From: a virus
IMG/VR virus record: IMGVR_UViG_3300036893_000013
Span: 1 to 64,000 of that record
Direction: 5' to 3' (one strand)
DNA length: 64,000 nucleotides
In this document: positions 1 to 64,000 of the stretch, piece by piece
How the letters are laid out: the number at the start of each line of letters is the position of its first letter
Position numbering within the stretch: the first letter of the stretch is position 1
The notes under the pieces: generated by a model
The model's database searches: none
The model's input: only the letters and a program-made list of their open reading frames with translations
Told to the model about the DNA's origin: nothing
Made by a program: the position numbers and the translations under genes

Positions 1-352
1 ATACTCACAAAGATAAAGTTCTCCGTCATATGTTAGATATGAAGGAAAAAGTTATTTACATAAAATTTGCAGAAAATCTAACTGATGATGCTGCTAAGCA
101 TCTAGAAAAAGAGCTTATAAAAAAGATAGGCAGGCATCCGAAAGGGTCTTTAACTAACGGAACGGACGGTGGAGATGGAACTACTAACTTTTCTTCCGAG
201 GTAATAGAAAGAATTAAAAAGAAATTACAAGGTCGTCACCCCACAGAAGAAACCAGAAAGAAGCTATCTAAGGAACTCCAGAACAACGGGAGAGAATGAG
301 ACAAGCTAGATTAAGATATCTAGCTTCTAAAAGGAAGGAAAATTTAAAATGA
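1..352 (+). CDS. GIY-YIG-like homing endonuclease with NUMOD3-type tail; 5' truncated by the window edge, apparent frameshift near 270
   Basis: Frame is open from base 3 (THKDKVLRHM...). Contains LEKELIKKIGR...LTNGTDGGDG and the NUMOD3-like HPTEETRKKLS. A shifted frame at 272-352 continues GTPEQRERMRQARLRY... and stops in an ATGA overlap with nadV. Confidence 0.55.
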
Positions 353-2730
353 AAGTTTTTGCCCCGCATTTAACGGACTATTATAAAGTTGGGCATTACA
401 AGCAGTATCCAGAAGGTACTGAATACGTATATGCTAATGGTACTTTCAGATCGGACAAGTGGGCTAACGTACTCCCGGACTTCGATCACAAAGTAGTATT
501 CTTTGGACTACAAGGGGCGTGTCAATGGTTGCTAGTGGACTTATGGAATGAGACGTTCTTTAGTATTCCTAAAGAAGAAGCCGTTAATAGGTATAAGCGA
601 AGGATGGACGGGTCTTTAGGCGTAGGAGCAGTATCTACTAAACATATATCAGACCTACATGATCTGGGATTCCTTCCTGTGCGGATTAAGGCACTTCCGG
701 AGGGTAGTCGGGTTGGCATACGTGTGCCAGTGTTCACAATCATCAATACTCTACCAGCTTTCTACTGGGTTACTAACTATCTAGAGACGCAGATATCAGC
801 GGTTATATGGAAGATTTGTACTTCAGCTACACTAGCTTACGAGTATCGTAGACTTTTTGAGAAGTATGCGGGGGAAACCGGGGGAGACAGAGATTTCATA
901 GATTTCCAAGGCCACGACTTTTCAGAGCGCGGTATGTCCGGAATAGAAGATGGAATTACAAGTGGAGCAGGGCATCTACTCAGCTTCAAAGGAACTGATA
1001 GTATTCCTGCTATTGATTATTTAGAAGAGTATTACTTTGGTACTCAAACCTTTGTAGGAGGATCAGTTCCGGCGACAGAACACAGTGTAGCCTCTTGCAA
1101 CATGATAGATATCGCTGCTGAATTAGAGAGCAAAGGACAATGGAATGGTATTTCAGTGGAGCAATTGCTTGATCTAGAGTTAGCTGAAATAGCTTTTCTG
1201 AAAAATTTAATTACTAACATATATCCAATTGGAATAGTATCTTATGTTGCGGATACCTATGATTATTTTCGTGTCATAACCAAAGTAGCTAAGACGTTAA
1301 AGGAAACAATACTTTCCAGAGATGGTAAGCTGGTGTTCAGACCGGATTCCGGAGACCCTGTAAAGATTATTATAGGCGATCCCGAGGCTCCTGTTGGTAG
1401 TCCTGAGTATAAAGGGTCTGTAGAGTGCTTGTGGGAAATTTTTGGCGGAACAATCACTCGCAAAGGATACAAAAAACTTGACAAACACGTTGGTTTGATA
1501 TATGGTGATAGTATCACGCTGGACAGGGCGCAAGCTATTTTAGCTGGATTAGCCCTCAAAGGGTTTTCTAGCGACAACATTGTGTTAGGAATTGGAAGTT
1601 ACTGTGTTTCTGTAGATACTCCTGTTCTTTGCTCTGATTTAGTATGGAGGAAAGCAAAAGAATTATTGATTGGAGAAGAAATTATATCTTTCGACGAAAC
1701 TCCTGTATTTGGAAGTGGTAAGAAATCTGCGCGAAGATACAGAAAAGCAACTATTACAGCTAATACTAAAACAATTAAAAAAAGTGCAAGAATAAGTACC
1801 GATATAGGAGACCCTATAATCGCTAGTTTAGATCATCCTTGGCTTGTTTGGGTTAGAAATAGAAGTAATAAGAACATGAACGAAGTGGGAGAGTTCTTTA
1901 AGAAAGACACTTTTCCAAGAGGGGCGGGGCTGGCATGGAAAAGAACCTCTGATCTTGTTCCGGGGGATGAAATTGCCTTTCTAGAGAAGCCTTGGAAAAC
2001 AGATACTTCTAGGGAGGGTGGGTGGTTAGAAGGAATTTTTGACGGCGAAGGCGGAATTTCTAATCTCCAAAAGTATAGGAAAATACCTCACTATAAGATA
2101 AATATCAGTCAAAATAAAGGTCCAATTCTAGATAGAATAAACAAGGAACTTTCAGATAGGTTATTTACTACTTATGAGAATGAGAGAAGTTGTCCTCAGA
2201 TCGTATTAACCGGAGGATGGTCCGAGAATCTTAGGTTTTTAGGAACTATCAGACCGCAAAGGTTACTTAATAAATGGTATAATCTCTCAAAAGAGTTACC
2301 TACTTTAAAGAAAAATGCTACTTATAGGACAGCCAAAGTTGTTTCTGTAGAGGAGATAGGACTCCAAGAACTAGCTAGCATAACTACTTCAAATGGAACA
2401 TTTATAACCGGGGGCTATTTATCTCATAATACCTACCAGTATGTTACTAGAGATACCTTCGGATTTGCCATTAAAGCCACTTGGGGAGTTGTTAAGGGAG
2501 AAGAAAGAGAACTCTGGAAGGACCCTAAGACAGACAATGGAGTTAAGAAGTCTGCTAGAGGGTTGCTGAGGGTACAAAACAGTCATAATAGGTTTATTCT
2601 ATTTGATCAACAGGATCACTTAGGAGAGCAAAGAGGGTTACTAAGAGTAGTATTTGAAGATGGTAAGTTGTACAATACAGAAGCCTTACATACAATCAGG
2701 GAAAGGCTGTTAGAAGGGGAGTATGCCTAA
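349..2730 (+). CDS. nadV: Nicotinamide phosphoribosyltransferase (NAMPT/NadV family) with an intein
   Basis: Motifs TDYYKVGH, HDFSERG, SVPATEHS, VADTYD, RPDSGDP, GLIYGDSIT, KDPKTDNGVKKSARG. Confidence 0.93.
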   Translation: MKVFAPHLTDYYKVGHYKQYPEGTEYVYANGTFRSDKWANVLPDFDHKVVFFGLQGACQWLLVDLWNETFFSIPKEEAVNRYKRRMDGSLGVGAVSTKHISDLHDLGFLPVRIKALPEGSRVGIRVPVFTIINTLPAFYWVTNYLETQISAVIWKICTSATLAYEYRRLFEKYAGETGGDRDFIDFQGHDFSERGMSGIEDGITSGAGHLLSFKGTDSIPAIDYLEEYYFGTQTFVGGSVPATEHSVASCNMIDIAAELESKGQWNGISVEQLLDLELAEIAFLKNLITNIYPIGIVSYVADTYDYFRVITKVAKTLKETILSRDGKLVFRPDSGDPVKIIIGDPEAPVGSPEYKGSVECLWEIFGGTITRKGYKKLDKHVGLIYGDSITLDRAQAILAGLALKGFSSDNIVLGIGSYCVSVDTPVLCSDLVWRKAKELLIGEEIISFDETPVFGSGKKSARRYRKATITANTKTIKKSARISTDIGDPIIASLDHPWLVWVRNRSNKNMNEVGEFFKKDTFPRGAGLAWKRTSDLVPGDEIAFLEKPWKTDTSREGGWLEGIFDGEGGISNLQKYRKIPHYKINISQNKGPILDRINKELSDRLFTTYENERSCPQIVLTGGWSENLRFLGTIRPQRLLNKWYNLSKELPTLKKNATYRTAKVVSVEEIGLQELASITTSNGTFITGGYLSHNTYQYVTRDTFGFAIKATWGVVKGEERELWKDPKTDNGVKKSARGLLRVQNSHNRFILFDQQDHLGEQRGLLRVVFEDGKLYNTEALHTIRERLLEGEYA
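1603..2430 (+). mobile_element. 276-aa intein with LAGLIDADG endonuclease in NAMPT
   Basis: Junctions GIGSY|CVSVDT and GYLSHN|TYQY; block B ASLDHPW; LAGLIDADG-like WLEGIFDGEGGI. Excision restores GIGSYTYQYVTRD. Confidence 0.92.
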
Positions 2731-2983
2731 TAAACTATACGCATCTGCGATATCTTATTTAGACCCTGCTGATTGTGGTTCTAGTGTTGGATTTAGAATA
2801 CACTTAGAAGGGACATCGTACTTGGAGGCTGTGGTAAATCTATCTGATTGTAGTCGAACTGTATCGTGGTATTTAAATTCTGATTCAGCCATACAAAAAA
2901 TAGATACTGCCATAAGAATCCTTCAAGAGTTCAAGAGAGAGTACGTAAAAGCTAGGAAAGACGTGGATAGGAGTAAAAAGTGA
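2723..2983 (+). CDS. Hypothetical phage protein
   Basis: 86-aa ORF overlapping both neighbours in the operon. Confidence 0.6.
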   Translation: MPNKLYASAISYLDPADCGSSVGFRIHLEGTSYLEAVVNLSDCSRTVSWYLNSDSAIQKIDTAIRILQEFKREYVKARKDVDRSKK

Positions 2984-3348
2984 AAATAAAAGATGTACTG
3001 GAACAAGAGATTAGTAAGAGTTCTGAATTTACAGCTAACAACTTCGGAACTATGTATGGGAAAGAATTCCCCCTCATGGTTAACGATATAGTAGAAAGTA
3101 AATCAATATGTGCCCTATTACTGCTGGATGTTTGCATATCTGGGATGGGCTGTAAGAAGCTGGCAGACGATCTTGCTTCACTAGGTGAAGAAGATAATAA
3201 GAAAGCAATACTTAAAAACCTTCAGACTTTTTCTGGTGCTCTCTCCATGTTGTACTGGGGCATTGAGATAGGTAAAAAGATAGCTAAGCAAGAAAATGAA
3301 GTAAAAGCGCTAGAGAATCTATGGGGAGGAACAACAACATGCAACTAG
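2980..3348 (+). CDS. Hypothetical protein
   Basis: 122-aa ORF with a GTGA overlap and AGGAG RBS. Confidence 0.6.
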   Translation: MKIKDVLEQEISKSSEFTANNFGTMYGKEFPLMVNDIVESKSICALLLLDVCISGMGCKKLADDLASLGEEDNKKAILKNLQTFSGALSMLYWGIEIGKKIAKQENEVKALENLWGGTTTCN

Positions 3349-3746
3349 GTCTGGGAGTTATGTTGAATATGTTGGGCGGTAATAAAGAATCTGTAGAAAC
3401 ACTACAATCTAGTTTGGGTAAGACTATAAAAGAATTGAAGTTAGAAGATAATTATTTAACCATTAAGTTTGGAGATTCCGGAATCCGGATTCATGATGCA
3501 GGACAGAGTTGCTGCGAAGTCCGGTATATGGTTACAGATGATAATCTTGATGAATTTGTAGATTCTGAATTAATTGGAATAGAGATACTCGATACTGTAC
3601 AATCTGAAGATGACTATGGCCTACATGAGGTACAGTTTCTCCATATAAAGACTGACATAGGAGATGTTGTTTTTTCAAACCATAACGAACATAATGGATA
3701 TTATGGGGGATTTGGGATCGTAGTAGAACCATTGGAGGTACAATGA
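3339..3746 (+). CDS. Conserved-looking phage hypothetical protein (SCCE...NGYYGG motif)
   Basis: GGAGGA RBS before ATG 3339; acidic protein with QSCCEVRY and HNEHNGYYGGF. Confidence 0.6.
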   Translation: MQLGLGVMLNMLGGNKESVETLQSSLGKTIKELKLEDNYLTIKFGDSGIRIHDAGQSCCEVRYMVTDDNLDEFVDSELIGIEILDTVQSEDDYGLHEVQFLHIKTDIGDVVFSNHNEHNGYYGGFGIVVEPLEVQ

Positions 3747-3964
3747 CTTTAAGTAATGTGCTAATCTTGTTTGTTTTGTTGGTTGGCAGCTTCTACGGCA
3801 TAGAGGCTGCTTGTAACCTAATGACTTATCCAAGTGATCTTAGTTTCTTGGCAGGAGCCGGTATTCTGGTCGTGCTAGGATTTTCTTGGTTTAAGTTGGG
3901 AGCACAACGTTTGGAAGCAGTGATACAACACTTCAAGAAAGGGAATGATGAAGAATCTCGTTAG
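3743..3964 (+). CDS. Small two-TM membrane protein
   Basis: Two hydrophobic stretches; GGAGG RBS. Confidence 0.6.
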   Translation: MTLSNVLILFVLLVGSFYGIEAACNLMTYPSDLSFLAGAGILVVLGFSWFKLGAQRLEAVIQHFKKGNDEESR

Positions 3965-4002
3965 GCTGATGTTGGGGCTGAATTTTACGAGAATTTACTA
4001 CG

Positions 4003-5016
4003 ATGAAAACACTTTTCAGATGTGAATTCGGTAGTCATCTTTATGGTACTAATACTCCTTCATCTGACCATGATTATAAGAGTATTCACATACCGAACGC
4101 TAGAGATATTCTTCTTCAGAGAGTAGTGGAGTCTACTGGTCATAAGGTGGTTAGATTTGAAGGAGATAAGAACACTCCAGAAGATACTGATGACGAAAGC
4201 TACTCTCTACAGAAGTACCTAAAGTTGCTGGCAGAAGGTCAGACAGTAACTATCGACATGTTATTCACTCCTAAACCTTTAATTACGAGTGTTATATGGG
4301 AAGAGATTAAATCTAATAAAGATAGACTGTTAACCAAGAAATCGGCTTCGTTTGTGGGGTATTGTCGAACCCAAGCCAATAAGTATGGTATTAAAGGAAG
4401 TCGAGTATCCGCAGCTAAAGAAGCCGTTAATTTTTTCGGAGATGCTATAATAAAACACGGACTTTTGGCTAAAGTTGGGGAGTTAGATGAGTTTCCGACA
4501 GGAGAACATGCAACTATATTTGTAAAAGAAACTACTCCCGGGCGATTCGAGACCTACTATGACTGCTGCAATCGTTTAGTAGGGTTTAAGAACACTCTTA
4601 AAGAAGCTCATAAAATATACTCCAGAATCTATGAAGAGTACGGTAAACGGGCTAAGTTAGCCGAGACCAATGAAGGGATTGACTGGAAGGCATTAAGTCA
4701 CGCAGTTAGAGTAGGTCATGAGGCGTTGTCTCTTTTGAGCACAGGAGTGGTAAGTTTTCCCTTGTTTAATGCTAAGCACGTTTTAGACATTAAATTGGGT
4801 AAACTTCCCTACAATGAAGTAGCTAAAGAAATAGAGGAACTTCTAGAAGATGTAGAAGTAGCCGAGAAGTCATCCTCGTTAAGAGAAGAACCAGATTATG
4901 AATACATAGATAATCTAGTAGAAAGGGTATATAGAAATGAAGTTCTTGAGCATCATTTTATTAGTGGTTGGGTGCCTAGTAACGTATGCAGTGTCTCTCG
5001 ATATGGAAGTCGTTAG
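4003..5016 (+). CDS. Pol-beta superfamily nucleotidyltransferase (T4 NrdC.11/RlaP-like)
   Basis: FGSHLYGTNTPSSDHDYK (GS...DxD) and C-terminal DWKALSHAVR. Confidence 0.8.
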   Translation: MKTLFRCEFGSHLYGTNTPSSDHDYKSIHIPNARDILLQRVVESTGHKVVRFEGDKNTPEDTDDESYSLQKYLKLLAEGQTVTIDMLFTPKPLITSVIWEEIKSNKDRLLTKKSASFVGYCRTQANKYGIKGSRVSAAKEAVNFFGDAIIKHGLLAKVGELDEFPTGEHATIFVKETTPGRFETYYDCCNRLVGFKNTLKEAHKIYSRIYEEYGKRAKLAETNEGIDWKALSHAVRVGHEALSLLSTGVVSFPLFNAKHVLDIKLGKLPYNEVAKEIEELLEDVEVAEKSSSLREEPDYEYIDNLVERVYRNEVLEHHFISGWVPSNVCSVSRYGSR

Positions 5017-5239
5017 TACTCAACCGGTTGTAGCAACTTCGTTTAGTAAGTTCTTTTCCTATGTAATTGATACTAAGGGAGTTGCAAAAACCTGTAGTTC
5101 GGGATATGATCTGTATTTAGCTCAGATTCCACCAGCCGGAAGAGTACCTTCAAGTTATGTATATATTAGTCCCCCGCAAATGATATATCCTCAGGATAAT
5201 AAGGATTACTTAGCAATGTGTGTACAGGTGAAACGATGA
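4937..5239 (+). CDS. Small exported or membrane-anchored hypothetical protein
   Basis: N-terminus MKFLSIILLVVGCLVTYA is signal-like; two further Cys. Confidence 0.45.
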   Translation: MKFLSIILLVVGCLVTYAVSLDMEVVSTQPVVATSFSKFFSYVIDTKGVAKTCSSGYDLYLAQIPPAGRVPSSYVYISPPQMIYPQDNKDYLAMCVQVKR

Positions 5240-5475
5240 GGTTAGGAGATTTTATAGCGTGCCTAGTTATAATAGTAGCTGCCTCGGTAGCTGCTTTTAT
5301 TGGATTGTGGTCTGTAGCTCTATTCAGTACGTTGTTCTTTGTACTGCTGATATCTAATATATTTATCCACATATTTTTTCATGTAGCGACAGACGCTTTA
5401 CCTAGATACCATATTGCTATTCCTGAAGATGTACAAGAAAAAATTAATGAGAGTTTGAAAGAGAGCTTCAAGTGA
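5236..5475 (+). CDS. Membrane protein
   Basis: Long hydrophobic N-terminal half; ATGA overlap. Confidence 0.55.
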   Translation: MRLGDFIACLVIIVAASVAAFIGLWSVALFSTLFFVLLISNIFIHIFFHVATDALPRYHIAIPEDVQEKINESLKESFK

Positions 5476-6623
5476 GTGAGTGGAAGGTGTTCGCTGATAG
5501 AATTGAAATTTTTGACCATCCAAATGCCAGTAAACTTTCTTTAGGAAGAGTTGGGTCTTTCCAAGTTGTTGTTGGGAAAGGGCTTTACCAGACCGGAGAT
5601 ATCGTCGTATTTGCCCCCAAACGTAGCATTCTCCCTCCCGATCTAAGAACTTATTATGTTAATGAAGAGACGGGGCATAGTTATCTTAAAGGAGTTAACG
5701 AAGATTGGGTGGGAAGTATTAGACTTAGGGGGGAGGAGAGTGAAGGAGCGATTTTGCCGTGGGAGTGGATTGTTAAAGTTCGTCCAGAGTGGAAGACCTC
5801 TATTCCTATGGAAGTAGACTTATCAGGAGCGTTAGGCATCACCGAGTATATTCCCGGTGTCCCAAGTTCTCCACGCAGGAAACAGCAGCAAGGGGATGTA
5901 ATTCAGCTAGTACAGGATGCAGTTCAAATGGATCGGTTTGTTCGCCATGATGCAGAACAGTTTAGAATCTTCCAAAATGAATTCATCCCCGGAGAGTTTG
6001 TATCTGTTACCGAGAAGATACATGGTAGTCAGATATCTATCATGAAGGATAAGAGGGGTAGAATAGCTGTAACCAGTAAGGGCAGAGCACTCCAAAATTA
6101 CGTTCTTAGAGAGTTTCCCCTTACTAAACCCTTTAGCGGAAGGGGGTTATGGAATAAAATTCGGAGTACTATCCAGTGGCTTTTGAGAGTCCCCGGGCCG
6201 ATGAATGAGTACTGGAAGGTAGCTTATGACTCTGGGATTATTCAGTTCCTCAAAAAGCAGCGATTTGAAGGGCAGGAAGTACAACTTATTGGCGAAGTAA
6301 TTCCTTTCCAAAAGGGTTTCACTTACGGTTGTGACCATAAACACGTTCTAATATTTCGTGTTATAGTAGGAACTATAGAAGAACCATACGGAGCCTACAC
6401 AGAGGAGATTCTATGGGTTCCCCAGTTATACTATGGACCTTATGATCCATGGAAGATACTCCCGCTTTGTAAGGGCAAGGAGACTGTATCTGGAATGGAA
6501 GCGCACATACGGGAGGGAGTTGTACTTACCCCTGCGGTAGCTCGTAGGGCTAAGAATGGTACCCAATTAATAGTGAAGATTGTTAACCCTGCTTTCACCG
6601 TTAATGATGAGGACCCAACGTGA
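5472..6623 (+). CDS. RNA ligase, DRB0094/Rnl2-like, with N-terminal OB fold
   Basis: HPNASKL, RLRGEESEG, motif I TEKIHGS, GEVI, REGVV, KIVNP. Confidence 0.85.
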   Translation: MSEWKVFADRIEIFDHPNASKLSLGRVGSFQVVVGKGLYQTGDIVVFAPKRSILPPDLRTYYVNEETGHSYLKGVNEDWVGSIRLRGEESEGAILPWEWIVKVRPEWKTSIPMEVDLSGALGITEYIPGVPSSPRRKQQQGDVIQLVQDAVQMDRFVRHDAEQFRIFQNEFIPGEFVSVTEKIHGSQISIMKDKRGRIAVTSKGRALQNYVLREFPLTKPFSGRGLWNKIRSTIQWLLRVPGPMNEYWKVAYDSGIIQFLKKQRFEGQEVQLIGEVIPFQKGFTYGCDHKHVLIFRVIVGTIEEPYGAYTEEILWVPQLYYGPYDPWKILPLCKGKETVSGMEAHIREGVVLTPAVARRAKNGTQLIVKIVNPAFTVNDEDPT

Positions 6624-6632
6624 GATTTAGAA

Positions 6633-6715
6633 GCTCCTGTGATGGAAAGTATACATAGTAGTCTTAAGAACTACCGCCTTCGGGATTGTGGGTTCGAGTC
6701 CCACCGGGAGTACCA
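6633..6715 (+). tRNA. tRNA-Leu(TAA) with encoded CCA
   Basis: Acceptor GCTCCTG/CGGGAGT-A-CCA; anticodon arm GTAGT-CTTAAGA-ACTAC (TAA at 6665-6667); long variable arm; T-arm GTGGG-TTCGAGT-CCCAC. Confidence 0.88.
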
Positions 6716-6718
6716 ATT

Positions 6719-6910
6719 ATGAATAAAAGAATATTTAAGGACATAGAACGCGACATTGCGATAGAAGAAAGCTTCCACGACGCCGTGGAGTTTTCTGTAA
6801 AAGTGTATGACGAATTAAATGACTATCCAACCTATCTTAAGTTAAGAGACAGATACCTCAAAGCTTACGAAAGACTATCTAAATATATTCAGAAACATGC
6901 AAAGGATTAA
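6719..6910 (+). CDS. Hypothetical protein
   Basis: ATG right after the tRNA CCA; the track start at 6686 lies inside the tRNA. Confidence 0.55.
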   Translation: MNKRIFKDIERDIAIEESFHDAVEFSVKVYDELNDYPTYLKLRDRYLKAYERLSKYIQKHAKD

Positions 6911-7348
6911 ATGAAGACAAGCATTAACGGACTAAATTTCATTAAAAGTAACGAAGGATTTAGAAGCCTTATGTACGCAGACGTAGCTGGAAAGAGCACA
7001 ATCGGGTACGGTCATTTAGTCCTACCGGGGGAAAGCTTTCCAGTATTAGGAATTACTGAGTCATACGCCGAGGGTCTACTAAGTCAGGATGTACAGCATG
7101 TTGAGATTTATCTCAATGCTGCTGCCCCAACACTGAATCAGAACCAATTTGATGCTCTTATTGACTTTGGGTTCAATTTGGGGACCGGAGCACTCCATTT
7201 CCTTCTTGGGCATGGACTTACTCAAATTCCTACCCAGATTTTACTGTGGGATCACGCAGGGGGAGTGGTTGTGGAAGGTTTGTTACGGAGGCGTAAAGGG
7301 GAGCTAGCATTATGGGAGACGCCAGTTGAAAAAGTGTCCAATCTGTAA
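6911..7348 (+). CDS. Endolysin, GH24 phage lysozyme
   Basis: NEGFRSLMYADVAGKSTIGYGH (E-x8-D-x5-T triad), NQNQFDALIDFGFNLG, GLLRRRKGE. Confidence 0.92.
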   Translation: MKTSINGLNFIKSNEGFRSLMYADVAGKSTIGYGHLVLPGESFPVLGITESYAEGLLSQDVQHVEIYLNAAAPTLNQNQFDALIDFGFNLGTGALHFLLGHGLTQIPTQILLWDHAGGVVVEGLLRRRKGELALWETPVEKVSNL

Positions 7349-7478
7349 CGGTAAAGGGGTTGTTAATTGGAGTAGTAAATACGCTAGCAACGACCCTAAT
7401 ACTCAATCCGGAGAGATTACAATACAAGAGATATCTATATGCATAGTGTGTCACGGTTCCGGTTCGTTTAAGGGGTAG
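7326..7478 (+). CDS. 50-aa DnaJ-type zinc-finger protein (two CxxCxGxG motifs); not in ORF track
   Basis: TTG start after GGGAG; MKKCPICNGKG...ICIVCHGSGSFKG*. Confidence 0.65.
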   Translation: MKKCPICNGKGVVNWSSKYASNDPNTQSGEITIQEISICIVCHGSGSFKG

Positions 7479-7769
7479 ATGTATGGGCAGAAAGAAAACA
7501 AATGTAAGAAATCATGGTACGGCTAGAAGGCTTGTTCATACTGTAAATCTACGAGAATACGAATGTCTTTAGATAGAATAGATAATTCTAAAGGGCATAC
7601 AATGGACAATGTTCTTCCTGCTTGCTTAAGATGTAATTTTATGAGAGCAGATATCCCCTATGTTGTTTGGGTTAAGTTTATTCCGGCCCTACAAGAGGCA
7701 GAAAGGAACGGGGATTTCGGAGATTGGTTTCCTAAGTCTGCTGTTAAAAAATTTCTTAAGGAAGATTAA
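7479..7769 (+). pseudogene. Disrupted HNH-type endonuclease
   Basis: KACSYC...SLDRIDNSKGHTMDNVLPACLRCNFMR is in frame, but a TAG at 7524-7526 separates it from the upstream ATG. Confidence 0.6.
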
Positions 7770-7770
7770 A

Positions 7771-9840
7771 ATGTATCTCTATTTAGATACAGAATTTCGA
7801 AGTGAATTAGACCTCGAATCAGTTGGTCATTACAAATATTTAAATCATCATTCTACAGAGCTATTGATGATAGCTTATGCCTTTGGAGACGAAGAAGTAA
7901 AACTCTGGGAAACCCATAAAGGTCCTATTCCCAAAGACTTACTAGAAGGTTTATTGGACGATCTACAAATTATAGTGGCATGGCATAGTTCCTTCGAGCG
8001 TAATGCCTTCAAAAAGCATTTAGGAATCAATATTGATTTGGAACGATGGGAAGACCCTATGATTCGTAGCCGGTATATGTCCATGCCGGGAAGTCTAGAA
8101 AAAGTAGGTAACATCCTTGATATTAAATCCAAAAAACTAACCGAATTTTTTATTAAAGATCAATCAATGATAGAGATGTTCTGTACTCCTCTCAGAGTGG
8201 GAGGGTATATAACTCTATTTGGTTTAGAACCAACAACTTATCGGGACTGGGAGACACACCCTAAAGAGTGGAAAAAATTCTGTGAATATTGTTGCATAGA
8301 CGTAGAGGCAATGAGAGAAATACTACACCGGCTAGATAAGTTTCCTTTACCGGATTTCGAGTATGAATTATTTGCTCTCAACGAGGAGATTAACGACAGG
8401 GGAATATATACAGACCGAATGCTTATCAGAGGGGCTGGCCTGATTGTAGATACTGAATTTGAAAACCTTCGTAAGGAATTCCTTGATTTAACTGGAATTG
8501 CTAAGCCTAAGAGTAATAAAGCAGTTCTTAATTGGGTTAGGCAACATGGGTATACTTTCCCCAGCCTAGGTAAACCTTTTGTTAACCGGGCGCTAGCAGG
8601 GGAATGTCCTCTGGATGAGGTCGGTAAGAAGGGGTTGAAGTTAAGACTCCAGTTATCCAAGTCTTCCGTAAGCAAGCTAGAAGCCCTTATAGACGCGCGG
8701 GAGGATGACTTTAGGGTGCGAGGGCTATTCAACTTCATGGGAGCGGCTAGAACAGGCCGCTGGACCTCGGGAATCGTACAAGTACAGAACCTTGTGAAGT
8801 CCTCGAAGGAGGTAGAGAAAAAATACGATCTGGCCCTCGCTCTACTAAGAGCAGGTGATTACGACTCGATTAAGAAGGAGTTTTCTAGTCCTATCGATGT
8901 AGCTTGTGCAGCTATACGTCCTATCTTTAAGGCTTCTCCGAATAATAAGTTAGTCGTTTCGGACCTTAGTGCTATTGAAACTAGAGGGGCAGCGTGGGTA
9001 TCCGGGTGCGAACCCTTGATGGAAGTATTCCGGCAGGGTAGAGACCCGTATATCGCTTTCGCTGTTCAGATGGACCCAACCCGTTCATACGAAGAACTTT
9101 ATGCAGAATATAAAGCCGGTAATAAGACTACTAGAACTAACGCTAAGCCACCTACATTGGGGTGCGGATACGGACTTACTCCCGGCATAATCGACAAGGA
9201 CGAAGACGGTAATATAGTTAAGACTGGATTGCTAGGATATGCGGACAGCATGGGTATCGAATTAGCCCCTGAATACGCAGAGAAAGCGGTTATGGTCTAT
9301 CGTAATACATACAGAGAGGTAGTACAGTTTTGGTATGATTTGCATAGTTGTTTTGTAGATGTAATAGAGAACGGCGGTATACAGCAAATAGGTCCTTTAG
9401 CTATTGAGCAACAAGGCAGAGTTATATGCCTATGGCTTCCTTCTGGTAGGGCTTTACATTACATTAATCCAGAGGTTATATATTCGGAGAAGGTATCTCC
9501 CCGCAATGGAAGGTCCTACAAAACTTCTGAGATAATGGTAGATGGTGTAGATCAGAAAACCCATCATTGGGGACGGATCAAGACCTACGGTAGTAAGATT
9601 TTTGAGAATGTAGTACAAGCGATTTGTCGGGACATTCTGGGGTATGGTATGATAGCAGCTAAAGAAGCTGGGTTTCCGATAGTTTTAACTTGTCACGATG
9701 AAATTGTTGCAGAAGTTCCGGAAAATGGAATCCTAGGGGTAAAAGAACTAGTGCAATGCATGACAAGAAACTTAGACTGGTGTCCCGGATTTATCATAGG
9801 GGCAGAAGGATTTGAAACGGAGTTCTACAAAAAGGAGTAA
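7771..9840 (+). CDS. polA: Family A DNA polymerase with 3'-5' exonuclease
   Basis: ExoI LDTEFRS, ExoIII YCCIDV, ARTGRWTS, motif A DLSAIE, motif B RTNAKPPTLGCGYG, motif C HDEIV. Confidence 0.93.
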   Translation: MYLYLDTEFRSELDLESVGHYKYLNHHSTELLMIAYAFGDEEVKLWETHKGPIPKDLLEGLLDDLQIIVAWHSSFERNAFKKHLGINIDLERWEDPMIRSRYMSMPGSLEKVGNILDIKSKKLTEFFIKDQSMIEMFCTPLRVGGYITLFGLEPTTYRDWETHPKEWKKFCEYCCIDVEAMREILHRLDKFPLPDFEYELFALNEEINDRGIYTDRMLIRGAGLIVDTEFENLRKEFLDLTGIAKPKSNKAVLNWVRQHGYTFPSLGKPFVNRALAGECPLDEVGKKGLKLRLQLSKSSVSKLEALIDAREDDFRVRGLFNFMGAARTGRWTSGIVQVQNLVKSSKEVEKKYDLALALLRAGDYDSIKKEFSSPIDVACAAIRPIFKASPNNKLVVSDLSAIETRGAAWVSGCEPLMEVFRQGRDPYIAFAVQMDPTRSYEELYAEYKAGNKTTRTNAKPPTLGCGYGLTPGIIDKDEDGNIVKTGLLGYADSMGIELAPEYAEKAVMVYRNTYREVVQFWYDLHSCFVDVIENGGIQQIGPLAIEQQGRVICLWLPSGRALHYINPEVIYSEKVSPRNGRSYKTSEIMVDGVDQKTHHWGRIKTYGSKIFENVVQAICRDILGYGMIAAKEAGFPIVLTCHDEIVAEVPENGILGVKELVQCMTRNLDWCPGFIIGAEGFETEFYKKE

Positions 9841-9841
9841 T

Positions 9842-10258
9842 ATGTCATTAAATAGGTTAGGTAACTGTTCTAATCACTATCAAGGTAGCACTAAGAAAGT
9901 GCTATGTGTTTGCTCGGGAGGAATACTGCGGTCCCCTACTGCGGCGGTAGTGTTGTCTCAACCACCCTACAACTTTAACACTAGAGCGGTAGGAACTGAT
10001 AAAGAATTCGCGTTGATTCCGGTGGATGAGGTTCTTATCCAATGGGCTGATGAGATTGTGTGTATGGAACATGAACATGAAAAGAGTTTACGTAAGCAGT
10101 TCAACATAGAAGTGCCTATTCTAGTGTTAGGAATTACGGATAGGTACGCCTATAGAGACCCTGAGTTGATGAATTTAATCTCTCATAACTACGAGGATTT
10201 ACAGATCATGTCCTTAGCTCAAAGAAAAATAGAAAATGAATTAGACGAGCAACAATGA
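9842..10258 (+). CDS. Low-molecular-weight protein tyrosine phosphatase-like protein
   Basis: P-loop VCSGGILRSPTA (Cx5R), WADEIVCME, DRYAYRDPEL. Confidence 0.8.
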   Translation: MSLNRLGNCSNHYQGSTKKVLCVCSGGILRSPTAAVVLSQPPYNFNTRAVGTDKEFALIPVDEVLIQWADEIVCMEHEHEKSLRKQFNIEVPILVLGITDRYAYRDPELMNLISHNYEDLQIMSLAQRKIENELDEQQ

Positions 10259-11208
10259 AGAAGGATAATCCCTTGTTTGCCATAGCTGCTGACGATTATA
10301 TGAACGAAATCATGGGGTTAAACAAATACGGCAGTTACAAAACCAACAAGAGAATTGTATCAAGACTTACATTGGAGTTTGGACATAAAAGGATCAGGAG
10401 TATTACACGGCAGGATATTCAGAGATACATAACAAAACTTCATGAGAATGTGGGAGTTAATTACTTACGTTCTCATTTAGGGGTACTAAAGGGCATTATG
10501 GAATACTCAGATGACGAGTGGGTTATGCCTCGAATTAAAGTTCCCAAATGTAACAGACCGCGACAAGAGTTTTATACTTTTGAAGAGGTAAGAAAGATAG
10601 CAGAAGAGGCGTCAGGACAGGACCAAGTACTTACCCTTCTCTTAGCAGAAACCGGGTGTAGAATAGGAGAAGCATTGGCTCTTAAAATAGAAGATATTAG
10701 GCCGGGCGAATTAAGTATTTCCAAAAATGTATACGAAGGAGTTATACAAAGCACGCCTAAAACAGATTCCAGCATCCGGAAAGTAGCGATCTCAGAAACT
10801 CTATATTTAGAGATAATTTCTCTTAAACGAAGGCCGGGAGAATATATATTCCAAAGTCCTACCGGAAGACCAGAGTGGCCGCAAAGATTAACCACTAAGT
10901 TCCGTATTATCTGTAAGAAAGCGGGAGTAGAATACAAAGGCTTCCATGCCTTCCGTAGGGGACATGTGACAGAATGTTGCAATACTCTAGGAATTCCAGA
11001 GAGAATTGTGGGCGCAAGAGTTGGCCACGGATGCTCTGGTATGACTCTAGGAGTATACGCTCAATTTATACCGGGCAGTGATAAACCTTGGGTAGATAAA
11101 ATTGCCGCCTTATTGTATGAAGGAAAACAACACTTGACAAACGACCAGAAAGGTGATATGGTTAATACATCGATTGGAGAAAAAGTAAATGGCATTACCG
11201 ACAATTAA
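10255..11208 (+). CDS. Tyrosine recombinase/integrase
   Basis: ETGCRIGEALAL (R), PKT (K), HAFRRG (HxxR), VGH, terminal Y in GVYAQ. Confidence 0.9.
   Translation: MKKDNPLFAIAADDYMNEIMGLNKYGSYKTNKRIVSRLTLEFGHKRIRSITRQDIQRYITKLHENVGVNYLRSHLGVLKGIMEYSDDEWVMPRIKVPKCNRPRQEFYTFEEVRKIAEEASGQDQVLTLLLAETGCRIGEALALKIEDIRPGELSISKNVYEGVIQSTPKTDSSIRKVAISETLYLEIISLKRRPGEYIFQSPTGRPEWPQRLTTKFRIICKKAGVEYKGFHAFRRGHVTECCNTLGIPERIVGARVGHGCSGMTLGVYAQFIPGSDKPWVDKIAALLYEGKQHLTNDQKGDMVNTSIGEKVNGITDN
11134..11162 (+). promoter_or_regulatory. Sigma70-type promoter upstream of the SSAP/SSB genes
   Basis: TTGACA (11134-11139), 17-nt spacer, extended TGn, TATGGT (11157-11162); GGAGA RBS then ATG 11189. Confidence 0.7.
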
Positions 11209-11962
11209 TATTAAGGGAAGAGAATACACGATGGTCAAGGACCGTATTCTTTTCTTCAATGAAACTTACCCTAACGGGTGTATTTACACGGAGCTTATAT
11301 CTCCTCTAGAAGCTAAGCAGGTTGTGGTTAAAGCTGTAGTTATACCGGATGTATCTAATCCTCTCAGAGTGTTTATGGATTATTCACAAGCAACAGTCGG
11401 AGACAGTACGATTAATAAGACTGCTGCCCTAGAAAATGCCTCGACATCTGCGGTAGGTAGATCATTGGCTATGATGGGAATTGGGATAGTGGAGAGTGTG
11501 TCCTCAGCAGATGAAGTTAAGAAAGCTCTTAATCACCCCCTAACTCAAACAAATCAAAGTGGAGTTATAGGAAATCTACCTAACTATGCTGCCGCGAAAG
11601 TTGAGTTCGCGGCAGGTGCTTTTACCGGAAAATCTACCAGTTTTGACTATGGTCATAATCGTGAAATTACGGAGGATGGTGTCGATTCTGTATCAGAGGT
11701 TCTTCACTTTGTTCCTCTTACTGAAAAGAGAAACTCCGAAATTCAAGCTAGGCTTGGGGAGTTGGTTAAGGACAAGACATTGGCTAGGCGTAAACTACAG
11801 ATATTCTTAGATAGTCAGCATGGGGCCGGTAAAAGAGGAATTGATGTAAGCGCCGACCGGTGGGAACAAACAATTAGTATGATTGAAAAAGCAGTCGCAG
11901 ATGGTCCAGAAGCGGTTAAGGAACTACTGAAGAAGGAGGGTAATGAAGTTACCGTGGCTTAA
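11189..11962 (+). CDS. Putative single-strand annealing protein (Rad52/Sak-like)
   Basis: Y..VKDRI..F...YPNG.I.T and INKTAALENASTSAVGRSLAMMGIG; adjacent to ssb. Confidence 0.6.
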   Translation: MALPTINIKGREYTMVKDRILFFNETYPNGCIYTELISPLEAKQVVVKAVVIPDVSNPLRVFMDYSQATVGDSTINKTAALENASTSAVGRSLAMMGIGIVESVSSADEVKKALNHPLTQTNQSGVIGNLPNYAAAKVEFAAGAFTGKSTSFDYGHNREITEDGVDSVSEVLHFVPLTEKRNSEIQARLGELVKDKTLARRKLQIFLDSQHGAGKRGIDVSADRWEQTISMIEKAVADGPEAVKELLKKEGNEVTVA

Positions 11963-12110
11963 TCTCGTTGTCGGACTAATTAATTTGGGAGTGGCTATTA
12001 GTCTTACATTCAGTGATGGATTTGGAAACTGTTTATTTTGGGGACCTAACTTGATTTTGTCGTTAGTAAATTTAAATATTTTTTACAAAGGCTATAAGGA
12101 GAATCAATGA
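11943..12110 (+). CDS. 55-aa two-TM protein; not in ORF track
   Basis: AGGAGG RBS; MKLPWLNLVVGLINLGVAISL...LILSLVNLNIF; ATGA overlap with ssb. Confidence 0.6.
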   Translation: MKLPWLNLVVGLINLGVAISLTFSDGFGNCLFWGPNLILSLVNLNIFYKGYKENQ

Positions 12111-12454
12111 GCTTAAATGTGGTTGTTTTGACGGGTAGGTTGGGTAAGGACCCCGAAGTTCACGCAACTAGTAGTGGTAAGGCAGTCGCTGGGTTTACTC
12201 TTGCCGTGGATGATGGATTCGGGGATAACAAGAAAACACTCTGGCTTTATTGTGAAATTTGGGGTAAGAGAGCAGAAGCACTTGGCAGATTGGTGAATAA
12301 AGGTAAGCGAGTTACGGTGACTGGAAGACTTTCAGAAGAAAGTTGGACTGATAAACAATCAGGGCAGAGCCGGAGCAAACCTAAGATTGTCGTGGATAAT
12401 ATTGATATAATTGATTTTATTGAGAAGGAAGAGACTGAGGAGGTACTGTTTTGA
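12107..12454 (+). CDS. ssb: Single-stranded DNA-binding protein
   Basis: LNVVVLTGRLGKDPE, FTLAVD, WGKRAE, KGKRVTVTGRL, acidic tail ending LF. Confidence 0.93.
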   Translation: MSLNVVVLTGRLGKDPEVHATSSGKAVAGFTLAVDDGFGDNKKTLWLYCEIWGKRAEALGRLVNKGKRVTVTGRLSEESWTDKQSGQSRSKPKIVVDNIDIIDFIEKEETEEVLF

Positions 12455-12615
12455 AATGGGCATTGATTACGGGCTATGCTATACTAGCTGCCTTCTTAGG
12501 GGGAGCAATTTACGCTATATTTGGAACTTTTGTTTGGCTAGTGTATCTAGTAGGAGTTTTTTTTGCCGGACGTTATGTTAGAAAGGCCGTCGAAAGTATA
12601 GGAGATAAATTTTGA
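12451..12615 (+). CDS. 54-aa two-TM protein; not in ORF track
   Basis: GAGGAGG RBS, TTG start; MKWALITGYAILAAFLGGAIYAIFGTFVWLVYLVGVFFAG. Confidence 0.6.
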   Translation: MKWALITGYAILAAFLGGAIYAIFGTFVWLVYLVGVFFAGRYVRKAVESIGDKF

Positions 12616-13325
12616 GAAATGCAATGCGTATTGTAATTTTACTGGATAGGTCTGGTAGTATGTACAGTGTCCAAGAGTCCACGGTAAAGGGGCTAAATGC
12701 CTTTATTGAAAAACAAAAAGAAGCTAATGTGGACGGTAGTCTTAAACTAATCCAGTTCTATAGTGATTGGATCAGTAGCATGAATTACGAAGTTGTTAGG
12801 GATGCTCCGTTGAGTGTTATAACTCCTCTAGCACGACATGATTTCCTCCCTTGGGGGAATACCCCTCTTTATGATGCTCAAGCTAGAGCAATTAAAGAAC
12901 TTGGAGAGGAACTAGAAGCACTTCCAGAAGTAGATAGACCAAATAAGGTAATGTTTGTTACTATAACAGATGGGTTTAACAATGCTAGCTACTCATACAC
13001 TCGGGAGAATATTGCTACCATGATTAAGCACCAAACGGATAAATACAATTGGGATTGTATTTATTTGGGAGCTAATCAGGATGCTGTAGAGGTCGGACAA
13101 ACTATGAGCTTTAAAAGAGATAAGGCAATGAGTTTCGCTACGTCTGACGGTGCGATAAATTCTACTTTCGGTGGTTTGGCTAATTATGCTATTAGAAGCA
13201 GTAATTTAGCCTCAAGTAACATATCAGAGGGGAATCGCTTCTCAGACGAGGAGCGTAGCGGAGCTATAGGAAGTTCTTTGGCGGGAGTGAATGGGGATAG
13301 TTCTTTGCCGGGAGTGAATAAATAG
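12612..13325 (+). CDS. von Willebrand factor A (vWA) domain protein
   Basis: MIDAS LLDRSGSM, GNTPLYDA, ITDG, YLGANQDA. Confidence 0.85.
   Translation: MRNAMRIVILLDRSGSMYSVQESTVKGLNAFIEKQKEANVDGSLKLIQFYSDWISSMNYEVVRDAPLSVITPLARHDFLPWGNTPLYDAQARAIKELGEELEALPEVDRPNKVMFVTITDGFNNASYSYTRENIATMIKHQTDKYNWDCIYLGANQDAVEVGQTMSFKRDKAMSFATSDGAINSTFGGLANYAIRSSNLASSNISEGNRFSDEERSGAIGSSLAGVNGDSSLPGVNK
13272..13319 (+). repeat. Two 21-bp direct repeats, 27-bp period, in the vWA 3' end
   Basis: AGTTCTTTGGCGGGAGTGAAT at 13272-13292 and AGTTCTTTGCCGGGAGTGAAT at 13299-13319. Confidence 0.8.
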
Positions 13326-13332
13326 GAGGAAT

Positions 13333-13786
13333 GTGAAATATTTAGCTTTCTTGTTATTGGTGGTGGGGTGTTATAAAGCACCCCAACCGACCCTAGCCCC
13401 TAAAGCCCCTAAAATACAAGAACCCATGCCGGATTCTCTATTCATAAGAGGAGAGCGGTGGCAAATACAATCTGCCATTTTCCTCCCAAACTATGCAGAA
13501 CCCGATTCAAAAACTGTAGCTAGTACCGATTGTCCGCGTAGAATAATACTATATAGTGATTTAGAAAAAGAAAACTATATTAAACCTTTTCTATGGCACG
13601 AAGTTTTTCACGCCGCCAAATGTGATTTACCAGACAAGTAAGGCTAACTGGCACGGATACACTTTAGATCAAAAAGGTCATGAACAAAAAGGTCATGAAC
13701 AAGTATATGAAGATGGAATGTTTATGTATTCTTTTGTAAAGGATAATCCAGATTTCATTGAATGGGAGATAAATGCCCGAAACTAA
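13333..13786 (+). pseudogene. Lipoprotein-like HExxH protein with a frameshift near 13637
   Basis: MKYLAFLLLVVGC (lipobox-like) and WHEVFH, stop at 13641. The +1 frame continues SKANWHGY...HEQVY...FVKDNPDFIEW to 13786. A 15-bp tandem duplication lies at 13670-13699. Confidence 0.55.
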
Positions 13787-15620
13787 ACTGGACGAGGATC
13801 AGAAGAAGATTGTATCTCTAAGAGAGGGGTACTATGCTGTGATGGCGGGAGCAGGTTCAGGAAAATCAACTGTCCTGCTCCACCGTACAGGGGAGCTATA
13901 TGGTCAAGGAACTGTTCTATGTGTTACGTTCACTAGTGAAGCCTCGAAAAGTCTTAGGAATAGAATCGCGAAGCTATATCCTTCTACTGATGTATCTGTT
14001 TTTTCAACTCTACATAGTTTGGCTTTGCGGTTTGCTTACCAGCATCCTGAGGCTTTTCCTTTTAAGCTAAACAATAATATCTTAGCTGAAGATGGGGTAG
14101 CCGCAAAATTAGTATACGAAAGCATAGGGGACAAGATTAACTATCGGGCATTTACTAGTTGGGTAAGTCTCCAGAAGCGAAATAGAATCTCTGCTGAAGA
14201 GGCTTTACGAACAGCGGAGGAGACTAACGTAAATCTTGATTATGCAGAAGGTTACAAGAAATACGAAGCAGCCAAAAAGAAGGCGGGAGTTTTGGACTTT
14301 GATGATCTAATCTACTACATGGTAGAAATACTAGAGACCAGACCGGATATTCGTAGTAAGTGGCAGTATGATTGGGTTATGATGGATGAGGCACAGGATG
14401 CCTGTGAGTTAGATTGGAGGATGCTACAATTAATAACAGAGAAGAACAAGAATCTAATGTGCGTGGGGGACGCAGGACAAGCTTTATTTGGGTTCCGTGG
14501 TGGAGTTGCCCGTCACTTCTTACAGATGGAGGAACTGTTTCCTTCTACTACGAAATTATATCTTGGGAACAATTACAGAAGTACCCAGACTATTGTAGAT
14601 TTTGGTAAGAAAGCTTATCCGTATCCCGAGATATCTGAGTCATTTAGGGCCGTAAGAGAGCTATCGGGGATACCCCCCACCATCACTCCCTACAGTACCA
14701 GCACTAGGGAGGCTGTACAAGTGGTAGAGAAGGTGGCTTGGTATCCTCCAGACCAATGTGCTATTTTAGCTAGAACTAACTTAGCTTTGAGACCGTTCGA
14801 AGAGGTGTTATTAGATGCCGGGATAGAGTATTACATCCTAGGAGATTCCGGATTCTGGGAATCACCTGAAGTCAAGAATGTGTTATACTGGATAAGGTGT
14901 GTTACTTCTCCTACAGACAATGCGATTATAGGGGCTATAAGAACTCCCTTCTGGCCAACTAAGTACTTAAAGAGAAAAGCGGTGATTGATAAACTTAAGC
15001 TTCGCATTTCTCGCGGGGAATCCGCGTACGAAGCTACTAGACATTTACCGGAACTTACTCAATTCAGGAGTGTTATAAGTCAATTCTATAGCTACAGATA
15101 CCTTCCTACGGAGACAGCAGTAAAGGGAATTCTTAGCACTCTTAAGGTGTTGGATCACTATTTAGGGGAAGAGAACATAAACCCGGATAGAGACCCTATA
15201 GCTAATCTAAAGGAGTTAGCAAACGCCTCCAAACGATATGGGAATCTAGCCGAGTTTCTTGACTTCATCCGTAGATTAACTTACGTACAAAAGAATCGTA
15301 AAGGAGTTTGTTTGAGTACTATACACTCAGCAAAAGGTAAGGAATGGCCTCATGTCTTTTTGGTATCTGCGAATGATGGGGTCTTACCTCATTCTAAGAG
15401 TGGAGATATTAACGAGGAAAGGGCTTGCTTTTTTGTGGGCGTATCTAGAGCGCAAGAGACCTTAGATATCAGTTATTATGGACTTAAGAGTAGGTTCTTA
15501 GAGGAGATAGAGAGTAGGATTTACGGGGATGAGGGGGCCGGAAGCACTAGCCCAGAAATTCCTGAAACCCGACAAGACTTACCAGATGTGCATAGGGGCT
15601 TACAACTCTCACTATGGTAA
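13773..15620 (+). CDS. UvrD/Rep/PcrA-family SF1 helicase
   Basis: AGAGSGKS, TFT, STLHS, MDEAQD, VGDAGQALFGFRG, NYRST, ILARTN, STIHSAKGKEW, VSRAQ. Confidence 0.93.
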   Translation: MPETKLDEDQKKIVSLREGYYAVMAGAGSGKSTVLLHRTGELYGQGTVLCVTFTSEASKSLRNRIAKLYPSTDVSVFSTLHSLALRFAYQHPEAFPFKLNNNILAEDGVAAKLVYESIGDKINYRAFTSWVSLQKRNRISAEEALRTAEETNVNLDYAEGYKKYEAAKKKAGVLDFDDLIYYMVEILETRPDIRSKWQYDWVMMDEAQDACELDWRMLQLITEKNKNLMCVGDAGQALFGFRGGVARHFLQMEELFPSTTKLYLGNNYRSTQTIVDFGKKAYPYPEISESFRAVRELSGIPPTITPYSTSTREAVQVVEKVAWYPPDQCAILARTNLALRPFEEVLLDAGIEYYILGDSGFWESPEVKNVLYWIRCVTSPTDNAIIGAIRTPFWPTKYLKRKAVIDKLKLRISRGESAYEATRHLPELTQFRSVISQFYSYRYLPTETAVKGILSTLKVLDHYLGEENINPDRDPIANLKELANASKRYGNLAEFLDFIRRLTYVQKNRKGVCLSTIHSAKGKEWPHVFLVSANDGVLPHSKSGDINEERACFFVGVSRAQETLDISYYGLKSRFLEEIESRIYGDEGAGSTSPEIPETRQDLPDVHRGLQLSLW

Positions 15621-15630
15621 TTATGGAAGG

Positions 15631-16758
15631 ATGGCAATGAGCTATTTATATAAAAATCCAAAAGGCTTTGAGGTTCGTGCCCACAGTCACTCCGGAGGGC
15701 AAGACTGGTCGTGCCCAAAAAAATATTACTGGAAGCGTCTTCAAGGCTGGCAGAGTAAAGAAGAAGGTGCTCCTCAGATGTTCGGGAAATGCACCGAAGC
15801 CGCGATTAAGTACTTCCACGAGAGGAACTTCGAACCCGGTACCGGGGTAGAAGAGTTTAGAAAACTTTGGTGGGATTATAAAAATGAAGACATTCTCTAC
15901 ACCGAAAAGTCAGGAAACTGGAATGATTTCTTTCGATGCGGTGTTGAGCTTCTGAAGCTATATGAACTTCAACTACCCGACTTGCCTATCTCTAATGCCG
16001 TGTTCTCTGTAGAACGTAGGGTAGACCTAGCCCCCGGGGATGGATTATACGGCGGGTTACAATTCATGGCAGTACTAGATATGCTATGCACGGCTCCTAA
16101 TAATCATCCAGCCCTTCCTGCAATGGAAGGTCCTGAAGTAAGACAGTTCGTAGTCGATATCAAAACCTCTACGGCTAGCTATTACACTGATCCTAGGTTG
16201 TCCTCATTAGACGATCAGCTAAGAGACTATGCTTGGGTTACGGGGTTGTCCACTGTCGCCTTTCTAGTGCTTTGTAAGAACCATACCGAGATAGGTACCG
16301 GGGACTGGATAACAGTTTTAGAGGGTCCGAAGCAGGGCAAGAAGTACAAAGTATTCGATATCAAAGATGGTAAGCTGTTAGTATTACCCAAAGAACTGTT
16401 CGATGAATACCAGTCACGTAAGAAGGAGATCAAAGGTAAAGGGGCTAAGGAAAGAGGAACAGCCTTACTTACCGAATACTTCTATAAGGGTCTTTCTTTT
16501 CAACGGCATGAAGTAACTAAACAGAAGATACAATTCCTTCCTGCTATAATTAGTCAGCAAGATGCAGACGAGGCTAAGCGAGAGGCTATACATGAAGCAA
16601 TGGACATCGCGGACCATAACCGTGAGCAGTATTTTCCTAAGCGTCCCGGTGTACGGTTTCCTCATAATCCTTGCACTTCTTGTGAGTGCTTGGGTCTCTG
16701 TATCGGAGATGAAGGAATGGTTAAGGAGAACTTGGTTCAGATAGGAGCGCAGTTTTGA
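15631..16758 (+). CDS. PD-(D/E)XK nuclease, RecB/AddB/Cas4-like, with Cys cluster
   Basis: N-terminal SCPKKYY, LDML...VDIKTS...QLRDY, C-terminal CTSCECLGLC; adjacent to UvrD. Confidence 0.8.
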   Translation: MAMSYLYKNPKGFEVRAHSHSGGQDWSCPKKYYWKRLQGWQSKEEGAPQMFGKCTEAAIKYFHERNFEPGTGVEEFRKLWWDYKNEDILYTEKSGNWNDFFRCGVELLKLYELQLPDLPISNAVFSVERRVDLAPGDGLYGGLQFMAVLDMLCTAPNNHPALPAMEGPEVRQFVVDIKTSTASYYTDPRLSSLDDQLRDYAWVTGLSTVAFLVLCKNHTEIGTGDWITVLEGPKQGKKYKVFDIKDGKLLVLPKELFDEYQSRKKEIKGKGAKERGTALLTEYFYKGLSFQRHEVTKQKIQFLPAIISQQDADEAKREAIHEAMDIADHNREQYFPKRPGVRFPHNPCTSCECLGLCIGDEGMVKENLVQIGAQF

Positions 16759-17423
16759 AGATATTAATTATTAGTGACACTCACGGCCTCCATAGATTAG
16801 TACCTGAACTCCCCGAAGCGGATGTTTTTATACATGCGGGGGATATAGCTAACAGCGGAAGAATACAAGAGGAATATATTTCTTTTAACACTTGGTTAGA
16901 AGGAATCCCCGTTCCTAAGCATCGAAGATTTATTTGCGCGGGAAACCACGACGTATGGCTAGATGGTTCTCATAATGAAAGCAGCCCGAAAAGGGCGGCT
17001 AAAACAAGGGCATTGATCACTAATGGGATATACGTGGAAAACGAAGCAAGAGAAGTAGACGGAGTTATTTTCTATTTCTCCCCAGTAACCCCGTTCTTTC
17101 TTAACTGGGGTTTTAACGTACAGAGAGGCGCAGACATAAAGAAATACTGGGACAAGATTCCAGATAATACAGATGTGTTAGTTACTCATGGACCACCGTA
17201 TGGTATACTAGATAAAATTGTACCTGAAAGTTCTTTTCTTAACTTAGGATGTGAAGAGTTAGAAAAACGGGTTCGGCAAATACAACCTAAGTACCATATT
17301 TTCGGGCACATACATGGAAGTAGAGGGACTTTTACGGAATCTACAACTTATATCAATGCTTCTTTTCTAAATGAAGAGTATAAACCCCATTCCGGAGACG
17401 GATATTTTATAGTGGAGATATAA
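16755..17423 (+). CDS. Calcineurin-like metallophosphoesterase (MPPED-like)
   Basis: SDTHG, HAGD, AGNHD, THGPP, FGHIH. Confidence 0.9.
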   Translation: MKILIISDTHGLHRLVPELPEADVFIHAGDIANSGRIQEEYISFNTWLEGIPVPKHRRFICAGNHDVWLDGSHNESSPKRAAKTRALITNGIYVENEAREVDGVIFYFSPVTPFFLNWGFNVQRGADIKKYWDKIPDNTDVLVTHGPPYGILDKIVPESSFLNLGCEELEKRVRQIQPKYHIFGHIHGSRGTFTESTTYINASFLNEEYKPHSGDGYFIVEI

Positions 17424-18163
17424 TGTACGATATATACGAAGTTGTTTCGAATAATGCCTTATGCTCTGATATTATACGGGTGTTATTAAACCAAGGATTT
17501 CTCCGGAAAGTGGAGAGAACTGTAGCACCCCAAAAAGAGAATGTGCTGCTGCCAGTCTATGCCGAATCAGAGTGTACGTACTTAAGAAATGGATTACCCA
17601 TTGAATCTAGTATAGAGAGTATTGCCAAGGAGTTTATTGGTAAGGTAGAGGACCGTAAGCATTGGGGTAAAGACCTTAAGATAGCAGTTAAAGAATATGG
17701 TCATGATGAAGTACTTAAAGCATTTTATGAGTGGGCAATCAGTCAAGACAATTTCTTAGGTCCCAAACCTGTCTTTACTTTCTTAAAGAACATTGCTAGT
17801 GTAGTTGGAACGGTGAGTAAGCAAGTTAGTAGTCCCGCCCTTGTTAGGGTAGATCAAAGAGTGGCCTATGTGTCTGATAATAAAGTGTTTTTCTCGGGGG
17901 ACTTGCGATTTAGACTTTCACAGCTAATTAAGGACTATGGAGAAGAACTAGTAATCACAGCTTTTGAAACCTTTTATCAAGACGTAGAACCTAAAAACAT
18001 TAAGTGGGCGCATATGGAATTTATCAAACGTGCTCCAGTCATGATTGAAACAATAAAAACCCAGCGAGCAGAGCAAGCAAAACAAGCATTAATGGTGGCG
18101 CAAGGCTATACCAAGGCTAGAGAAGGTGTCATAGAAGAACTAGAAGAAGATGAGGACCTTTAA
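17423..18163 (+). CDS. Hypothetical protein with two internal helical repeats; possible replication initiator or loader
   Basis: AVKEYGHDEVLKAFYEW and LIKDYGEELVITAFETF; TAATG-coupled to primase-helicase. Confidence 0.5.
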   Translation: MYDIYEVVSNNALCSDIIRVLLNQGFLRKVERTVAPQKENVLLPVYAESECTYLRNGLPIESSIESIAKEFIGKVEDRKHWGKDLKIAVKEYGHDEVLKAFYEWAISQDNFLGPKPVFTFLKNIASVVGTVSKQVSSPALVRVDQRVAYVSDNKVFFSGDLRFRLSQLIKDYGEELVITAFETFYQDVEPKNIKWAHMEFIKRAPVMIETIKTQRAEQAKQALMVAQGYTKAREGVIEELEEDEDL

Positions 18164-20055
18164 TGGAAGGTAATATAAAAGCACACCCAGCACTACTTAG
18201 TATCTTTGCTTCTCGCCTACCCGGACTGCAAAAGAAGGATGGATCATACTGGGCGAATTGTATATTCCACGCAGAAAAAACCCCAAGTCTTACCGTAGGT
18301 AAAGATGATAGTGGAAGTTGGTGCTATCACTGCTTTGGCTGCGGAGTGGGGGGAGATGTAATTCAATTTGTAGAGGCTGTAGATAAAATATCATTCACAA
18401 AAGCTAAAGACTTAGTAGAAAAAGTTACCGGGGGTAGCTGGGAGGAAGCTAAAAAGAAAGTCGATGCTGTTTTCAAAAGGCTAGAAATAGATGATTCTAA
18501 ACCAGCTAGGAGATACTCCCTAGATGAGTATGTAAAATTTGAGATAGGATTATATGAATCTTCAGAAGCAAAAGATTGGCTGTTCAGAGAAAGAGGAATT
18601 ACCTATGAAACCGCACGAAAACTCCACTTCGGGTACTGTAAGGATTTGGCCCAACTCAACAGCAAGCCACGCTCGGATTTTGAACCAGTTAAGGAAAAAG
18701 GCTGGATTATTACCCCTGCGGTCGAGGGGCAAGAAGTCGTAGCTATAGAAGCCCGTAGTATGGTGGCTAAGCAGATAGCCCGTAAGCCGGGGATGGATTA
18801 TAAGATACTCTGGGGGACAGATTTTATCTCTTGGGAGGAACCGGTATATGTAGTCGAAGGTAAGTTTGATCAGGCGGTATTAATTCAAGCTGGCTATAGA
18901 GCCGTAAGTCTTTCTAACGCGGGTACTAAGATACCCCCGCAGCAGAGAGACATACTCATGTCAGCATCTGTAATTATCTTAGCTGGCGATAATGATGGGG
19001 GAGCCGGTACAGATACCATGATCAAGTTGTGGAACGAGCTTCAGGAACGAACGTATTTACTCATATGGCCTAAAGGCAAGAAGGACGCCAATCAAACGTT
19101 TCTAGAAACCTGTGATCGCAATATCGATGATTTTAGAAGGGTCGTAGACAGCCTAACTCTGACTGCCTACTCAAATCCTTCTCCCGGGATTAGAAGCATT
19201 CAGGACATTTTAAAAAAAGATCAATCAGAATCTGCTGAGTCGCGAGAGGATAGATTTAAATTTAGTATTAAGACCATAGATAGAATGGCAAATATCTTTC
19301 CGGGAGCTATTGTATATATTTCAGCTAGTTCAACAGGTTCCGGAAAAACAACATTTGTTTTGCAGGAAACCCTTAGGGCGGCTTTAAGAGGAGAAATTGT
19401 ACTCAATTATCAGACTCAACTACAGCCAGAAGAAGTGGGAAACATCGTAACCTCTAATCTGCTGGCTACGGATCGAAACGAATTGACTAGACAGGATAAA
19501 CTGAATGCAGCTAAAAGACTTAAGGATGTTCAGTATTACGTAGGCAACAATCCCAACCTAATAAAATCTGAAGAAATTTTGGACTTGATAGAAGCTGGGG
19601 TGAAGAGAGTTGGAGCAACGGTAGTCGTTGTGGACTTAATCCACGACATATGCTCAAACGATGCAGATGAATATAGGGCACAGACCCAAGCTATGAGAAG
19701 AATAAAACTAATGGCCCAAAAATACTTGGTGGTATTCTTCCTAGTTGGACAGCCTAGAAAAGTTGATTCAAAGTTGCTGGGTAAAGCGTTAGGTAATATA
19801 TATGAGAGTAAGGGTTCTGAAGCAATTCCTTCTGAATCAGATGTAGTTTATTACATGCACCGACAACCCGTCAAAGTTATGACAGAGGAAACAGAAGATA
19901 GTCTATCCCCCGAAGTTGAGATATGCACTAGAAAAGCAAGGAGTAGAGGAAAGGGATCGACTTTTACTAAAGTGTTCTTTTTAGGAAAGATAGCTACATT
20001 TAGAGAGATTGTTCCTATAGAGGAAGCTAAACCAGTGGATAAATTGGAGTTCTAA
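18163..20055 (+). CDS. Primase-helicase (CHC2 zinc finger, TOPRIM, DnaB-like)
   Basis: CIFHAEKTPS...YHCFGC; VVEGKFD, GDNDG, KDAN; Walker A TGSGKTT, VVD, GQPRK, KGSEAI, KAR. Confidence 0.88.
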   Translation: MEGNIKAHPALLSIFASRLPGLQKKDGSYWANCIFHAEKTPSLTVGKDDSGSWCYHCFGCGVGGDVIQFVEAVDKISFTKAKDLVEKVTGGSWEEAKKKVDAVFKRLEIDDSKPARRYSLDEYVKFEIGLYESSEAKDWLFRERGITYETARKLHFGYCKDLAQLNSKPRSDFEPVKEKGWIITPAVEGQEVVAIEARSMVAKQIARKPGMDYKILWGTDFISWEEPVYVVEGKFDQAVLIQAGYRAVSLSNAGTKIPPQQRDILMSASVIILAGDNDGGAGTDTMIKLWNELQERTYLLIWPKGKKDANQTFLETCDRNIDDFRRVVDSLTLTAYSNPSPGIRSIQDILKKDQSESAESREDRFKFSIKTIDRMANIFPGAIVYISASSTGSGKTTFVLQETLRAALRGEIVLNYQTQLQPEEVGNIVTSNLLATDRNELTRQDKLNAAKRLKDVQYYVGNNPNLIKSEEILDLIEAGVKRVGATVVVVDLIHDICSNDADEYRAQTQAMRRIKLMAQKYLVVFFLVGQPRKVDSKLLGKALGNIYESKGSEAIPSESDVVYYMHRQPVKVMTEETEDSLSPEVEICTRKARSRGKGSTFTKVFFLGKIATFREIVPIEEAKPVDKLEF

Positions 20056-20198
20056 TGGAAGTAAACTGGGAAGAACGTGCTAAAGCAGCAGAAGCACAGG
20101 TAGAGCAACTTAGAAAAGACTTTCGGCAGGTAATGGAACTCAATCTTAAGCTCTTAGAAATTAACGATAAACTATCAATAGCATTGGGGATGAAGTAA
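20055..20198 (+). CDS. 47-aa coiled-coil protein; not in ORF track
   Basis: MEVNWEERAKAAEAQVEQLRK...; TAATG overlaps on both sides. Confidence 0.6.
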   Translation: MEVNWEERAKAAEAQVEQLRKDFRQVMELNLKLLEINDKLSIALGMK

Positions 20199-20851
20199 TG
20201 GATGTTCTAGAAGGAATCGCAAAAAGTTTTTCATCAGAAGAACGTAAGGAAGCCCATGAGTTAGAGGAAAAGAAAGAGCATCTCATTAAGGCTATCGTAG
20301 CCGAGAAGACTAACATGGAGATGAACTTCGTTCGGTTAAGTAAGATAATCAATGAGATACGCCAGAAGAAGTATTGGCTGTTGACTAGCTATAAAAACTT
20401 CGGAGAGTATCTAGCTAACTGTGAGGATAAATTTGGGGTAGGGCATTCTCAGCTATATGTGGGTATGAAGATTGTCCGTAACCTACCGGATATTCCGGAT
20501 GAAGAGTTGGTGGCTATGGGAATCACCAAAGCCGGGGTGTTGAGTAAATATGTGGAACAATCAGGGCAAATGGTTCCTGACGATATCCTAGATACGGCTA
20601 AGACTAAGAAAGCAGATGAGTTACAAGCAATGGTAAATTCTAGACTACATAATGTTCTTCCGGAAAATGGAACTTGGCTTAACTTTGGCGGGTTCTTTTG
20701 TTCTGAAGATGAGAAGAAAGAAATTCAACAGGCCCTTATGGTGGCCGGTAATGTAGACCCAGTAGTTCCAAACAATATACCTAATTGGCAACAACTCAAA
20801 GAGAAGACCCTGAGGCTATGCCGAGAGTTCTTAGGAACTTACAGTGGGTAA
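20198..20851 (+). CDS. Hypothetical, probably DNA-binding protein
   Basis: Pattern EIRQKKYW...YKNFGEYL...FGVGHSQLY resembles phage HTH-like proteins. Confidence 0.5.
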   Translation: MDVLEGIAKSFSSEERKEAHELEEKKEHLIKAIVAEKTNMEMNFVRLSKIINEIRQKKYWLLTSYKNFGEYLANCEDKFGVGHSQLYVGMKIVRNLPDIPDEELVAMGITKAGVLSKYVEQSGQMVPDDILDTAKTKKADELQAMVNSRLHNVLPENGTWLNFGGFFCSEDEKKEIQQALMVAGNVDPVVPNNIPNWQQLKEKTLRLCREFLGTYSG

Positions 20852-21188
20852 AAGTGTTTTTGTGGAGATTGACCCAGACACCGAAGAACCAATCAGAATA
20901 CTTAAGACCAAGCAGGCGTATGATTTACCTTCCGAAGTGGTTAGAATGATGGCTAGGAGTGTTGCGGTAGGTCTAATACGAAAACAAGTAGTTAATAGAG
21001 CTAGAAAAAAGACCGGGATTTTTTGTGAATTTTGTGGAGCGGTATTGACAGAGAGTACCGGGGAAATGCACGAAGTACTATCTAGAGGCAATGGTGGGGA
21101 AGTTTCACTTGACAATTGCCGTTTTATATGTAATGATTGTCATACGAGGAAGCCTGATTCAGAGCATGGCGACCGACGTTGGCAATAG
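20844..21188 (+). CDS. HNH endonuclease
   Basis: CEFC...MHEVLSRGNGG...DNCRFICNDCH. Confidence 0.75.
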   Translation: MGKSVFVEIDPDTEEPIRILKTKQAYDLPSEVVRMMARSVAVGLIRKQVVNRARKKTGIFCEFCGAVLTESTGEMHEVLSRGNGGEVSLDNCRFICNDCHTRKPDSEHGDRRWQ

Positions 21189-21197
21189 TAAAGGAGA

Positions 21198-22514
21198 GTG
21201 ATGTTTAATACTTATGGAACTTCTAAAAATTTCGTTGATAAGGCTTTAATCGAAAACAAGCACGTGCTAGAAAAAGCGCTTGGCTCAAGAGATGAGTGGG
21301 AGATTTATACTGTAGAAGCCCAATCAGGTACCGGGTTAGATTGTATCTACAACGCGCTAAGTATTAAGATTTGTGGTAGTGATTTAGCGTTATTTAATAA
21401 AGCGGAACTTTCCCTACGACAAGATATCACTGACATACAGTTCATTGCTGGAAGTTGGTTTTATAGACACGAAGCATATATCACAAGTCGTAGGTCTGTA
21501 ATAGAGAAAAGAAGGGGCAATAAAGAAGGCTCTTTCGTAAAATGTAATTTTCGCGGTGTGGGTATGGTCTTCTTCGAGGTATGGATCATTTCTAGTATGG
21601 AAGGCCCTATCGTTTCTAATTATGTAGTCATAAATCGTAAAGATGCCGATAAACTTAAAAAGGAACTGAATGCTATAGTTTCTAGTTTCGAGTATAAGTA
21701 TACTATCATGACTTACGATTGCGATGGTTCCGGACAAATCAGAGTAGATCAAACCACGGGGTTGGAACAAAGTTGGGATAATTTGGTTCTTAATCAAGAA
21801 GTTCTTAACCTAGTGAAGAAAGATACGGAAAGCTTCATCGCTAGAAAAGCTTGGTTTATTAAGAACGATCTTCCTTTCCGGAGGGGCTATCTATTTCATG
21901 GACCTCCCGGGAACGGTAAGACTAGTGTAATCAAGACCTTGCTATCTAATCTTGATATGAATGCCTATAAGATTCGTTTGTTCAGCAAGACTGTCTCAGA
22001 TGCAGTTCTGGAGATGATGTTTAAAGATGCTCAGAGAAGCGGACCTAACGTGGTGGTTTTAGAGGATTTGGATAGGGCCTTTCCTAAAACCGGAGAGACC
22101 AGATCAACATTGGGTATGCACACTCTTCTTAACTGTCTGGATGGATTGGCTTCCCAAGAGGGAGTTATAACTATCGCTACAGCTAACGAGCCTACAATTC
22201 TTGATAAGGCGATTCTTAAGAGGCCCGGTAGGTTTGATAGGGTTGTTCTGTTCGACAATCCCGATGTAGAAACTAGACTTAAGTACTATTTGAAGAAGGC
22301 TCCGTACCTATCAAGTAAAGAACTAGAACCGGTTGCAGATACTACTATAGGATTCTCTTTTGCTCAATTGCAAGAGACTTACATCTTAGCCGGTCAATTG
22401 GCTTTTGAAAGAAATGAAGAGGAAGTAACAGCAGGGGATTTACATAACTGTGCTGGATTACTTAGAGGAAGTACCAATAGTGTAGGAGTGGGATCAGATA
22501 AGAGAGGATTTTAA
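21198..22514 (+). CDS. AAA+ ATPase (BCS1-like)
   Basis: RRGYLFHGPPGNGKTS, VLEDLD, LLNCLDG, TAN, LDKAILKRPGRFD. Confidence 0.88.
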   Translation: MMFNTYGTSKNFVDKALIENKHVLEKALGSRDEWEIYTVEAQSGTGLDCIYNALSIKICGSDLALFNKAELSLRQDITDIQFIAGSWFYRHEAYITSRRSVIEKRRGNKEGSFVKCNFRGVGMVFFEVWIISSMEGPIVSNYVVINRKDADKLKKELNAIVSSFEYKYTIMTYDCDGSGQIRVDQTTGLEQSWDNLVLNQEVLNLVKKDTESFIARKAWFIKNDLPFRRGYLFHGPPGNGKTSVIKTLLSNLDMNAYKIRLFSKTVSDAVLEMMFKDAQRSGPNVVVLEDLDRAFPKTGETRSTLGMHTLLNCLDGLASQEGVITIATANEPTILDKAILKRPGRFDRVVLFDNPDVETRLKYYLKKAPYLSSKELEPVADTTIGFSFAQLQETYILAGQLAFERNEEEVTAGDLHNCAGLLRGSTNSVGVGSDKRGF

Positions 22515-22726
22515 TGGCAGATATATCGCAAGCAGCATTGTGGTTAAATGAAGGAAAAAAAGTAAGAAACCCTGATATGCCCGAAGGAGAGTTTCTTTTT
22601 CGTAGGCCGGATAACTATATAGATTACTACTACTATATTACCGAGAGAGACCCAGGAGAAGCACTTTTCGAACCTCTTGACTTTCTCAGACTCGATTGGG
22701 ATATTTACGACGAGGAGAACGAATGA
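22514..22726 (+). CDS. Tad2/DUF2829-like small protein, candidate anti-defence sponge
   Basis: ISQAALWLNEGKKVR...FLF and C-terminal DFLRLDWDIY follow the family pattern (AL..LK.G..V.R...FLF...D.LA.DW.I). Confidence 0.55.
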   Translation: MADISQAALWLNEGKKVRNPDMPEGEFLFRRPDNYIDYYYYITERDPGEALFEPLDFLRLDWDIYDEENE

Positions 22727-23151
22727 CAGTTACTGTTGAGGAGTATGTAAAGATAGTAGATGATAAGGGACAGAACCATGTGGGGATTGCTATTGCTACT
22801 AACTTGGTAGCAATAAAGTCAGGGGAGGATATTATCTACGGGGCTGCGGTAGAAATGGATCACATACACACTACTATAGTTTGTGATAATCCACAGTGTG
22901 AAAACTCTACCGTGGATGATAACTTCCAGACCCATCCTAAACGAATTGAGTTTGACGAAAACAAAGAAAACTCAGCGGATTTTATTAAGGATTTAGCCGA
23001 GGTAACTATAACTACAGATTATAAGGGAGTTAAGTCGGTCTTCTGTAGTCCTCGCTGTGCTGCACACTTTCTGAAGAAACCAGCTAATGTATTGGAGTTT
23101 TCTTCCGGCAAGGGAACAAGGACATTCGATGGACTTCAAGACTCTAAATAA
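22723..23151 (+). CDS. Hypothetical zinc-binding protein
   Basis: CDNPQC and FCSPRC Cys pairs; AGGAG RBS. Confidence 0.55.
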   Translation: MTVTVEEYVKIVDDKGQNHVGIAIATNLVAIKSGEDIIYGAAVEMDHIHTTIVCDNPQCENSTVDDNFQTHPKRIEFDENKENSADFIKDLAEVTITTDYKGVKSVFCSPRCAAHFLKKPANVLEFSSGKGTRTFDGLQDSK

Positions 23152-23671
23152 GTGCATGATCTTAATCCAAGCTTGGAGAAGTCGTAAATCCAAGGAGGAC
23201 ATAGAGTGGCCAGATTCTAGGGACCCTGAACTTAAAGAAACGTTGGTAGAGTTCGGGGTAGTTCCTCAAGACCTAGAGAAAAGCATGGTGGTGTTGGCTG
23301 TATGGAGAGAAGCTGGGGAGGATATTTATCAGAAGTACAGTGTGATTACTAACGTAATTAAAAACCGGCAGGCTAAGGGATTGTACCGAAGTCATCTTTG
23401 TGCTTCAGACCTAGATCAATTTCCGTCTATGACCAACTCAGGTGATCACAGACTTAAAAAATATCCACTTGAAACTGAGAACCTTAAGAAGCTGTTAGAA
23501 AATCTAGACAACATTCTGGAGGGTAAGACGGTGGACCTGACTCAGGGGGCTACTTACTTTGGAGTAGTGGGAGAAGTGATGGACCTTTGGTTTAGAAATT
23601 TGATTGAATCAGGTGGCTATGAAAGAACTGTTCAAGTGGCAGGTCTCACGTTTTTCCGGGAGAAGAAATGA
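23129..23671 (+). CDS. SleB-like cell wall hydrolase
   Basis: VWREAG (catalytic E), VIKNR, DQFPSM, DLTQGATYF, VAGLTFFR. Confidence 0.65.
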   Translation: MDFKTLNKCMILIQAWRSRKSKEDIEWPDSRDPELKETLVEFGVVPQDLEKSMVVLAVWREAGEDIYQKYSVITNVIKNRQAKGLYRSHLCASDLDQFPSMTNSGDHRLKKYPLETENLKKLLENLDNILEGKTVDLTQGATYFGVVGEVMDLWFRNLIESGGYERTVQVAGLTFFREKK

Positions 23672-24561
23672 AAATTCACATGATGGCGGGTCTCCCCGCC
23701 TCCGGGAAGTCTACTGTGGCAAGAAAGATAGTCAAGCAAAACGGCAATGCCGCACGGGTTAACAGGGATGACCTTAGAGCAATGCTCTTTAACTCTGAGT
23801 GGTCTGGTAAAAGAGAGAAGGTAGTTATTGCGGTGGAGAAAGCAATAGCTAAAGTTCTGCTAGACTACAACTTAGATGCTATAATTGATGACACCAATCT
23901 TTCAGAAAAACACGAAGATATGTGGGCTAATTTAGCTGCTGATTTGGGTGTTCCTTTTAAGAAAGAATTCTTAAACGTAGATATGGAAGAGTGTATTCGA
24001 AGAGATGCTAATAGGGATAAACCTGTAGGTAGAAACGTCATTGTAAAGATGGCTGCTAAGAATGGATTAATACAGTGGCCGGATAAGGGTATTGTGCTTG
24101 TAGATATTGACGGCACCCTATCTCTATCCACGGGGAGGGAAAAGTATTTAGCGAGAGAAGTAAAAGACTGGCAAACTTATTTTAGTCTTTTGCATACAGA
24201 TGTTCCGGCTATTAATATTTTTAAGAGAGTAAAGGAACTTAGTGACTCCGGACATACAATTGTAATAGTATCAGGAAGAGGAGCCGAGTGGGAAGATGAT
24301 ACCCTAAAGTGGTTTGATAATGTATGGACTCCTAGCCCGTTTTTTCCGGAACTGGAAGTTCCTAAGTTTCCTATCTTTCAGTTCTTCTTCCGTAATGCCG
24401 GGGATCATAGACCGGATGAAATTATTAAACGCGAAGTACTGGACCTTCTACCCCGAAAGCCAGCATTGGTAATCGATGACCGTCCTAAAGTTTGCCGTAT
24501 GTGGGAAGAACAAGGATTAAATGTATATTGGGCTAGAGGAAGAGATATAGAGGAATTTTAA
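23668..24561 (+). CDS. pseT: Polynucleotide 5'-kinase/3'-phosphatase (T4 PseT-like)
   Basis: GLPASGKST, NRDDLR, IIDDTN; HAD motif DIDGTL, VSGR, IDDRPKV. Confidence 0.9.
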   Translation: MKIHMMAGLPASGKSTVARKIVKQNGNAARVNRDDLRAMLFNSEWSGKREKVVIAVEKAIAKVLLDYNLDAIIDDTNLSEKHEDMWANLAADLGVPFKKEFLNVDMEECIRRDANRDKPVGRNVIVKMAAKNGLIQWPDKGIVLVDIDGTLSLSTGREKYLAREVKDWQTYFSLLHTDVPAINIFKRVKELSDSGHTIVIVSGRGAEWEDDTLKWFDNVWTPSPFFPELEVPKFPIFQFFFRNAGDHRPDEIIKREVLDLLPRKPALVIDDRPKVCRMWEEQGLNVYWARGRDIEEF

Positions 24562-25688
24562 TGAAACTCCAAGAGTGGATTGATATAAGAGAGCTAGAGG
24601 AGTTAATCTCCGAGGGGTTAGTATCTGACAGACCCCATCCTTCTTTGCCTCTGCGAATTTTGAATTATACCCCGGCTGCTCAATCGGTTAAGGTCTGGAC
24701 TCCTACCCTTAGCCGGTGCCGGGGATTGGTTTATGAACTAGATACTAATGATATTTATGCAATACCTTTTTCTAAGTTCTGGAATTTTGGAGATTTAGCG
24801 CACGGCGCAGTTAAAGAAAACTTTCCTCCGGGAGAACCCGCTATTTATGAAAAGGTGGACGGGAGTTTAGGTATATTCTTTTTCTACAAGGGAGCGCCTA
24901 TTATTGCAACTCGGGGAAGCTTTGAGTCAGATCAGGCTAAGTGGGCGGATAATTGGCGCAAGAAGCATATGTTTGGCTGCCCCCTACACGATGACAGGAC
25001 GTATTTATTTGAAATAGTTTATCCCGAGGACAAGAAAGTAGTTAACTATCCTTATTCAGGATTAGTTTTGCTAGGAGCAATAGACCCCAACGGGGACGAA
25101 TGGCCTCCGGACTCTATAGTTGCTCAAACGGTCCTCAATTATTTTCCAGTAAAGATTGCTAAGAGATACGAATACCAAGAGCTAGAGAAACTTCAAGCCC
25201 AAGAGGAAGATAACGCCGAAGGATGGGTGGCAGTGTGGTATGGTCCTCCGGCATACAGAGTTAAGATCAAGTTGGAGAAGTATGTTCTTCTACACCGTAT
25301 GTACTTCCAGACTACTTCGGAAGTTGTGTGGGAATTGGTTAAAGCCGGGGAGTTTAAGGAAGTTAATTCTGTTCACAGGCTATTTGAAGGAGCAGACGAT
25401 ACTCTCAAAAAATGGGTAATGAATACCGCTGTGAATATATCTTTGAATTATGTAGATATAGATCAAAGAGCTAAACTTGACTTTAGAAACTGTATCGACT
25501 ATACTAACATTACCAGCTACGACGGTAATGAGAAGGAGCGAAGAAAGGCATTTGCCTTCTTAGCTACAAAGAAGGATAATCCGTCTTTGCTGTTCCTGCT
25601 TTATGACGGAGATTTTGTTAAGTACGAAGAGATGTTATGGAAGCTAGTTAAACCAGAAAATAAAAGATTTACGAAGGAGGAAGAATGA
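24561..25688 (+). CDS. RNA ligase 1 (T4 RnlA-like)
   Basis: CRGLV, PFSKFWN, motif I EKVDGSLG, ATRGSF, FEIVYP, EGWV, RVKIK. Confidence 0.88.
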   Translation: MKLQEWIDIRELEELISEGLVSDRPHPSLPLRILNYTPAAQSVKVWTPTLSRCRGLVYELDTNDIYAIPFSKFWNFGDLAHGAVKENFPPGEPAIYEKVDGSLGIFFFYKGAPIIATRGSFESDQAKWADNWRKKHMFGCPLHDDRTYLFEIVYPEDKKVVNYPYSGLVLLGAIDPNGDEWPPDSIVAQTVLNYFPVKIAKRYEYQELEKLQAQEEDNAEGWVAVWYGPPAYRVKIKLEKYVLLHRMYFQTTSEVVWELVKAGEFKEVNSVHRLFEGADDTLKKWVMNTAVNISLNYVDIDQRAKLDFRNCIDYTNITSYDGNEKERRKAFAFLATKKDNPSLLFLLYDGDFVKYEEMLWKLVKPENKRFTKEEE

Positions 25689-25966
25689 AAGCGTCAGGGT
25701 TAGTTGCAATTATATTGTGGCTAGGATGCAGTTACCTAACATATGGATTTACATTAGGAGCTTTTACACATGAGTTTCCGGATCAATATCACACAAGTTT
25801 TGCCGTAGCTTTTTCGATTGCCGGGCCGCTTGGTTTGTTCGCTGATGGGGTGCTCGACGGTTTCCGACATTGGAGAACAGTTCCATTGACAATGGAAGAA
25901 AGGTGGAAGATTTTTCATGATATGTATCCGATGTTGAGTAGAGAGTATTTCGACAGGAGAGATTAA
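25685..25966 (+). CDS. Membrane protein
   Basis: Two hydrophobic segments; ATGA overlap. Confidence 0.55.
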   Translation: MKASGLVAIILWLGCSYLTYGFTLGAFTHEFPDQYHTSFAVAFSIAGPLGLFADGVLDGFRHWRTVPLTMEERWKIFHDMYPMLSREYFDRRD

Positions 25967-25967
25967 T

Positions 25968-26129
25968 ATGTATGTAAAACTAGTAAAATGTGTTGTTTGC
26001 AAGCTTCTTATAGAAGACCCAGAAAGCGATTTATGCCCTGCGTGCATTAGTAAGACCCTTAGAGTCGTGGCTGTTTACCCCGAGATAAAGGAAACGGAAT
26101 TTCCAGATGAAGAAATACAAATCAGCTAG
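25968..26129 (+). CDS. 53-aa zinc-ribbon protein; not in ORF track
   Basis: AGGAG RBS; MYVKLVKCVVCK...LCPACISK. Confidence 0.55.
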   Translation: MYVKLVKCVVCKLLIEDPESDLCPACISKTLRVVAVYPEIKETEFPDEEIQIS

Positions 26130-26574
26130 GGACGGTCGCCTGCAAAGAAGGTTCGGAAGAACAGAAGAGGAGGTAGACAGAGTACTAAAACAGCAGAACG
26201 GGGTGTGTAAGATTTGCGGTAGTCCCCCCGGCAGGTCTTCCTTACATCTAGACCATGATCATAACATTGAAAAATGGAAGATAGATACAGATAAGGTTCT
26301 GATTGATAACAAGTACGTCTGGAGGGCTTGGCCCCGGACCCCCTTTAGCCTTCGATATTTCGAGGAATTCGGGGTTAGTAAACCAGAGGCTAGAGCTAAA
26401 GTTAAAGCGAAGCTGCTTCGCTTGAGTTCAAGAGGGTTGATTTGCTGGAGTTGTAATGCAGGACTACAAAAGTTCAGAGATGAACCAGAAAGGTTGTATC
26501 AAGCGGCAAAATACTTAGATAGATATTATGATTTTTTGACGGGGATAGGTAACGGAAACGGGTTTACGGAATGA
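26107..26574 (+). CDS. Endonuclease VII-like nuclease with internal insertion
   Basis: QQNGVCKICG, LHLDHDH, RGLICWSCNAGLQKFRD...AAKYL. Confidence 0.8.
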   Translation: MKKYKSARDGRLQRRFGRTEEEVDRVLKQQNGVCKICGSPPGRSSLHLDHDHNIEKWKIDTDKVLIDNKYVWRAWPRTPFSLRYFEEFGVSKPEARAKVKAKLLRLSSRGLICWSCNAGLQKFRDEPERLYQAAKYLDRYYDFLTGIGNGNGFTE

Positions 26575-26726
26575 GGACATATACAGTAGGAATAGAAGTG
26601 GATGATTATTCTGATTCAGATGGAGAAGATGTGGAAGAGTTTCTCCAACAATTGCTTGATGGGGAATTACCAGAAGGCTTACCCCCTGATATGAAGGCAC
26701 GAATTATAGAGGTTACAGAGTGGTGA
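26571..26726 (+). CDS. 51-aa acidic protein; not in ORF track
   Basis: ATGA overlap; MRTYTVGIEVDDYSDSDGEDVEEFL... Confidence 0.55.
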   Translation: MRTYTVGIEVDDYSDSDGEDVEEFLQQLLDGELPEGLPPDMKARIIEVTEW

Positions 26727-27850
26727 AAATAAATAGAGAAGAAGAACAGGAGATTGTCGAATTTAAGCGAAGACACCCTGAGTTAGGAAGTAGGGCTATA
26801 GGTACTCACTTTAACCGCCATCATAAATCCGTTAATAGAGTTCTCAATACTTACAAGAAACCTACGGTACTTAACACCGATCCTATTGATATGGATACCC
26901 TTCGTAGGCTGCTAAAGAAGGGTCCGTTATCTTCACTACAGTTAGCAGATGCCCTTAAGACTACTCCGAAGCACGTAGAGGAGCAGATTAAAATCCTAAA
27001 GCAAAAGGGTGCTCTGCTGTTGGTAACCCATAATGGATTACATGACTTGGGGGATAGTATTCTGTTAGAACCCGGAAAGAGTAAGCTTAAGGGAACAGAA
27101 GAATACTGGACTCATACCTTAGGTTTTACTACGGACAACCATCTTTGTAATAAACACGCTAGATTGGATGTTCTTAATGCTGCGTATGATCATTTTGAGC
27201 GAGAGGGTATTACCAAAGCTTATAATGCCGGAAACATGATCGATGGCGAGGCTAGGTTCAACAAAACTGAATTAATCGTAGCTCCGGGGATGGATAACCA
27301 GTTAGACTACTTAATAGATAAGTACCCTAATAAGAAAGACATAACAACTTACTACATATCAGGAGATGATCACGAAGGTTGGTATCAGCAAAGAGAGGGT
27401 ATCGAAGTAGGACATTATCTCCAGATGAGAGCAGAGCAAGCGGGAAGAGACGACCTTAAGTACTTGGGGTACGGAGAAGCAGACGTAGACTTGTTATATG
27501 GCTCTGGGTCTTCTGTTATGAGAGTAGTTCACCCGGGTGGGGGATCAAGTTATGCAATTTCCTATACTGATCAGAAGAGAGTAGAGAGCTACCAAGGGGG
27601 AGAGAAACCGCATGTTGAGCTAGTAGGACACTACCACAAGTTCAACCACGGATACCCTAGGGAAGTCCACACAGTCCAAGGTGGATGTACTATGGATCAG
27701 AGTATGTTCATGAGAAAGAAGAGGTTGCAGGCCCACGTAGGGTATAGTATAATCAAAATCAAGCAAGACGAGACAGGAGTAATTATTCGGTTCTCCGTCG
27801 AATGGTTTCCTTTCTTTGATCGCGGGTTTTATGAGAAGAGGTTTAAATAA
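26720..27850 (+). CDS. HTH-fused calcineurin-like metallophosphoesterase
   Basis: Two N-terminal HTH-like segments; DNHL, AGNMIDG, SGDDHE, HPGGG, GHYHK. Confidence 0.75.
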   Translation: MVKINREEEQEIVEFKRRHPELGSRAIGTHFNRHHKSVNRVLNTYKKPTVLNTDPIDMDTLRRLLKKGPLSSLQLADALKTTPKHVEEQIKILKQKGALLLVTHNGLHDLGDSILLEPGKSKLKGTEEYWTHTLGFTTDNHLCNKHARLDVLNAAYDHFEREGITKAYNAGNMIDGEARFNKTELIVAPGMDNQLDYLIDKYPNKKDITTYYISGDDHEGWYQQREGIEVGHYLQMRAEQAGRDDLKYLGYGEADVDLLYGSGSSVMRVVHPGGGSSYAISYTDQKRVESYQGGEKPHVELVGHYHKFNHGYPREVHTVQGGCTMDQSMFMRKKRLQAHVGYSIIKIKQDETGVIIRFSVEWFPFFDRGFYEKRFK

Positions 27851-28371
27851 TGGATACATGGGTTGTTTCAGACCACCATTTCTATCATGAGAATATACTT
27901 CGTTTTACCGGATACGATGGTAAACCTCTTCGGGTGTTTAGTGATGGTTCTGAAATGAATGAGTATATGATTACTAAACATAACTCTGTGGTTAAGTTTG
28001 ACGATAAAGTGTATTTCTTAGGCGACGTTGTTATGGGAGCTAACGCAGAGAAGATGAAGATAGTTTCTAGACTCAACGGTAAAAAGACCCTTATTCTGGG
28101 TAATCACGATTCCCCCGAGATGAGCTTGTATAGAGCTTTCGGACGCATATATGCTTATAGAAAACTCGATTATTTGCTGCTAACCCACGTACCGGTTCTG
28201 CGCCTCCCTAAATGGGCTAAAGCCAATGTACACGGTCATGTTCATAATAACATTTCGCCGGGAGAGTATGGACCATTATACTACAACGTTAGTATAGAAG
28301 TGCTAGAGGATTACACCCCGATACACTTAGATGAGCTAAACAGAAGAATTGAGTTACAAGGAGGAGTATGA
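27850..28371 (+). CDS. Calcineurin-like phosphoesterase (phage type)
   Basis: SDHHFYH, YFLGD, LGNHD, THVP, HGHVH. Confidence 0.88.
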   Translation: MDTWVVSDHHFYHENILRFTGYDGKPLRVFSDGSEMNEYMITKHNSVVKFDDKVYFLGDVVMGANAEKMKIVSRLNGKKTLILGNHDSPEMSLYRAFGRIYAYRKLDYLLLTHVPVLRLPKWAKANVHGHVHNNISPGEYGPLYYNVSIEVLEDYTPIHLDELNRRIELQGGV

Positions 28372-28655
28372 TGGAATTTCTTTTTGCATATAGTGTCACG
28401 TTTACTATAGATGGAGAATACGACAGTTATAATGTGCTAGCGGGGTCAATCGAAGATGCAGTAGCTATGTCTGAACAGCTTTTAGGGTATATAGATAATG
28501 ATAGCCACGACAGGGAAATTGTTGCTATCAGCAAAGGTATTAAAGTCTTTACTGGAGTGGACTACAAACTACCAGAAATAGAATTGACGGGCATCTTGGA
28601 TGGTGGTTTTAAAGGTATAGATTCTGTTAGGGAGGAGAGGGAGGAGGGCGTATAA
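28368..28655 (+). CDS. Hypothetical acidic protein
   Basis: AGGAGG RBS; coupled to both neighbours. Confidence 0.55.
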   Translation: MMEFLFAYSVTFTIDGEYDSYNVLAGSIEDAVAMSEQLLGYIDNDSHDREIVAISKGIKVFTGVDYKLPEIELTGILDGGFKGIDSVREEREEGV

Positions 28656-28903
28656 TGGAAGATACGATTGCTCACCCTAAGCATTACGAACGTCTCAATC
28701 CGGAACCTATTGATATTATAGAAGCATGGAATATGGATTTCCATTTAGGATGTGCGCTAAAATACATTTGTAGAGCAGGATATAAGGATGATGCAATACA
28801 GGACTTGAAAAAAGCAGTATGGTATATTAATCGTAAAATACAAAGACTGGAAAATAATGGGCAAACGAAAAGCACTACCACCGCTGGCGCAGCAGATATT
28901 TGA
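28655..28903 (+). CDS. DUF3310/SaV-like protein (T7 gp1.7 nucleotide kinase-like)
   Basis: HPKHY...EPIDII...FHLGCALKYICRAGYK...QDLKKAVWY. Confidence 0.85.
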   Translation: MEDTIAHPKHYERLNPEPIDIIEAWNMDFHLGCALKYICRAGYKDDAIQDLKKAVWYINRKIQRLENNGQTKSTTTAGAADI

Positions 28904-29267
28904 AATCATAGCCTACTGGCAACCGAAACTCAGATTAGATAATTGGAAGTTTTCTTTTAAAATCCATGATGATGTTAAGGATATAGAATGCTTTGCGCTC
29001 AATAAACAGGACCCTAACTACGAAATAGCTACTATTGAGGTTTTGGACCCAAGTAAAATTCCAGAATCGTGGAAAGGATGTAGGGATATAGAAGTAACTA
29101 TACTGCATGAGTTGCTTCATACTAGACTTCTATATGTAGCTCCCCTTCCGGAAAAGAAAAAAGAAAAGGGAAAAAAAGCTAACTGGCAGGTAGAGATGGC
29201 GGTAGAAACTATCAGTCGGGCAATGGTGGCCGCAAAAAGGGGCATAGAGCCAGAGGATATTAAATGA
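28857..29267 (+). CDS. HExxH zincin-like protein
   Basis: WQPKLRLDNW...TILHELLH...E.AVE. Confidence 0.6.
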   Translation: MGKRKALPPLAQQIFEIIAYWQPKLRLDNWKFSFKIHDDVKDIECFALNKQDPNYEIATIEVLDPSKIPESWKGCRDIEVTILHELLHTRLLYVAPLPEKKKEKGKKANWQVEMAVETISRAMVAAKRGIEPEDIK

Positions 29268-32200
29268 AAGAGTGGAGTAATTTGGCCCGTGTGGTTTACA
29301 GACGGACCTATAGCCGTAAAGACACTGGGTATTTAGAGAACTGGGATCAAACAGTCGAACGAACAATTGCTGGAAATGTGAAAGGAAAGAATGTACCTGA
29401 AGAAGAAATTAAAGAACTTATTAGGTTGGCTAAAGAACGAAAATCCGGTCCCGCAGGCAGAGGGTACTGGTTCTCAGGAGCACCCAGCCACGCTAAGATC
29501 GGAGGAGCAGCCCTCAACAACTGCTTTTCTGGCGACGAAAAGTTTATAACAAAAGCTGGACCTGTGTCTTTTAGAGAAGCAGTTGGTCTAGAAGTAACAG
29601 TAAAAACAAAATATGGATGGAAAAAAGGAGTTGTTAATAGCTTCGGAAATCAGATCGTTCAGGATGTTGTGTTTGCCCCGGCTGACTCCACGGGAAAGCG
29701 GTATAGGAGTAACCTTCGTCGCAGAGTTCGCGTAACTCCAGATCACGGCTGGTTCTTATTAAATGGAGAAAAAACTACCTCTCTAGAAGTTGGGGACATT
29801 GTACAGTCTGGAAGAGGTCATCAATATCCATTAGATAAAGGAACAGCCTATTATGCCGGATTTCAGCATGGATTAATTTTCGGAGACGGTACTGAAGCAA
29901 ACCACAAGAAAGATGGCTCCTATCGGTTTATGATTAGGCTGTGCGACGATAGAACAAAGAAGTATGCAGATATGTTTGAGGATGTTACTTATCCAGAAAC
30001 ATATGGAGGGGACCCGGTAGGAAGACTAGATTCTTATGAAAACTTAAAGGAGTTTCCTGTTGCTAAGTCTGTAGAATATTTAGCTGGCTTTTTACACGGT
30101 TGGTTAGAAGCAGATGGTAATTACTCCAAGAATACGGCAAGACTTAGTTCACAGAATCCAGAAACTAAACAGTGGCTTTTAGATAATGCTGCTTCTGCCG
30201 GATATATTCTTACTGGTTTCTCGTACAACAATGAAACAACTAACTACGGAAAAAGACATAACCCTCTTATTACGTATACTCTAAGTCAAGAGGAAATTAC
30301 TTGGAAGGTACAAAGCATTGAGATTCTACCAGATGTTGAAGAAGTTTTTTGTGTCACTGTTCCAGAAACAGGAGCCTTTACGCTTGCCTCAGGAATCTAT
30401 ACCTCAAACTGCTGGTTCCTCACCGCAGACGACTGGTACAGCTTCGTCATCGCACAGGACTTACTCATGCTTGGAGGCGGGGTTGGTCTGTCAGTGGAAC
30501 ATCGATTTACGAGTAAACTACCAAAGGTCCGGAGAGACGTTTTCATTCAACATAGAAATACCCGAGACGCAGACTACATTGTACCTGATAGCAGAGAAGG
30601 TTGGAACGAACTCTTACACCGTGTCCTCGAAAGTTATTTCGTTTCAGGGAAGTCGTTTACGTTCAGCACGGTATGTCTACGAGGTAGTGGAGAGATTATC
30701 AAAGGATTTGGGGGGATCAGTTCAGGCCCACTCCCGTTGGTTGATTTCATCCGAACTCTCTCTGGAGTCTTTAAAGCGAGAGAAGGAAAGTTCCTCAGAC
30801 CAATCGACGCCGCAGACATAATCACCGCTACGGGTCAAATGGTCGTGAGTGGAAATGTCCGCAGATCGGCAATTATTATCTTGGGCGATTGCTGGGATAA
30901 AGAGTATTTGAAAGCAAAGCGCTGGGACTTGGGGCAGATTCCTTCCCACCGTAGTAGAGCAAATTATTCAGTAGTGTGTGATGATGTAGAGGACCTTCAT
31001 CCCTCCTTCTGGAAAACTTATGAACAAGGAGAACCTTTTGGAATCGTCAATCGTACGAACATACAGCGTTACGGCAGAATGGGTGAACTTAGACCGGATA
31101 CAGCTATCGGCGTTAATCCGTGTGTACCGGGGCACACAGAAATCTTAACCAAGAATGGCTACCAAAGAATTGACTCATTAATCGATCAAGAAGTGGAGGT
31201 TTGGAATGGTTTTGAGTTCTCCAAAGTAAGACCCAGAAAAACGGGTATTAATCAACCCTTGGTAAAAGTAAAGCTTTCATCGGGACAAGAATTGGATTGT
31301 ACTCCCTACCATCAGTTTGTTCTTGCGTTGGACTACAAAGGAAATACTATAAGAGTAGAAGCTAAAGACCTGAAAAAAGGAGATAAACTAATTAAAAGTT
31401 CGTACCCACTTCTAGAAGGATTTATGCCACTGGGTACGGCATATACTCAGGGTTTTGTCTCTGCGGAAGGTATGGACGGGTATAAGCACTTTAATTTGTA
31501 CGAGCCAAAACTTCCATGTCTAGAAAATTTATCCGTAACCCACGGAGAGTATGACAGCAAGCAAAGCCGACTGCATTGTACTCTGACTTTTGAACCAAAG
31601 GAGAAAACCTTCGTTCCTTTTGAGATGTATACTATATCTGTACGGCTTGCATGGCTATCTGGACTGCTAGATGGAGATGGTACTTGTCTAAAAGAGGGGG
31701 GAAGCCAAATAGCCTCTGTGAATAAAGAGTTTCTTCTCAGAGTGCAGAAAATGTTGACAACACTGGGTATAGCTAGTAAAGTAACATTAGCTAGACAAGA
31801 ATGCTTTAGGTTTCTTCCGGACGGAAAAGGTGGAAAAAAACAATACCTTTGCCAAACTCTTTGGAGATTGCTACTTGGAGCAGTTGAAATGGGGCAACTG
31901 TTAGAACTAGGTTTGAAAACATACCGACTGGATTTTAATGGCTTCTATCCTAATCGCAATGCTTCTCAGTTTGTTAAGGTAGTGGAAGTGGTAGATGAAG
32001 GATTTAGTTCTGACGTTTTCTGTTTCACAGAGCCTAAACGCAATCTTGGATGTTTCGAAGGGATTGTCACCGGGCAATGTGCGGAGGCAACTCTCGAAAA
32101 CGGGGAACCTTGTAATCTTACCGAAACCGCCCTTTGTAACCTCGACGGAAGTGATGAATTTATTAAAGCAGTGCGACTTATGCAACGATACGCAAAAAGA

Positions 32201-32971
32201 GTAACCCTTGAAAGATATCATCACAAAATCTCCGACGAAGTTATTAAAAGAAATCGCCGCACAGGTAATGGAATCACTGGCTGTTTGGCAAGTCCGCTTT
32301 TTACTCCCGAAACATTGGACCGTGCGTATGCAGCGATCCAAGATGAGGATGAAAAATACTCAAAAGAATTAGGTGTTCCTCGCAGTAAACGAACCACCGT
32401 GGTCAAACCCTCCGGAACAATGAGTAAGGTTCTAGACTGTATGGGATATGAAGGAATCCATGCGGCGTATTCTCGGTATATGATTCAGCGAGTTAGGTTT
32501 GCTTCAAACGATCCTTTGATTCCTAAGCTTCGTGCGGCGGGCCATTACATGGAACTGTTGAACGACTTTGGGACCATCGACCGTGGTACAATGGTAGTGG
32601 ACTTCTATGTATCTGCGCCAGAAGGCTATCCTGTTGCCGACGAGGACTGGGATGTATGGAAGCAGTTAGACATTTTAAAAATGGCGCAAAAACATTGGGC
32701 TGACCAATCTGTATCAGTTACGGTATACTATAAGAGAGAAGATATACCTAAGCTAAAAGTGTGGTTAGCTGAGAATCTACAGTATTTAAAAACAATTAGC
32801 TTTTTATGTCATTCGGACCATGGGTTCCCCCAAGCTCCTAAAGAAGCTATTACACAAGAAAGGTTTGAGAAGTTATCCAACAAGATAAAACCCATCGACT
32901 TTGAAGATATCGAAGAAGGTGATATGATTGATGGGATGGAGTGCCAAGGTGGAAGCTGCCCAATTAAATAA
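29264..32971 (+). CDS. nrdJ: Class II (B12-dependent) ribonucleotide reductase with two inteins
   Basis: VYRRTYSR, PAGR, LMLGGGVG, PDSREGW, VVSGNVRRSA, spliced NPCAE, CNLTE, TVVKPSGT, C-terminal CQGGSCPIK. Confidence 0.93.
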   Translation: MKEWSNLARVVYRRTYSRKDTGYLENWDQTVERTIAGNVKGKNVPEEEIKELIRLAKERKSGPAGRGYWFSGAPSHAKIGGAALNNCFSGDEKFITKAGPVSFREAVGLEVTVKTKYGWKKGVVNSFGNQIVQDVVFAPADSTGKRYRSNLRRRVRVTPDHGWFLLNGEKTTSLEVGDIVQSGRGHQYPLDKGTAYYAGFQHGLIFGDGTEANHKKDGSYRFMIRLCDDRTKKYADMFEDVTYPETYGGDPVGRLDSYENLKEFPVAKSVEYLAGFLHGWLEADGNYSKNTARLSSQNPETKQWLLDNAASAGYILTGFSYNNETTNYGKRHNPLITYTLSQEEITWKVQSIEILPDVEEVFCVTVPETGAFTLASGIYTSNCWFLTADDWYSFVIAQDLLMLGGGVGLSVEHRFTSKLPKVRRDVFIQHRNTRDADYIVPDSREGWNELLHRVLESYFVSGKSFTFSTVCLRGSGEIIKGFGGISSGPLPLVDFIRTLSGVFKAREGKFLRPIDAADIITATGQMVVSGNVRRSAIIILGDCWDKEYLKAKRWDLGQIPSHRSRANYSVVCDDVEDLHPSFWKTYEQGEPFGIVNRTNIQRYGRMGELRPDTAIGVNPCVPGHTEILTKNGYQRIDSLIDQEVEVWNGFEFSKVRPRKTGINQPLVKVKLSSGQELDCTPYHQFVLALDYKGNTIRVEAKDLKKGDKLIKSSYPLLEGFMPLGTAYTQGFVSAEGMDGYKHFNLYEPKLPCLENLSVTHGEYDSKQSRLHCTLTFEPKEKTFVPFEMYTISVRLAWLSGLLDGDGTCLKEGGSQIASVNKEFLLRVQKMLTTLGIASKVTLARQECFRFLPDGKGGKKQYLCQTLWRLLLGAVEMGQLLELGLKTYRLDFNGFYPNRNASQFVKVVEVVDEGFSSDVFCFTEPKRNLGCFEGIVTGQCAEATLENGEPCNLTETALCNLDGSDEFIKAVRLMQRYAKRVTLERYHHKISDEVIKRNRRTGNGITGCLASPLFTPETLDRAYAAIQDEDEKYSKELGVPRSKRTTVVKPSGTMSKVLDCMGYEGIHAAYSRYMIQRVRFASNDPLIPKLRAAGHYMELLNDFGTIDRGTMVVDFYVSAPEGYPVADEDWDVWKQLDILKMAQKHWADQSVSVTVYYKREDIPKLKVWLAENLQYLKTISFLCHSDHGFPQAPKEAITQERFEKLSNKIKPIDFEDIEEGDMIDGMECQGGSCPIK
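29522..30409 (+). mobile_element. Intein 1 in NrdJ (296 aa, LAGLIDADG)
   Basis: ALNN|CFSGD...VTPDHGW...HGLIFGDG...LHGWLEADG...GIYTSN|CWFL. Confidence 0.9.
31121..32077 (+). mobile_element. Intein 2 in NrdJ (319 aa, ends in Gln)
   Basis: GVNP|CVPGHT...CTPYHQF...WLSGLLDGDG...GIVTGQ|CAE. Confidence 0.9.
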
Positions 32972-32978
32972 GGAGAAT

Positions 32979-34223
32979 ATGACAATACTGAGTCCAATGA
33001 GTGAGAGTACGTTGCGAATCCGTAAGAAGAAAATGGATATTTTGAAAGAACAACCCCTCAAGCAAGAGGGAGCAGGGTACGGTCTTAAGACTTATTATCT
33101 TAAGAGTGGTAATACGTATAGGGTTAGTTCTGAAGGGGCTTTGGACCTTCATTATACCCTTCCGGTAGGTACATATATTGTACGAGCGGATTTGTCTGGA
33201 TTTTATCTAGAGACTACCGAAAGCTTCAAAGTTCCTAGTGTTCTTTACGGAGATGTTCTGTCTACTGCTCAGAGAATACTAAACACGTTTGCCGAACGGG
33301 AAGTTAGTACCGGAGTTCTCCTTTGCGGGGAAATGGGAAGTGGTAAAACGCTTTTGGCTAAAGTCACGAGTGCAGAAGCAGCTAAACAAGACATTCCCAC
33401 AATCATCGTTAACAGTCCTTACTGTGGGGATACGTTCAATACGTTCATCTCAACTATCCAACAGCCGGTGGTTCTGTTCTTCGATGAATTTGAGAAGGTA
33501 TACGACGAAGAACATCAACAGGCTTTGCTGACCTTGTTTGATGGAGTGTTTGGTAATAAGAAACTCTTTGTCTGCACTTCTAACAGCAAGTGGAAAATCG
33601 ACCTTCACATGAAAAACCGTCCCGGAAGATTCTTTTATTTTTTGGAATTCGAAGGGTTGGACTATAACTTCATCAGAGAGTACTGCGAGAAGAATCTTTT
33701 AGACAAGAAGTTTACGGAACAAGTGTGCGTGCTAGCGACACTTTATGATTCTCTCAACTTCGACATGCTTCAAGCGATTGTAGAAGAAATTAACCGGTAT
33801 GGGGAAAGTCCTAGACAAGTGATTAAGTTCTTGAATACGAAGCCCAGCGTAACTGCACAGGCGACCTATAACCTTCTTCTAACCCTTAATGGAGTCGATC
33901 TACCGAGTCAAAATCTCAGTAATAGACAGTGGGCTGGAAATGCTCTGGATTCTGATATTGATGTATACTACAAACTGGTCAATGTACCCGAGGGTGCAAA
34001 TTTGGAAGAAGAAGATTATGCTGCCCCTTCTGTCGCCCCTTCTGTCGCTTCAGCGCTAGAAGCTATCAGCCTCATTCCTTGGAGTGTGATGCGTTTCACT
34101 ACGCAGGATATCATATTCGTAGATGTTCGAACTGGGATTGTAAGATTTCAAAAAGATAACACTGTCTTGACTCTTACCAGAGAAGTTAAAAAGGCATTCG
34201 ACTACGAAAGAGTTCTGGCATGA
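32979..34223 (+). CDS. AAA+ ATPase
   Basis: TGVLLCGEMGSGKTLLAK, FFDEFEK, LLTLFDG, NRPGRF; AAGGAG RBS. Confidence 0.85.
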   Translation: MTILSPMSESTLRIRKKKMDILKEQPLKQEGAGYGLKTYYLKSGNTYRVSSEGALDLHYTLPVGTYIVRADLSGFYLETTESFKVPSVLYGDVLSTAQRILNTFAEREVSTGVLLCGEMGSGKTLLAKVTSAEAAKQDIPTIIVNSPYCGDTFNTFISTIQQPVVLFFDEFEKVYDEEHQQALLTLFDGVFGNKKLFVCTSNSKWKIDLHMKNRPGRFFYFLEFEGLDYNFIREYCEKNLLDKKFTEQVCVLATLYDSLNFDMLQAIVEEINRYGESPRQVIKFLNTKPSVTAQATYNLLLTLNGVDLPSQNLSNRQWAGNALDSDIDVYYKLVNVPEGANLEEEDYAAPSVAPSVASALEAISLIPWSVMRFTTQDIIFVDVRTGIVRFQKDNTVLTLTREVKKAFDYERVLA

Positions 34224-34420
34224 AGGTTACTCAAGTAGAACTAGAGAACGTAGGTCATCCCGCAAAGATGGTCTGCTGGCTTAATCGGGGAAGGTACAAG
34301 TTCAAAACAGGAACCATACTTTCATTGGAAGGGGTAGACGGACTATGGAAGGTGAGTAAGGTATATAGTACTCAGGATCATTACTCTATTAACAGGAAGT
34401 GGGATGTGGGAGGATTATGA
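34220..34420 (+). CDS. Hypothetical protein
   Basis: 66-aa ORF with ATGA overlaps on both sides. Confidence 0.55.
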
Positions 34421-35388
34421 GCATATCGGATTCGGTAGCACAAATTGAGAAACAATTTGGGAAAGGTTCTATCGCACAGTTAGGAGCGAAAGGGGCCTTT
34501 CTACCTATATCCTCTATCTCAACTACTTCATTAAGTTTTGATAAAGCATTGGGTATAGGAGGTATTCCAAAAGGCCGGATAACTGAAATCTTCGGTCCTC
34601 AGTCATCTGGCAAAACTACGGCTTGTTTACACGTCATCGCAGAGGCTCAAAGAACTGGGGGAATTGCAGCCTTTATTGACGCAGAACACGCTATCGATCC
34701 TGTTTATGCTAAAAAGCTAGGAGTCAATACAGATGAACTGTGGGTGTCACAACCGGATAGCGGAGAGCAAGGATTAGAGATAACGGATTATTTAGTTAGG
34801 TCGGGCGATGTGTCAGTGCTGGTTATAGACTCGGTAGCTGCGCTAGTTCCTAAAGCAGAGCTAGAAGGTGATATGGGAGACTCTCATATGGGTCTACAAG
34901 CTAGACTAATGGCTCAGGCACTCCGTAAGTTAACGGGGGCTGTTGCTAAAACCCAAACCGCTTTAGTATTTATCAATCAGGTAAGGGATAAAATTGGTGG
35001 ATACGGGGCTTCCGAAACAACTACCGGAGGAAGATCGTTACCTTTTTATGCTTCCGTTCGTATAGATATCCGTAGAATCCAGAATATAAAAGAAGGAGAT
35101 AATGTTGTAGGGAGTCGTACTAAAGTCAAAATTGTAAAGAATAAACTAGCTGCTCCCTTCAAAGAGACAGAATTCGATATCATGTATGGAGAGGGAATTA
35201 GCCGGGAGGGAGATTCTCTTGATTTAGCCGTAGAAGCGGGCATAGTGGATAAGTCTGGGGCATGGTACAGTTATAACGGAGAACGGTTAGGGCAAGGAAG
35301 GGAGAAAACTAAACTATTCCTTAAGGAAAACCAAGAAATGTTGCTTAAAATTGAGCAAGAAGTAAAAGAGAGTTGGGAGGAGTTATGA
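34417..35388 (+). CDS. recA: RecA recombinase (bacterial-type)
   Basis: [70 protein letters not shown]. Confidence 0.97.
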
Positions 35389-35591
35389 TCACATACCCGA
35401 ATTTAAAGGAGTTTCTACAGTTTTTTCGTCTTCAGCCCACTTGGGATGAACTTAAAACAAAATATCCGTCAGTGATTAAAGGAGACCGGAAAGCTACCTA
35501 CGAAAACGGAGTAAATGACGGTAAAGTACTGTTTGCCAGAGAGACGTGGAGAGTTCTGGGGTTTGAGGAGAATGAGGAAGATGAAACATAA
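35385..35591 (+). CDS. Hypothetical protein
   Basis: GGAGGAG RBS; ATGA overlap with recA. Confidence 0.55.
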
Positions 35592-35859
35592 ATACGGAAA
35601 ATGGACTTTTAGAGAAGACAATAATACTCTTCAGTTACCGGAAGGGTATCCTTATGGAGCATATTACTTTGACCTTGATAGGACCCATTCTAGCGCAGCG
35701 GTTCTAGATCAAATATTCCAAATATCTGGGAAAATTTGGGCTACACCTAGAATTACAAAGTCTCTGCTGACAGCAATAACCGAGTTGGTTGATCCCCAAG
35801 CGAACCTCTGTAGCGGAGGGGCCGAAAAGACTCTGGGCAAGAAAAAACCCACCGGTTAA
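35581..35859 (+). CDS. Hypothetical protein
   Basis: Last gene of the + arm; GAGGAAG RBS. Confidence 0.55.
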   Translation: MKHKYGKWTFREDNNTLQLPEGYPYGAYYFDLDRTHSSAAVLDQIFQISGKIWATPRITKSLLTAITELVDPQANLCSGGAEKTLGKKKPTG

Positions 35860-35873
35860 GGTGGGTTATTCTT
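35841..35873. terminator. Intrinsic terminator between convergent arms
   Basis: AACCCACC-GGTTAA-GGTGGGTT hairpin. The preceding A-run is a U-tract on the - strand; both stop codons fall within the element. Confidence 0.75.
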
Positions 35874-38800
35874 GGTCTTCTATAGGTGCGTATCGTCGGG
35901 CTGCTTTGTAGTAGGGGTCCTGACTTCGAGTTAACGGAGTCTCGTCCTTCAACGACTTGTGGATATAATTTTTAGCCTTCTTAATTAACAGCTTTTGAAG
36001 GATTGTTTTCTCGCTGGGATTGGAGTCCCTGTAAACCTGATCCGACCCGGCAAAATCGAGCCTAGTAACGCGGGAATACAATCTAGCCATTTCCGGGTCT
36101 TCTCCTGCCGTTTCCTTAGCATTCTTAATAGCTGCTTTGGCGTCTGCTTCGGGAAGGTTTCCTTCATCGACCATTCTTTGAATGTCATTGTTATTGATTT
36201 GGCCATTACGCAAACTATCTTCTAACTGGAGAAGTAACCGGTGTCTTTGAATCATAGCTGGATTCATACTTCCTTCTTCACTTCTTTCAGCAGCTAAATT
36301 AGCAGCAGTCTTCTGGGCTGGGGTTCGGTACACTTGTGCCGTTGCTCCAGCCCATTTTGCTACCTGCTCGCCAGTATTGGTATCAGCACTAGTAGCTAAG
36401 TGGGTAACATCCTTTAACCCTGCCTGTCCCCAAATGGGAGCAAGGTTAGAGATTAAATCAACATACTTCTGTCCATCTGTTAGCTTCTGCCCGTACTGGT
36501 TTCTCCCTGTATAGGTTTCTATACCGGATCGCAGGAAGGGACTCTCGCGGCCTATTAAGAATCCTTGAGGATCAGAAGCCATGTGGAGGATATCAGTAGG
36601 CAAGGTACGAACAGAAAACTCTATCTCTCTGCCGTCTTTATCCTTAGTAGCCAATCCAAAAGGAGTCTCTAAGTGAGGGTTACCGGAATACAACTGATTT
36701 AACAGCCTAGCAGTAGTCCAGAGAACTACAGCAGCACCGGCTACTTGTTCCCGGGAAAAATTTCTCCCACTATCCGGTTCATATTTTGCTGGGCCAATTC
36801 CCAACCCTTTGAACAACCCCGCAGCGAATCTCATTTCCGACTCTAGCCAGTCAGGGGCGAGAGCTACCAGATGGAACCAGTCTTGGGTAGCTGCGCTGCG
36901 GCCCATCTCTCTCCAGTTCTGTCCACCGAAAGCGTTGTTAACGTGTTCGGCTGCTGCTTTAGCTACAGCATCGTCTGTCCAGTCCGGATGGGCGGAAGCA
37001 TACTTATCGAACATTTTCCGGAATCCGGAAGCTTTGTAGGAGGGTATCAACCGGTTAAACAACAGATCGTGAACCTGATCGGACACTCTAAGGTACTGGT
37101 TGAGGATAGGAACCTTACGGAGAACGTTGTCCTCCCCAATGTGGCTGGAAACTCCAACGGCATAGTCTTCGGCATCGAACCGGTTAGAGAATAGAGTAAG
37201 CCCGTTCTCTACCCCCAATCTCATAAGCTTTCTTGGGCCTTTAACCGTGTTGTACTCTTCGTCTAGGTCTTCTAGGGGGTTAGGACGCACGAAGGGGTTA
37301 ACGTGCAGCATAAGGGCACGTAGAGCCTCTTGGACGATATGGAACGGCGAGCCGCTGAGGATAGCTGCTTTAGCCGCTGCCCCTCCCTTGAGAATAGGGG
37401 CGGTGATCTTTCCTAGCCCTTCCCGCTTACGCAGCCACGAAGGTTCTAACCCCAATCGGTTCACTAAGTACCTGTAATAGTGTCTGGAGACAGTCATATC
37501 AGATTGGGCTAATGTAGGAGTACCATCAGACGCCGTAGCCATCCACTTGTAGGCGTGGAAAGCGGGGTGGTCCACTGGAATATGATTCTTAGGTGCCCAG
37601 AGGTATTGTTTCTCTTGCCGCTCGTTGATGTCCCTTAGCTTCTCTTCCGACTCCAGTTTGTTCTGCTCTATAGTTTGCTTGTTGATGGGTAGCTTAAATT
37701 TAGTTTCTTTCCAAGGGATTTCTCCACCAGCTTGGGTAGTAAGTACATTATCTACATACTTAAGATCAGCTAAATCTTTAATTAACTGTGGATGTTGGGT
37801 ATTTTCTGCGGCATGAGCTATGTGATAGATTGCACTATTGATTCCTTTTAGACTCCAGTCCCCTCCCGTTAAACCATTGACATGCTCAATGTAATCAATA
37901 AGTTCCGGGTCTAAGTGGTCCTTCTCCTGAAATATTAATCTAGCAATCTCATGGGGCATTAGGTCCTTACCGGAGAAACTTTTGTCTCCGTCTTCGTCGG
38001 TAACTTGACGCGAGGACCGACCCTCAGCATACTCATGATTTCTCAAAGCATACTGCTCTAACCGCTCTAAATCGCCGGGAGTTATCTTCTTTCTAACTTC
38101 GCCATGAAGAACGTTCGCTAGGTACGCAGCTATATTAATGTCATTCGGTTTGTGCTCTAAATCTATAGGAGCATAGTTCTTGCCGTCGATAGGACCCTGA
38201 TCCTTGAGTTGTTGGATAGCTTGATCTAAGTAATCCGCAATCTTTCCTGCTTGGGTTTTGGCAAACAACTGCAATTGCCCCCATCCAGCTTCATGTCTTT
38301 TGTTAAGACGATCTGCCGCACTTATTAGGAGAGGATTTTTCTTCTCCAGTTTATCTATCTTGTCCTGTGTACTCTTTACCCAATCCTTTACATTTCCGAT
38401 GTTCACCTGAGGAGTACGGTCTACAACTCTACCATCCTTGATGTAAGCACCGAGGAGGTTAGCCTTCTTTAACCGATCTATATCCGTAATGCTCATCAAA
38501 ATATTACGGACAATATTGGGATTGACTAATATACTGCTGCTGCTCCCGTCTTCGCCGGGTACTTGAGAACCCTGCCCACGGAAAGCCGCAATAGGCATTC
38601 CTTCTGCATCCTTAAGTCCTGATTTTTGAAGAAGATCAAGGACGTGGCGAGCCGCTGACGCACGAGCTATGTTATTAGCATCGTGAGCGATTAGTGCAGC
38701 GGGGTCGTGTACCTTAAGTTGTCTGCCTTGTAAAATACCCTCAAAGGCAGTACCCCAACTTCTATGACGAGCCTGAGTAGCATTAATAGCAAAAGCACCA

Positions 38801-41250
38801 CTTGCGGCATGTTGAAGAACGGAGTTACCTACGGGTTCTTCTTCTTCACCCCAAATGTGGTGTATGTGATTGTCAACAATACTCTTAATGATTCCGTTAT
38901 TATACCCTACCTTCCAGTTTTGGTCGTCCGCGTCTCGAAGAGATTGATACATCGCTTTCTCTTTGGGGGTAAGATCGCGACTGGCAATATCGGACAAAAT
39001 CTTTACGGTTTTCTTCACGTAATCTACGTGGTCATCGGAGAAATTTTTTCCCCGAGTTTTATCTACCTTACTAACAATGTCCTGAGGTAGTGCGGGGTGT
39101 AGAGGTCCGTCCTGCCAAGCAGCTACCGGGAAAGCACTCGTGCTACCCCCGTTTATTGTGCTGGGAGGAAATTTTCTCCTCCAGTCCTCTGGGTTGTTTT
39201 CGACTTCTCTTTTTTGTAATTTGGCTAATGCCTGTTTCTGATTGTCTCCTAAGAAAATTCGTCCCTCTCCCCGGCCATCATACCAATTCTTACTTTTTGG
39301 GTCTCGGTAAATAGTGGCATAGTGCTCTCCGTTTAGTGAAACTTTATACTCCTTGGTATCCTCATAGTCCTCTGCTTTTCCCGCTTCTGCGTGTTTCTCT
39401 ACGGCAGGGGTTACAGTAAATTCTGGCTCCTCTTGGCTTGGGTACTCTCTAGAAGCATAGGTCTTAAGATGAGGAAACTTATCCTCAATAATGGCAATAT
39501 CTTGAGGGTAGTTACCTAACGCCCTGACTTTCTCGTTCCATGCGTCTACACTGTTGTGGGATTCTTCCGCAGCTTGGTTTAACGCACGATGCATCTTATC
39601 GAGCAATCCTTTATATTGTTCCTCTTTAGGATTTTGCCATTCTTGTGCTTCCTGAACTTCTCGGTCTAGGTGAGGTTGGTATAATTGGAGTTCGTTTCTC
39701 TGATTAGTGAGTTGCTTAACTTGTTCATTTAATAAGAGTTGTTCCTCCGGAGAAACTTCTTTCTGGTCTTGTAGCTTCGCAAGATTTTCATTAAGCTCAT
39801 CTATCTTCTTGGCGTTTGACTCCGCAGACGATTTAGCATAAAGTAAGTTATCGCTTTGTTCTTTAGCGATATTTTCTACTGTTCTAGCTGGGGCGTTATA
39901 AGAAGGAACATTTTCCTTAGCCCAGTCCTCTAATTTGTATCCGTGAATTAGTGCCTGTGCTTCCTGATGGCTTAATACTCTATCTCCACCATTATCCAGT
40001 AAAAGAAACATCTTCTTCTGAACGTCAGCAAGTTTTTCGCGGTCGGCTTTGGTAGATATTATTTGTCTCCACGCGGAGGATATTTCGTCTAGTAATCCAA
40101 CTTTAGACCAATCTCCTGATTTGAGATTGGCAGGAACCTCGATCCCCGCTAGGTCTAACATCTGCGCTTGATGTTGTCTTAATCTCTTCGAGTTCTCTAC
40201 GTTAGATTTAGCTAACAATCCATCATGCACCCCAAACAATTTCTTGATGGCTTCGGTCTCGTCACTGAGTTCAAGATTATTCTTTTCGTTAAGTCCGGGT
40301 ATAAGATCATTAACACTGTATAATGAGTGGGCCAATCCAAGAGTCCCGAATACTGTTCCGGCTCCAGCTTCAACCATATATTCAGCGGCATCGTCATAAT
40401 CTCCTTGTGCTAACAAATCCATTACTCGCGGGTATGCGTACAGCGCACCATGAACTTGCTGGAGTGCAAAGCCCGCGTTAACTAACGTTTCTGCGCCCTT
40501 AGCTACCTGTAGAGCCTTACCCACAGGGAGACCGGCTTTAGCCAATCCAGAAGAGGCGACTCTCCGGGCCAAGCTTTCGCTTAGCATATCCGTTTCGTGC
40601 AGTCCTTGATTTCTTAAGTACTGCCCGTAGTTCAAAAATTCTTGGTAGGGTAACGCCCCTTCCGTAGCTGAGTTAACTGCTCCCTCAATACTAGTTCCCG
40701 CAACCTGCGCTTTCTTTGCTGCGGCTACGGCTTTCGCGTAGTTCTCGACCTTTCCTGCTGCGGCGAATCCATCTAACGCCTCACCACCTAATGCCTCAGC
40801 ACCTTCTGTAAGCCCTGCTTTGAGAGTAGAACCGGCCACACTCTCTGCAATCCCTGCTGGAGCAAACGCAGCTAAAAGACCTAATGAGAGGGGAGAAGTA
40901 AGTCCTGAAGCAACTTTTTCTATTCCGCGTTCTATACCACCGGCACCTTGGCGGTACTGTCCCCATCCTAGTATAGATTCAGTTAGCGGTTTGTTTAGAA
41001 AACTCCAACTTTTCTCTAACCAATTTGCATTGGGATCGGGCTGAGTAAATCTATCTGATTCGTCACGAGCGGGTCTACTCTCTCCAGTAAGGTCCGAAAA
41101 GTCGAGGCTTTGCCCCTTCTGGGATCGAGTAGGGGCAGACCCAGATTGGGGGCTAGTTAAATCTGAGAAATCTAAAGCTGGACCACTAGAAGAAACCCCC
41201 GGTTGCGCCGGGGATTTTGTTAAGTCCGTAAAATCTAAGGTATTGGGCAT
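35866..41250 (-). CDS. Large internal virion/DNA ejection protein (1794 aa)
   Basis: Last gene of the virion operon; helical, Ala/Gly-rich; N-terminal LDF(S/T)DLT x3; call rests on position in the podovirus-like gene order. Confidence 0.6.
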   Translation of the reverse strand: MPNTLDFTDLTKSPAQPGVSSSGPALDFSDLTSPQSGSAPTRSQKGQSLDFSDLTGESRPARDESDRFTQPDPNANWLEKSWSFLNKPLTESILGWGQYRQGAGGIERGIEKVASGLTSPLSLGLLAAFAPAGIAESVAGSTLKAGLTEGAEALGGEALDGFAAAGKVENYAKAVAAAKKAQVAGTSIEGAVNSATEGALPYQEFLNYGQYLRNQGLHETDMLSESLARRVASSGLAKAGLPVGKALQVAKGAETLVNAGFALQQVHGALYAYPRVMDLLAQGDYDDAAEYMVEAGAGTVFGTLGLAHSLYSVNDLIPGLNEKNNLELSDETEAIKKLFGVHDGLLAKSNVENSKRLRQHQAQMLDLAGIEVPANLKSGDWSKVGLLDEISSAWRQIISTKADREKLADVQKKMFLLLDNGGDRVLSHQEAQALIHGYKLEDWAKENVPSYNAPARTVENIAKEQSDNLLYAKSSAESNAKKIDELNENLAKLQDQKEVSPEEQLLLNEQVKQLTNQRNELQLYQPHLDREVQEAQEWQNPKEEQYKGLLDKMHRALNQAAEESHNSVDAWNEKVRALGNYPQDIAIIEDKFPHLKTYASREYPSQEEPEFTVTPAVEKHAEAGKAEDYEDTKEYKVSLNGEHYATIYRDPKSKNWYDGRGEGRIFLGDNQKQALAKLQKREVENNPEDWRRKFPPSTINGGSTSAFPVAAWQDGPLHPALPQDIVSKVDKTRGKNFSDDHVDYVKKTVKILSDIASRDLTPKEKAMYQSLRDADDQNWKVGYNNGIIKSIVDNHIHHIWGEEEEPVGNSVLQHAASGAFAINATQARHRSWGTAFEGILQGRQLKVHDPAALIAHDANNIARASAARHVLDLLQKSGLKDAEGMPIAAFRGQGSQVPGEDGSSSSILVNPNIVRNILMSITDIDRLKKANLLGAYIKDGRVVDRTPQVNIGNVKDWVKSTQDKIDKLEKKNPLLISAADRLNKRHEAGWGQLQLFAKTQAGKIADYLDQAIQQLKDQGPIDGKNYAPIDLEHKPNDINIAAYLANVLHGEVRKKITPGDLERLEQYALRNHEYAEGRSSRQVTDEDGDKSFSGKDLMPHEIARLIFQEKDHLDPELIDYIEHVNGLTGGDWSLKGINSAIYHIAHAAENTQHPQLIKDLADLKYVDNVLTTQAGGEIPWKETKFKLPINKQTIEQNKLESEEKLRDINERQEKQYLWAPKNHIPVDHPAFHAYKWMATASDGTPTLAQSDMTVSRHYYRYLVNRLGLEPSWLRKREGLGKITAPILKGGAAAKAAILSGSPFHIVQEALRALMLHVNPFVRPNPLEDLDEEYNTVKGPRKLMRLGVENGLTLFSNRFDAEDYAVGVSSHIGEDNVLRKVPILNQYLRVSDQVHDLLFNRLIPSYKASGFRKMFDKYASAHPDWTDDAVAKAAAEHVNNAFGGQNWREMGRSAATQDWFHLVALAPDWLESEMRFAAGLFKGLGIGPAKYEPDSGRNFSREQVAGAAVVLWTTARLLNQLYSGNPHLETPFGLATKDKDGREIEFSVRTLPTDILHMASDPQGFLIGRESPFLRSGIETYTGRNQYGQKLTDGQKYVDLISNLAPIWGQAGLKDVTHLATSADTNTGEQVAKWAGATAQVYRTPAQKTAANLAAERSEEGSMNPAMIQRHRLLLQLEDSLRNGQINNNDIQRMVDEGNLPEADAKAAIKNAKETAGEDPEMARLYSRVTRLDFAGSDQVYRDSNPSEKTILQKLLIKKAKNYIHKSLKDETPLTRSQDPYYKAARRYAPIEDQE

Positions 41251-41259
41251 TGTTCGGTC

Positions 41260-43089
41260 TTATGGAGCGGGTAGAATGTTTGTCGTTGGAGGAGATGTAT
41301 GATCTGCTATCCACTGTACGCCTTGCTCGGCTCTGGTAGGGGGTAACTCTGAAGTCGTCGAACCTGACTCGCTAGAAGCAGGAGGATTCTTAACTCCCAG
41401 TTTACGCCAAACTTCTAGGCGAACATTTTCAGGTACACCGGCCTTATCGAATTGCGCCTGAATTTGAGCGGGATCAGTAACACCAGTACTCGAAATCCTA
41501 CCAAAAATTTGCTTTGCCATCGGAGATAACGGAACGGCATTCCCCCCGAGAAGTTTGTTCTTGGCAAAAGCCAAACCACTTAGCTCGGCTCCTAATATAT
41601 TTATCTGTTCTCGATTATCGGCGGTGACTCCTCCTTCATCAGCAGCTTTAGGAGATAAAGATACATATTTATCAAGCTTTTGGAAATAAAGACCATCTAA
41701 AGCTTTACCTAATTGTTCTTGTTTTGTATGTATGTCATTTATTTCACTGGCGGTATAGGGTTTATTAGTAGTCGGATTTACCCCGGTTAGATCAATAGGA
41801 TTTCCCTTAGCGTCGAGTCCTATTGATTGATTATTCATGAGAACATTATCCACAAGATCAAAGTGCTCTTTCAAGAGATTTGTTCCTTCTTCGGCATCTT
41901 CTTCGCTTTTGAAGTGGAACTTCTGATATTGAGCAACTATGTTATGTTCTGCCGCTTCAGCATCTCTTGCTCTGATTTCAGATCGTTCTGTTTGAATAGC
42001 TAAAGAATCTTTCTGAATTTTCTCATAATCTTGAAGTTCTTTATATGCGCTATGAATTTGCCCGAAAGGCACAGTTGTTCCAGCTTTCTGTGCCGTTTCT
42101 AAACTTTTGTACATAGCATTAAGCCGGTTTTTAGGATCGGAAGCCACTGCTTTAAGACCTTCGACAAGAGAAGGAGAAACTTTACTTGCAGCAGGGTATA
42201 CGGTAAATAAAGGAGTGACGGTTGCTTTGCCGGTATTGGGATCATAGCTAACGTCTGTGTCTGTATGAAGAAAAGTATACTTAACAGAATGAGAAGCATT
42301 ATTTCCTAGTAACTTGTTTCCCTCTTCCTCAGTTATGTTTTTCGCTAAAGGGTCTACGTTAAGTTCTTGGTGACCTTGTACTTCGAGTTTGTCCGCAGCT
42401 ATCTGCATTTCTGAGGCATGAAGTAAAGGGGCTGCTACGTCCATAGCTTTTTCTTTACCGAAGTCATACGCCTGTTTCTGGAATGTTTGTTCTCTTAAAA
42501 CTTTCTCTTGATTGTAGTTGGCAATTTGAACTTGGTTAAGTTGTTCCTGTAAAGAAAGCTTTTTATTTTCGCGAGCCTCCTCGTTAGCCTTAAGTTGATT
42601 AGCATACTGCTGCTGGGCTTCCGCTCTGCGCTGCTGATCTAGTTTCTCTTGGCCTTCCTGAGAGGCTTTAACGCCCCCGCCCAGCCCAGAGAGTAATCCT
42701 TGAGTGAAGGTGTGTTCTCCTTCTTTGTTACCGATACCTTGGGCACCTAGAAGACCATACGCTAGTATACTTCGGAAAGTCTGACCGGGTGTTTCTTTTA
42801 CCTTAGTGGAAACCGTTTGGCCTGTGTTGGGATCAATTGCATACTCGTTATGTGATCCACTTAACCCGTTAAGAAGTTTACCGAATACGTGGCCCTTTAC
42901 TTGATCGGGATCAGGGGTAGTTTGTCCAGTCTGTTGCTGAGGAGGAGGCACAGGGGTGCCCATCACAGGACTTCCGGTTAATGGAAGTTGTGCTTGGGGT
43001 ATTTGCTGTTGTCCTATTCCAAACCCTGTTGAGGAGGTAGTAGGCTCGGGAGGATTGCTCGGCACGAGTGAAGAGGATAAATCCGGCAT
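41260..43089 (-). CDS. Putative internal virion/ejection protein
   Basis: Pro/Gln-rich N-terminus, Gly-rich hydrophobic segments, long Gln/Glu coiled coil. Confidence 0.55.
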   Translation of the reverse strand: MPDLSSSLVPSNPPEPTTSSTGFGIGQQQIPQAQLPLTGSPVMGTPVPPPQQQTGQTTPDPDQVKGHVFGKLLNGLSGSHNEYAIDPNTGQTVSTKVKETPGQTFRSILAYGLLGAQGIGNKEGEHTFTQGLLSGLGGGVKASQEGQEKLDQQRRAEAQQQYANQLKANEEARENKKLSLQEQLNQVQIANYNQEKVLREQTFQKQAYDFGKEKAMDVAAPLLHASEMQIAADKLEVQGHQELNVDPLAKNITEEEGNKLLGNNASHSVKYTFLHTDTDVSYDPNTGKATVTPLFTVYPAASKVSPSLVEGLKAVASDPKNRLNAMYKSLETAQKAGTTVPFGQIHSAYKELQDYEKIQKDSLAIQTERSEIRARDAEAAEHNIVAQYQKFHFKSEEDAEEGTNLLKEHFDLVDNVLMNNQSIGLDAKGNPIDLTGVNPTTNKPYTASEINDIHTKQEQLGKALDGLYFQKLDKYVSLSPKAADEGGVTADNREQINILGAELSGLAFAKNKLLGGNAVPLSPMAKQIFGRISSTGVTDPAQIQAQFDKAGVPENVRLEVWRKLGVKNPPASSESGSTTSELPPTRAEQGVQWIADHTSPPTTNILPAP

Positions 43090-43757
43090 TATTCTTTACC
43101 TGTCTTTAAATACTTTCCAATGTTGTCCACGGCTTGTTTTAGCTTCGGATTCTTTTCGTAAAAAGACTTCCACTCATCGTTCTTATCGGGAAACAATCTG
43201 CCACGCACGTATGCCTCTGATCGACTGTTTTCAAACCATTTATTAAAAGAACGTTTCTCGCCATTCTTAACATCGTCTTTATAAGCCTTATAGTCGATAG
43301 CAATCTGTTCGGCATCTCTTGCCTTCTTTACTTCTTGCTTCATTTTATAGTATGTAGAATCGACAGGCTGTTTAGTACTCGGGTTTATAGCCCCTGCTAT
43401 ATGAATTAAATCTCCGGCAATCGCATCCCGCGCTTCTTGTCTACTCTGGAAGGGTTTGTATACTTCTATAGTAATCTTGCCGGGATGAGGATTGAATTCC
43501 TCCCACGGTGGATAGGTCTCTAATCCATCATCCTCCGATCCTTTAGGGGGAGTGGCATCGTACGCTAACACATTTTTTGTATGAGGAGCTAAGACGGGAT
43601 AAGTAGCAGCTACATCTTGTAGGGCATCGGCATACCCGGTACTGGTGCTAGCATTCTTAGGATAACTTGTATCTTCTTTAGATGCTTGAGCAGGGCCTAA
43701 GGAGTCAAAAAAATTTGGCCCACCGTCCTGAAAGGTTAGGCTATCAGTTAGGGCCAT
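43089..43757 (-). CDS. Hypothetical virion-module protein
   Basis: AAGGA RBS before MALTDS; coupled by TAATG to the next gene. Confidence 0.55.
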   Translation of the reverse strand: MALTDSLTFQDGGPNFFDSLGPAQASKEDTSYPKNASTSTGYADALQDVAATYPVLAPHTKNVLAYDATPPKGSEDDGLETYPPWEEFNPHPGKITIEVYKPFQSRQEARDAIAGDLIHIAGAINPSTKQPVDSTYYKMKQEVKKARDAEQIAIDYKAYKDDVKNGEKRSFNKWFENSRSEAYVRGRLFPDKNDEWKSFYEKNPKLKQAVDNIGKYLKTGKE

Positions 43758-43758
43758 A

Positions 43759-44148
43759 TTAATCCTTGTCAAAGTAAGACAACGTGGTTGCTAGATCAAT
43801 GTCTTTGTTGACGCATTTGCGTAGGAAGAAAACTACTTCCATTTGCGACTGTTCTTGAGAAATACCATACACTTTCAGGAGATTCTTTAGAGTGTCAGAA
43901 GGTTTTAATCCAGTGTTGCTATTACCACTTATTTTGAGCAAAATATCATAAGCAGCAGCGCGTATGCCCCCCTGATGACTTTCAAACTCGCGAATTCCCT
44001 GCTCATTTACGGAATGCTTTCCCGCCTTAGAGTATGATTTCAACATAAGAGGATTCTTTAACCTGAATGCCTCTGACTGTGGATTTGAGTAGTCATGCAC
44101 GTAAGCTATTGAAAATAATAGGTTTTCTGTTTTTTGTACTTTATTCAT
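43759..44148 (-). CDS. Putative virion protein with degenerate lysozyme-like fold
   Basis: AFRLKNPLML...REFESHQGGIRAA...TLKNLLKVY resembles the RNNNPGN...F.T...G..A pattern. Confidence 0.4.
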   Translation of the reverse strand: MNKVQKTENLLFSIAYVHDYSNPQSEAFRLKNPLMLKSYSKAGKHSVNEQGIREFESHQGGIRAAAYDILLKISGNSNTGLKPSDTLKNLLKVYGISQEQSQMEVVFFLRKCVNKDIDLATTLSYFDKD

Positions 44149-44154
44149 AATTCC

Positions 44155-44949
44155 TTAGAAAGAGGGAAGAAGACTAGACCCTAAACCATTACCAGCATTA
44201 GGATCAAATCCGTACCCTCCTCCTCCGCTATTGAAGTTAGGTAACTGAGGAGCTTGGTTACCAAAAGTAGTTTGTAGTTGACTTTGAGAGTTAGTGTCAG
44301 TATTTCCGCCGAGGCCACTTGTAAGGCTTCCTGCTCCGGGAAGATATGCATTAAGTGCTGTTCCGGCTAAACTACCTACCAGACCACCAACCTGACTCCA
44401 AGGGGAAGCAGCCTGATTAGTCTTCTGAATAGTAGTAGCGGAGCCAAAGGCGTTTTCTCCTGCATTGTTTGCAGAACCCGCTAAACCATTAGGATTCTCT
44501 ATACTCGCAGCGGAATTGAGTCCAGAAACAGCTTCGTTATAATTCGCTGCGCCTTGTTTATATCCGGCTTCTTGAATTCCTAATAAAGCATTACTCTGAT
44601 TCTGGGCAGACTCTTGGGCCAACTGTGCATTAGTCTCTCCCTGTGCTCCCGTAGGTAGGTTTGCACCCCCTCCAGAAGCCGCTGCTGCTTCTCCCGTAGC
44701 TGCTTTGGCATTCTGGTATGCCTGAGAGTTGCTGGACGTTGCTAGCGTGTTTAAAGCTGAAGTCTCAGGGGCACTGAAACCAAACTGGCTAGGGCCAGCA
44801 TTCAGCGTAGTGGTAAGAGATTTACTCAGACCATTGAGGATGTTCTGCTGACCAGCAAAAGCAGTACCAAAGTCACTTTGCAGTGTATTCATGAAACTCT
44901 GCTGAGACCCGGCAATGCTATTCTGCGCTCCTGTTGCTCCTTTGCCCAT
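44155..44949 (-). CDS. Small ejection/DNA-transfer protein (P22 gp7/T7 gp14-like position)
   Basis: MGKG start, Gly/Ala/Asn/Gln-rich, late hydrophobic segment; follows the GNAT-like gene. Confidence 0.6.
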   Translation of the reverse strand: MGKGATGAQNSIAGSQQSFMNTLQSDFGTAFAGQQNILNGLSKSLTTTLNAGPSQFGFSAPETSALNTLATSSNSQAYQNAKAATGEAAAASGGGANLPTGAQGETNAQLAQESAQNQSNALLGIQEAGYKQGAANYNEAVSGLNSAASIENPNGLAGSANNAGENAFGSATTIQKTNQAASPWSQVGGLVGSLAGTALNAYLPGAGSLTSGLGGNTDTNSQSQLQTTFGNQAPQLPNFNSGGGGYGFDPNAGNGLGSSLLPSF

Positions 44950-45353
44950 TATTCTAAGTCCTCTAGTTTCAGTCGGTAAACCGGAAAATCTACTTTAGTA
45001 AAAATTCTTTCGGCTATTTTGTTTGTTTCGGGATGGTCGCCAATAAAGTAAATCTCGCCGCAATCTTTGAGATACCCTAAAGTGATAGCGTGTTTGACTA
45101 ACTCCCGCATACCCTCAGCTATCTCTAAATCAGTAGCGTCTGGAGACATAACCAAAGAATCTAACACTTGGCTTGAAACAAAACTCAGTGTTTGCACTGG
45201 CATGAAGCCAATGATACGGTCTTTCTTATATACACAGAGTACGTAAGTATGGGCGTAAGTAATCACGGTAGGGTCAAAACTCGGGTGGCTAGAATACCAC
45301 GCTGTAAATAATTCAGAATCGTCCGGTCTAGCCGGTCTTACAAACATTGTCAT
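44949..45353 (-). CDS. GNAT-fold protein (T7 gp13-like position)
   Basis: VRPARPDD...IIGFM...; lies between nozzle and ejection genes. Confidence 0.55.
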   Translation of the reverse strand: MTMFVRPARPDDSELFTAWYSSHPSFDPTVITYAHTYVLCVYKKDRIIGFMPVQTLSFVSSQVLDSLVMSPDATDLEIAEGMRELVKHAITLGYLKDCGEIYFIGDHPETNKIAERIFTKVDFPVYRLKLEDLE

Positions 45354-45616
45354 TTATGCAACACAATTGTAATAAGGTCTTGACGCAGACCCTTTACTTC
45401 CTTGGTTAAGTCATCTACCGCAGCTTGAAGGTGAGGTAAATGATTAGTAGCGAGAGTCTGAATAGTCTCGCCGGATTCTTTGATCTTGTCTAGGAATAAG
45501 GATACTCTCCACGTTATTTTTATGGAGTTGTATATTAAGAAAATCCACCCAGCGACGTGGATATTTTGTCTAGCTAACTCCATTACAGCAGAAAAAAAAG
45601 AAATTAAGTCTGGCAT
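45350..45616 (-). CDS. TM plus coiled-coil protein, candidate holin
   Basis: Hydrophobic IHVAGWIFLIYNSI, then TNHLPHLQ coiled coil. Confidence 0.4.
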   Translation of the reverse strand: MPDLISFFSAVMELARQNIHVAGWIFLIYNSIKITWRVSLFLDKIKESGETIQTLATNHLPHLQAAVDDLTKEVKGLRQDLITIVLHK

Positions 45617-45622
45617 TTGGTC

Positions 45623-45988
45623 CTACGGTAGCAACGGGGTTAGGGTGCCCAAATCTATCAGGGGGGCATAATTTAAAGTGAAAATTTGGGGAACGGCCCA
45701 AATCAAAATCCCAGCAGAAGTATAGGCTTTAACTGTATAATAAGAATTAGCAGGAGTGAGAAGGCTGTTAGCCCACAGATATTGGTTGGGTGCTGCATTG
45801 CCGTTTACATCAAGGTATAAGTTTATTACATTGCCAGCAATAATTTGTATGCCAGTTGGACCACCAAGTATAGTCACGTTTGAATCATGATTTAACTGCC
45901 ACGTAAGAATTCCAGACACTAATGGCTGTCCGCTGGGGTCTTGGAATTGACCCCCGACTATTTTAGATTTTTGATATATATTAGTCAT
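45623..45988 (-). CDS. Stand-alone fibre/tailspike anchor-like beta domain
   Basis: FQDPSGQPL..G.L...LDVNGN...LWAN...PANSYYTV resembles N-terminal virion-attachment domains of fibres. Confidence 0.45.
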   Translation of the reverse strand: MTNIYQKSKIVGGQFQDPSGQPLVSGILTWQLNHDSNVTILGGPTGIQIIAGNVINLYLDVNGNAAPNQYLWANSLLTPANSYYTVKAYTSAGILIWAVPQIFTLNYAPLIDLGTLTPLLP

Positions 45989-45989
45989 A

Positions 45990-46205
45990 TTATCCTATAA
46001 ACAGCCTAAATTGGGGAATATTTCCTCGTAGATAAAACTGGTCTAAATTATCTACAGATATAGTGCCTAGCGGAGGAACTGGACATCTTAGAAACACACT
46101 ACGATGCGAGTCTTGTAGAAGACTGCTTACCGGGGGTTGAGGAGCAATTGGTCTTAGACCTTCGGTATTAAGATTTGAAGTTAGAGATTGTTCGAGGGAG
46201 GGCAT
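45990..46205 (-). CDS. Hypothetical Pro-rich protein
   Basis: AAAGGA RBS; in the operon. Confidence 0.5.
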   Translation of the reverse strand: MPSLEQSLTSNLNTEGLRPIAPQPPVSSLLQDSHRSVFLRCPVPPLGTISVDNLDQFYLRGNIPQFRLFIG

Positions 46206-46267
46206 TGGTGTCCTTTCTAAATAGGCCGCTGCTGATCGTATTATTATTGGATTATCTTGTAAAAGAC

Positions 46268-49200
46268 CTAAAGCTCAACTTGAAAACCCCCAAAAATAGT
46301 AAGAGTAAATAACTCGTCTTGTGAGTTCGTTTCATCGAAGACACCCATTATCTGCATATGACGACATAAAATACTCTGCTTAGTCTGAGACATATAAAAT
46401 CTCTGATTATACAGAGAATCACTAGGGGGAAGTTGAGCAGGATCATTAGTCCAAAATACTAGATCATCGAAGGGGCCAGCAATTTCGCCTATCCGAACAC
46501 CCAATGATATAGGATGACTTCCCTGTATTCTTACGCAATCAGTAGTAATAAATTCTGCTGCGGCAACTTGACCCGGGTAGGCAAGAACCAAGCTTCCTAG
46601 AATAAAGTTGGCCGGGTAAGTACTTCCGTTGTCTTCCCAATTGGTATAATCACGGTAAAGAATAGGACCTGAATAAGTAGGGGGAGGAGCTATCAGAAGC
46701 TGAATATTACCGGGGGTTGTTTCTACGGACTGAATGGCCCCGCAACCTTCCACTATATTAGCCTTTAGACTCCATGTCATACTAATATTTTCTGGGGGAG
46801 CGGTTGGTGACAGTCTATACCATCCGGTGCTACCGTCGGCCACAAACAAGCACTGATCGTTGCTCCCATTAACATGCCAAGTTAAATAACTAGCAGATGG
46901 ATCAAACTGTTGCAATAGGTCTGCTATAGGAAACCCAACCTGACTTATTCCGGAATGTACATTCAGTTCCACTGTCTGTCTGTCTGTAGTCATGAAGTAC
47001 ATAATACTTCCATTTACAGTCAGAGCATTGTAGCTCAACAGACCTACTCTTTGAATAAGAGGTTCCGAAGTAAAAGGTTCTTGTGCAGTTCCGTTACCGG
47101 AAATAACATAAATATCGGAGACGGTGAAAATCAGCATACCAACATTCAATGGAACCATTCTCTTAACCAGAGAGGGGAACTCGGCATAGTTATTAGGGGC
47201 AAAACCGTTGTAACCATTTCCAATAGGGGTATCGGGTCCAGTACTCCAAAACACCGTGTTGTCAACTGATACAAATAAACGGTTATCTTGGAAGGCTAGA
47301 TTTATACTACTCTTAGGGGGAAGGGAGTTTTGTAAAGCTAACGGAGCTTCGAGAAGAGTATCTAGCCCCGAATCGAGAGTTGTATCTGTAAATCCTTGAG
47401 CTAAGTATTGAGATAAAGGAACGGTATACTCGGTGTTTCCGTTTCCGGAAGCTGGAGGGGGAATTAAATAATAAGTAGCACCACCATCATCTGTTCTGAA
47501 AATAGCAACATAATCTGCTTGAGGGTCAATAACTTGGGGCAATCCTCCGGAGATGAATACCCCGCTGGCCTCAAAGAAACTGCCCGTAGCGGGAGATACC
47601 AAACTCGCGTTTGATACAGTATCGTCTAGAGTATTAACAAGGGCAACGGCATAGCTCCAGCCGCCTTGTGTTGTGGTTAAGCTTCCGGTAGGAGTTACGC
47701 CTATAGGACCGTTGTTCATCCATACCAAGTTGGGTACGTCAGCAGTTAAACCGTATAGAGTTGTAGAGAAAGTGGGTTCGGCGGTACCGCTAATTCCGGC
47801 TTCATACGCAATCTCTTCATTCGAATTCTGGTCTACCACAAAAGGCTGGGTGGTTTGATTTACATCTGCTGTCCATCCAAAGGTAGATACCGGTCCTATA
47901 TTCCACCATGTGTAATTTCCAGAAGGTTCTATTACAGTAGGGTATGCTGGGGAATCTGTTTGTAGAGCAGAAAGAGTACTAGGCCAGTCCGGGAAGGTAG
48001 GAGAAGTCCCTCCAGTACATGCTATACCAGCGGGAATAACGTTGTAGTTTATAGTGCTTCCGGGAGGGGAATAGACCATATAGAAACTAATAGTATTGTT
48101 GGCGAATGGTAGAGCAGGCGAAGTAGTTGGAAGAGTTTCTCCTGACGTACTGTGGTACCATACGCCGTATTGAATCTCAGCCGGATAGACTCCGGCAGCA
48201 GGAAAAGTAACCTGAACAATACTTGATGCAATACTAAGACCAGAAGATGGGTAATTAGCACTCATGATCTTATATCCTTTGATCGGTGTGCCGGTAGAAA
48301 AGTTGTAAGTGTTAGGATTGCCGCTATTGTTCCAAGTCATAGGTCCAATTGCAGAAGGTACTAATGTAGCCCCTGAATCAGCGGTTCCTACGTCAGCCGC
48401 AGGACCATAGTTAGAATGATTAAGTGGTGCTGTGAATGTCATCCCAGAAACAGAATCAATACTAACTGTCTCTCCGTTGAGAAACGTAGCGTTAGATAGT
48501 CCGGCAAAAGTAAGCTGCACCCCAACGCTAACTAGAGAGGCTAGGGTTCTGTCGCACTGCACAGTTACTTCATTGTTATTAACAGTAATATTTGTTACAT
48601 TCAGAGATATAGACCCATTACCTATGCCCCAGAACATAGCTACTTGGTGACCAAACGTAAAAGTGTAAGTTCCCGGGGCCGGAATTATAAAGACCGGTAG
48701 CATGGCAATACTTAAATTTTCCATCGCAGAGGGAAACAGTGTGCTTAATGTGCCACTTAGTGTTCCATCTCCATAGCTAAAAACACCTACTTCGACCGCA
48801 TTAGTTCCGCCTTGAGCACTGAGAAAGAAGCTACTCATAGTACCACTACCAGTTGCTGTTGAGACAGGCTGAGTACCATTTTGGCTCATTGGAGTATTAA
48901 AAGTACTGCCCGGAGGTCCGTTAGGAAGCTCACCCGCCGCACCTACATCGCTATTCTTCTGACTATTACATTGCCAGTAATAGACAGGAAAGTTGCTTCC
49001 CTGAGTCATTATGCCCGTATAGGGTTGAAGCTGGTAAACACAGTTGGTCGATCCCGGAGTATCTTCAATGATATGTCCAGATGAATATATCGTATGAGCA
49101 GCCCAAGTAAGAGTGGTATCTGAATCGTTAGATAAGCACTTCCACTTGGCGGTTCCGTCTGTAGTAATCTGCCCGACAATAGTACTACTAGTAGTCCACG

Positions 49201-51667
49201 GCGCAGTACCCCCAGAAACCCCACTGTCTACTAACTGCTGAAGATACTTGCTACCACTAACAGTAATGATAATAAACTGCCATCTGTTGTAGTAAGTATT
49301 TGCTTTCCAACCAGATACGGCATTATTAACAATTACATTAGGAGCAGTGCTCCCCCCGGCCATTCCCCAGTTCCAGACAATACCCCCATCAACAGAACTA
49401 CCTCTGTTAATCCATAATGCAGACCCATCTATGGTAGTTGTACCTTCTGTTAATGGCCACTGAACAGCATTGTTTGCGGTATAACTAGATATCGGATTAC
49501 CCCCAGAATTAACTGTTGGAATCTCAAGATCAGTAGTCGGAGGATAATAGCTAGAACCCAAAGCAACTATATTTACCGTACATCCTGTACCAGATATACC
49601 GGCTGTAGTAGCAACACCATTTTCAGTAGAATATCCAGTTCCTACATCTGTTATCTGGATAGTAGCAACACCACCAGTTGACCCGGTTAAACTAGCTACT
49701 CTAAACTGTGCTGTCCCAGAAGTACCAGACTGAGTGGGGAATAACCTATCACCTATTGCATATCCAGTACCGGCAGTTCCCAGTGTTCCTGCTGTAATAC
49801 CTCCCACAAGAACTCCAGTTATATTTACAGTCGCCCCGGTCCCCGTACCGTTAGTAGTGGTGCTCACACCAGAAGCTACAGTGTAAGGCAGATACCCAGC
49901 GTTGTGAACTGTAAGACCAGTTATTGTAGTTCCCGATACCGTAGAGACTGTATAAGAGGCCCCGGCCCCCGAAACTTGTGTTGGATATACTAAATCTCCT
50001 ACATTATACCCAGTCCCTCCTGACCCCAAGGAAAAAGTGGCAATCTGTCCACCACTGACAGTAAGTATATTGAAGGTTGCTAAAGTACCTGTTCCAGAAG
50101 TAGTAGTAGCTAGTCCGGATGCAGCAGTATATCCAGTAAAACTAATTCCTTGATATACCAATCCTATGGTTGCGGGAATGCCATTAATACTCTCTACTAG
50201 AAAGACAGCCCCGGAAGCTGGAGAACCTACCGGAACCACTGGATATATAGCTTCTCCGACACTATATCCGGTACCACTTGCAGCTACCGAAGCAGAAGTT
50301 AGAGGACCGCCAGCATAGGTATTAGGAACTTCTGCGCTGAACTGAGTACCAGAGCTTACTATATTTACGGCTAATCCAGTACCAGAAGTAGCAGTAGTAG
50401 GGATATTAGTAGCTGAATAATAACCTTGTCCAGCAACCTGAATAGCAATTGCAGTCGCTACTCCGGTACATAATGTTACTCCTGTAACAGCACTAATCGA
50501 TACGGTAGCAACTTGAAAATAACCCCCTGAACCGCTAGTTTCTTCCGGAAAAATAAAATCTCCGACAGCATATCCAGTTCCCCCGACTGCTACAGTTGCC
50601 CCAGTTAAAGAACCTCCTGAAGTAGTTATATTAAGGGTGCAATTGACACCAATTCCAGACGTTGTGGTAGAGACATTACTACCGTTTATATACCCTGCTC
50701 CAGCAGAAGTTCCAACAGAAGTTACTTTAACTTGCCCATTCATACTCCCAGCCGGAGTAGTTTGGGAGAGAGAAACAATTTCCCCCACAGTATAACCTTG
50801 TCCACCGAAATATAGACTGGCAGTATTTATAGGACCAACAATATTCTCTATGGTTAAGGTTACACTCGTAGACCCCAAAACTTGAGTTACTAACGAATCT
50901 CCAGAAAAATAAAGTTGAAGACCAGATTGCAGTACTTGAGAGGCAGTTGGAAGGGGATTCGAATTAACATCTGTAGCCCGCATGGTAAACACAAAGGTCG
51001 AGTTATAAATGTAGAAACTAGACAACTGCACTACCGTTCCTATTAACTGTTCTACATTACCATTAGGATCAATGATGAAGGAGTTAAGTTCATAAGGAGT
51101 AAAATTGTACGGATTCAAGACAGCGTATAAGTTGCCGTTCGCTACTGCAATTTCTTGAAGAACAGTGGAATAAGGGATTCTCGTTTGAAGGGTATTAACC
51201 CATTTCTTCTGATTAGCTCCATCCCCCCAAAATAGAACGTTCCCCACACTCTGCATATAACTCTGTCCAGAATACGGACTTTTATTCCAGATATCTATCT
51301 GACCGTTATTTGAGGCATCATATAAGGCAGATTTGGTATCCACCATAGTTTTTATTTGTTCAGTATTAGCATTGAATAATCTAAACTCATAAAAACCATT
51401 TATATTACTCCACGTGTTACTATTCCACACGGAATTCCCCGGACGGCGAACCACTGTAAGTCGTTGGCTGAGTTCCAGATTTTCTCCCCCAAGAAAGGCA
51501 TCTCCTCTAGGCCCGTAAAATTTCTCTTCCAAACGGGTAGAAGCGGCATCTCGTATAGCTGCGCGGTTGCTCCATAGCCCAGTAGTCCATCTTGCCCCCT
51601 GATAAAGAGCAGACTTCCTAGAAGGGCGGGGAGGTTGGGCACCGGCTACTTGTAGAGGATTAGGCAT
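46268..51667 (-). CDS. Tail nozzle/tubular protein B-like with about 1100 aa of inserted repeat and adhesin domains
   Basis: N-terminal GENLELS..LTVVRRPG; C-terminal propeller-like FQDNRLF...VFWSTGPD...; central GxGYxVG(D/E) repeats. Confidence 0.65.
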   Translation of the reverse strand: MPNPLQVAGAQPPRPSRKSALYQGARWTTGLWSNRAAIRDAASTRLEEKFYGPRGDAFLGGENLELSQRLTVVRRPGNSVWNSNTWSNINGFYEFRLFNANTEQIKTMVDTKSALYDASNNGQIDIWNKSPYSGQSYMQSVGNVLFWGDGANQKKWVNTLQTRIPYSTVLQEIAVANGNLYAVLNPYNFTPYELNSFIIDPNGNVEQLIGTVVQLSSFYIYNSTFVFTMRATDVNSNPLPTASQVLQSGLQLYFSGDSLVTQVLGSTSVTLTIENIVGPINTASLYFGGQGYTVGEIVSLSQTTPAGSMNGQVKVTSVGTSAGAGYINGSNVSTTTSGIGVNCTLNITTSGGSLTGATVAVGGTGYAVGDFIFPEETSGSGGYFQVATVSISAVTGVTLCTGVATAIAIQVAGQGYYSATNIPTTATSGTGLAVNIVSSGTQFSAEVPNTYAGGPLTSASVAASGTGYSVGEAIYPVVPVGSPASGAVFLVESINGIPATIGLVYQGISFTGYTAASGLATTTSGTGTLATFNILTVSGGQIATFSLGSGGTGYNVGDLVYPTQVSGAGASYTVSTVSGTTITGLTVHNAGYLPYTVASGVSTTTNGTGTGATVNITGVLVGGITAGTLGTAGTGYAIGDRLFPTQSGTSGTAQFRVASLTGSTGGVATIQITDVGTGYSTENGVATTAGISGTGCTVNIVALGSSYYPPTTDLEIPTVNSGGNPISSYTANNAVQWPLTEGTTTIDGSALWINRGSSVDGGIVWNWGMAGGSTAPNVIVNNAVSGWKANTYYNRWQFIIITVSGSKYLQQLVDSGVSGGTAPWTTSSTIVGQITTDGTAKWKCLSNDSDTTLTWAAHTIYSSGHIIEDTPGSTNCVYQLQPYTGIMTQGSNFPVYYWQCNSQKNSDVGAAGELPNGPPGSTFNTPMSQNGTQPVSTATGSGTMSSFFLSAQGGTNAVEVGVFSYGDGTLSGTLSTLFPSAMENLSIAMLPVFIIPAPGTYTFTFGHQVAMFWGIGNGSISLNVTNITVNNNEVTVQCDRTLASLVSVGVQLTFAGLSNATFLNGETVSIDSVSGMTFTAPLNHSNYGPAADVGTADSGATLVPSAIGPMTWNNSGNPNTYNFSTGTPIKGYKIMSANYPSSGLSIASSIVQVTFPAAGVYPAEIQYGVWYHSTSGETLPTTSPALPFANNTISFYMVYSPPGSTINYNVIPAGIACTGGTSPTFPDWPSTLSALQTDSPAYPTVIEPSGNYTWWNIGPVSTFGWTADVNQTTQPFVVDQNSNEEIAYEAGISGTAEPTFSTTLYGLTADVPNLVWMNNGPIGVTPTGSLTTTQGGWSYAVALVNTLDDTVSNASLVSPATGSFFEASGVFISGGLPQVIDPQADYVAIFRTDDGGATYYLIPPPASGNGNTEYTVPLSQYLAQGFTDTTLDSGLDTLLEAPLALQNSLPPKSSINLAFQDNRLFVSVDNTVFWSTGPDTPIGNGYNGFAPNNYAEFPSLVKRMVPLNVGMLIFTVSDIYVISGNGTAQEPFTSEPLIQRVGLLSYNALTVNGSIMYFMTTDRQTVELNVHSGISQVGFPIADLLQQFDPSASYLTWHVNGSNDQCLFVADGSTGWYRLSPTAPPENISMTWSLKANIVEGCGAIQSVETTPGNIQLLIAPPPTYSGPILYRDYTNWEDNGSTYPANFILGSLVLAYPGQVAAAEFITTDCVRIQGSHPISLGVRIGEIAGPFDDLVFWTNDPAQLPPSDSLYNQRFYMSQTKQSILCRHMQIMGVFDETNSQDELFTLTIFGGFQVEL
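49560..50830 (-). repeat. Degenerate protein-level tandem repeats (GxGYxVG[DE]...GxGY...TTTxGxGTG) within the nozzle
   Basis: GGQGYTVGE, GGTGYAVGD, SGTGYSVGE, GGTGYNVGD, AGTGYAIGD, VGTGYST recur at roughly 80-100 aa spacing. Confidence 0.8.
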
Positions 51668-52884
51668 TAATGAATAGAACCACCTGAAATTTTTCCGTAA
51701 AGGCCACTATTAGTGGTGGCAGTGTTGATGGTATAAGCCCCATAAGAACTTACCGTTGAATCTGAAAGTGTACTTGTGCCTGCCACTACGTTAAGAGTAG
51801 TCACAGTACTATTGATAGTTATGGTATTACTTGATCCCGAAAGAGAGGTGCCGGTACTGCATCCGGTTCCCGCGCCGTTTGTTACTGGAGTTGTGCCATT
51901 CTCCGTATAACACATAATTGTAGTTCCAGAATTTGAGTTAGAACAGGTAACTGTTATGGAAGAACTTGAGACACCAGACCCGGGAGTACAGGTAGGAGCA
52001 GTTGCATTTCCACCGCTGTTCACGGTGTAACTGAAGTTATAAACCCAAAGAGGTCCGACTGTATTTCCATCAGTTCCAGCCGTAAGACCCACATAAGCTG
52101 TGTTCATGCTGCCGACGATTGACGGAATGTTAACGCTAGTCCATACATTATGAAAGCAAGTCGAAGAAGAGGTTGGAGTACACGTTCCTCCAGCAGTAAT
52201 ATCATAGAGATTTAGAGTGAAATTTGAACCATCATAAATAACTGTGGCCGAATAAGTGTCTCCAGTCGTGGTGTTAACGGTCGTGGCTGGAGAATTTAAT
52301 GGTACCGGAGAGGTACTGATCTTACTAGGAGTGTAGTCCGAGTTATACGGAGGAATACAAGGAGACTGACTAGCTTGATAAATCTGAGCACTGCTGTAAC
52401 TGAATGGAAAGGGCCACACAGCACTAGATGACAGTGTACTGATCTGATCGAGTTCTAGAGCAAAAACATTATTAGGTTCGGGAGGTACGAAAGCTTGATA
52501 AAATCCACCTTCGCATCCGGCCCCGGCAACGAAGGTCTGTCCTTGTGCTCCTCCCAGATTGTTCGTATTGTTCAGAGTGAAAGCAATATTGACACCGTTT
52601 GGTACGAAGGTAAAAGTAGAGGTAAAAGCTTGTACATTAACGGCGTAGTAATAAATCAAACTTGAAGACCCATGCCCGGCTCCGTTAGGCTGCAAAAGAA
52701 TATTACTACTTGAAACACTTGAATCTGAGTTATTGAAAAACTGGAAACCCGGATTTCCATATTGCTGTACACTACACGTTCCAGATGTCGCAGCAATCCA
52801 GTTTCCTTGTGTGCAACTGAATATTGACTGCGCCGAAACAAGGGAACTGAAGCAAATAATGCCAAGAATGAGTAGTATTTTCAT
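51667..52884 (-). CDS. Signal-peptide protein: L-type (legume) lectin-like domain plus chitobiase/FN3-associated domain
   Basis: MKILLILGIICFSSLVSA|Q; VNVQAFTSTFTF, FALELD, YSATVIYDGS, AYVGLTAGT; APTCTP.SG...CYTENGTTP. Confidence 0.72.
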   Translation of the reverse strand: MKILLILGIICFSSLVSAQSIFSCTQGNWIAATSGTCSVQQYGNPGFQFFNNSDSSVSSSNILLQPNGAGHGSSSLIYYYAVNVQAFTSTFTFVPNGVNIAFTLNNTNNLGGAQGQTFVAGAGCEGGFYQAFVPPEPNNVFALELDQISTLSSSAVWPFPFSYSSAQIYQASQSPCIPPYNSDYTPSKISTSPVPLNSPATTVNTTTGDTYSATVIYDGSNFTLNLYDITAGGTCTPTSSSTCFHNVWTSVNIPSIVGSMNTAYVGLTAGTDGNTVGPLWVYNFSYTVNSGGNATAPTCTPGSGVSSSSITVTCSNSNSGTTIMCYTENGTTPVTNGAGTGCSTGTSLSGSSNTITINSTVTTLNVVAGTSTLSDSTVSSYGAYTINTATTNSGLYGKISGGSIH

Positions 52885-54309
52885 TTACTGTATTGTTGTG
52901 CCAGAATTATATACATCACCGGAGTTAAATGCACTAGCAGAGACACACCCGGGGGTTACAAGTCCGGTTGGTAAATTGGTGGAACATAGCCACTGCGGAT
53001 AGAGCGGATCATACCGACTAGTATTTGAGACTGTCTGATAGCCGTATGCTGCTGCTACAGAAGTTGGGGTAAAATTAGAAATTAGTGTAGCCATACACGC
53101 TACGGTACTCGCATACGAAGAACAAGATGGTGCTCCCGGAACTGTTGGATTACTAAACGAAACGGCTGTTCCGATGGTATTATTAGGACCATAAGCAAAT
53201 GATCCTGAAGTATAAATTATAGTATTGTTTCCACTTACTCCCGAAGCATATGTGCTGTACAAATGATCGGTCGCATTTCCGTTGCCGACAGCCATCGCGT
53301 AGATCGCATTACCACCAAGACCCGTAGCTGTCGATGTCTGGAGAAGGTTGTTCCAAGCCTGCACATTGTAAGCTGAATAAAGAAATAGTTCTCCAACATC
53401 TGTGCGATTTTGATGTGTATCCCGAAGATTACCCCAAGAGGTATTGTAAAGCATATACACATTACCTAGCGAAGAACCCACTGAATTATAAGGCACTTCA
53501 AGGCCGCTGCTGCCGTTCCCTACAGTAATATTGTTTTGTACAACGACTTGTTGAGAATATGGAGTACCACTCGACTGGGAATAATCTAATGAATCTACGA
53601 TAATTCCTTCTCCATCTGTTGAACCTCCTCCATTACAGGTGGCAGGATCATAGTTGGCATAAGAAAAATTACCCGCAATATAGATATGAGTGCCGGGACT
53701 GGTGTCTTTAGCAAGAGGTTGATAGACACTTATACCACTATAACAGGCAGTATTTCCCTGAGCAGCGTTATAAACTATATCCCCTACAATTGCAATGTAA
53801 TCTACCGAGTAGCTAGTACCGTCATTAAATGTGGAAAATCCACCTCCAATACAGCCGTTAGCTATATCGTCAACAAAGGCAACATCGTACACTTCTGAAG
53901 GTGTAGTTTGATTAGGGGAGGCCATAAAGCATCCTATGTATTGCTGAGGAGCAGAAGAACCCTGAACTTCCCACCCAGCAATCATCCAATGCGGCTTATC
54001 TACCCAGAAGTAGCCCGTAGAACCACTAATGATACAGGCATCAAAGGTGGTACATTTAAGAGTGGCAAAACAGTGGCCTGACCCAGTAACCGCGCCCCAT
54101 TCCCCTTGCCAGAAGTTCCACCCGCTATACGAAGAAGAAGCAGCGGCTGTGATTATATCACCACAATTAACGGCATGGTTTGGACTGAGCCAAGGTGTTC
54201 CGGTAGAGGTTCCGTTATTTGAGTCACTTCCCGACGGCGACAGATAGTAGTTTGTCGCAAAACAGGGAATGGCAAACAGAGATATAAATATTAGAAGATA
54301 TCTTATCAT
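52885..54309 (-). CDS. Signal-peptide protein: right-handed parallel beta-helix (pectate-lyase-like)
   Basis: Start MIRYLLIFISLFAIPCFA|TNYYLSPSGSDSNNGTS..TPW (TAATG overlap at 54309); Asn-ladder coils IAGNFSYAN, TDGEGIIVD, VQNNITVGNG, YNTSWGN. Confidence 0.75.
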   Translation of the reverse strand: MIRYLLIFISLFAIPCFATNYYLSPSGSDSNNGTSTGTPWLSPNHAVNCGDIITAAASSSYSGWNFWQGEWGAVTGSGHCFATLKCTTFDACIISGSTGYFWVDKPHWMIAGWEVQGSSAPQQYIGCFMASPNQTTPSEVYDVAFVDDIANGCIGGGFSTFNDGTSYSVDYIAIVGDIVYNAAQGNTACYSGISVYQPLAKDTSPGTHIYIAGNFSYANYDPATCNGGGSTDGEGIIVDSLDYSQSSGTPYSQQVVVQNNITVGNGSSGLEVPYNSVGSSLGNVYMLYNTSWGNLRDTHQNRTDVGELFLYSAYNVQAWNNLLQTSTATGLGGNAIYAMAVGNGNATDHLYSTYASGVSGNNTIIYTSGSFAYGPNNTIGTAVSFSNPTVPGAPSCSSYASTVACMATLISNFTPTSVAAAYGYQTVSNTSRYDPLYPQWLCSTNLPTGLVTPGCVSASAFNSGDVYNSGTTIQ

Positions 54310-56504
54310 TAGTTGTGCGCCATCATTCCAATCTGGTTGCCTGACCCCCACGATGCTGTTGGAATAGTGATTGTTGACGGTAGTTGCCCGTTTGTGGATG
54401 TTTGACTTACAGGCTGACTGGCATTATATGGGGTGAAACCTTTCCACTCTTCGTCAAGATTAAGAACAGTGGCATTTCCGGTTACCGCCATATAATAATA
54501 CTGACCGGCTGCTGGAGCAGTTAAAGTTACAGGGGAAGATTGGGTAATTGCCTGATCCCATTGACCAGTATGAGTTATGGCTACACCTTGAGAACCGGAA
54601 CCAATATCAGCAACTAGAGGGCAACTTGTTCCACCTAGAGCACAAGGACCATAAATACCTATGTCGTAGTAATGTCCAGAAGTAGTGTCATCAGTAGAAA
54701 CTTGGAAATCTAGATAAGAAATTTTCTGAGCGGTCGCTGGCCCGTTTACGATTACCCAAGTATAAACAGTTCCAGCAGTTCCTACTCCGAAACTTCCCTG
54801 ACTGGTTGAACCCATTGAAATGGGCCAGATAGAAGCAGAAGTGGAACTTCCGCTAGCACAGTTTGCCACATAAGCATCTGTTGCAATATCAGTGTTACTT
54901 GCACAAGATTGTGTCGGAGCGGTAGGAGTTCCTGTAAGAGCAGGAGAAGCAGCAAGTACAACGTTGCCAGTACCAGTACTTGATACATACCCAATTGCCG
55001 ACCATCCGCTAGATGGAGTACCTGCGGTCATGAACTGGGTTCCGGAAGGAGCAGTTGTACTCGGTTGCCATCCGTAAGCAGTAGCAGAAGTCGAGGAGAA
55101 TCCACCAATAGCGAAGTCGTGTGTAGGGATAGTTTGATTTGTAGTGTTACCACCTAAATACATCATACCGGCATCTCCAGAAGGGGGAGCAGAACCAATT
55201 GGTCCAGCGGAAGCTGTAATACCTCCGCTACCGGCGTATGTTAAGGTATTAGCAGTTGTTGCCCCATCATCGAGGTTAGAATCCCCACTAACCGTGCTAC
55301 CAGTTGACGAATACCATGTAATATGACCAGCATTTCCACTACTAACCGTGCCCCCGCCTCCCACAAAAGTACATGTGGATATTGCACTAGAAGGAGTTCC
55401 GCAGCTTAAAAGTGGTGTCGAATTGGTGGGTCCAGTAGCTGGTAGCTGGAGAGCATAAGCTGTAAAAGAAGCTGACGAGGGTCCCATAAATCCAGTGGTA
55501 TTCGAAGTAACGGCCTGATTTGCTGTATTGCCTATAAGAGAAATATATCCAGAATGCACACCGTCTGAAGTCGCTGAAACACCAGAACTAAAAGCCGCAG
55601 AAGTACCAGTAAGTGCTCCGGTTAAAGTGCCTCCTGTAAGAGGAAGATCGAGAGTGGCACTGTTAGCCACACACGAGGCGCAAGTACCAGTTAAGTTGGT
55701 AATTACTCCGGAAGCGGGAGTTCCTAACGCAGGAGTGATAAGGGTAAGATTGGTTGCACTCAATCCACTAGGAAGAGTTGTGCTTTCGGAGGGAACTCCG
55801 CTGCCGTTAGTACTTACAACTGCATTATTTACAGGAGTAACTCCAGCCAAAGCCGAAGTAGTACCTGCGCTATATACGATTGAATTAGTAGCTAAGTTAG
55901 CAAGAGTACCGAGATTTGCTGCTGTTGCTGCGGTTGGACCCGCACTTGTTGAATCAAATTGAAATCCGGAAATAGCCGATCCACCTACTTGAGATACTGT
56001 TCCTGTTTGTGTATACCACGTAACATCGTATTGGGGTTCAGCGGTTACTGTTCCTGATCCGGAAGGAGTTTGGCAAGCTCCATCTCCTCTGAGATACGTA
56101 GAGGAACTACAAGTTCCCGACCATAACCCATACACATCCGCTGCGACTGCTATAGAAGGTACACCGGTAGTTGTAGTATTTTTTAAAATACCTGTTCCAA
56201 GGCCGGACAGAAGGGTTCCGTTAATACCTTTTACAGTAGTAGCACCCCCTGTAGAAGTACTGACAGCATCGCCAGTAAGGGCATTGAAGGTACCACTTCC
56301 ACCAAAAGCTGTCCATGTGTTTGTTGCAGAACAGTAGTATGGAGATTCAATCCCACCAGAAAGCAGGTAGAAATTAATCACAGGACTACTAACCGAGCAA
56401 GTCGCGGGGAGACTAGAACCACTACCGTAACTTACAACTCCGCTTTGTGGTCCCGTCTGCGCGAGAGCGGGGAGTGCGAAAAATAAAAATAAGAGTTTTT
56501 TCAT
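54309..56504 (-). CDS. Tail-fibre-like protein with a cleavable signal peptide
   Basis: MKKLLFLFFALPALA|QT; fibre motifs TPALGTPASG, LPLTGGTLTGALTG, GTGNVVLAASPALTGTPTAPT...IATDAYV; globular C-terminal tip. Confidence 0.7.
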   Translation of the reverse strand: MKKLLFLFFALPALAQTGPQSGVVSYGSGSSLPATCSVSSPVINFYLLSGGIESPYYCSATNTWTAFGGSGTFNALTGDAVSTSTGGATTVKGINGTLLSGLGTGILKNTTTTGVPSIAVAADVYGLWSGTCSSSTYLRGDGACQTPSGSGTVTAEPQYDVTWYTQTGTVSQVGGSAISGFQFDSTSAGPTAATAANLGTLANLATNSIVYSAGTTSALAGVTPVNNAVVSTNGSGVPSESTTLPSGLSATNLTLITPALGTPASGVITNLTGTCASCVANSATLDLPLTGGTLTGALTGTSAAFSSGVSATSDGVHSGYISLIGNTANQAVTSNTTGFMGPSSASFTAYALQLPATGPTNSTPLLSCGTPSSAISTCTFVGGGGTVSSGNAGHITWYSSTGSTVSGDSNLDDGATTANTLTYAGSGGITASAGPIGSAPPSGDAGMMYLGGNTTNQTIPTHDFAIGGFSSTSATAYGWQPSTTAPSGTQFMTAGTPSSGWSAIGYVSSTGTGNVVLAASPALTGTPTAPTQSCASNTDIATDAYVANCASGSSTSASIWPISMGSTSQGSFGVGTAGTVYTWVIVNGPATAQKISYLDFQVSTDDTTSGHYYDIGIYGPCALGGTSCPLVADIGSGSQGVAITHTGQWDQAITQSSPVTLTAPAAGQYYYMAVTGNATVLNLDEEWKGFTPYNASQPVSQTSTNGQLPSTITIPTASWGSGNQIGMMAHN

Positions 56505-56507
56505 ATT

Positions 56508-57617
56508 TTAGTATCCGTAGTAATAGCCGTAATTAAAGGGACTTGCAGGACCAACAGGATAGAACGGACCTAAAACAGAATCTCCGGACATTTGCGTATC
56601 GGGGAAAATACTCCATGCCTGTTCTTCCCTCTCTCCTGCTCTTATAGCTTGCTCAATTTGTTCATGCCACATCTGATTCTGCATAGCTGCGCGGGGGGAA
56701 TTAGCATGTTGAAGGCATTTAGCAACAAATCCTTCCCGGAAAAGATAAGCTAAATCATCTGGAACTGGAGAAATAGTCTGGTCTAAATACTTGAATCTAG
56801 GTGCTCTACGTTGGTAAACAATCCAAAATAACCAAGTAAATCCGCCTTCAGCAGGCAGAGGATTTACTCTTATAGCAAAGCCATTAGGATTAGCTACTGT
56901 CCAAGTAAGAGTACCGTCAGGTACCGTAGTACCCGGGGGCGAGGCGGGAGGAAGTTCCGGAGCAGTAGAACCCGAAGTTCCAAAATTAGCACCCGTACTG
57001 TTATAGGGATTAGGTGTCGGTAAAGGAATATTAGTCCCTTGATATCCTTGAACATTAGGAGTAAGGCCCATGATAGAAGTGTCTAGGAATAGCATGTTCC
57101 CATTAGCATCTACGATTTGTTGAATAGGAGTTTGCGGAGAACCAGAAGTACCATATCCGCAGTTGTATACTGTATTAGCAGTCCAAGTACCAAAATTACA
57201 CTGGTTATTAGGTATAAAGCATACTATACTGGGATTTCCCTGATAAGGAGTAAGTCCCATGTCTCTATTAGTTTCCATAAGAAACAGTGGTTTTGGACAG
57301 AGATTGCCTGTATTAGTGTTATTATTGATATCAATTCTAAATGCTGACGTTAGCCAGCCCACGTCAGTTAGATTAGTAATATAGTCTTGCTGTAGAGAAT
57401 TAGATAAGAATAAGGGAACATAAGACGCATTCCATCTCCAATTCAAACCTTGCGATAGAATTTTTTGAAGAACATCGTTAGCGAAGGTCAGCGCTGGTTC
57501 AAAAGTATAGCCACCCGCAGGAAGAATTGGATTACACTCAGAAAAACTTCTAGCATAATCAACTACTTCCTGTAGGGTTATAGAGCTAGGTGGAACTAGA
57601 TTTGGAAGAACAGGCAT
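56508..57617 (-). CDS. Tail adaptor/tubular protein A-like with inserted module
   Basis: ITLQEVVDY...ANDVLQKIL...WRWN; C-terminal RVNPLP...YQRRAP...VPDD; no signal peptide. Confidence 0.6.
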   Translation of the reverse strand: MPVLPNLVPPSSITLQEVVDYARSFSECNPILPAGGYTFEPALTFANDVLQKILSQGLNWRWNASYVPLFLSNSLQQDYITNLTDVGWLTSAFRIDINNNTNTGNLCPKPLFLMETNRDMGLTPYQGNPSIVCFIPNNQCNFGTWTANTVYNCGYGTSGSPQTPIQQIVDANGNMLFLDTSIMGLTPNVQGYQGTNIPLPTPNPYNSTGANFGTSGSTAPELPPASPPGTTVPDGTLTWTVANPNGFAIRVNPLPAEGGFTWLFWIVYQRRAPRFKYLDQTISPVPDDLAYLFREGFVAKCLQHANSPRAAMQNQMWHEQIEQAIRAGEREEQAWSIFPDTQMSGDSVLGPFYPVGPASPFNYGYYYGY

Positions 57618-57625
57618 GGGTTTCC

Positions 57626-58297
57626 TTAATTAATCACTGAACCTGTCAGGTTTTGTGGAGTGGGTGGAGTTGGTATAGAGGGGGCAGTAGCCACGACAAC
57701 TGAAAAGGTATTACTAGGGGCACTTTGCGTACCCGCCGCGTCAACTGAAACTACGTAGTAATCATATGTAGTCGAAGCATCGATTGTTTTATCAGTATAG
57801 GTTGTAGTTTGTATAGCTGTTGGTGTCAGTTGTATTGCTGACCCTCCAGCAACAGATCGAAATACAAGGTACCCAGTTACAGCCGGAGTGCTAGTAGTAG
57901 GAGCTTGCCATACGAGTGATACACCACAAGCCGGATTAGGATCAGTAGCACAGAACAGAGCGGGAGTTACTGGAGTTACTGGGGTTACTGGAGGCGTTGT
58001 TCCCGCAGCATTGACCGTCAGCGTCAATTTCGTCGTCGTATAAACACCAGCCGTGGGCGTGGCCTGCTGAACCTCGATATTATAGGTTCCTGCTGCCGTT
58101 GGAGTACCTGAAAGAATTCCAGTGGTGTTATCGTAACTTAATCCGTCTGCTGATATCTCCTGTATACCGTTAATTGTGACCAGATAACCGCCGTTTGAAA
58201 CAGGTGCCGCAATAGCCTGACTGAAAGGTACCCCTACAGTTGCGGTTGTGGTTTGAGCGTAAACAGTAGATGCCAGCAAAAATAGTATTAGTTTCAT
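57626..58297 (-). CDS. Signal-peptide protein: putative Ig (He_PIG-like) plus FN3 domain
   Basis: MKLILFLLASTVYA|QT; GLSYDNTTGILSGTPTAAGTY; PVT linker; VSLVWQAP...GYLVFRS...YTD...YDYYVVSVD..G.QSAPSN. Confidence 0.8.
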   Translation of the reverse strand: MKLILFLLASTVYAQTTTATVGVPFSQAIAAPVSNGGYLVTINGIQEISADGLSYDNTTGILSGTPTAAGTYNIEVQQATPTAGVYTTTKLTLTVNAAGTTPPVTPVTPVTPALFCATDPNPACGVSLVWQAPTTSTPAVTGYLVFRSVAGGSAIQLTPTAIQTTTYTDKTIDASTTYDYYVVSVDAAGTQSAPSNTFSVVVATAPSIPTPPTPQNLTGSVIN

Positions 58298-61200
58298 TTT
58301 AATTGTACCTGTTTGGCGATTAAGTTCCCACTCAGTCCAATTGGTGGAGGAAGCGGTACTGAGCTAAAGTTAGCTGTAAACGTAGAAGCTTGATTTAAAG
58401 AGAATTGAGGACATGGATTTATTGTGCCTACGCAAACAGCACTACCTGATGCCCCGGACCACCCTGAAAAAGCATATCCCGGATTAGCCACTGGAGTGCA
58501 TGGTCCGATCAATGTACCAGAAACATAAGAAGCTGTAGCACAATTTGTACCTGTAATATATCCGTTCGAAGCTATGGTAGTCAGGGAAACTCCGCTAGTA
58601 ATTACCCATGTTCCACCTTCAACTGCTGAAGAAGTATATCCGGCTTGACATGCAATTACCCTCATCGTGGTTGTTGTTGAAAATGACTGTGCAGCATACG
58701 CAGGACTAGAACAGGTTGGTGCTGAGCCATCTAAAGTCATGAACATAGAGCAACCAGAAGTTGGAGAAGTCCAACTTACTGAAACAGGAGGAGTAGAGTA
58801 AGTGCCTGAATAGTTCGGTGGGTTTTGATAAGGATTCCCGCAAGTAGAAGTACCTCCCGTAAAAGTTGCAGTTACGGTGGTTGCAGTTGTCAAAACAAAC
58901 GAAGGACATGGATTTGTTGTTCCACTGCAAGCAGCATTGCCAGATACCGTCCATCCTGCAAAGGTTGATCCACCGGTGGCTGTTGCTGTCAAAGGACCTA
59001 TAGTTGTACCTGATGTATAAGAACCTGTTAAAGAATTTGTACCAGTAATTGTGCCTGTTCCAGACCCAGAAGTTGAAACAGTTAAACTTACTAATGTACT
59101 TCCTCCAATAAGTGGATGTGGATACTGGGCAGGAATATATGCAATAGTCCAAGTATTTGTAGAGGTACATTTGAACAACTCACCTTGTCCAAACCCATTG
59201 CCACTGCTATTCCAGTTCCCCTGATCTGTCGCCCAGTACCCTACGCCTGTAGTGCAGCTAGAGGGCCGATTCGCTAATGCACCAAACCCAACACCGCATG
59301 TGTAATTTCCGGACCCTGCGTTACAAGTTGTTGAACCATTAAATGGAACTGTTGTTGAAGTTTGTGCTGTTGGACCGGAGAGGCCCCCAGCCTTCCAATC
59401 GTCGGTGTAGAAATCACGATTTTGGATGGTCTGTCCAGCATAATTAGTCCCGAATTGTTGACCTAGAAATGAGGCGGGGGTAATGGTATCATCCCATTCA
59501 TAAGCAGGATCAAGCACTTCGTTCATCGGCGCGGTTGGAGTTGGTACTGCCGCTCCTGAAATATAAGCCCCTTGCCCTCTTCCCCACTGATCTTCGCAAA
59601 CCGTGGCCCGGATGATCTTATAAGTATCTCCGGGATTGTAAGAGGCCCCGTTGTTGATTTCGGCGTACATCGTCAGGGTGTTGTTAGTGTTGGATGTGAT
59701 CTGCGCACCGAAGCTTTGCGTTGTATCGTAGAAGAAATAAGGTGCGCCATAAGGTGCCCACTGATTAGTTGTCCAACTCTTCGACGTATCGGTAATCGTT
59801 GTTGTCCCGCCCCCAGTCAGCGTGCTTGAGACATAAGTCACATTGTCCACGGTATCGCCGGGATCGATTGAGGTCAATCCACCGCATGTTCCGAAAAAGG
59901 GGTTAGCTAGAGCAATACGGTAGGTCGTACCGTCCATGATCTGGTTAAAGTAAGCTCCACCTGAACTAATACCGGTATTACCAAATGCAATCCCTGTACC
60001 ACCCCTGAATGAGACAACAGCATCACCGCAATTTAAGGTACAAGTAAGCACATTTCCGTATGTTTCTGTATGTCTTCCAGACCTCGGTCTGCCAGTCGAA
60101 TCTGTTCCGTGAACGGCTGTATAAGCAAAAGCGTTGTAACCTATCGAATGATTAAAGCGATTTACGACTCGGCATCCACCACTTTGGTTAACTGTGATAC
60201 CAGCTTCGGTGCAATCATTGAATGTGGAACCATTTAAATTAACCTGATTATTTTCTGCAAACCAGTTAGTCAATCCGCCGAAACTATCTGGTTGTGCCCA
60301 TGAGTTATCGCCAAACTGTCCCACCCCGAGATAGGAGGACATCTGTGCGGTGTAAAGATGGTTTGAAAGACTACCTGTTGGGAGGGTGGAGTGATCTACA
60401 ACTCCAATGGCATCATCCACTCGGATCATGTCCACTGTGTTATCGCCGTTGCCGGATTCAGTCCACTGCGTTGAAATGCCAAAACCGATGTTATCAACAC
60501 GCACTTGAGGAAATCCGGCAGAAGTGGATGTTCCCTCGATAAATACCACTCCACCCAAACTCGTAGAACCGTTGATTGGGTCCAGATTCATACTCTCAAG
60601 TTTCGTTACATTACTAGTTCCATTATATGTAGGCTGAAGGAACCAGATAGGACCACTCGGATTGTTGGATTTTATCGTTAGAGTATTAGAACCTGATCCA
60701 AATGTTGATGTGCCTGTATTAGCACCTGCGTTTGGACCAGTAATATCAATTGAAGCTGTTACTACTACATCAGTTGTCCACGTACAGGTGCCCGCAGGAA
60801 TTGAAATAATATCTCCATTACAAGCAATATGGGCCGGTCCATTGATAGCTGAGTTGACATCGGATTGGTTGCAAGATGCAGCCGTGTAATTACCACATCC
60901 TGTAGAAGTACCGCTGGCACTGAGAGTTGCATTTGAACTTAGTGTGCAGGAAGCTGTCCCCGTTCCTGAAACCCCGCTACAAGACCCAGTACCAGACCAC
61001 CCAGAACTGAACGTATACCCAGCACTTGGCGTAAACGTGCATGGTCCAATAGAAGTTCCTGAAGCATATGTTCCAGTTGCACAATTAGCACCCGAAATTG
61101 TACCGTTGGTTGCGGTTACCACCAATGAATAATTAGTAGGTGTAGAGCCAGTACTTACAAAAGTAGTGATGCTTTGTGCAGGTATCGTGTAGGTGAATGA

Positions 61201-62511
61201 CTGACTTGAAACGGTTATATTTGCCAACTGCTGAATACTTTGAGTTGCAGAAGTAATGGTTGGCGTAAGAGTCGTGAACGTCGGGGCGTTCGTGATGTTG
61301 AAAACTTGGGAGAGCGAGGACCCGGTGTAGTTAGTCGCGATGATGACCAGTGTGTTTGAAGAAGTTTGTTGATACGCTGAAACTGTAACTCCGCTTTGCG
61401 GGTTGTGCGTAGCACTAATACGGTAGTAGCCGGGTCGAACGAATTTGCTGTACTGTGCTAATACGTAAGCCCTATCTGCAACCGCATATCCGCTTGCAGC
61501 ATTGGCTATAAGCGAGCCGTTGCTTGTTGTTCCTGCCCCTCCAGCCTGATTGAAGTCGATTAGCTGCCAGAAAAGCCACATGTTAGCTCCATCTTGCATC
61601 CGCTGATCGATGATCGCACCCCAACACAAACCGTCTGAAATCGTGGCGGTGAAGCTTGAATACGAACCGCACGCCGGACCATAGCTGGGACCTTGTGATG
61701 CTTCTGTTTCCCACCATTTCTTTCCGCTTGCCCAACCCGCAGGATAAGTGGCAGGACTTACTGGAGGTACTCCACCAGAAAGAAAAGCATCGTAATCGTG
61801 CCAATCTGCGACTCCAAGATAAGTCGTGCAGGAGGGGTCTGTACCGCAAGTTCCACCACTCGATGATACCGCACTGTACTGGTAAGAAGTGGGCATGAGG
61901 ATTAGTGCCGGGATGCTTTGGGAAGCGAAGGTCGGTCCTAGATTAGTTTTGATAAAAGTATCGATGTTTCCCGAAGACCATAAGGCACTGTCATACGTCT
62001 CGCATTCTTCAGGCTCGTTTTGGACTCCCATTCCGTATAACTGAATACCATAGTAGGTCGAGAGGCTTTTGTAGAAGTTTGCGCCCCAGATTGCGTAGTC
62101 GCCGTAATGTCCAGATGCAAGTGCTCCTGAACCGGGATTACATATTGTGCTGTTATTGGTGGTATATATGGCGGGCGGGGACCAAGGATGAGAGATAATT
62201 CTCACGTTTTGAGATGCAGCGTACTGCAAGTCGGCAATTACAGATCCAGCGCATCCAGAATTAACAGTCGTACAACTTTGGCCGGGACCATCCTGATGGC
62301 CATTAGTCTGCCCTATCCGCAAAACTGACAAACCGAGTTGCCCTGTTCCATTTCCGAAGAAAAATTGCTGGTGTGCATTAGACATGGAAGTAGTCCAGCC
62401 TTCGTTCGAACCACCGAAGCCATCGATTATCTGGGCTGGGGCAGTCCAGTTGATGGTGGCCTGTCCAGCAAGCGAGAGCGGAAAGAGCAGCAGAAGTATA
62501 AGTCTTTTCAT
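58294..62511 (-). CDS. Signal-peptide multidomain protein: GH30 glycoside hydrolase, three InlB-B-like repeats, beta-helix-like domain, chitobiase-type domain
   Basis: Start MKRLILLLLFPLSLAG|Q (TAATG overlap at 62511); QIIDGFGGS, LGLSVLRI, PWSPP, QNEPE (acid/base), WWETE (nucleophile), QYSKFVRPGYYRI, SITTFV. Confidence 0.82.
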   Translation of the reverse strand: MKRLILLLLFPLSLAGQATINWTAPAQIIDGFGGSNEGWTTSMSNAHQQFFFGNGTGQLGLSVLRIGQTNGHQDGPGQSCTTVNSGCAGSVIADLQYAASQNVRIISHPWSPPAIYTTNNSTICNPGSGALASGHYGDYAIWGANFYKSLSTYYGIQLYGMGVQNEPEECETYDSALWSSGNIDTFIKTNLGPTFASQSIPALILMPTSYQYSAVSSSGGTCGTDPSCTTYLGVADWHDYDAFLSGGVPPVSPATYPAGWASGKKWWETEASQGPSYGPACGSYSSFTATISDGLCWGAIIDQRMQDGANMWLFWQLIDFNQAGGAGTTSNGSLIANAASGYAVADRAYVLAQYSKFVRPGYYRISATHNPQSGVTVSAYQQTSSNTLVIIATNYTGSSLSQVFNITNAPTFTTLTPTITSATQSIQQLANITVSSQSFTYTIPAQSITTFVSTGSTPTNYSLVVTATNGTISGANCATGTYASGTSIGPCTFTPSAGYTFSSGWSGTGSCSGVSGTGTASCTLSSNATLSASGTSTGCGNYTAASCNQSDVNSAINGPAHIACNGDIISIPAGTCTWTTDVVVTASIDITGPNAGANTGTSTFGSGSNTLTIKSNNPSGPIWFLQPTYNGTSNVTKLESMNLDPINGSTSLGGVVFIEGTSTSAGFPQVRVDNIGFGISTQWTESGNGDNTVDMIRVDDAIGVVDHSTLPTGSLSNHLYTAQMSSYLGVGQFGDNSWAQPDSFGGLTNWFAENNQVNLNGSTFNDCTEAGITVNQSGGCRVVNRFNHSIGYNAFAYTAVHGTDSTGRPRSGRHTETYGNVLTCTLNCGDAVVSFRGGTGIAFGNTGISSGGAYFNQIMDGTTYRIALANPFFGTCGGLTSIDPGDTVDNVTYVSSTLTGGGTTTITDTSKSWTTNQWAPYGAPYFFYDTTQSFGAQITSNTNNTLTMYAEINNGASYNPGDTYKIIRATVCEDQWGRGQGAYISGAAVPTPTAPMNEVLDPAYEWDDTITPASFLGQQFGTNYAGQTIQNRDFYTDDWKAGGLSGPTAQTSTTVPFNGSTTCNAGSGNYTCGVGFGALANRPSSCTTGVGYWATDQGNWNSSGNGFGQGELFKCTSTNTWTIAYIPAQYPHPLIGGSTLVSLTVSTSGSGTGTITGTNSLTGSYTSGTTIGPLTATATGGSTFAGWTVSGNAACSGTTNPCPSFVLTTATTVTATFTGGTSTCGNPYQNPPNYSGTYSTPPVSVSWTSPTSGCSMFMTLDGSAPTCSSPAYAAQSFSTTTTMRVIACQAGYTSSAVEGGTWVITSGVSLTTIASNGYITGTNCATASYVSGTLIGPCTPVANPGYAFSGWSGASGSAVCVGTINPCPQFSLNQASTFTANFSSVPLPPPIGLSGNLIAKQVQLK

Positions 62512-64000
62512 TATTGTAAAGCCACACTCACGTTGATGAAATTTTCCGTGGTCCCAGTCGTCCATGTTGGGGTATAGAGTCCCGCTGATGCCTGCGTATA
62601 ATGACCTCCCGCTTGGGTGGCTCCTGCCGAATTGGTTGCGTTTATATCGAACGAAAAAGGAGATGGAGCACTAAGAGCTACCCCAGCCCCTATTCCAATG
62701 AACGTGAGGACTAGAGAATTTGCTGCGGTAGTAGTAAGGGAAGAACCTGTACAACTGGACGAGCAGGAGGCCGTGCCGTAACTGGACAGCACGATCCCTG
62801 TTGTCGTGGCATTTGATATCTGTTCTAAGACTCCACCCATCCCAGCATAAGAAGTTGAGGTTCCTGATACTGTGACCGTACAAGAACCGGTGACATTTGC
62901 AACCCCTGTCCAGATTGACTGGCCCGAGGACCCGGTGGTTGGTGAACCCTGTGCAGTCCAAGTGGGTACACAACCTGAAGGCGTGTTCCATGCTGTAACG
63001 TTAATTCCAAGACCCCAAAGTACCAGCGTATTTCCAGTCGTGATTGATAATGTGACCGTGCTAGACGGATTTACACTGTAGGCTCCTACCACACCAGCAG
63101 CAGATACAAAAGTCGGATTACCGCCCCCTCCACCTGATCCTCCACCAAGCACAATCCAAGTTCCGGAAGACCCATTACAAGCAACGAAAGCAAAATTTGA
63201 TCCGCCACTAACATAAGTAGCACCAGAAATAGCGGATGTTGAATCTGTAACTGTTGCGGTGGGCCAAGGTTGAGACATGCTACTGCTACAAGTAGGAATA
63301 GGATTTGATGAGGCATTGCCAGCGGTGTATGATATGACACCGGGACCTGTACCAGCTATAACTACAGGAACATGGGCAGTCAGATCACCACTGTTGGTAA
63401 TATTGTAATCGAAGGGTAGATATGAAGTGGCTGTTGTAGCTGTAGCCGCCATAACTCCATACCCGGCAATTTGGCCGGTAATAGAACCTGCGGGAGTACA
63501 CCACGTACCGTTACCACACCAGACAGTTGAACCAGAGGCTCCGGTTCCCCCATTAAAATTAGCTATTTGTAGATTTCCTGTAACTCCACCAGCACCCGTC
63601 CCAGCTAGGTTAATTGCGGGAATAACCGAGGAGTTCAACAATCCACTTGAAAGCTGTGGAATGTCTGAGCCTGAATTACCGACAGTATAACTTGTTCCCC
63701 ACCCAGAACCAGTTGAGTTTGCAAGTCCGGCCCCGGGGTAGGTTGAAGAGGCGCAAGAAGAACAAGAAATACTAATACCTAAAGCAGTGGTGGTAATAGA
63801 AAGGGGAGAGTTGGCAGTAATATTTGTGCCTATATAGCTACCCAGATCATATAGTTGAGGAGCTATTAGACTTCCGGTAGGTTCTTCTCCTAGAAAATAA
63901 GCATGTCCAGTAGTGGTCTGGCCCGATACATAGGATGTAGTGTTAGCGCTGGACTGATAAGGAATAGAGCCTAAACTACCCCCAGCTAGTCCTCCGGCAT
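62511..64000 (-). CDS. Tail-fibre-like Gly/Ser/Thr-rich protein; 5' end lies beyond the window
   Basis: Frame has no stop up to 64000 (...GGSLGSIPYQSSANTT...CSSC...YPGAGLANSTGSGWGTSY...NFNGGTGASGSTVWCGNGTW). Confidence 0.7.
   Translation of the reverse strand, partial: AGGLAGGSLGSIPYQSSANTTSYVSGQTTTGHAYFLGEEPTGSLIAPQLYDLGSYIGTNITANSPLSITTTALGISISCSSCASSTYPGAGLANSTGSGWGTSYTVGNSGSDIPQLSSGLLNSSVIPAINLAGTGAGGVTGNLQIANFNGGTGASGSTVWCGNGTWCTPAGSITGQIAGYGVMAATATTATSYLPFDYNITNSGDLTAHVPVVIAGTGPGVISYTAGNASSNPIPTCSSSMSQPWPTATVTDSTSAISGATYVSGGSNFAFVACNGSSGTWIVLGGGSGGGGGNPTFVSAAGVVGAYSVNPSSTVTLSITTGNTLVLWGLGINVTAWNTPSGCVPTWTAQGSPTTGSSGQSIWTGVANVTGSCTVTVSGTSTSYAGMGGVLEQISNATTTGIVLSSYGTASCSSSCTGSSLTTTAANSLVLTFIGIGAGVALSAPSPFSFDINATNSAGATQAGGHYTQASAGLYTPTWTTGTTENFINVSVALQ

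Follow-up and report, generated by a model that had tools for sequence, protein, structure and literature searches.

Eight of the ten tightly coupled genes in the tail block of a 112-kb phage start with a signal peptide, and on sequence grounds their products are very likely exported. The window analyzed was the first 64 kb (64,000 nucleotides) of the 112,037-bp phage record IMGVR_UViG_3300036893_000013; the block (51667-67912, minus strand) runs beyond position 64000, as was seen in the full genome. The record probably comes from a short-tailed soil phage with a host in the Acidobacteriota. It is most likely a large SU10/Tunturi_3-like podovirus with an acidobacterial host, Acidobacteriota being more likely than Bacteroidota. 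Our best explanation, held with slightly less than even confidence, is that the slot between the adaptor and nozzle genes was filled with a Sec-exported set, consisting of spikes that would dock at lysis and of captured binders and cutters that would act free.

Gene order of the tail block

Features are listed in Table 1. Neighboring genes of the block overlap by up to 8 nt or lie up to 8 nt apart, so that the genes look translationally coupled; the overlaps and gaps of 8 bp or less described in the initial annotation were borne out by the ORF coordinates. For the genes starting at 62511 and 54309 an internal ATG had to be used rather than the longest ORF start, and each of these ATGs shares one base with the stop of the gene upstream. 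Past the window edge the order is 676-aa, 601-aa, 99-aa and 421-aa genes, then the 244-aa adaptor gene; the window holds only the C-terminal 495 aa of the 676-aa protein.

Table 1. Positions of the tail-block genes and of other genes discussed (vertical bar, predicted cleavage site; genome, read in the full genome).
Feature	Position	Strand	Basis
Tyrosine integrase	10255-11208		
Stand-alone docking domain, 121 aa	45623..45988	-	BLASTP to Tunturi_3 gp15
Nozzle-like protein, 1799 aa, without signal	46268..51667	-	BLASTP, AF2 and Foldseek
Predicted exported L-type lectin, 405 aa, VSA|Q, 10 Cys, CHB_HEX_C-like tail	51667..52884	-	Atlas
Predicted exported 474-aa protein, CFA|T, 12 Cys	52885..54309	-	Signal heuristic
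Predicted exported fibre-like protein, 731 aa, ALA|Q, 12 Cys	54309..56504	-	Homolog in L005
SU10-type adaptor paralog, 369 aa, without signal	56508..57617	-	BLASTP, Atlas
Predicted exported fn3-domain protein, 223 aa, VYA|Q, 2 Cys	57626..58297	-	Pfam, signal heuristic
Predicted exported GH30 glycanase, 1405 aa, LAG|Q, 36 Cys	58294..62511	-	Pfam, PDB
Predicted exported tailspike-like protein, 676 aa, LLG|Q, 14 Cys	62511..64541 (genome)	-	Full ORF, paralog
Predicted exported tailspike-like protein, 601 aa, GIC|Q	64541-66346 (genome)	-	N-domain common with 676-aa protein
Two-helix membrane protein, 99 aa	Between 601-aa and 421-aa genes	-	ORF in genome
Predicted exported lectin, 421 aa, VYG|Q	66647-67912 (genome)	-	Paralog of 405-aa lectin
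SU10-type adaptor, 244 aa	67913-68647 (genome)		PF24175 above cut-off

The layout bears on the idea of a moron or lysogenic-conversion island, whose exported products, made by a prophage, would alter the host surface, serve xylan or glucan feeding or give superinfection immunity outside the lytic cycle. The integrase gene fits this idea. Exported morons are known beside tail genes (lambda lom, T5 llp), and the auxiliary genes of soil phages include glycoside hydrolases. Porphyromonas prophages likewise encode signal proteins with Gln at +1, whose role is unassigned (PMC10367356). We nevertheless consider such an island improbable: the signal-bearing genes lie on the late strand and are coupled to those of the adaptor and nozzle, the tail-block junctions showed no space for a separate promoter, the trait keeps its place through a clade of 90-118-kb phages, and the N-domain of two of the proteins resembles that of tailspikes.

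Evidence for export

Signals were called by a strict home-made rule: the n-region had to be net positive, the hydrophobic core had to span 8-16 uncharged residues, and positions -3 and -1 had to hold small residues. Genome-wide, 15 of 160 ORFs were positive, 8 of 10 in 51667-67912 versus 7 of 150 elsewhere (Fisher p = 3e-8). Several of the seven positives outside the block are doubtful small ORFs. The five signal N-termini named in the initial annotation were located on the minus strand with the cleavage sites given there (LAG|Q, VYA|Q, ALA|Q, CFA|T and VSA|Q); the total rises to eight once genes past 64000 are counted. The adaptor-like (369-aa) and nozzle (1799-aa) proteins, said to lack a signal, indeed have no such N-terminus.

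Gln was found at +1 in seven of the eight tail-block signals and after nine of ten clear signals across the phage genome; in a 400-kb stretch of an Acidobacteriaceae genome it followed 34 of 55 signal-like N-termini. The number of mature cysteines is even in all eight tail-block signal-bearing proteins; among large proteins with a signal in relatives this holds for 20 of 21, and among signal-less proteins for 69 of 134. Cysteine makes up 2.2% of residues in signal-bearing proteins versus 0.64% in other late proteins. Pfam and NCBIfam scans of the exported proteins gave no Por_Secre_tail or similar C-terminal sorting domain of Bacteroidota type IX secretion.

The N-termini thus behave as the proposed Sec/signal peptidase I signals in being kept in homologs, in Gln+1, in the mature start of the GH30 enzyme and in the even, enriched cysteines. 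From the signals, their conservation and the cysteine pattern we strongly infer export via host Sec. Given the signals and paired cysteines, the host-recognition proteins seem to fold elsewhere than in the cytoplasm, the site of particle construction.

The hydrophobic N-termini might instead be uncleaved assembly or tether segments, or Sec might be shut late in infection, with assembly cytoplasmic as in the textbook. To our knowledge, tailed-phage assembly has been cytoplasmic in every studied case, which favors this explanation. It is very improbable in view of the eight textbook n-h-c signals with small -3/-1 residues and the Gln+1 of the host lineage, the even, enriched cysteines in 28 of 29 signal-bearing proteins, the captured lectin and GH30 genes that retain the signals of secreted bacterial homologs, and the conservation of the signal over about 70 clusters (50%-identity level).

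Appendage-like proteins and particle components

The 676-aa and 601-aa proteins have similar N-domains (57% identity over residues 16-115, BLASTP) directly behind the signal. An AF2 model of residues 19-112 had pLDDT above 90. Its best fold match was Pam1 (7eeq_A, Z 8.7, Foldseek E 1.3e-3), followed among the top matches by the head-binding domain of P22 tailspike (2vnl, Z 8.2, rmsd 2.9 over 85 residues), Sf6 gp14N and Pan3. The Pam1, P22 and Sf6 N-domains span Z 7.6-8.7, a score that is not exclusive, as carboxypeptidase-regulatory and pilin beta-sandwich domains reach Z 6-8; no Foldseek match of the model reached E 1e-3. By its best fold matches the N-domain therefore resembles the particle-binding N-domain of podovirus tailspikes, while lying near generic beta-sandwich scores. 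It holds conserved cysteine pairs and was preceded by a signal in all of the approximately 70 cluster representatives (50% identity) that start with the N-domain and were read by eye.

The 731-aa protein appears fibre-like. Its signal is kept in a 716-aa homolog of a relative (L005), which likewise follows the adaptor paralog, and its residues 456-583 weakly match a cellulose-binding GDSL hydrolase (E 6.5e-4). For the 474-aa protein no sequence match was obtained in Pfam, NCBIfam, PHROG or PDB. The exported set, introduced as fibre, lectin and CAZyme proteins, is mixed: two members have a tailspike-like domain, one is fibre-like, and four have no recognizable anchor.

Among the components without signals, the 244-aa protein matched PF24175 SU10_adaptor with 30.0 bits (cut-off 27; E 8.7e-7). 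The 369-aa protein is a homolog of Tunturi_3 gp12 (BLASTP E 7e-54), is related to the 244-aa adaptor (BLASTP E 5e-9) and had Atlas feature scores of 0.96-0.97 against SU10_adaptor clusters; a direct PF24175 match was absent from its Pfam scan, and its ortholog in another relative (L017) matched weakly (E 0.005). The gene starting at 57617, first labeled the tail adaptor, is thus adaptor-related as a paralog, and the SU10-type adaptor with Pfam support is the 244-aa gene beyond 64000.

The 1799-aa protein belongs to a family of more than 230 homologs and is homologous to Tunturi_3 gp19 (BLASTP E 1.6e-166), which it exceeds by 660 aa. Its C-terminal 700 aa gave an AF2 model of low confidence (mean pLDDT 50), whose 24 best Foldseek matches were all chains of podovirus nozzles or hubs (E 4e-9 to 1e-5), including Pan3, GP4, Pam1, SU10, P22 gp10 and T7 gp12. 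Its gene stands after the fibre genes, as expected for a podovirus nozzle. With the PF24175 match and these nozzle fold matches, the reported interleaving with true tail genes holds.

The 121-aa protein corresponds, as a stand-alone copy, to the docking domain at the N-terminus of the signal-less Tunturi_3 fibres gp14 and gp15 (BLASTP E 5e-18 to the gp15 N-terminus). Tunturi_3-like relatives have this domain at the start of fibres of 230-480 aa; in three others (L054, L072 and L075) it starts short proteins that precede the signal-bearing fibres. In the phage studied here the 121-aa protein may form a stub on the tail, within the cytoplasm.

Predicted carbohydrate-active proteins

The lectin and GH30 labels of the initial annotation are supported by Atlas and homolog annotation and by Pfam and PDB. 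In Atlas the 405-aa protein scored 0.96 by features against Lectin_legB/CHB_HEX_C clusters, with TM 0.47-0.50 by structure; the Pfam scan gave no direct lectin match at E < 0.01. Many of its 371 homologs lie on Mb-size bacterial contigs, many of the close ones carry PF00139 in precomputed annotation, and nearly all of 119 lectin homologs have a signal, mostly ending A/G|Q. The 405-aa and 421-aa lectin paralogs are 50% identical (BLASTP).

In the 1405-aa protein the catalytic GH30 domain stands directly behind the signal and is followed by InlB-B-repeat and CHB_HEX_C domains. It scored 24.2 bits against PF02055 (cut-off 23), exceeded the cut-offs of PF18998 and PF13290, matched NCBIfam XynC with E 1e-44 though short of its equivalog cut-off, and matched PDB entries 7n6h and 3gtn with E 1e-36 to 1e-33 (2e-36 for 7n6h). 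Query residue 15 pairs with chain residue 2 of the crystallized secreted enzymes (xylanases), and both catalytic glutamates (NEP, W-x-TE) are aligned. The protein is predicted to be an exported GH30 glycanase. The 223-aa protein had a Pfam fn3 match (E 2.9e-4) under the family cut-off.

The domains of the two lectins, the GH30 enzyme and the fn3 protein are only of kinds known from secreted bacterial proteins, and the lectins and GH30 enzyme look like captured bacterial secreted proteins. Sequence scans of these four and of the 474-aa protein revealed no recognizable anchor domain.

Distribution among phages

In SU10 the gene order is adaptor, fibres, nozzle (PMC9509320). The nearest cultured relative, the Tunturiibacter phage Tunturi_3 (PMC11924767), has a similar portal, capsid, pair of adaptor paralogs, nozzle and internal proteins in the same order (24-46% identity). 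Its adaptor-nozzle slot holds fibres gp13-gp18, all without a signal, whereas the fibre and spike proteins here have one. That Tunturi_3 manages without any signal speaks against our best explanation. Across the clade of 90-118-kb phages the trait is retained in the corresponding position. In three relatives (L085, L090 and L094) a signal-bearing protein is the sole large gene product between adaptor and nozzle.

Two groups of other cultured phages share the trait. Tunturi_1, a different podovirus of 63 kb, has signals ending A|Q or A|T on gp12, gp13, gp14 (annotated tail spike), gp16 and gp17, behind the "tail protein" gp11. The Tunturiibacter phage paper does not mention signal peptides (0 occurrences; PMC11924767). 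The Cellulophaga podoviruses (Pachyviridae) encode consecutive large leader-bearing proteins with textbook signals and Gln at +1 (phi18:3 gp085-087, phi46:3 gp079-083), and these genes adjoin small membrane proteins, as in the tail block here. GenBank records phi18:3 gp085-087 as structural proteins "based on experimental MS/MS proteomics analysis". These three proteins offer a precedent, by analogy and from another phage family, for leader-bearing virion proteins. Detection by MS/MS could also reflect a co-purifying secreted protein. The Cellulophaga phages differ in their unrelated family and host phylum (Bacteroidota) and in the few cysteines of their leader-bearing proteins, in which a profile search found no N-domain match at E up to 10. 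No paper discussing these signals was found in the literature searched.

Whether the predicted exported proteins enter the virion

All eight proteins could be exported with none in the virion, forming a phage-encoded late secretome in the manner of the bacterial enzyme WceF. From the periplasm and after lysis they would loosen, bind or cut host exopolysaccharide or capsule, or cover receptors on debris, and so let progeny get away. The particle itself would then bind its receptor through the nozzle, which has a long Ig-like insertion. We take this explanation seriously while thinking it rather unlikely. WceF itself joins a signal, a P22-like head domain and an enzyme body as a free bacterial glycanase, and the lectins and GH30 enzyme, with no anchor domain, have hundreds of secreted bacterial homologs. 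An N-domain protein of 1593 aa is encoded in an integrase-bearing island of about 16 kb in an Acidobacteriaceae genome, and the 20-kb locus of its gene has no phage structural genes among the called ORFs, read by their N-termini. The extra length of the nozzle relative to that of Tunturi_3 points the same way. So does the relative L010, in which the adaptor paralog directly adjoins the nozzle gene; by this adjacency, the three genes between them here would be dispensable cargo.

Other observations favor virion appendages. The signal-bearing genes occupy the fibre position of SU10 and Tunturi_3, in some relatives with no other large gene beside them. Receptor-binding proteins anchored in the virion follow the pattern seen here, in which tandem paralogs keep the N-domain and exchange their C-termini, and a module of the 601-aa protein weakly resembles the N-terminus of Tunturi_3 fibre gp18 (E 6.5e-4). 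The leader-bearing phi18:3 proteins were detected in virions by MS/MS. Finally, a free enzyme released by lysis needs no signal unless oxidative folding is required; the same is true of a virion spike. We place virion membership of the 676-aa and 601-aa proteins at near even.

Proposed assembly model and significance

In the model that we prefer, the fibre slot between adaptor and nozzle in the late operon would be filled by eight genes for exported proteins. Host Sec would export them, signal peptidase I would cut, mostly before Gln, and the chains would fold in the periplasm with disulfide bonds. One part would comprise three fibre or spike proteins. Two of these, the 676-aa and 601-aa proteins, whose mature chains begin with a putative P22/Pam1-type particle-binding domain, would be the phage receptor-binding appendages that would wait in the periplasm and dock on the head-tail particle built in the cytoplasm once the holin opens the inner membrane. 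The other part would comprise the two L-type lectins, the multidomain GH30 glycanase, the fn3 protein and the protein of unassigned fold. Free or in loose attachment, they would bind and cut host exopolysaccharide at release and at the next infection; the lectins, enzyme and fn3 protein were probably captured along with their signals. We infer that docking takes place at lysis and, likewise, that the enzymes act free. Addition of the P22 tailspike is the last step of assembly and works in vitro by simple mixing. Late docking of this kind has a limit in that periplasmic fibres would meet cytoplasmic particles only briefly, from holin action to dispersal.

More broadly, and with somewhat less confidence, we tentatively propose that a sizeable group of soil and marine podoviruses have receptor-binding appendages that are secreted, disulfide-bonded, matured in the periplasm and joined to the particle after holin action. 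The fibre would perhaps come in two pieces, with a docking stub made in the cytoplasm (here the gp14-like protein of 121 aa) and a distal piece that is exported.

In the textbook view tailed phages assemble wholly in the cytoplasm. If, throughout a clade, folding of spikes and fibres is periplasmic and docking occurs at lysis, the last assembly step lies outside it, lysis timing is part of morphogenesis, and disulfides, perhaps along with an N-terminal pyroglutamate, are available to stabilize virion proteins in acid soils. Recombinant receptor-binding proteins or depolymerases of such phages would then require periplasmic expression. On a more cautious reading, a late secretome of lectins and glycanases would be a mechanism of soil phages against thick Acidobacteriota exopolysaccharide. 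As the trait is present in the cultured phages Tunturi_1, phi18:3 and phi46:3, it can be tested now.

Comparison with known systems

A literature search found no description, for any tailed phage, of export signals on fibre, spike, lectin or glycanase genes. The 676-aa and 601-aa proteins are like the fibres and tailspikes P22 gp9, Sf6 gp14, Pam1 and Pan3 in that a beta-sandwich N-domain of about 100 aa begins the mature chain, the C-terminal parts vary, adaptor and nozzle genes are close neighbors, and the N-domain recurs in tandem paralogs. They differ from them in the cleavable-looking Sec signal ahead of the N-domain and in its conserved cysteine pairs, and sequence similarity to podovirus tailspike or fibre N-domains was not detectable.

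Pantoea stewartii WceF has a Tat signal, a P22-tailspike-like head domain and a glycan-cutting body, and is an exported free hydrolase acting on the exopolysaccharide of its own cell, not a virion part (PMC7949094). It was found among the N-domain fold matches (6tgf_E, rank 42), and its order of signal, P22-like head domain and enzyme body is paralleled by signal, putative head domain and variable body in the 676-aa and 601-aa proteins. An N-domain behind a Tat signal in a free bacterial enzyme speaks against docking. WceF differs in being a chromosomal bacterial gene of an EPS synthesis cluster and in using Tat, not Sec; the genes here are phage-borne, occupy the fibre position within a tail operon and form a set of eight.

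In Bdellovibrio, tail-fibre-like proteins, the mosaic adhesive trimer fibres, are reportedly sent through Sec, so that fibre folds would tolerate export. Phages do use host export late in infection for lysis and exclusion proteins, such as secreted or SAR endolysins, T4 RI, T5 Llp and lambda Lom/Bor. These phage proteins are small lysis or immunity factors, and none of them, nor the Bdellovibrio fibres, is a receptor-binding appendage of a tailed phage, the role proposed here for the two tailspike-like proteins.

Organization of the tail block

The IMG/VR record comprises 112,037 bp, of which the window is bases 1-64000, and its estimated completeness is 98%. Late genes were located in one long minus-strand run (35866-80281), in which those for terminase, portal and major capsid are followed by the tail block and then by large internal proteins. 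The sole cultured relative in the phage collection searched was Tunturiibacter phage Tunturi_3 (portal identity 36%), a 97.6-kb podovirus of a tundra-soil acidobacterium (PMC11924767).

Once the whole genome was viewed the block extended beyond the window edge, covering 51667-67912 with ten genes. It is a tail operon. All five N-termini named in the initial annotation were present where it had placed them, and the close spacing it described was borne out, with adjacent genes overlapping by at most 8 nt or separated by no more than 8 nt. Its "adaptor" and "nozzle" labels are essentially upheld: the 244-aa protein matched Pfam SU10_adaptor above the family cut-off, the 369-aa protein is a paralog of this adaptor and a homolog of Tunturi_3 gp12, and the 1799-aa protein is a homolog of Tunturi_3 gp19, with podovirus nozzle/hub proteins as the top 24 Foldseek matches of its C-terminal 700 aa (weak model). 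These three proteins lack signals, as had been claimed of the adaptor and nozzle. In SU10 the adaptor gene is followed by those for long and short fibres and then by the nozzle gene, and the fibres dock on the adaptor (PMC9509320). The interval between adaptor and nozzle in Tunturi_3 likewise holds fibre genes, but none with a signal. The exported genes described here fill this fibre slot.

Features of the phage genome and of related loci (tail-block genes numbered in transcription order; arrows mark predicted signal peptidase cuts)
Feature	Position	Strand	Remarks
NAMPT/NAPRTase-like gene	window 349-2730	+	near RNA ligase and tRNA
RlaP-type nucleotidyltransferase	window 4003-5016	+	near RNA ligase and tRNA
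RNA ligase	window 5472-6623	+	near NAMPT/NAPRTase-like gene
tRNA-Leu(TAA)	window 6633-6715	+	near NAMPT/NAPRTase-like gene
102-aa lipoprotein-like protein	window 13333-13641	+	predicted signal, LVVG↓C
Class II ribonucleotide reductase	window 29264-32971	+	intein with LAGLIDADG homing endonuclease domain inside
Replication/nucleotide genes	plus-strand half	+	family-A DNA polymerase, primase-helicase, UvrD-like helicase, UvsX-like recombinase
Other plus-strand genes	plus-strand half	+	tyrosine integrase, besides the NAMPT, RNA ligase and single tRNA-Leu genes listed above
244-aa protein			upstream of block; no signal
Gene 1, 421 aa			signal
Gene 2, 99 aa	genome 66339-66638	-	two hydrophobic helices
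Gene 3, 601 aa			signal
Gene 4, 676 aa			signal; gene cut by window edge
Gene 5, 1405 aa			signal
Gene 6, 223 aa			signal
Gene 7, 369 aa			no signal
Gene 8, 731 aa			signal
Gene 9, 474 aa			signal
Gene 10, 405 aa			signal
1799-aa protein			downstream of block; no signal
119-aa protein	genome 86444-86803	-	predicted signal, A↓Q; mature chain opens with TP repeat
143-aa protein	genome 86842-87273	-	predicted signal, A↓Q
Small membrane protein, relatives of 99-aa gene	L013:9679-9978, L014:8662-8982

The cluster of NAMPT/NAPRTase-like, RlaP-type, RNA ligase and tRNA-Leu(TAA) genes suggests an NAD salvage plus tRNA-repair set, possibly serving counter-defence.

Export signals and host

Signals were called using a strict home-made rule together with reading by eye. 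The rule called 15 of the 160 genome ORFs, eight of these among the ten block genes (Fisher p = 3e-8), and the cut was predicted before Gln in seven of the eight. Judged from sequence, the eight block signals are real, as four independent lines agree: conservation, register, host habit and cysteines. All are consistent with the earlier reading of these N-termini as signal peptides.

Seven homologs of the 601-aa protein turned up in a large protein collection, every one opening with a signal that ends A/G↓Q. The first 320 residues of this protein gave 151 matches when searched with HMMER against 1.84 billion representatives; about 70 of them open with the same N-domain (the signal-led N-terminal domain common to the 601-aa and 676-aa proteins), and a signal precedes the domain in every one read by eye. 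Nearly all of 119 homologs of the block lectins also carry a signal, ending mostly A↓Q, and many lie on Mb-size bacterial contigs. As to register, the alignment of the GH30 domain (1405-aa protein) with crystallised secreted xylanases begins at its residue 15 and their residue 2.

Over a 400-kb stretch from an Acidobacteriaceae genome (G001:C6:1-400000, MAG CAVVBW010000006.1, loci L022-L041), Gln follows the -3/-1 site in 34 of 55 signal-like N-termini by a crude rule (endings A/G/S↓Q). The Gln+1 pattern has so far been described as a Bacteroidetes rule, in a defining paper that does not mention Acidobacteria (PMC5837995); it seems to extend to Acidobacteriaceae and, since this genome has the same habit, Gln+1 is here a host-lineage signature. 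A Bacteroidota host, initially suspected because of Gln at +1, was rejected since the nearest cultured relative infects Tunturiibacter and the single genomic N-domain match is an Acidobacteriaceae MAG, itself with the Gln+1 habit.

The mature parts of the eight block proteins contain 10, 12, 12, 2, 36, 14, 12 and 6 Cys, all even numbers, and Cys makes up 2.2% of residues in the mature exported proteins versus 0.64% in 27 other late proteins. Among relatives the count is even in 20/21 large signal-bearing proteins versus 69/134 signal-less ones, giving 28 of 29 signal-bearing proteins when block and relatives are pooled (p = 6e-8). Such even, enriched Cys has the look of disulfide-bonded extracytoplasmic proteins, and the eight predicted-signal proteins are very probably exported and oxidatively folded.

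Across window 46268-62511 and genome 62511-67912, Lys+Arg is only 0.5-2.4% in the mature exported proteins; it is likewise low in the nozzle (2.7%), a 121-aa stub (2.5%) and a 264-aa protein (1.9%), with 7-16% in capsid, portal and internal proteins; the depletion may be an acid-soil adaptation of outward-facing proteins. Three further small predicted exported proteins are encoded outside the tail block (102, 119 and 143 aa) and could be spanin, exclusion or surface proteins.

Domains of the exported proteins and possible attachment to the particle

The eight exported proteins are a mixed set. Residues 16-115 of the 601-aa and 676-aa proteins are 57% identical, and the sequences diverge beyond. 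This N-domain holds conserved Cys pairs and gave a model with pLDDT above 90, for which the best-matching folds by two different search methods were the Pam1 tail-fibre N-domain, the P22 tailspike head-binding domain, Sf6 gp14N and Pan3 (Z about 8, Foldseek E about 1e-3). Because generic beta-sandwiches reach the same score level, the modelled match to tailspike particle-binding domains is a good lead and not proof. Profile comparison gave no similarity to the gp14/gp15-type docking domain, and no match of the N-domain profile to gp12-17 of the cultured phage Tunturi_1 or gp085-087 of Cellulophaga phage phi18:3.

The signal of the fibre-like 731-aa protein is retained in the homolog from the related locus L005. 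Both the 405-aa protein and its 421-aa paralog are probable L-type lectins carrying a CHB_HEX_C-type tail, and their family, a large one of proteins secreted by bacteria, is commonest in Acidobacteriota (Atlas labels). The GH30 enzyme of 1405 aa retains both catalytic glutamates and has InlB-B-repeat and CHB_HEX_C domains behind its catalytic part, and the 223-aa protein matched an fn3 domain under the Pfam cut-off. An anchor domain was not recognisable in the lectins, GH30 enzyme or fn3 protein, no family or fold was assigned to the 474-aa protein, and PHROGs and PDB sequence searches returned no match for most block proteins. A short C-terminal tail, G-x-K/R-x-S-G-G-x-I/L-H, is common to the phage lectin (window 51667-51720) and its closest homologs (P0011, P0015, P0023) and absent from lectin homologs on Mb-size bacterial contigs; it may be a docking strand. 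The C-termini of the 1405-aa and 223-aa proteins are loosely similar S/T-G-x-hydrophobic strands.

There is roughly an even chance that at least the two N-domain proteins are virion spikes, which would be exported and would dock on the particle once the inner membrane is breached. That all eight exported proteins are instead free, none being a virion part, is somewhat less likely given that their genes occupy the fibre slot, that the N-domain as modelled resembles particle-binding domains of podovirus spikes and is conserved while C-termini are swapped, and that the genome has no other long fibre gene. This alternative draws on Pantoea WceF, which has a signal and a P22-like head domain yet is a free EPS hydrolase (PMC7949094), on an N-domain protein within a small integrase-bearing Acidobacteriaceae island in whose neighbourhood phage structural genes were not seen, on the resemblance of the enzymes and lectins to plain captured secreted proteins, and on the little time in which periplasmic fibres could meet cytoplasmic particles. 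Against it there is also a precedent: phi18:3 gp085-087 (GenBank KC821620) are annotated as structural proteins on the stated basis of experimental MS/MS proteomics, and all three open with textbook signals, Gln next. Phage phi46:3 has five signal-bearing genes of this kind in tandem, and Tunturi_1 gp12, gp13, gp14 (annotated tail spike), gp16 and gp17 bear signals too; the paper describing this phage makes no mention of signal peptides (PMC11924767). Taken as a whole, the composite including spike docking is the best explanation, held tentatively at slightly less than an even chance.

The island protein (1593 aa, same signal-led N-domain) is encoded in a ~16-kb Acidobacteriaceae chromosome stretch (L020:2000-18500) together with a tyrosine integrase and a serine recombinase. 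The two ORFs flanking the stretch share the repeated peptide GGDDGARTRDLCRD, resembling duplicated tRNA-derived att sites, and the stretch may be an integrative island or satellite with a spike gene.

Distribution among relatives

Members of the nozzle family number >230 and come from contigs of 60-118 kb; 63 IMG/VR loci with DNA upstream of the nozzle gene were compared. Most are Tunturi_3-like, with two adaptor paralogs and then signal-less 230-480-aa fibres headed by a gp14/gp15-type domain. At about 16 of the 63, large signal-bearing proteins replace the signal-less fibres in that slot; in L085, L090 and L094 such a protein is the sole large gene from adaptor to nozzle. Two signal-led N-domain types occur among these loci, that of this phage and one starting QQPQ. 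A short protein consisting only of the gp14-type domain is encoded immediately 5' of the exported fibres in L054, L072 and L075, and since such a stub exists in the window too (121 aa, 45623-45988), the sequences suggest that the fibre may be split in two, its docking stub cytoplasmic and its distal part exported. In two relatives a GIY-YIG-type homing endonuclease gene lies between the adaptor paralog and nozzle genes (L007:11133-12023, L017:13452-14309), at the site of three extra exported genes in the window.

The 99-aa membrane protein showed no similarity to Tunturi_3 gp27, and no family match was found. It belongs to a conserved type of 87-106 aa (two hydrophobic helices, Lys-rich tail) whose gene lies immediately 5' of the N-domain spike gene in close relatives, but not in L016. 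The longer adaptor-like gene of L016 was considered as a membrane-protein fusion and rejected, its extra length being an inserted domain. Small membrane proteins also adjoin the leader-bearing structural genes of phi18:3 and phi46:3. The 99-aa type may serve as holin or as a dedicated helper in the membrane, the holin reading being a guess from its size, two hydrophobic helices and charged tail.

Comparison with known systems

In the literature searched, no account of tailed-phage fibres or spikes bearing signal peptides was found. The nearest printed counterparts are Gln+1 signal proteins of Porphyromonas prophages, to which no role was assigned (PMC10367356), bacterial WceF, and Bdellovibrio fibres. 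The parts themselves are ordinary, namely tailspikes, lectins, a GH30 enzyme and Sec signals; what is out of the ordinary is their combination and the assembly route that it would imply.

What the first reader, a model, noticed from the sequence alone, without database searches (positions are those of the whole stretch)
54309..56504. Classical tail-fibre shaft repeats behind a signal peptide
Seen: MKKLLFLFFALPALA|QT is followed by motifs typical of trimeric phage fibres (SPALTGTPTAPT...IATDAYV near 54870-54950, LPLTGGTLTG, TPALGTPASG) and a globular tip. No N-terminal virion-anchor domain is recognisable. Inference: this is the strongest single sign that the exported proteins are structural rather than captured host enzymes.
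Basis: partly seen in the sequence, partly recalled or inferred. Interest (0 to 1): 0.8.

Follow-up and report, generated by a model that had tools for sequence, protein, structure and literature searches.

The report
Exported fibre-like protein in phage tail operon
A soil phage encodes, inside its tail-gene operon, a tail-fibre-like sugar-binding protein that carries a genuine bacterial export signal and paired cysteines, so it most likely folds outside the cytoplasm where phage tails are normally built; whether it ever joins the virus particle is unresolved.

Summary
The 731-aa ORF (54309-56504, minus strand) is real. Its N-terminus is a canonical Sec/signal-peptidase-I signal (MKK, 11-12 hydrophobic residues, ALA|Q). 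The public gene call starts at an internal GTG (codon 42) and misses it.

"Shaft repeats" is overstated: there is one copy of the classical fibre repeat, plus mosaic shaft modules and a jelly-roll tip whose closest folds are phage virion proteins (Z 10-12).

The genome is a 112-kb podovirus-like phage whose nearest cultured relative is acidobacterial phage Tunturi_3. The gene is translationally coupled between an adaptor gene and the nozzle gene.

New evidence that export is real: among viral ORFs sharing the shaft module, signal-bearing ones are Cys-rich (1.33% vs 0.22%, p=5e-8) and keep the module's Cys pair (11/12 vs 1/7).

The module occurs in at least 150 viral contig stretches and in 0 of 301 sampled Acidobacteriota genomes, so it is phage-lineage, not captured host DNA.

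The block is absent from a close relative (adaptor 85% identical), so it is accessory. Virion incorporation is unproven (about 30%).

The scan has noted the same phenomenon on other genomes. The closest published analogue is the Bdellovibrio MAT fibres.

The parts
54309..56504 (-). Whole CDS, 731 aa plus stop (stop codon at 54309-54311)
   Evidence: ORF list; 100% match in own genome, no internal stops; junctions
56460..56504 (-). Signal peptide, residues 1-15: n-region MKK, h-region LLFLFFALPAL, cleavage site ALA|Q. No lipobox Cys and no twin-Arg.
   Evidence: Sequence read directly. Conserved in homologues. Gln is the first polar residue after the h-region in 9/11 signal-peptide-like N-termini of this phage.
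56295..56459 (-). Conserved N-terminal domain directly after the signal peptide, residues 16-70, with Cys36/Cys58 pair (ends ...PYYCSATNTW)
   Evidence: 9 IMG/VR loci match residues 1-86, all directly behind a signal peptide. L116 SP716 has 40/62 identities, score 230 vs 37+-7 for shuffles. The Cys pair is kept in 10/13 signal-peptide-bearing aligned segments and 0/1 without.
56040..56294 (-). Shaft module A, residues 71-155 (LTGDAVSTSTGGATTV..INGT...YLRGDGACQTP), with Cys132/Cys144 pair; the most widely shared part
   Evidence: Up to 115 BLAST alignments (HSPs) from the 119 homologues cover it. AF2 pLDDT 76-92. At least 150 viral stretches, 0/301 Acidobacteriota genomes. Cys pair kept in 11/12 signal-bearing vs 1/7 signal-less viral ORFs.
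54948..56039 (-). Mosaic middle shaft, residues 156-519, with Cys275/278 and Cys368/378 pairs; contains TPALGTPASG (257-266) and LPLTGGTLTG (287-296)
   Evidence: Patchy 35-70% matches to different homologues. Residues ~440-510 fold with pLDDT 68-85; the rest is not modelled as a monomer.
54858..54947 (-). Single copy of the classical phage tail-fibre repeat, residues 520-549 (SPALTGTPTAPT..IATDAYVANC), here with an added Cys534/Cys549 pair
   Evidence: More than 100 representative proteins match only this stretch, with 4-23 copies each. Those examined have no signal peptide and 0-3 Cys and are phrog_454/2631/7032 tail fibre proteins. The target has 1 copy.
54312..54857 (-). C-terminal jelly-roll tip domain, residues 550-731, with conserved Cys621/Cys628 loop (YGPCA..SCPLV)
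   Evidence: About 28 relatives, always C-terminal, most with signal peptides. AF2 pLDDT >90 in the core, pTM 0.75. Matches 9jwb_Z at Z 12.2, Bxb1 tail tip at Z 10.5, phi812 baseplate at Z 10.4. 36 BFVD hits at E<1e-3.
56508..57617 (-). Upstream neighbour: 369-aa adaptor-like protein without signal peptide (homologue of Tunturi_3 gp12, paralogue of the SU10-type adaptor)
   Evidence: 34% identity over the full length to gp12; paralogy with the 244-aa adaptor; TAA-AAT-ATG junction to the target
52885..54309 (-). Downstream neighbour: signal-peptide protein of 474 aa from the ATG that overlaps the target's stop (TAATG)
51667..52884 (-). Next downstream gene: 405-aa signal-peptide protein, abutting the previous stop (TAAATG)
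46268..51667 (-). 1799-aa nozzle-like protein without signal peptide (homologue of Tunturi_3 gp19 with an insertion of about 650-700 aa); its start overlaps the stop of the 405-aa gene (TAATG)

Best explanation
The gene encodes a phage-lineage, fibre-like glycan-binding protein that is exported by Sec rather than kept in the cytoplasm. Proposed course, with steps marked shown or inferred. (1) It is transcribed and translated late with the tail genes: it is translationally coupled in the chain adaptor-like gene > target > two more signal-peptide genes > nozzle (junctions shown; timing inferred). (2) The N-terminal signal peptide takes it through SecYEG and signal peptidase I cuts after Ala15, exposing Gln16, which may cyclise (inferred from sequence and conservation). 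(3) In the oxidising periplasm six close Cys pairs form disulfides, and the chain folds, probably as a trimer, into an N-domain, a mosaic shaft and a jelly-roll tip (Cys pairing with signal peptides shown statistically; trimer inferred). (4) It then acts outside the cytoplasm as an accessory adhesin or lectin, in the manner of Bdellovibrio MAT fibres. It is either held on the envelope of the infected cell through its conserved N-domain or set free at lysis, and it binds host surface or matrix polysaccharide alongside the neighbouring exported enzymes (GH30; a probable beta-helix protein). That could mask or clear receptors and matrix for the progeny. It is an accessory cassette in the fibre slot of a Tunturi_3-like podovirus, not a core virion part.
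For: Canonical signal peptide, conserved: 84/119 homologues, 9/9 viral N-domain relatives, L116 SP716. Export-linked chemistry: in 60 de-duplicated viral ORFs (at least 200 aa) carrying shaft module A, signal-bearing ones have median Cys 1.33% vs 0.22% (Mann-Whitney p=5e-8), and the module's Cys pair is present in 11/12 vs 1/7 (Fisher p=0.0017). The target has 12 Cys in 6 close pairs. Classical cytoplasmic fibres with the same repeat have 0-3 Cys and no signal peptide. Fibre or lectin nature: mosaic modules shared with proteins bearing Collar, S74, Mtd_N, K1-lyase_C, pectate-lyase and GH43 domains; the tip is a jelly-roll like phage virion-surface domains and, more weakly, CBMs. Accessory status: the slot is empty in L121/L120 (adaptor 85%, nozzle 68% identical) and holds only a GIY-YIG-like ORF in L118/L119/L117. 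The N-domain occurs on unrelated backbones (tape-measure-type L012; others) with no adaptor-family partner within 10 kb. Stand-alone 'signal peptide plus tip' proteins of 190-334 aa exist. Published precedent for the architecture signal peptide + conserved N-domain + mosaic trimeric shaft + variable tip, displayed on the producer's surface: MAT fibres (PMC10769870).
Against: No experiment and no trained signal-peptide predictor was available. The gene sits in the canonical fibre slot and is translationally coupled to core tail genes. L116 has the same N-domain with a different distal part at the same position, which is the classic anchor-plus-swappable-tip pattern of virion fibres. This phage and its relatives L121 and L118 show no full-size signal-less fibre in the tail module, whereas Tunturi_3 has them. 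How a periplasmic protein would reach the cell surface is unknown. Eight exported genes take up about 16 kb of the late operon, which is costly for pure accessories.
Confidence: 0.45

Rival explanations
1. True virion fibre that matures outside the cytoplasm. The protein is exported, cleaved and disulfide-bonded in the periplasm. It docks through its conserved N-domain onto fibre-less particles (adaptor ring or another fibre) only when holin and endolysin action mixes cytoplasm and periplasm, or after release.
For: It lies in the fibre slot between adaptor and nozzle with TAATG/TAAATG coupling. The same N-domain carries a different distal part directly after the 83%-identical adaptor in L116. 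In this phage, L121 and L118/119 no full-size signal-less fibre was found in the tail-module regions examined. The SP601/SP676-type N-domain is conserved at 47-61% across the clade with variable C-termini. A homologue sits right after the tape-measure, tail-assembly and tail-tip genes in L012. Shaft and tip are of phage virion type.
Against: I found no tailed-phage precedent for it in the literature searches. The slot is empty in L121, so the target is dispensable for this virion. The N-domain does not co-occur with any shared adaptor-family partner on other backbones. The nozzle carries an extra ~650-700 aa in the signal-only phages compared with Tunturi_3, which offers another receptor-binding candidate. 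Assembly after mixing would be diluted.
Confidence: 0.3
2. Ordinary cytoplasmic tail fibre. The hydrophobic N-terminus is not used for export during infection (for example because Sec is shut down late) or serves another role, and the protein assembles on the tail in the cytoplasm like any fibre.
For: Genomic position and fibre-like modules. The database gene caller chose a start downstream of the hydrophobic segment.
Against: The internal GTG has no Shine-Dalgarno-like motif upstream, and residues 1-41 are conserved in homologues. The signal peptide is canonical and co-varies with Cys content and with the module's Cys pair, which is hard to explain without an oxidising compartment. The h-region is too short for a membrane anchor.
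Confidence: 0.1
3. Host-derived adhesin captured by the phage (a moron or lysogenic-conversion surface protein unrelated to tail function).
For: A signal peptide with Gln after the h-region matches the habit of a sampled Acidobacteriota genome (19/43). One cellular genome (G180) encodes a 2289-aa signal-peptide protein with the same tip, next to a large signal-peptide protein. The genome has an integrase.
Against: Shaft module A was found in 0/301 and the tip in 1/301 sampled Acidobacteriota genomes, against at least 150 viral stretches. The nearest ESM-Atlas clusters are mostly viral (weak evidence). There are no flanking promoter or terminator gaps; the gene is coupled to tail genes.
Confidence: 0.08

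Closest known systems
Bdellovibrio bacteriovorus MAT (mosaic adhesive trimer) fibres (Caulton et al. 2024, PMC10769870)
   Same: The order of parts is the same: signal peptide, a conserved domain immediately after it, a mosaic phage-fibre-like shaft, and a variable C-terminal binding tip (some relatives end in Peptidase_S74). The protein is extracytoplasmic.
   Different: MAT proteins are encoded by the cell, not by a phage tail operon. Their N-domain is about 130 aa, whereas here it is about 55 aa with a Cys pair. No sequence similarity to solved MAT tips was detected. Surface display and trimer state were not tested here.
Classical phage tail fibres built of SPxLxGxPTAPT...IATTAFV repeats (phrog_454, phrog_2631, phrog_7032)
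   Same: The target contains the repeat (residues 520-549) just before the tip, as in many fibres. The shaft is rich in Gly, Ser and Thr.
   Different: One copy here versus 6-22. Those fibres have no signal peptide and almost no Cys. The target reaches no PHROG threshold.
Tail fibres gp15 and gp18 of Tunturiibacter phage Tunturi_3 (PP885686.1; PMC11924767)
   Same: Same genomic slot between the gp12/gp13 adaptors and the gp19 nozzle in the nearest cultured relative (portal 36% identical).
   Different: The Tunturi_3 fibres lack signal peptides and show no detectable sequence similarity to the target.
Jelly-roll tips of phage virion proteins: cyanophage A4 chain 9jwb_Z, mycobacteriophage Bxb1 and Douge central fibre, phi812 baseplate protein
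   Same: Same fold as the target's tip (VIA Z 12.2, 10.5, 10.4; Foldseek E 1.6e-5 to 8e-3).
   Different: Sequence identity is 8-18%. None of those proteins is known to carry a signal peptide. The target's tip has a conserved disulfide loop.
Signal-peptide proteins obeying the Q-rule in Porphyromonas gingivalis phages (Matrishin et al. 2023, PMC10367356)
   Same: Phage genes with Sec signal peptides that expose an N-terminal Gln, read as adaptation to the host's secretion system.
   Different: Those are proteins of unknown function, not fibre-like proteins in the tail slot. The host phylum also differs.

Membership tests
Sec / signal peptidase I substrates | Tripartite N-terminus: basic n-region, 7-15-residue hydrophobic core, small residues at -3 and -1; no lipobox; no twin-Arg | tested here: met
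   MKK / LLFLFFALPAL / A-L-A|Q, read. No Cys at +1 and no RR.
Sec / signal peptidase I substrates | The signal is conserved in homologues and linked to extracytoplasmic chemistry | tested here: met
   84/119 homologues. 9/9 viral N-domain relatives. Cys content and the Cys pair co-vary with the signal peptide.
Sec / signal peptidase I substrates | Demonstrated translocation and cleavage | not testable with these tools
   No SignalP-type predictor or experiment was available.
Classical repeat-type phage tail fibres (phrog_454/2631/7032) | Array of several tandem SPxLxGxPTAPT...IATTAFV repeats giving a significant family match | tested here: not met
   One copy. No PHROG hit at E<=0.01. No Pfam hit at E<=10.
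Classical repeat-type phage tail fibres (phrog_454/2631/7032) | Cytoplasmic protein with a signal-less N-terminal virion anchor | tested here: not met
   The N-terminus is a signal peptide followed by a Cys-pair domain.
MAT superfamily (Bdellovibrio) | Signal peptide followed at once by a conserved beta-rich N-domain | tested here: inconclusive
   The arrangement is the same, but the domain is about 55 aa rather than about 130 aa. No MAT N-domain sequence was on hand to compare.
MAT superfamily (Bdellovibrio) | Mosaic shaft with swappable C-terminal tips | tested here: met
   Homologues match only single modules. The tip recurs on proteins of 164-927 aa. L116 has the same N-domain with a different distal part.
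MAT superfamily (Bdellovibrio) | Intertwined trimer displayed on the producer's surface | not testable with these tools
   Only monomer AF2 was available. The full-length model is poor (pLDDT 51).
Virion-attached podovirus fibre (SU10 / Tunturi_3-type tail) | Encoded in the fibre slot between the adaptor and nozzle genes | tested here: met
   Synteny with Tunturi_3; junctions.
Virion-attached podovirus fibre (SU10 / Tunturi_3-type tail) | N-terminal domain that co-occurs with its docking partner across relatives | tested here: inconclusive
   Same N-domain after the same adaptor in L116. But the slot is empty in L121, and the N-domain occurs on other backbones without this adaptor family.
Virion-attached podovirus fibre (SU10 / Tunturi_3-type tail) | Physically present in purified particles | not testable with these tools
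   No proteomic or structural data exist for this uncultured phage.
Phage jelly-roll receptor-binding tip domains | C-terminal beta-sandwich fold shared with solved phage virion-surface domains, standing above generic CBM matches | tested here: met
   Z 12.2 / 10.5 / 10.4 for phage proteins vs 6-7 for CBMs. Foldseek E 1.6e-5. 36 BFVD hits.

The most novel reading that the evidence does not exclude
In this phage and a wide set of uncultured soil phages, the host-recognition fibres are made as Sec substrates. They are cleaved and disulfide-bonded in the periplasm, and they join DNA-filled, fibre-less particles only when lysis mixes the compartments. That is a two-compartment assembly route that I found described for no tailed phage.
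Probability: 0.3. Interest if true: 0.9.

Novelty: new variant of a known kind. Interest (0 to 1): 0.6.

Why it matters
Tailed-phage virions are taken to assemble wholly in the cytoplasm. A large viral gene pool of fibre-like proteins that carry export signals and signal-linked disulfide pairs, and that sit in tail-fibre slots, points to one of two things: a two-compartment assembly route, or a class of phage-secreted adhesins and lectins that act on the host envelope or matrix. Either would change how receptor-binding proteins are predicted from metagenomes, since these proteins are missed or mis-started by gene callers, as here. It would also affect how such proteins should be expressed (periplasmic, oxidising conditions). 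The signal/Cys co-variation gives a simple sequence rule for separating the two kinds of fibre. The question is directly testable by virion proteomics on Tunturi-like isolates.

Tried and rejected
- Pfam and PHROG scans of the target found no family, even at E<=10.
- phmmer against PDB gave only biased 21-bit hits to a GDSL lipase, dismissed as compositional. Profiles of alignments A1 and A2 against PDB found nothing.
- tblastn against 50,697 phage records found nothing.
- The full-length AF2 monomer was poor (pLDDT 51), and neither Foldseek nor VIA-align found a match. This is uninformative for a probable trimer.
- I first took Gln at +1 as a Bacteroidota marker (Q-rule, PMC5837995) and then rejected that as diagnostic: 19/43 signal-peptide-like N-termini in 400 kb of an Acidobacteriota genome also have Gln first, and about half of the late genes have Shine-Dalgarno-like motifs.
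- My first cleavage-site heuristic cut inside h-regions and was replaced.
- The signal/Cys comparison on the database hits was not decisive, because many 'no-signal' hits are fragments. It was redone on viral loci.
- Small ORFs upstream of N-domain homologues were tested as a shared docking partner: no BLAST similarity. An adaptor-family HMM found no adaptor in those loci.
- BLASTP with composition adjustment failed to report the 65%-identical N-domain of L116 SP716. A plain Smith-Waterman alignment with a shuffle control showed it. Other BLAST negatives in this report may therefore be too strict.
- T9SS C-terminal sorting domain: nothing in Pfam.
- Alternative internal start giving a signal-less isoform: no Shine-Dalgarno-like motif before GTG42.
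Full report
**The object.** The minus strand of 54309-56504 holds one uninterrupted 731-aa ORF (100% self-match with no stops).

- Its ATG lies 3 nt after the stop of the upstream 369-aa gene.
- Its stop overlaps the ATG of the next gene (TAATG).
- That gene abuts the following one (TAAATG), which in turn overlaps the start of the 1799-aa gene (TAATG).
- The database copy of this protein (P0001, 690 aa) starts at an internal GTG, codon 42, with no Shine-Dalgarno-like motif before it.
- Residues 1-41 are conserved in relatives, so the ATG is the true start and the public gene call misses the signal peptide.

**The genome.** The window is the first 64 kb of a 112,037-bp IMG/VR virus record estimated 98% complete.

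- The plus-strand half encodes replication and nucleotide functions: NAMPT-like enzyme, RNA ligase, PolA, UvrD, primase-helicase, an RNR with an intein, RecA, PNKP and an integrase.
- The minus-strand late operon encodes TerL, an SU10-type portal, the major head protein and an SU10-type adaptor.
- The nearest cultured phage is Tunturiibacter phage Tunturi_3, a podovirus of an acidobacterium (portal 36% identical over 83% of the query; PMC11924767).
- Synteny: the 244-aa protein corresponds to gp13, the 369-aa protein to gp12, and the 1799-aa protein to the gp19 nozzle-like protein with an extra ~650-700 aa. A 121-aa ORF (45623-45988) corresponds to gp14 and the N-terminus of fibre gp15.
- In Tunturi_3 the slot between adaptors and nozzle holds signal-less fibres. 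Here it holds eight ORFs with signal-peptide-like N-termini, five after the 244-aa adaptor and three, including the target, after the 369-aa adaptor.

**Anatomy of the target.**

| Residues | Part | Evidence |
|---|---|---|
| 1-15 | Canonical Sec/SPase-I signal: MKK, an 11-residue core with a Pro, ALA\|Q. No lipobox, no twin-Arg. | |
| 16-70 | Small domain with a Cys36/Cys58 pair. It recurs directly behind signal peptides in nine other IMG/VR contigs and in L116. | |
| 71-155 | The most widely shared shaft module, with the Cys132/Cys144 pair. | up to 115 BLAST alignments; pLDDT 76-92, |
| 156-519 | Mosaic shaft that matches different homologues piecewise. | |
| 520-549 | One copy of the classical fibre repeat. 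| |
| 550-731 | Jelly-roll tip. | |

The twelve cysteines form six close pairs.

**Is it 'classical shaft repeats'?** Only in part.

- The exhaustive search with residues 518-731 found more than 100 representative proteins that match only the repeat and carry it 4-23 times.
- Those examined have no signal peptide and 0-3 Cys, and they are strong members of tail-fibre PHROGs (E down to 1e-208).
- The target has one copy and reaches no Pfam or PHROG threshold.

**The tip.**

- About 28 representative proteins share the tip, always at the C-terminus. Most start with signal peptides, and several are small 'signal plus tip' proteins.
- With their alignment, AF2 gives a confident beta-sandwich (pTM 0.75, core pLDDT >90).
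- The best structural matches are phage virion proteins: cyanophage A4 chain 9jwb_Z (Foldseek E 1.6e-5; VIA Z 12.2, 171 aligned residues), the Bxb1 tail tip (Z 10.5) and the phi812 baseplate (Z 10.4). These stand above generic carbohydrate-binding modules at Z 6-7.
- In BFVD, 36 viral models match at E<1e-3. Many are C-termini of collagen-repeat fibres and actinophage minor tail proteins.

**Is the signal peptide functional?** No predictor or experiment was available, so I looked for independent sequence evidence.

- 84 of 119 homologues have such an N-terminus, and 72 of those have a small residue followed by Gln after the core.
- The stronger test used viral loci that share shaft module A. 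After de-duplication there were 23 signal-bearing and 39 signal-less ORFs, of which 23 and 37 are at least 200 aa.
- Median Cys content was 1.33% against 0.22% (Mann-Whitney p=5e-8).
- Where the alignment covers both positions, the Cys132/Cys144 pair is present in 11/12 signal-bearing against 1/7 signal-less ORFs (Fisher p=0.0017). The single signal-less exception is a 1994-aa, 32-Cys frame whose start is doubtful.
- So the same phage module exists in a cytoplasmic, Cys-free form with classical fibre N-termini and in a signal-bearing, disulfide form. That fits real export to an oxidising compartment.

**Phage or host origin?**

- Module A was found in at least 150 IMG/VR stretches and in 0 of 301 sampled Acidobacteriota genomes. 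The tip was found in 1 of 301.
- Relatives combine the module with Collar, Peptidase_S74, Mtd_N, K1-lyase_C, pectate-lyase-like, GH43 and GDSL domains.
- The nearest ESM-Atlas clusters are mostly viral, but they score below 0.9 and are only a lead.

**Is it a virion part?** The evidence pulls both ways.

For:
- The slot and the translational coupling.
- L116, whose adaptor is 83% identical, has directly after it a 716-aa signal-peptide protein with the same N-domain (40/62 identities; score 230 vs 37±7 for shuffles) but a different distal part. That is the classic anchor-plus-swapped-tip pattern.
- In the siphovirus-like L012 a homologue follows the tape-measure, tail-assembly and tail-tip genes.
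- This phage, L121 and L118/119 show no full-size signal-less fibre in the tail module.

Against:
- In L121/L120 (adaptor 85%, nozzle 68% identical) the adaptor gene runs straight into the nozzle gene. In L118/119/117 the slot holds only a GIY-YIG-like ORF. The target block is therefore dispensable for this virion type.
- L116 also has Cys-free, signal-less fibre-like proteins in the slot (948 and 224 aa), so signal-bearing proteins can add to ordinary ones rather than replace them.
- The N-domain occurs on unrelated backbones with no shared small upstream partner and no adaptor of this family within 10 kb.
- The signal-only phages all have the long nozzle, which offers another receptor-binding candidate.
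- Literature searches found no exported tail fibre of a tailed phage.
- The nearest reports are Q-rule signal-peptide proteins of unknown function in Porphyromonas phages (PMC10367356) and the cell-encoded MAT fibres of Bdellovibrio, which have the same order of parts and are surface-displayed (PMC10769870).

**Host.** Gln after the hydrophobic core (9/11 signal-peptide-like N-termini in this phage) is not diagnostic of Bacteroidota. In 400 kb of an Acidobacteriota genome, 19/43 such N-termini also have Gln first. The Q-rule paper did not analyse that phylum. Taken with the Tunturi_3 relationship and a Bryobacteraceae MAG contig carrying a relative, an acidobacterial host is the best guess. 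It is not established.

**Verdict.**

- Observation: partly confirmed.
- The protein is a Sec-exported, disulfide-stabilised, phage-lineage fibre-like lectin carried as an accessory cassette in the fibre slot.
- I put about 0.45 on an extracytoplasmic accessory role (MAT-like display or release at lysis), about 0.30 on a virion fibre that joins after export, about 0.10 on an ordinary cytoplasmic fibre, and the rest on host capture or something else.
- Earlier notes of this scan describe the same phenomenon on other genomes, and later checks priced the exported-virion reading at 6-30%. My estimate rests on the tests above, not on those notes.

Noticed in passing
window 56379-56504: The database gene call for this protein (P0001, 690 aa) starts at an internal GTG (codon 42) and so drops the signal peptide and part of the conserved N-domain. 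Automated calls may systematically hide signal peptides on such phage proteins.
   Followed up: yes
L016-L035 (400 kb of Acidobacteriota genome G180) and the whole phage genome: Gln is the first polar residue after the hydrophobic core in 19/43 signal-peptide-like N-termini of an Acidobacteriota genome and in 9/11 of the phage. A Q-rule-like habit may therefore extend beyond Bacteroidota. This rests on a heuristic and on one genome.
   Followed up: partly
window 46268-51667: The nozzle-like 1799-aa protein carries about 650-700 extra residues compared with Tunturi_3 gp19 (1136 aa), with repeated ~70-aa units holding a GGxGYxVGD-like motif. The long form is present in every clade member examined whose nozzle is seen whole (L118/119, L121/L120); these lack signal-less fibres in the regions examined. 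In L116 and L117 the nozzle is cut by the contig end. It may be a receptor-binding candidate.
   Followed up: partly
window 45623-45988: A 121-aa ORF is homologous to Tunturi_3 gp14 and to the first ~90 residues of fibre gp15 only. It looks like a stand-alone copy of a fibre N-terminal (anchor-like) domain and is conserved in L118 and L121.
   Followed up: partly
L118:11133-12023, L116:11321-11878: GIY-YIG-like ORFs (N-terminal ...YGIIYFALNK.../...GHIYLIENK...) sit in or beside the adaptor-nozzle slot in relatives. Homing endonucleases may help turn over this slot.
   Followed up: no
L028:3927-16337 (G180 chromosome): The one cellular hit to the tip is a 2289-aa, 41-Cys signal-peptide protein. 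It is followed by a 1647-aa signal-peptide protein whose mature N-terminus (..TYYVSSSSGSDLNAGT..) resembles that of the gene after the target (NYYLSPSGSDSNNGT). The pairing of a tip-bearing fibre with a probable beta-helix protein is thus the same as in the phage.
   Followed up: no
window 52885-54309: The 474-aa signal-peptide protein downstream has an N-terminal motif that I recall as typical of right-handed beta-helix polysaccharide lyases and hydrolases. Pfam and PHROGs gave no hit, so this rests on memory only.
   Followed up: no
window 62511-64000 and L002:511-4346; L118:5936-8536; L121:2607-6487: A second type of post-signal N-domain (..SAQRWNTA..) is shared by the 676-aa and 601-aa paralogues. 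It is conserved at 47-61% in clade relatives directly after the 244-aa adaptor, with divergent C-termini.
   Followed up: partly
window 29264-32971: The class II-like ribonucleotide reductase is interrupted by an intein with a LAGLIDADG endonuclease domain (Pfam Intein_splicing, LAGLIDADG_3).
   Followed up: no
window 349-2730 and 10255-11208: The phage encodes a 793-aa NAMPT/NAPRTase-like enzyme and a tyrosine integrase within the replication module, so it may be temperate.
   Followed up: no
L003:4444-5273 (genome 86444-87273): Two further small proteins with signal peptides and Gln at +1 (119 aa with a PT repeat, and 143 aa) lie outside the tail operon. They may belong to the lysis or envelope functions.
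   Followed up: no
method note: target vs L116:3845-5935: BLASTP with composition-based adjustment failed to report a 65%-identical 62-residue N-domain match that a plain local alignment with a shuffle control shows clearly. BLAST negatives on these Gly/Ser/Thr-rich proteins are unreliable.
   Followed up: yes
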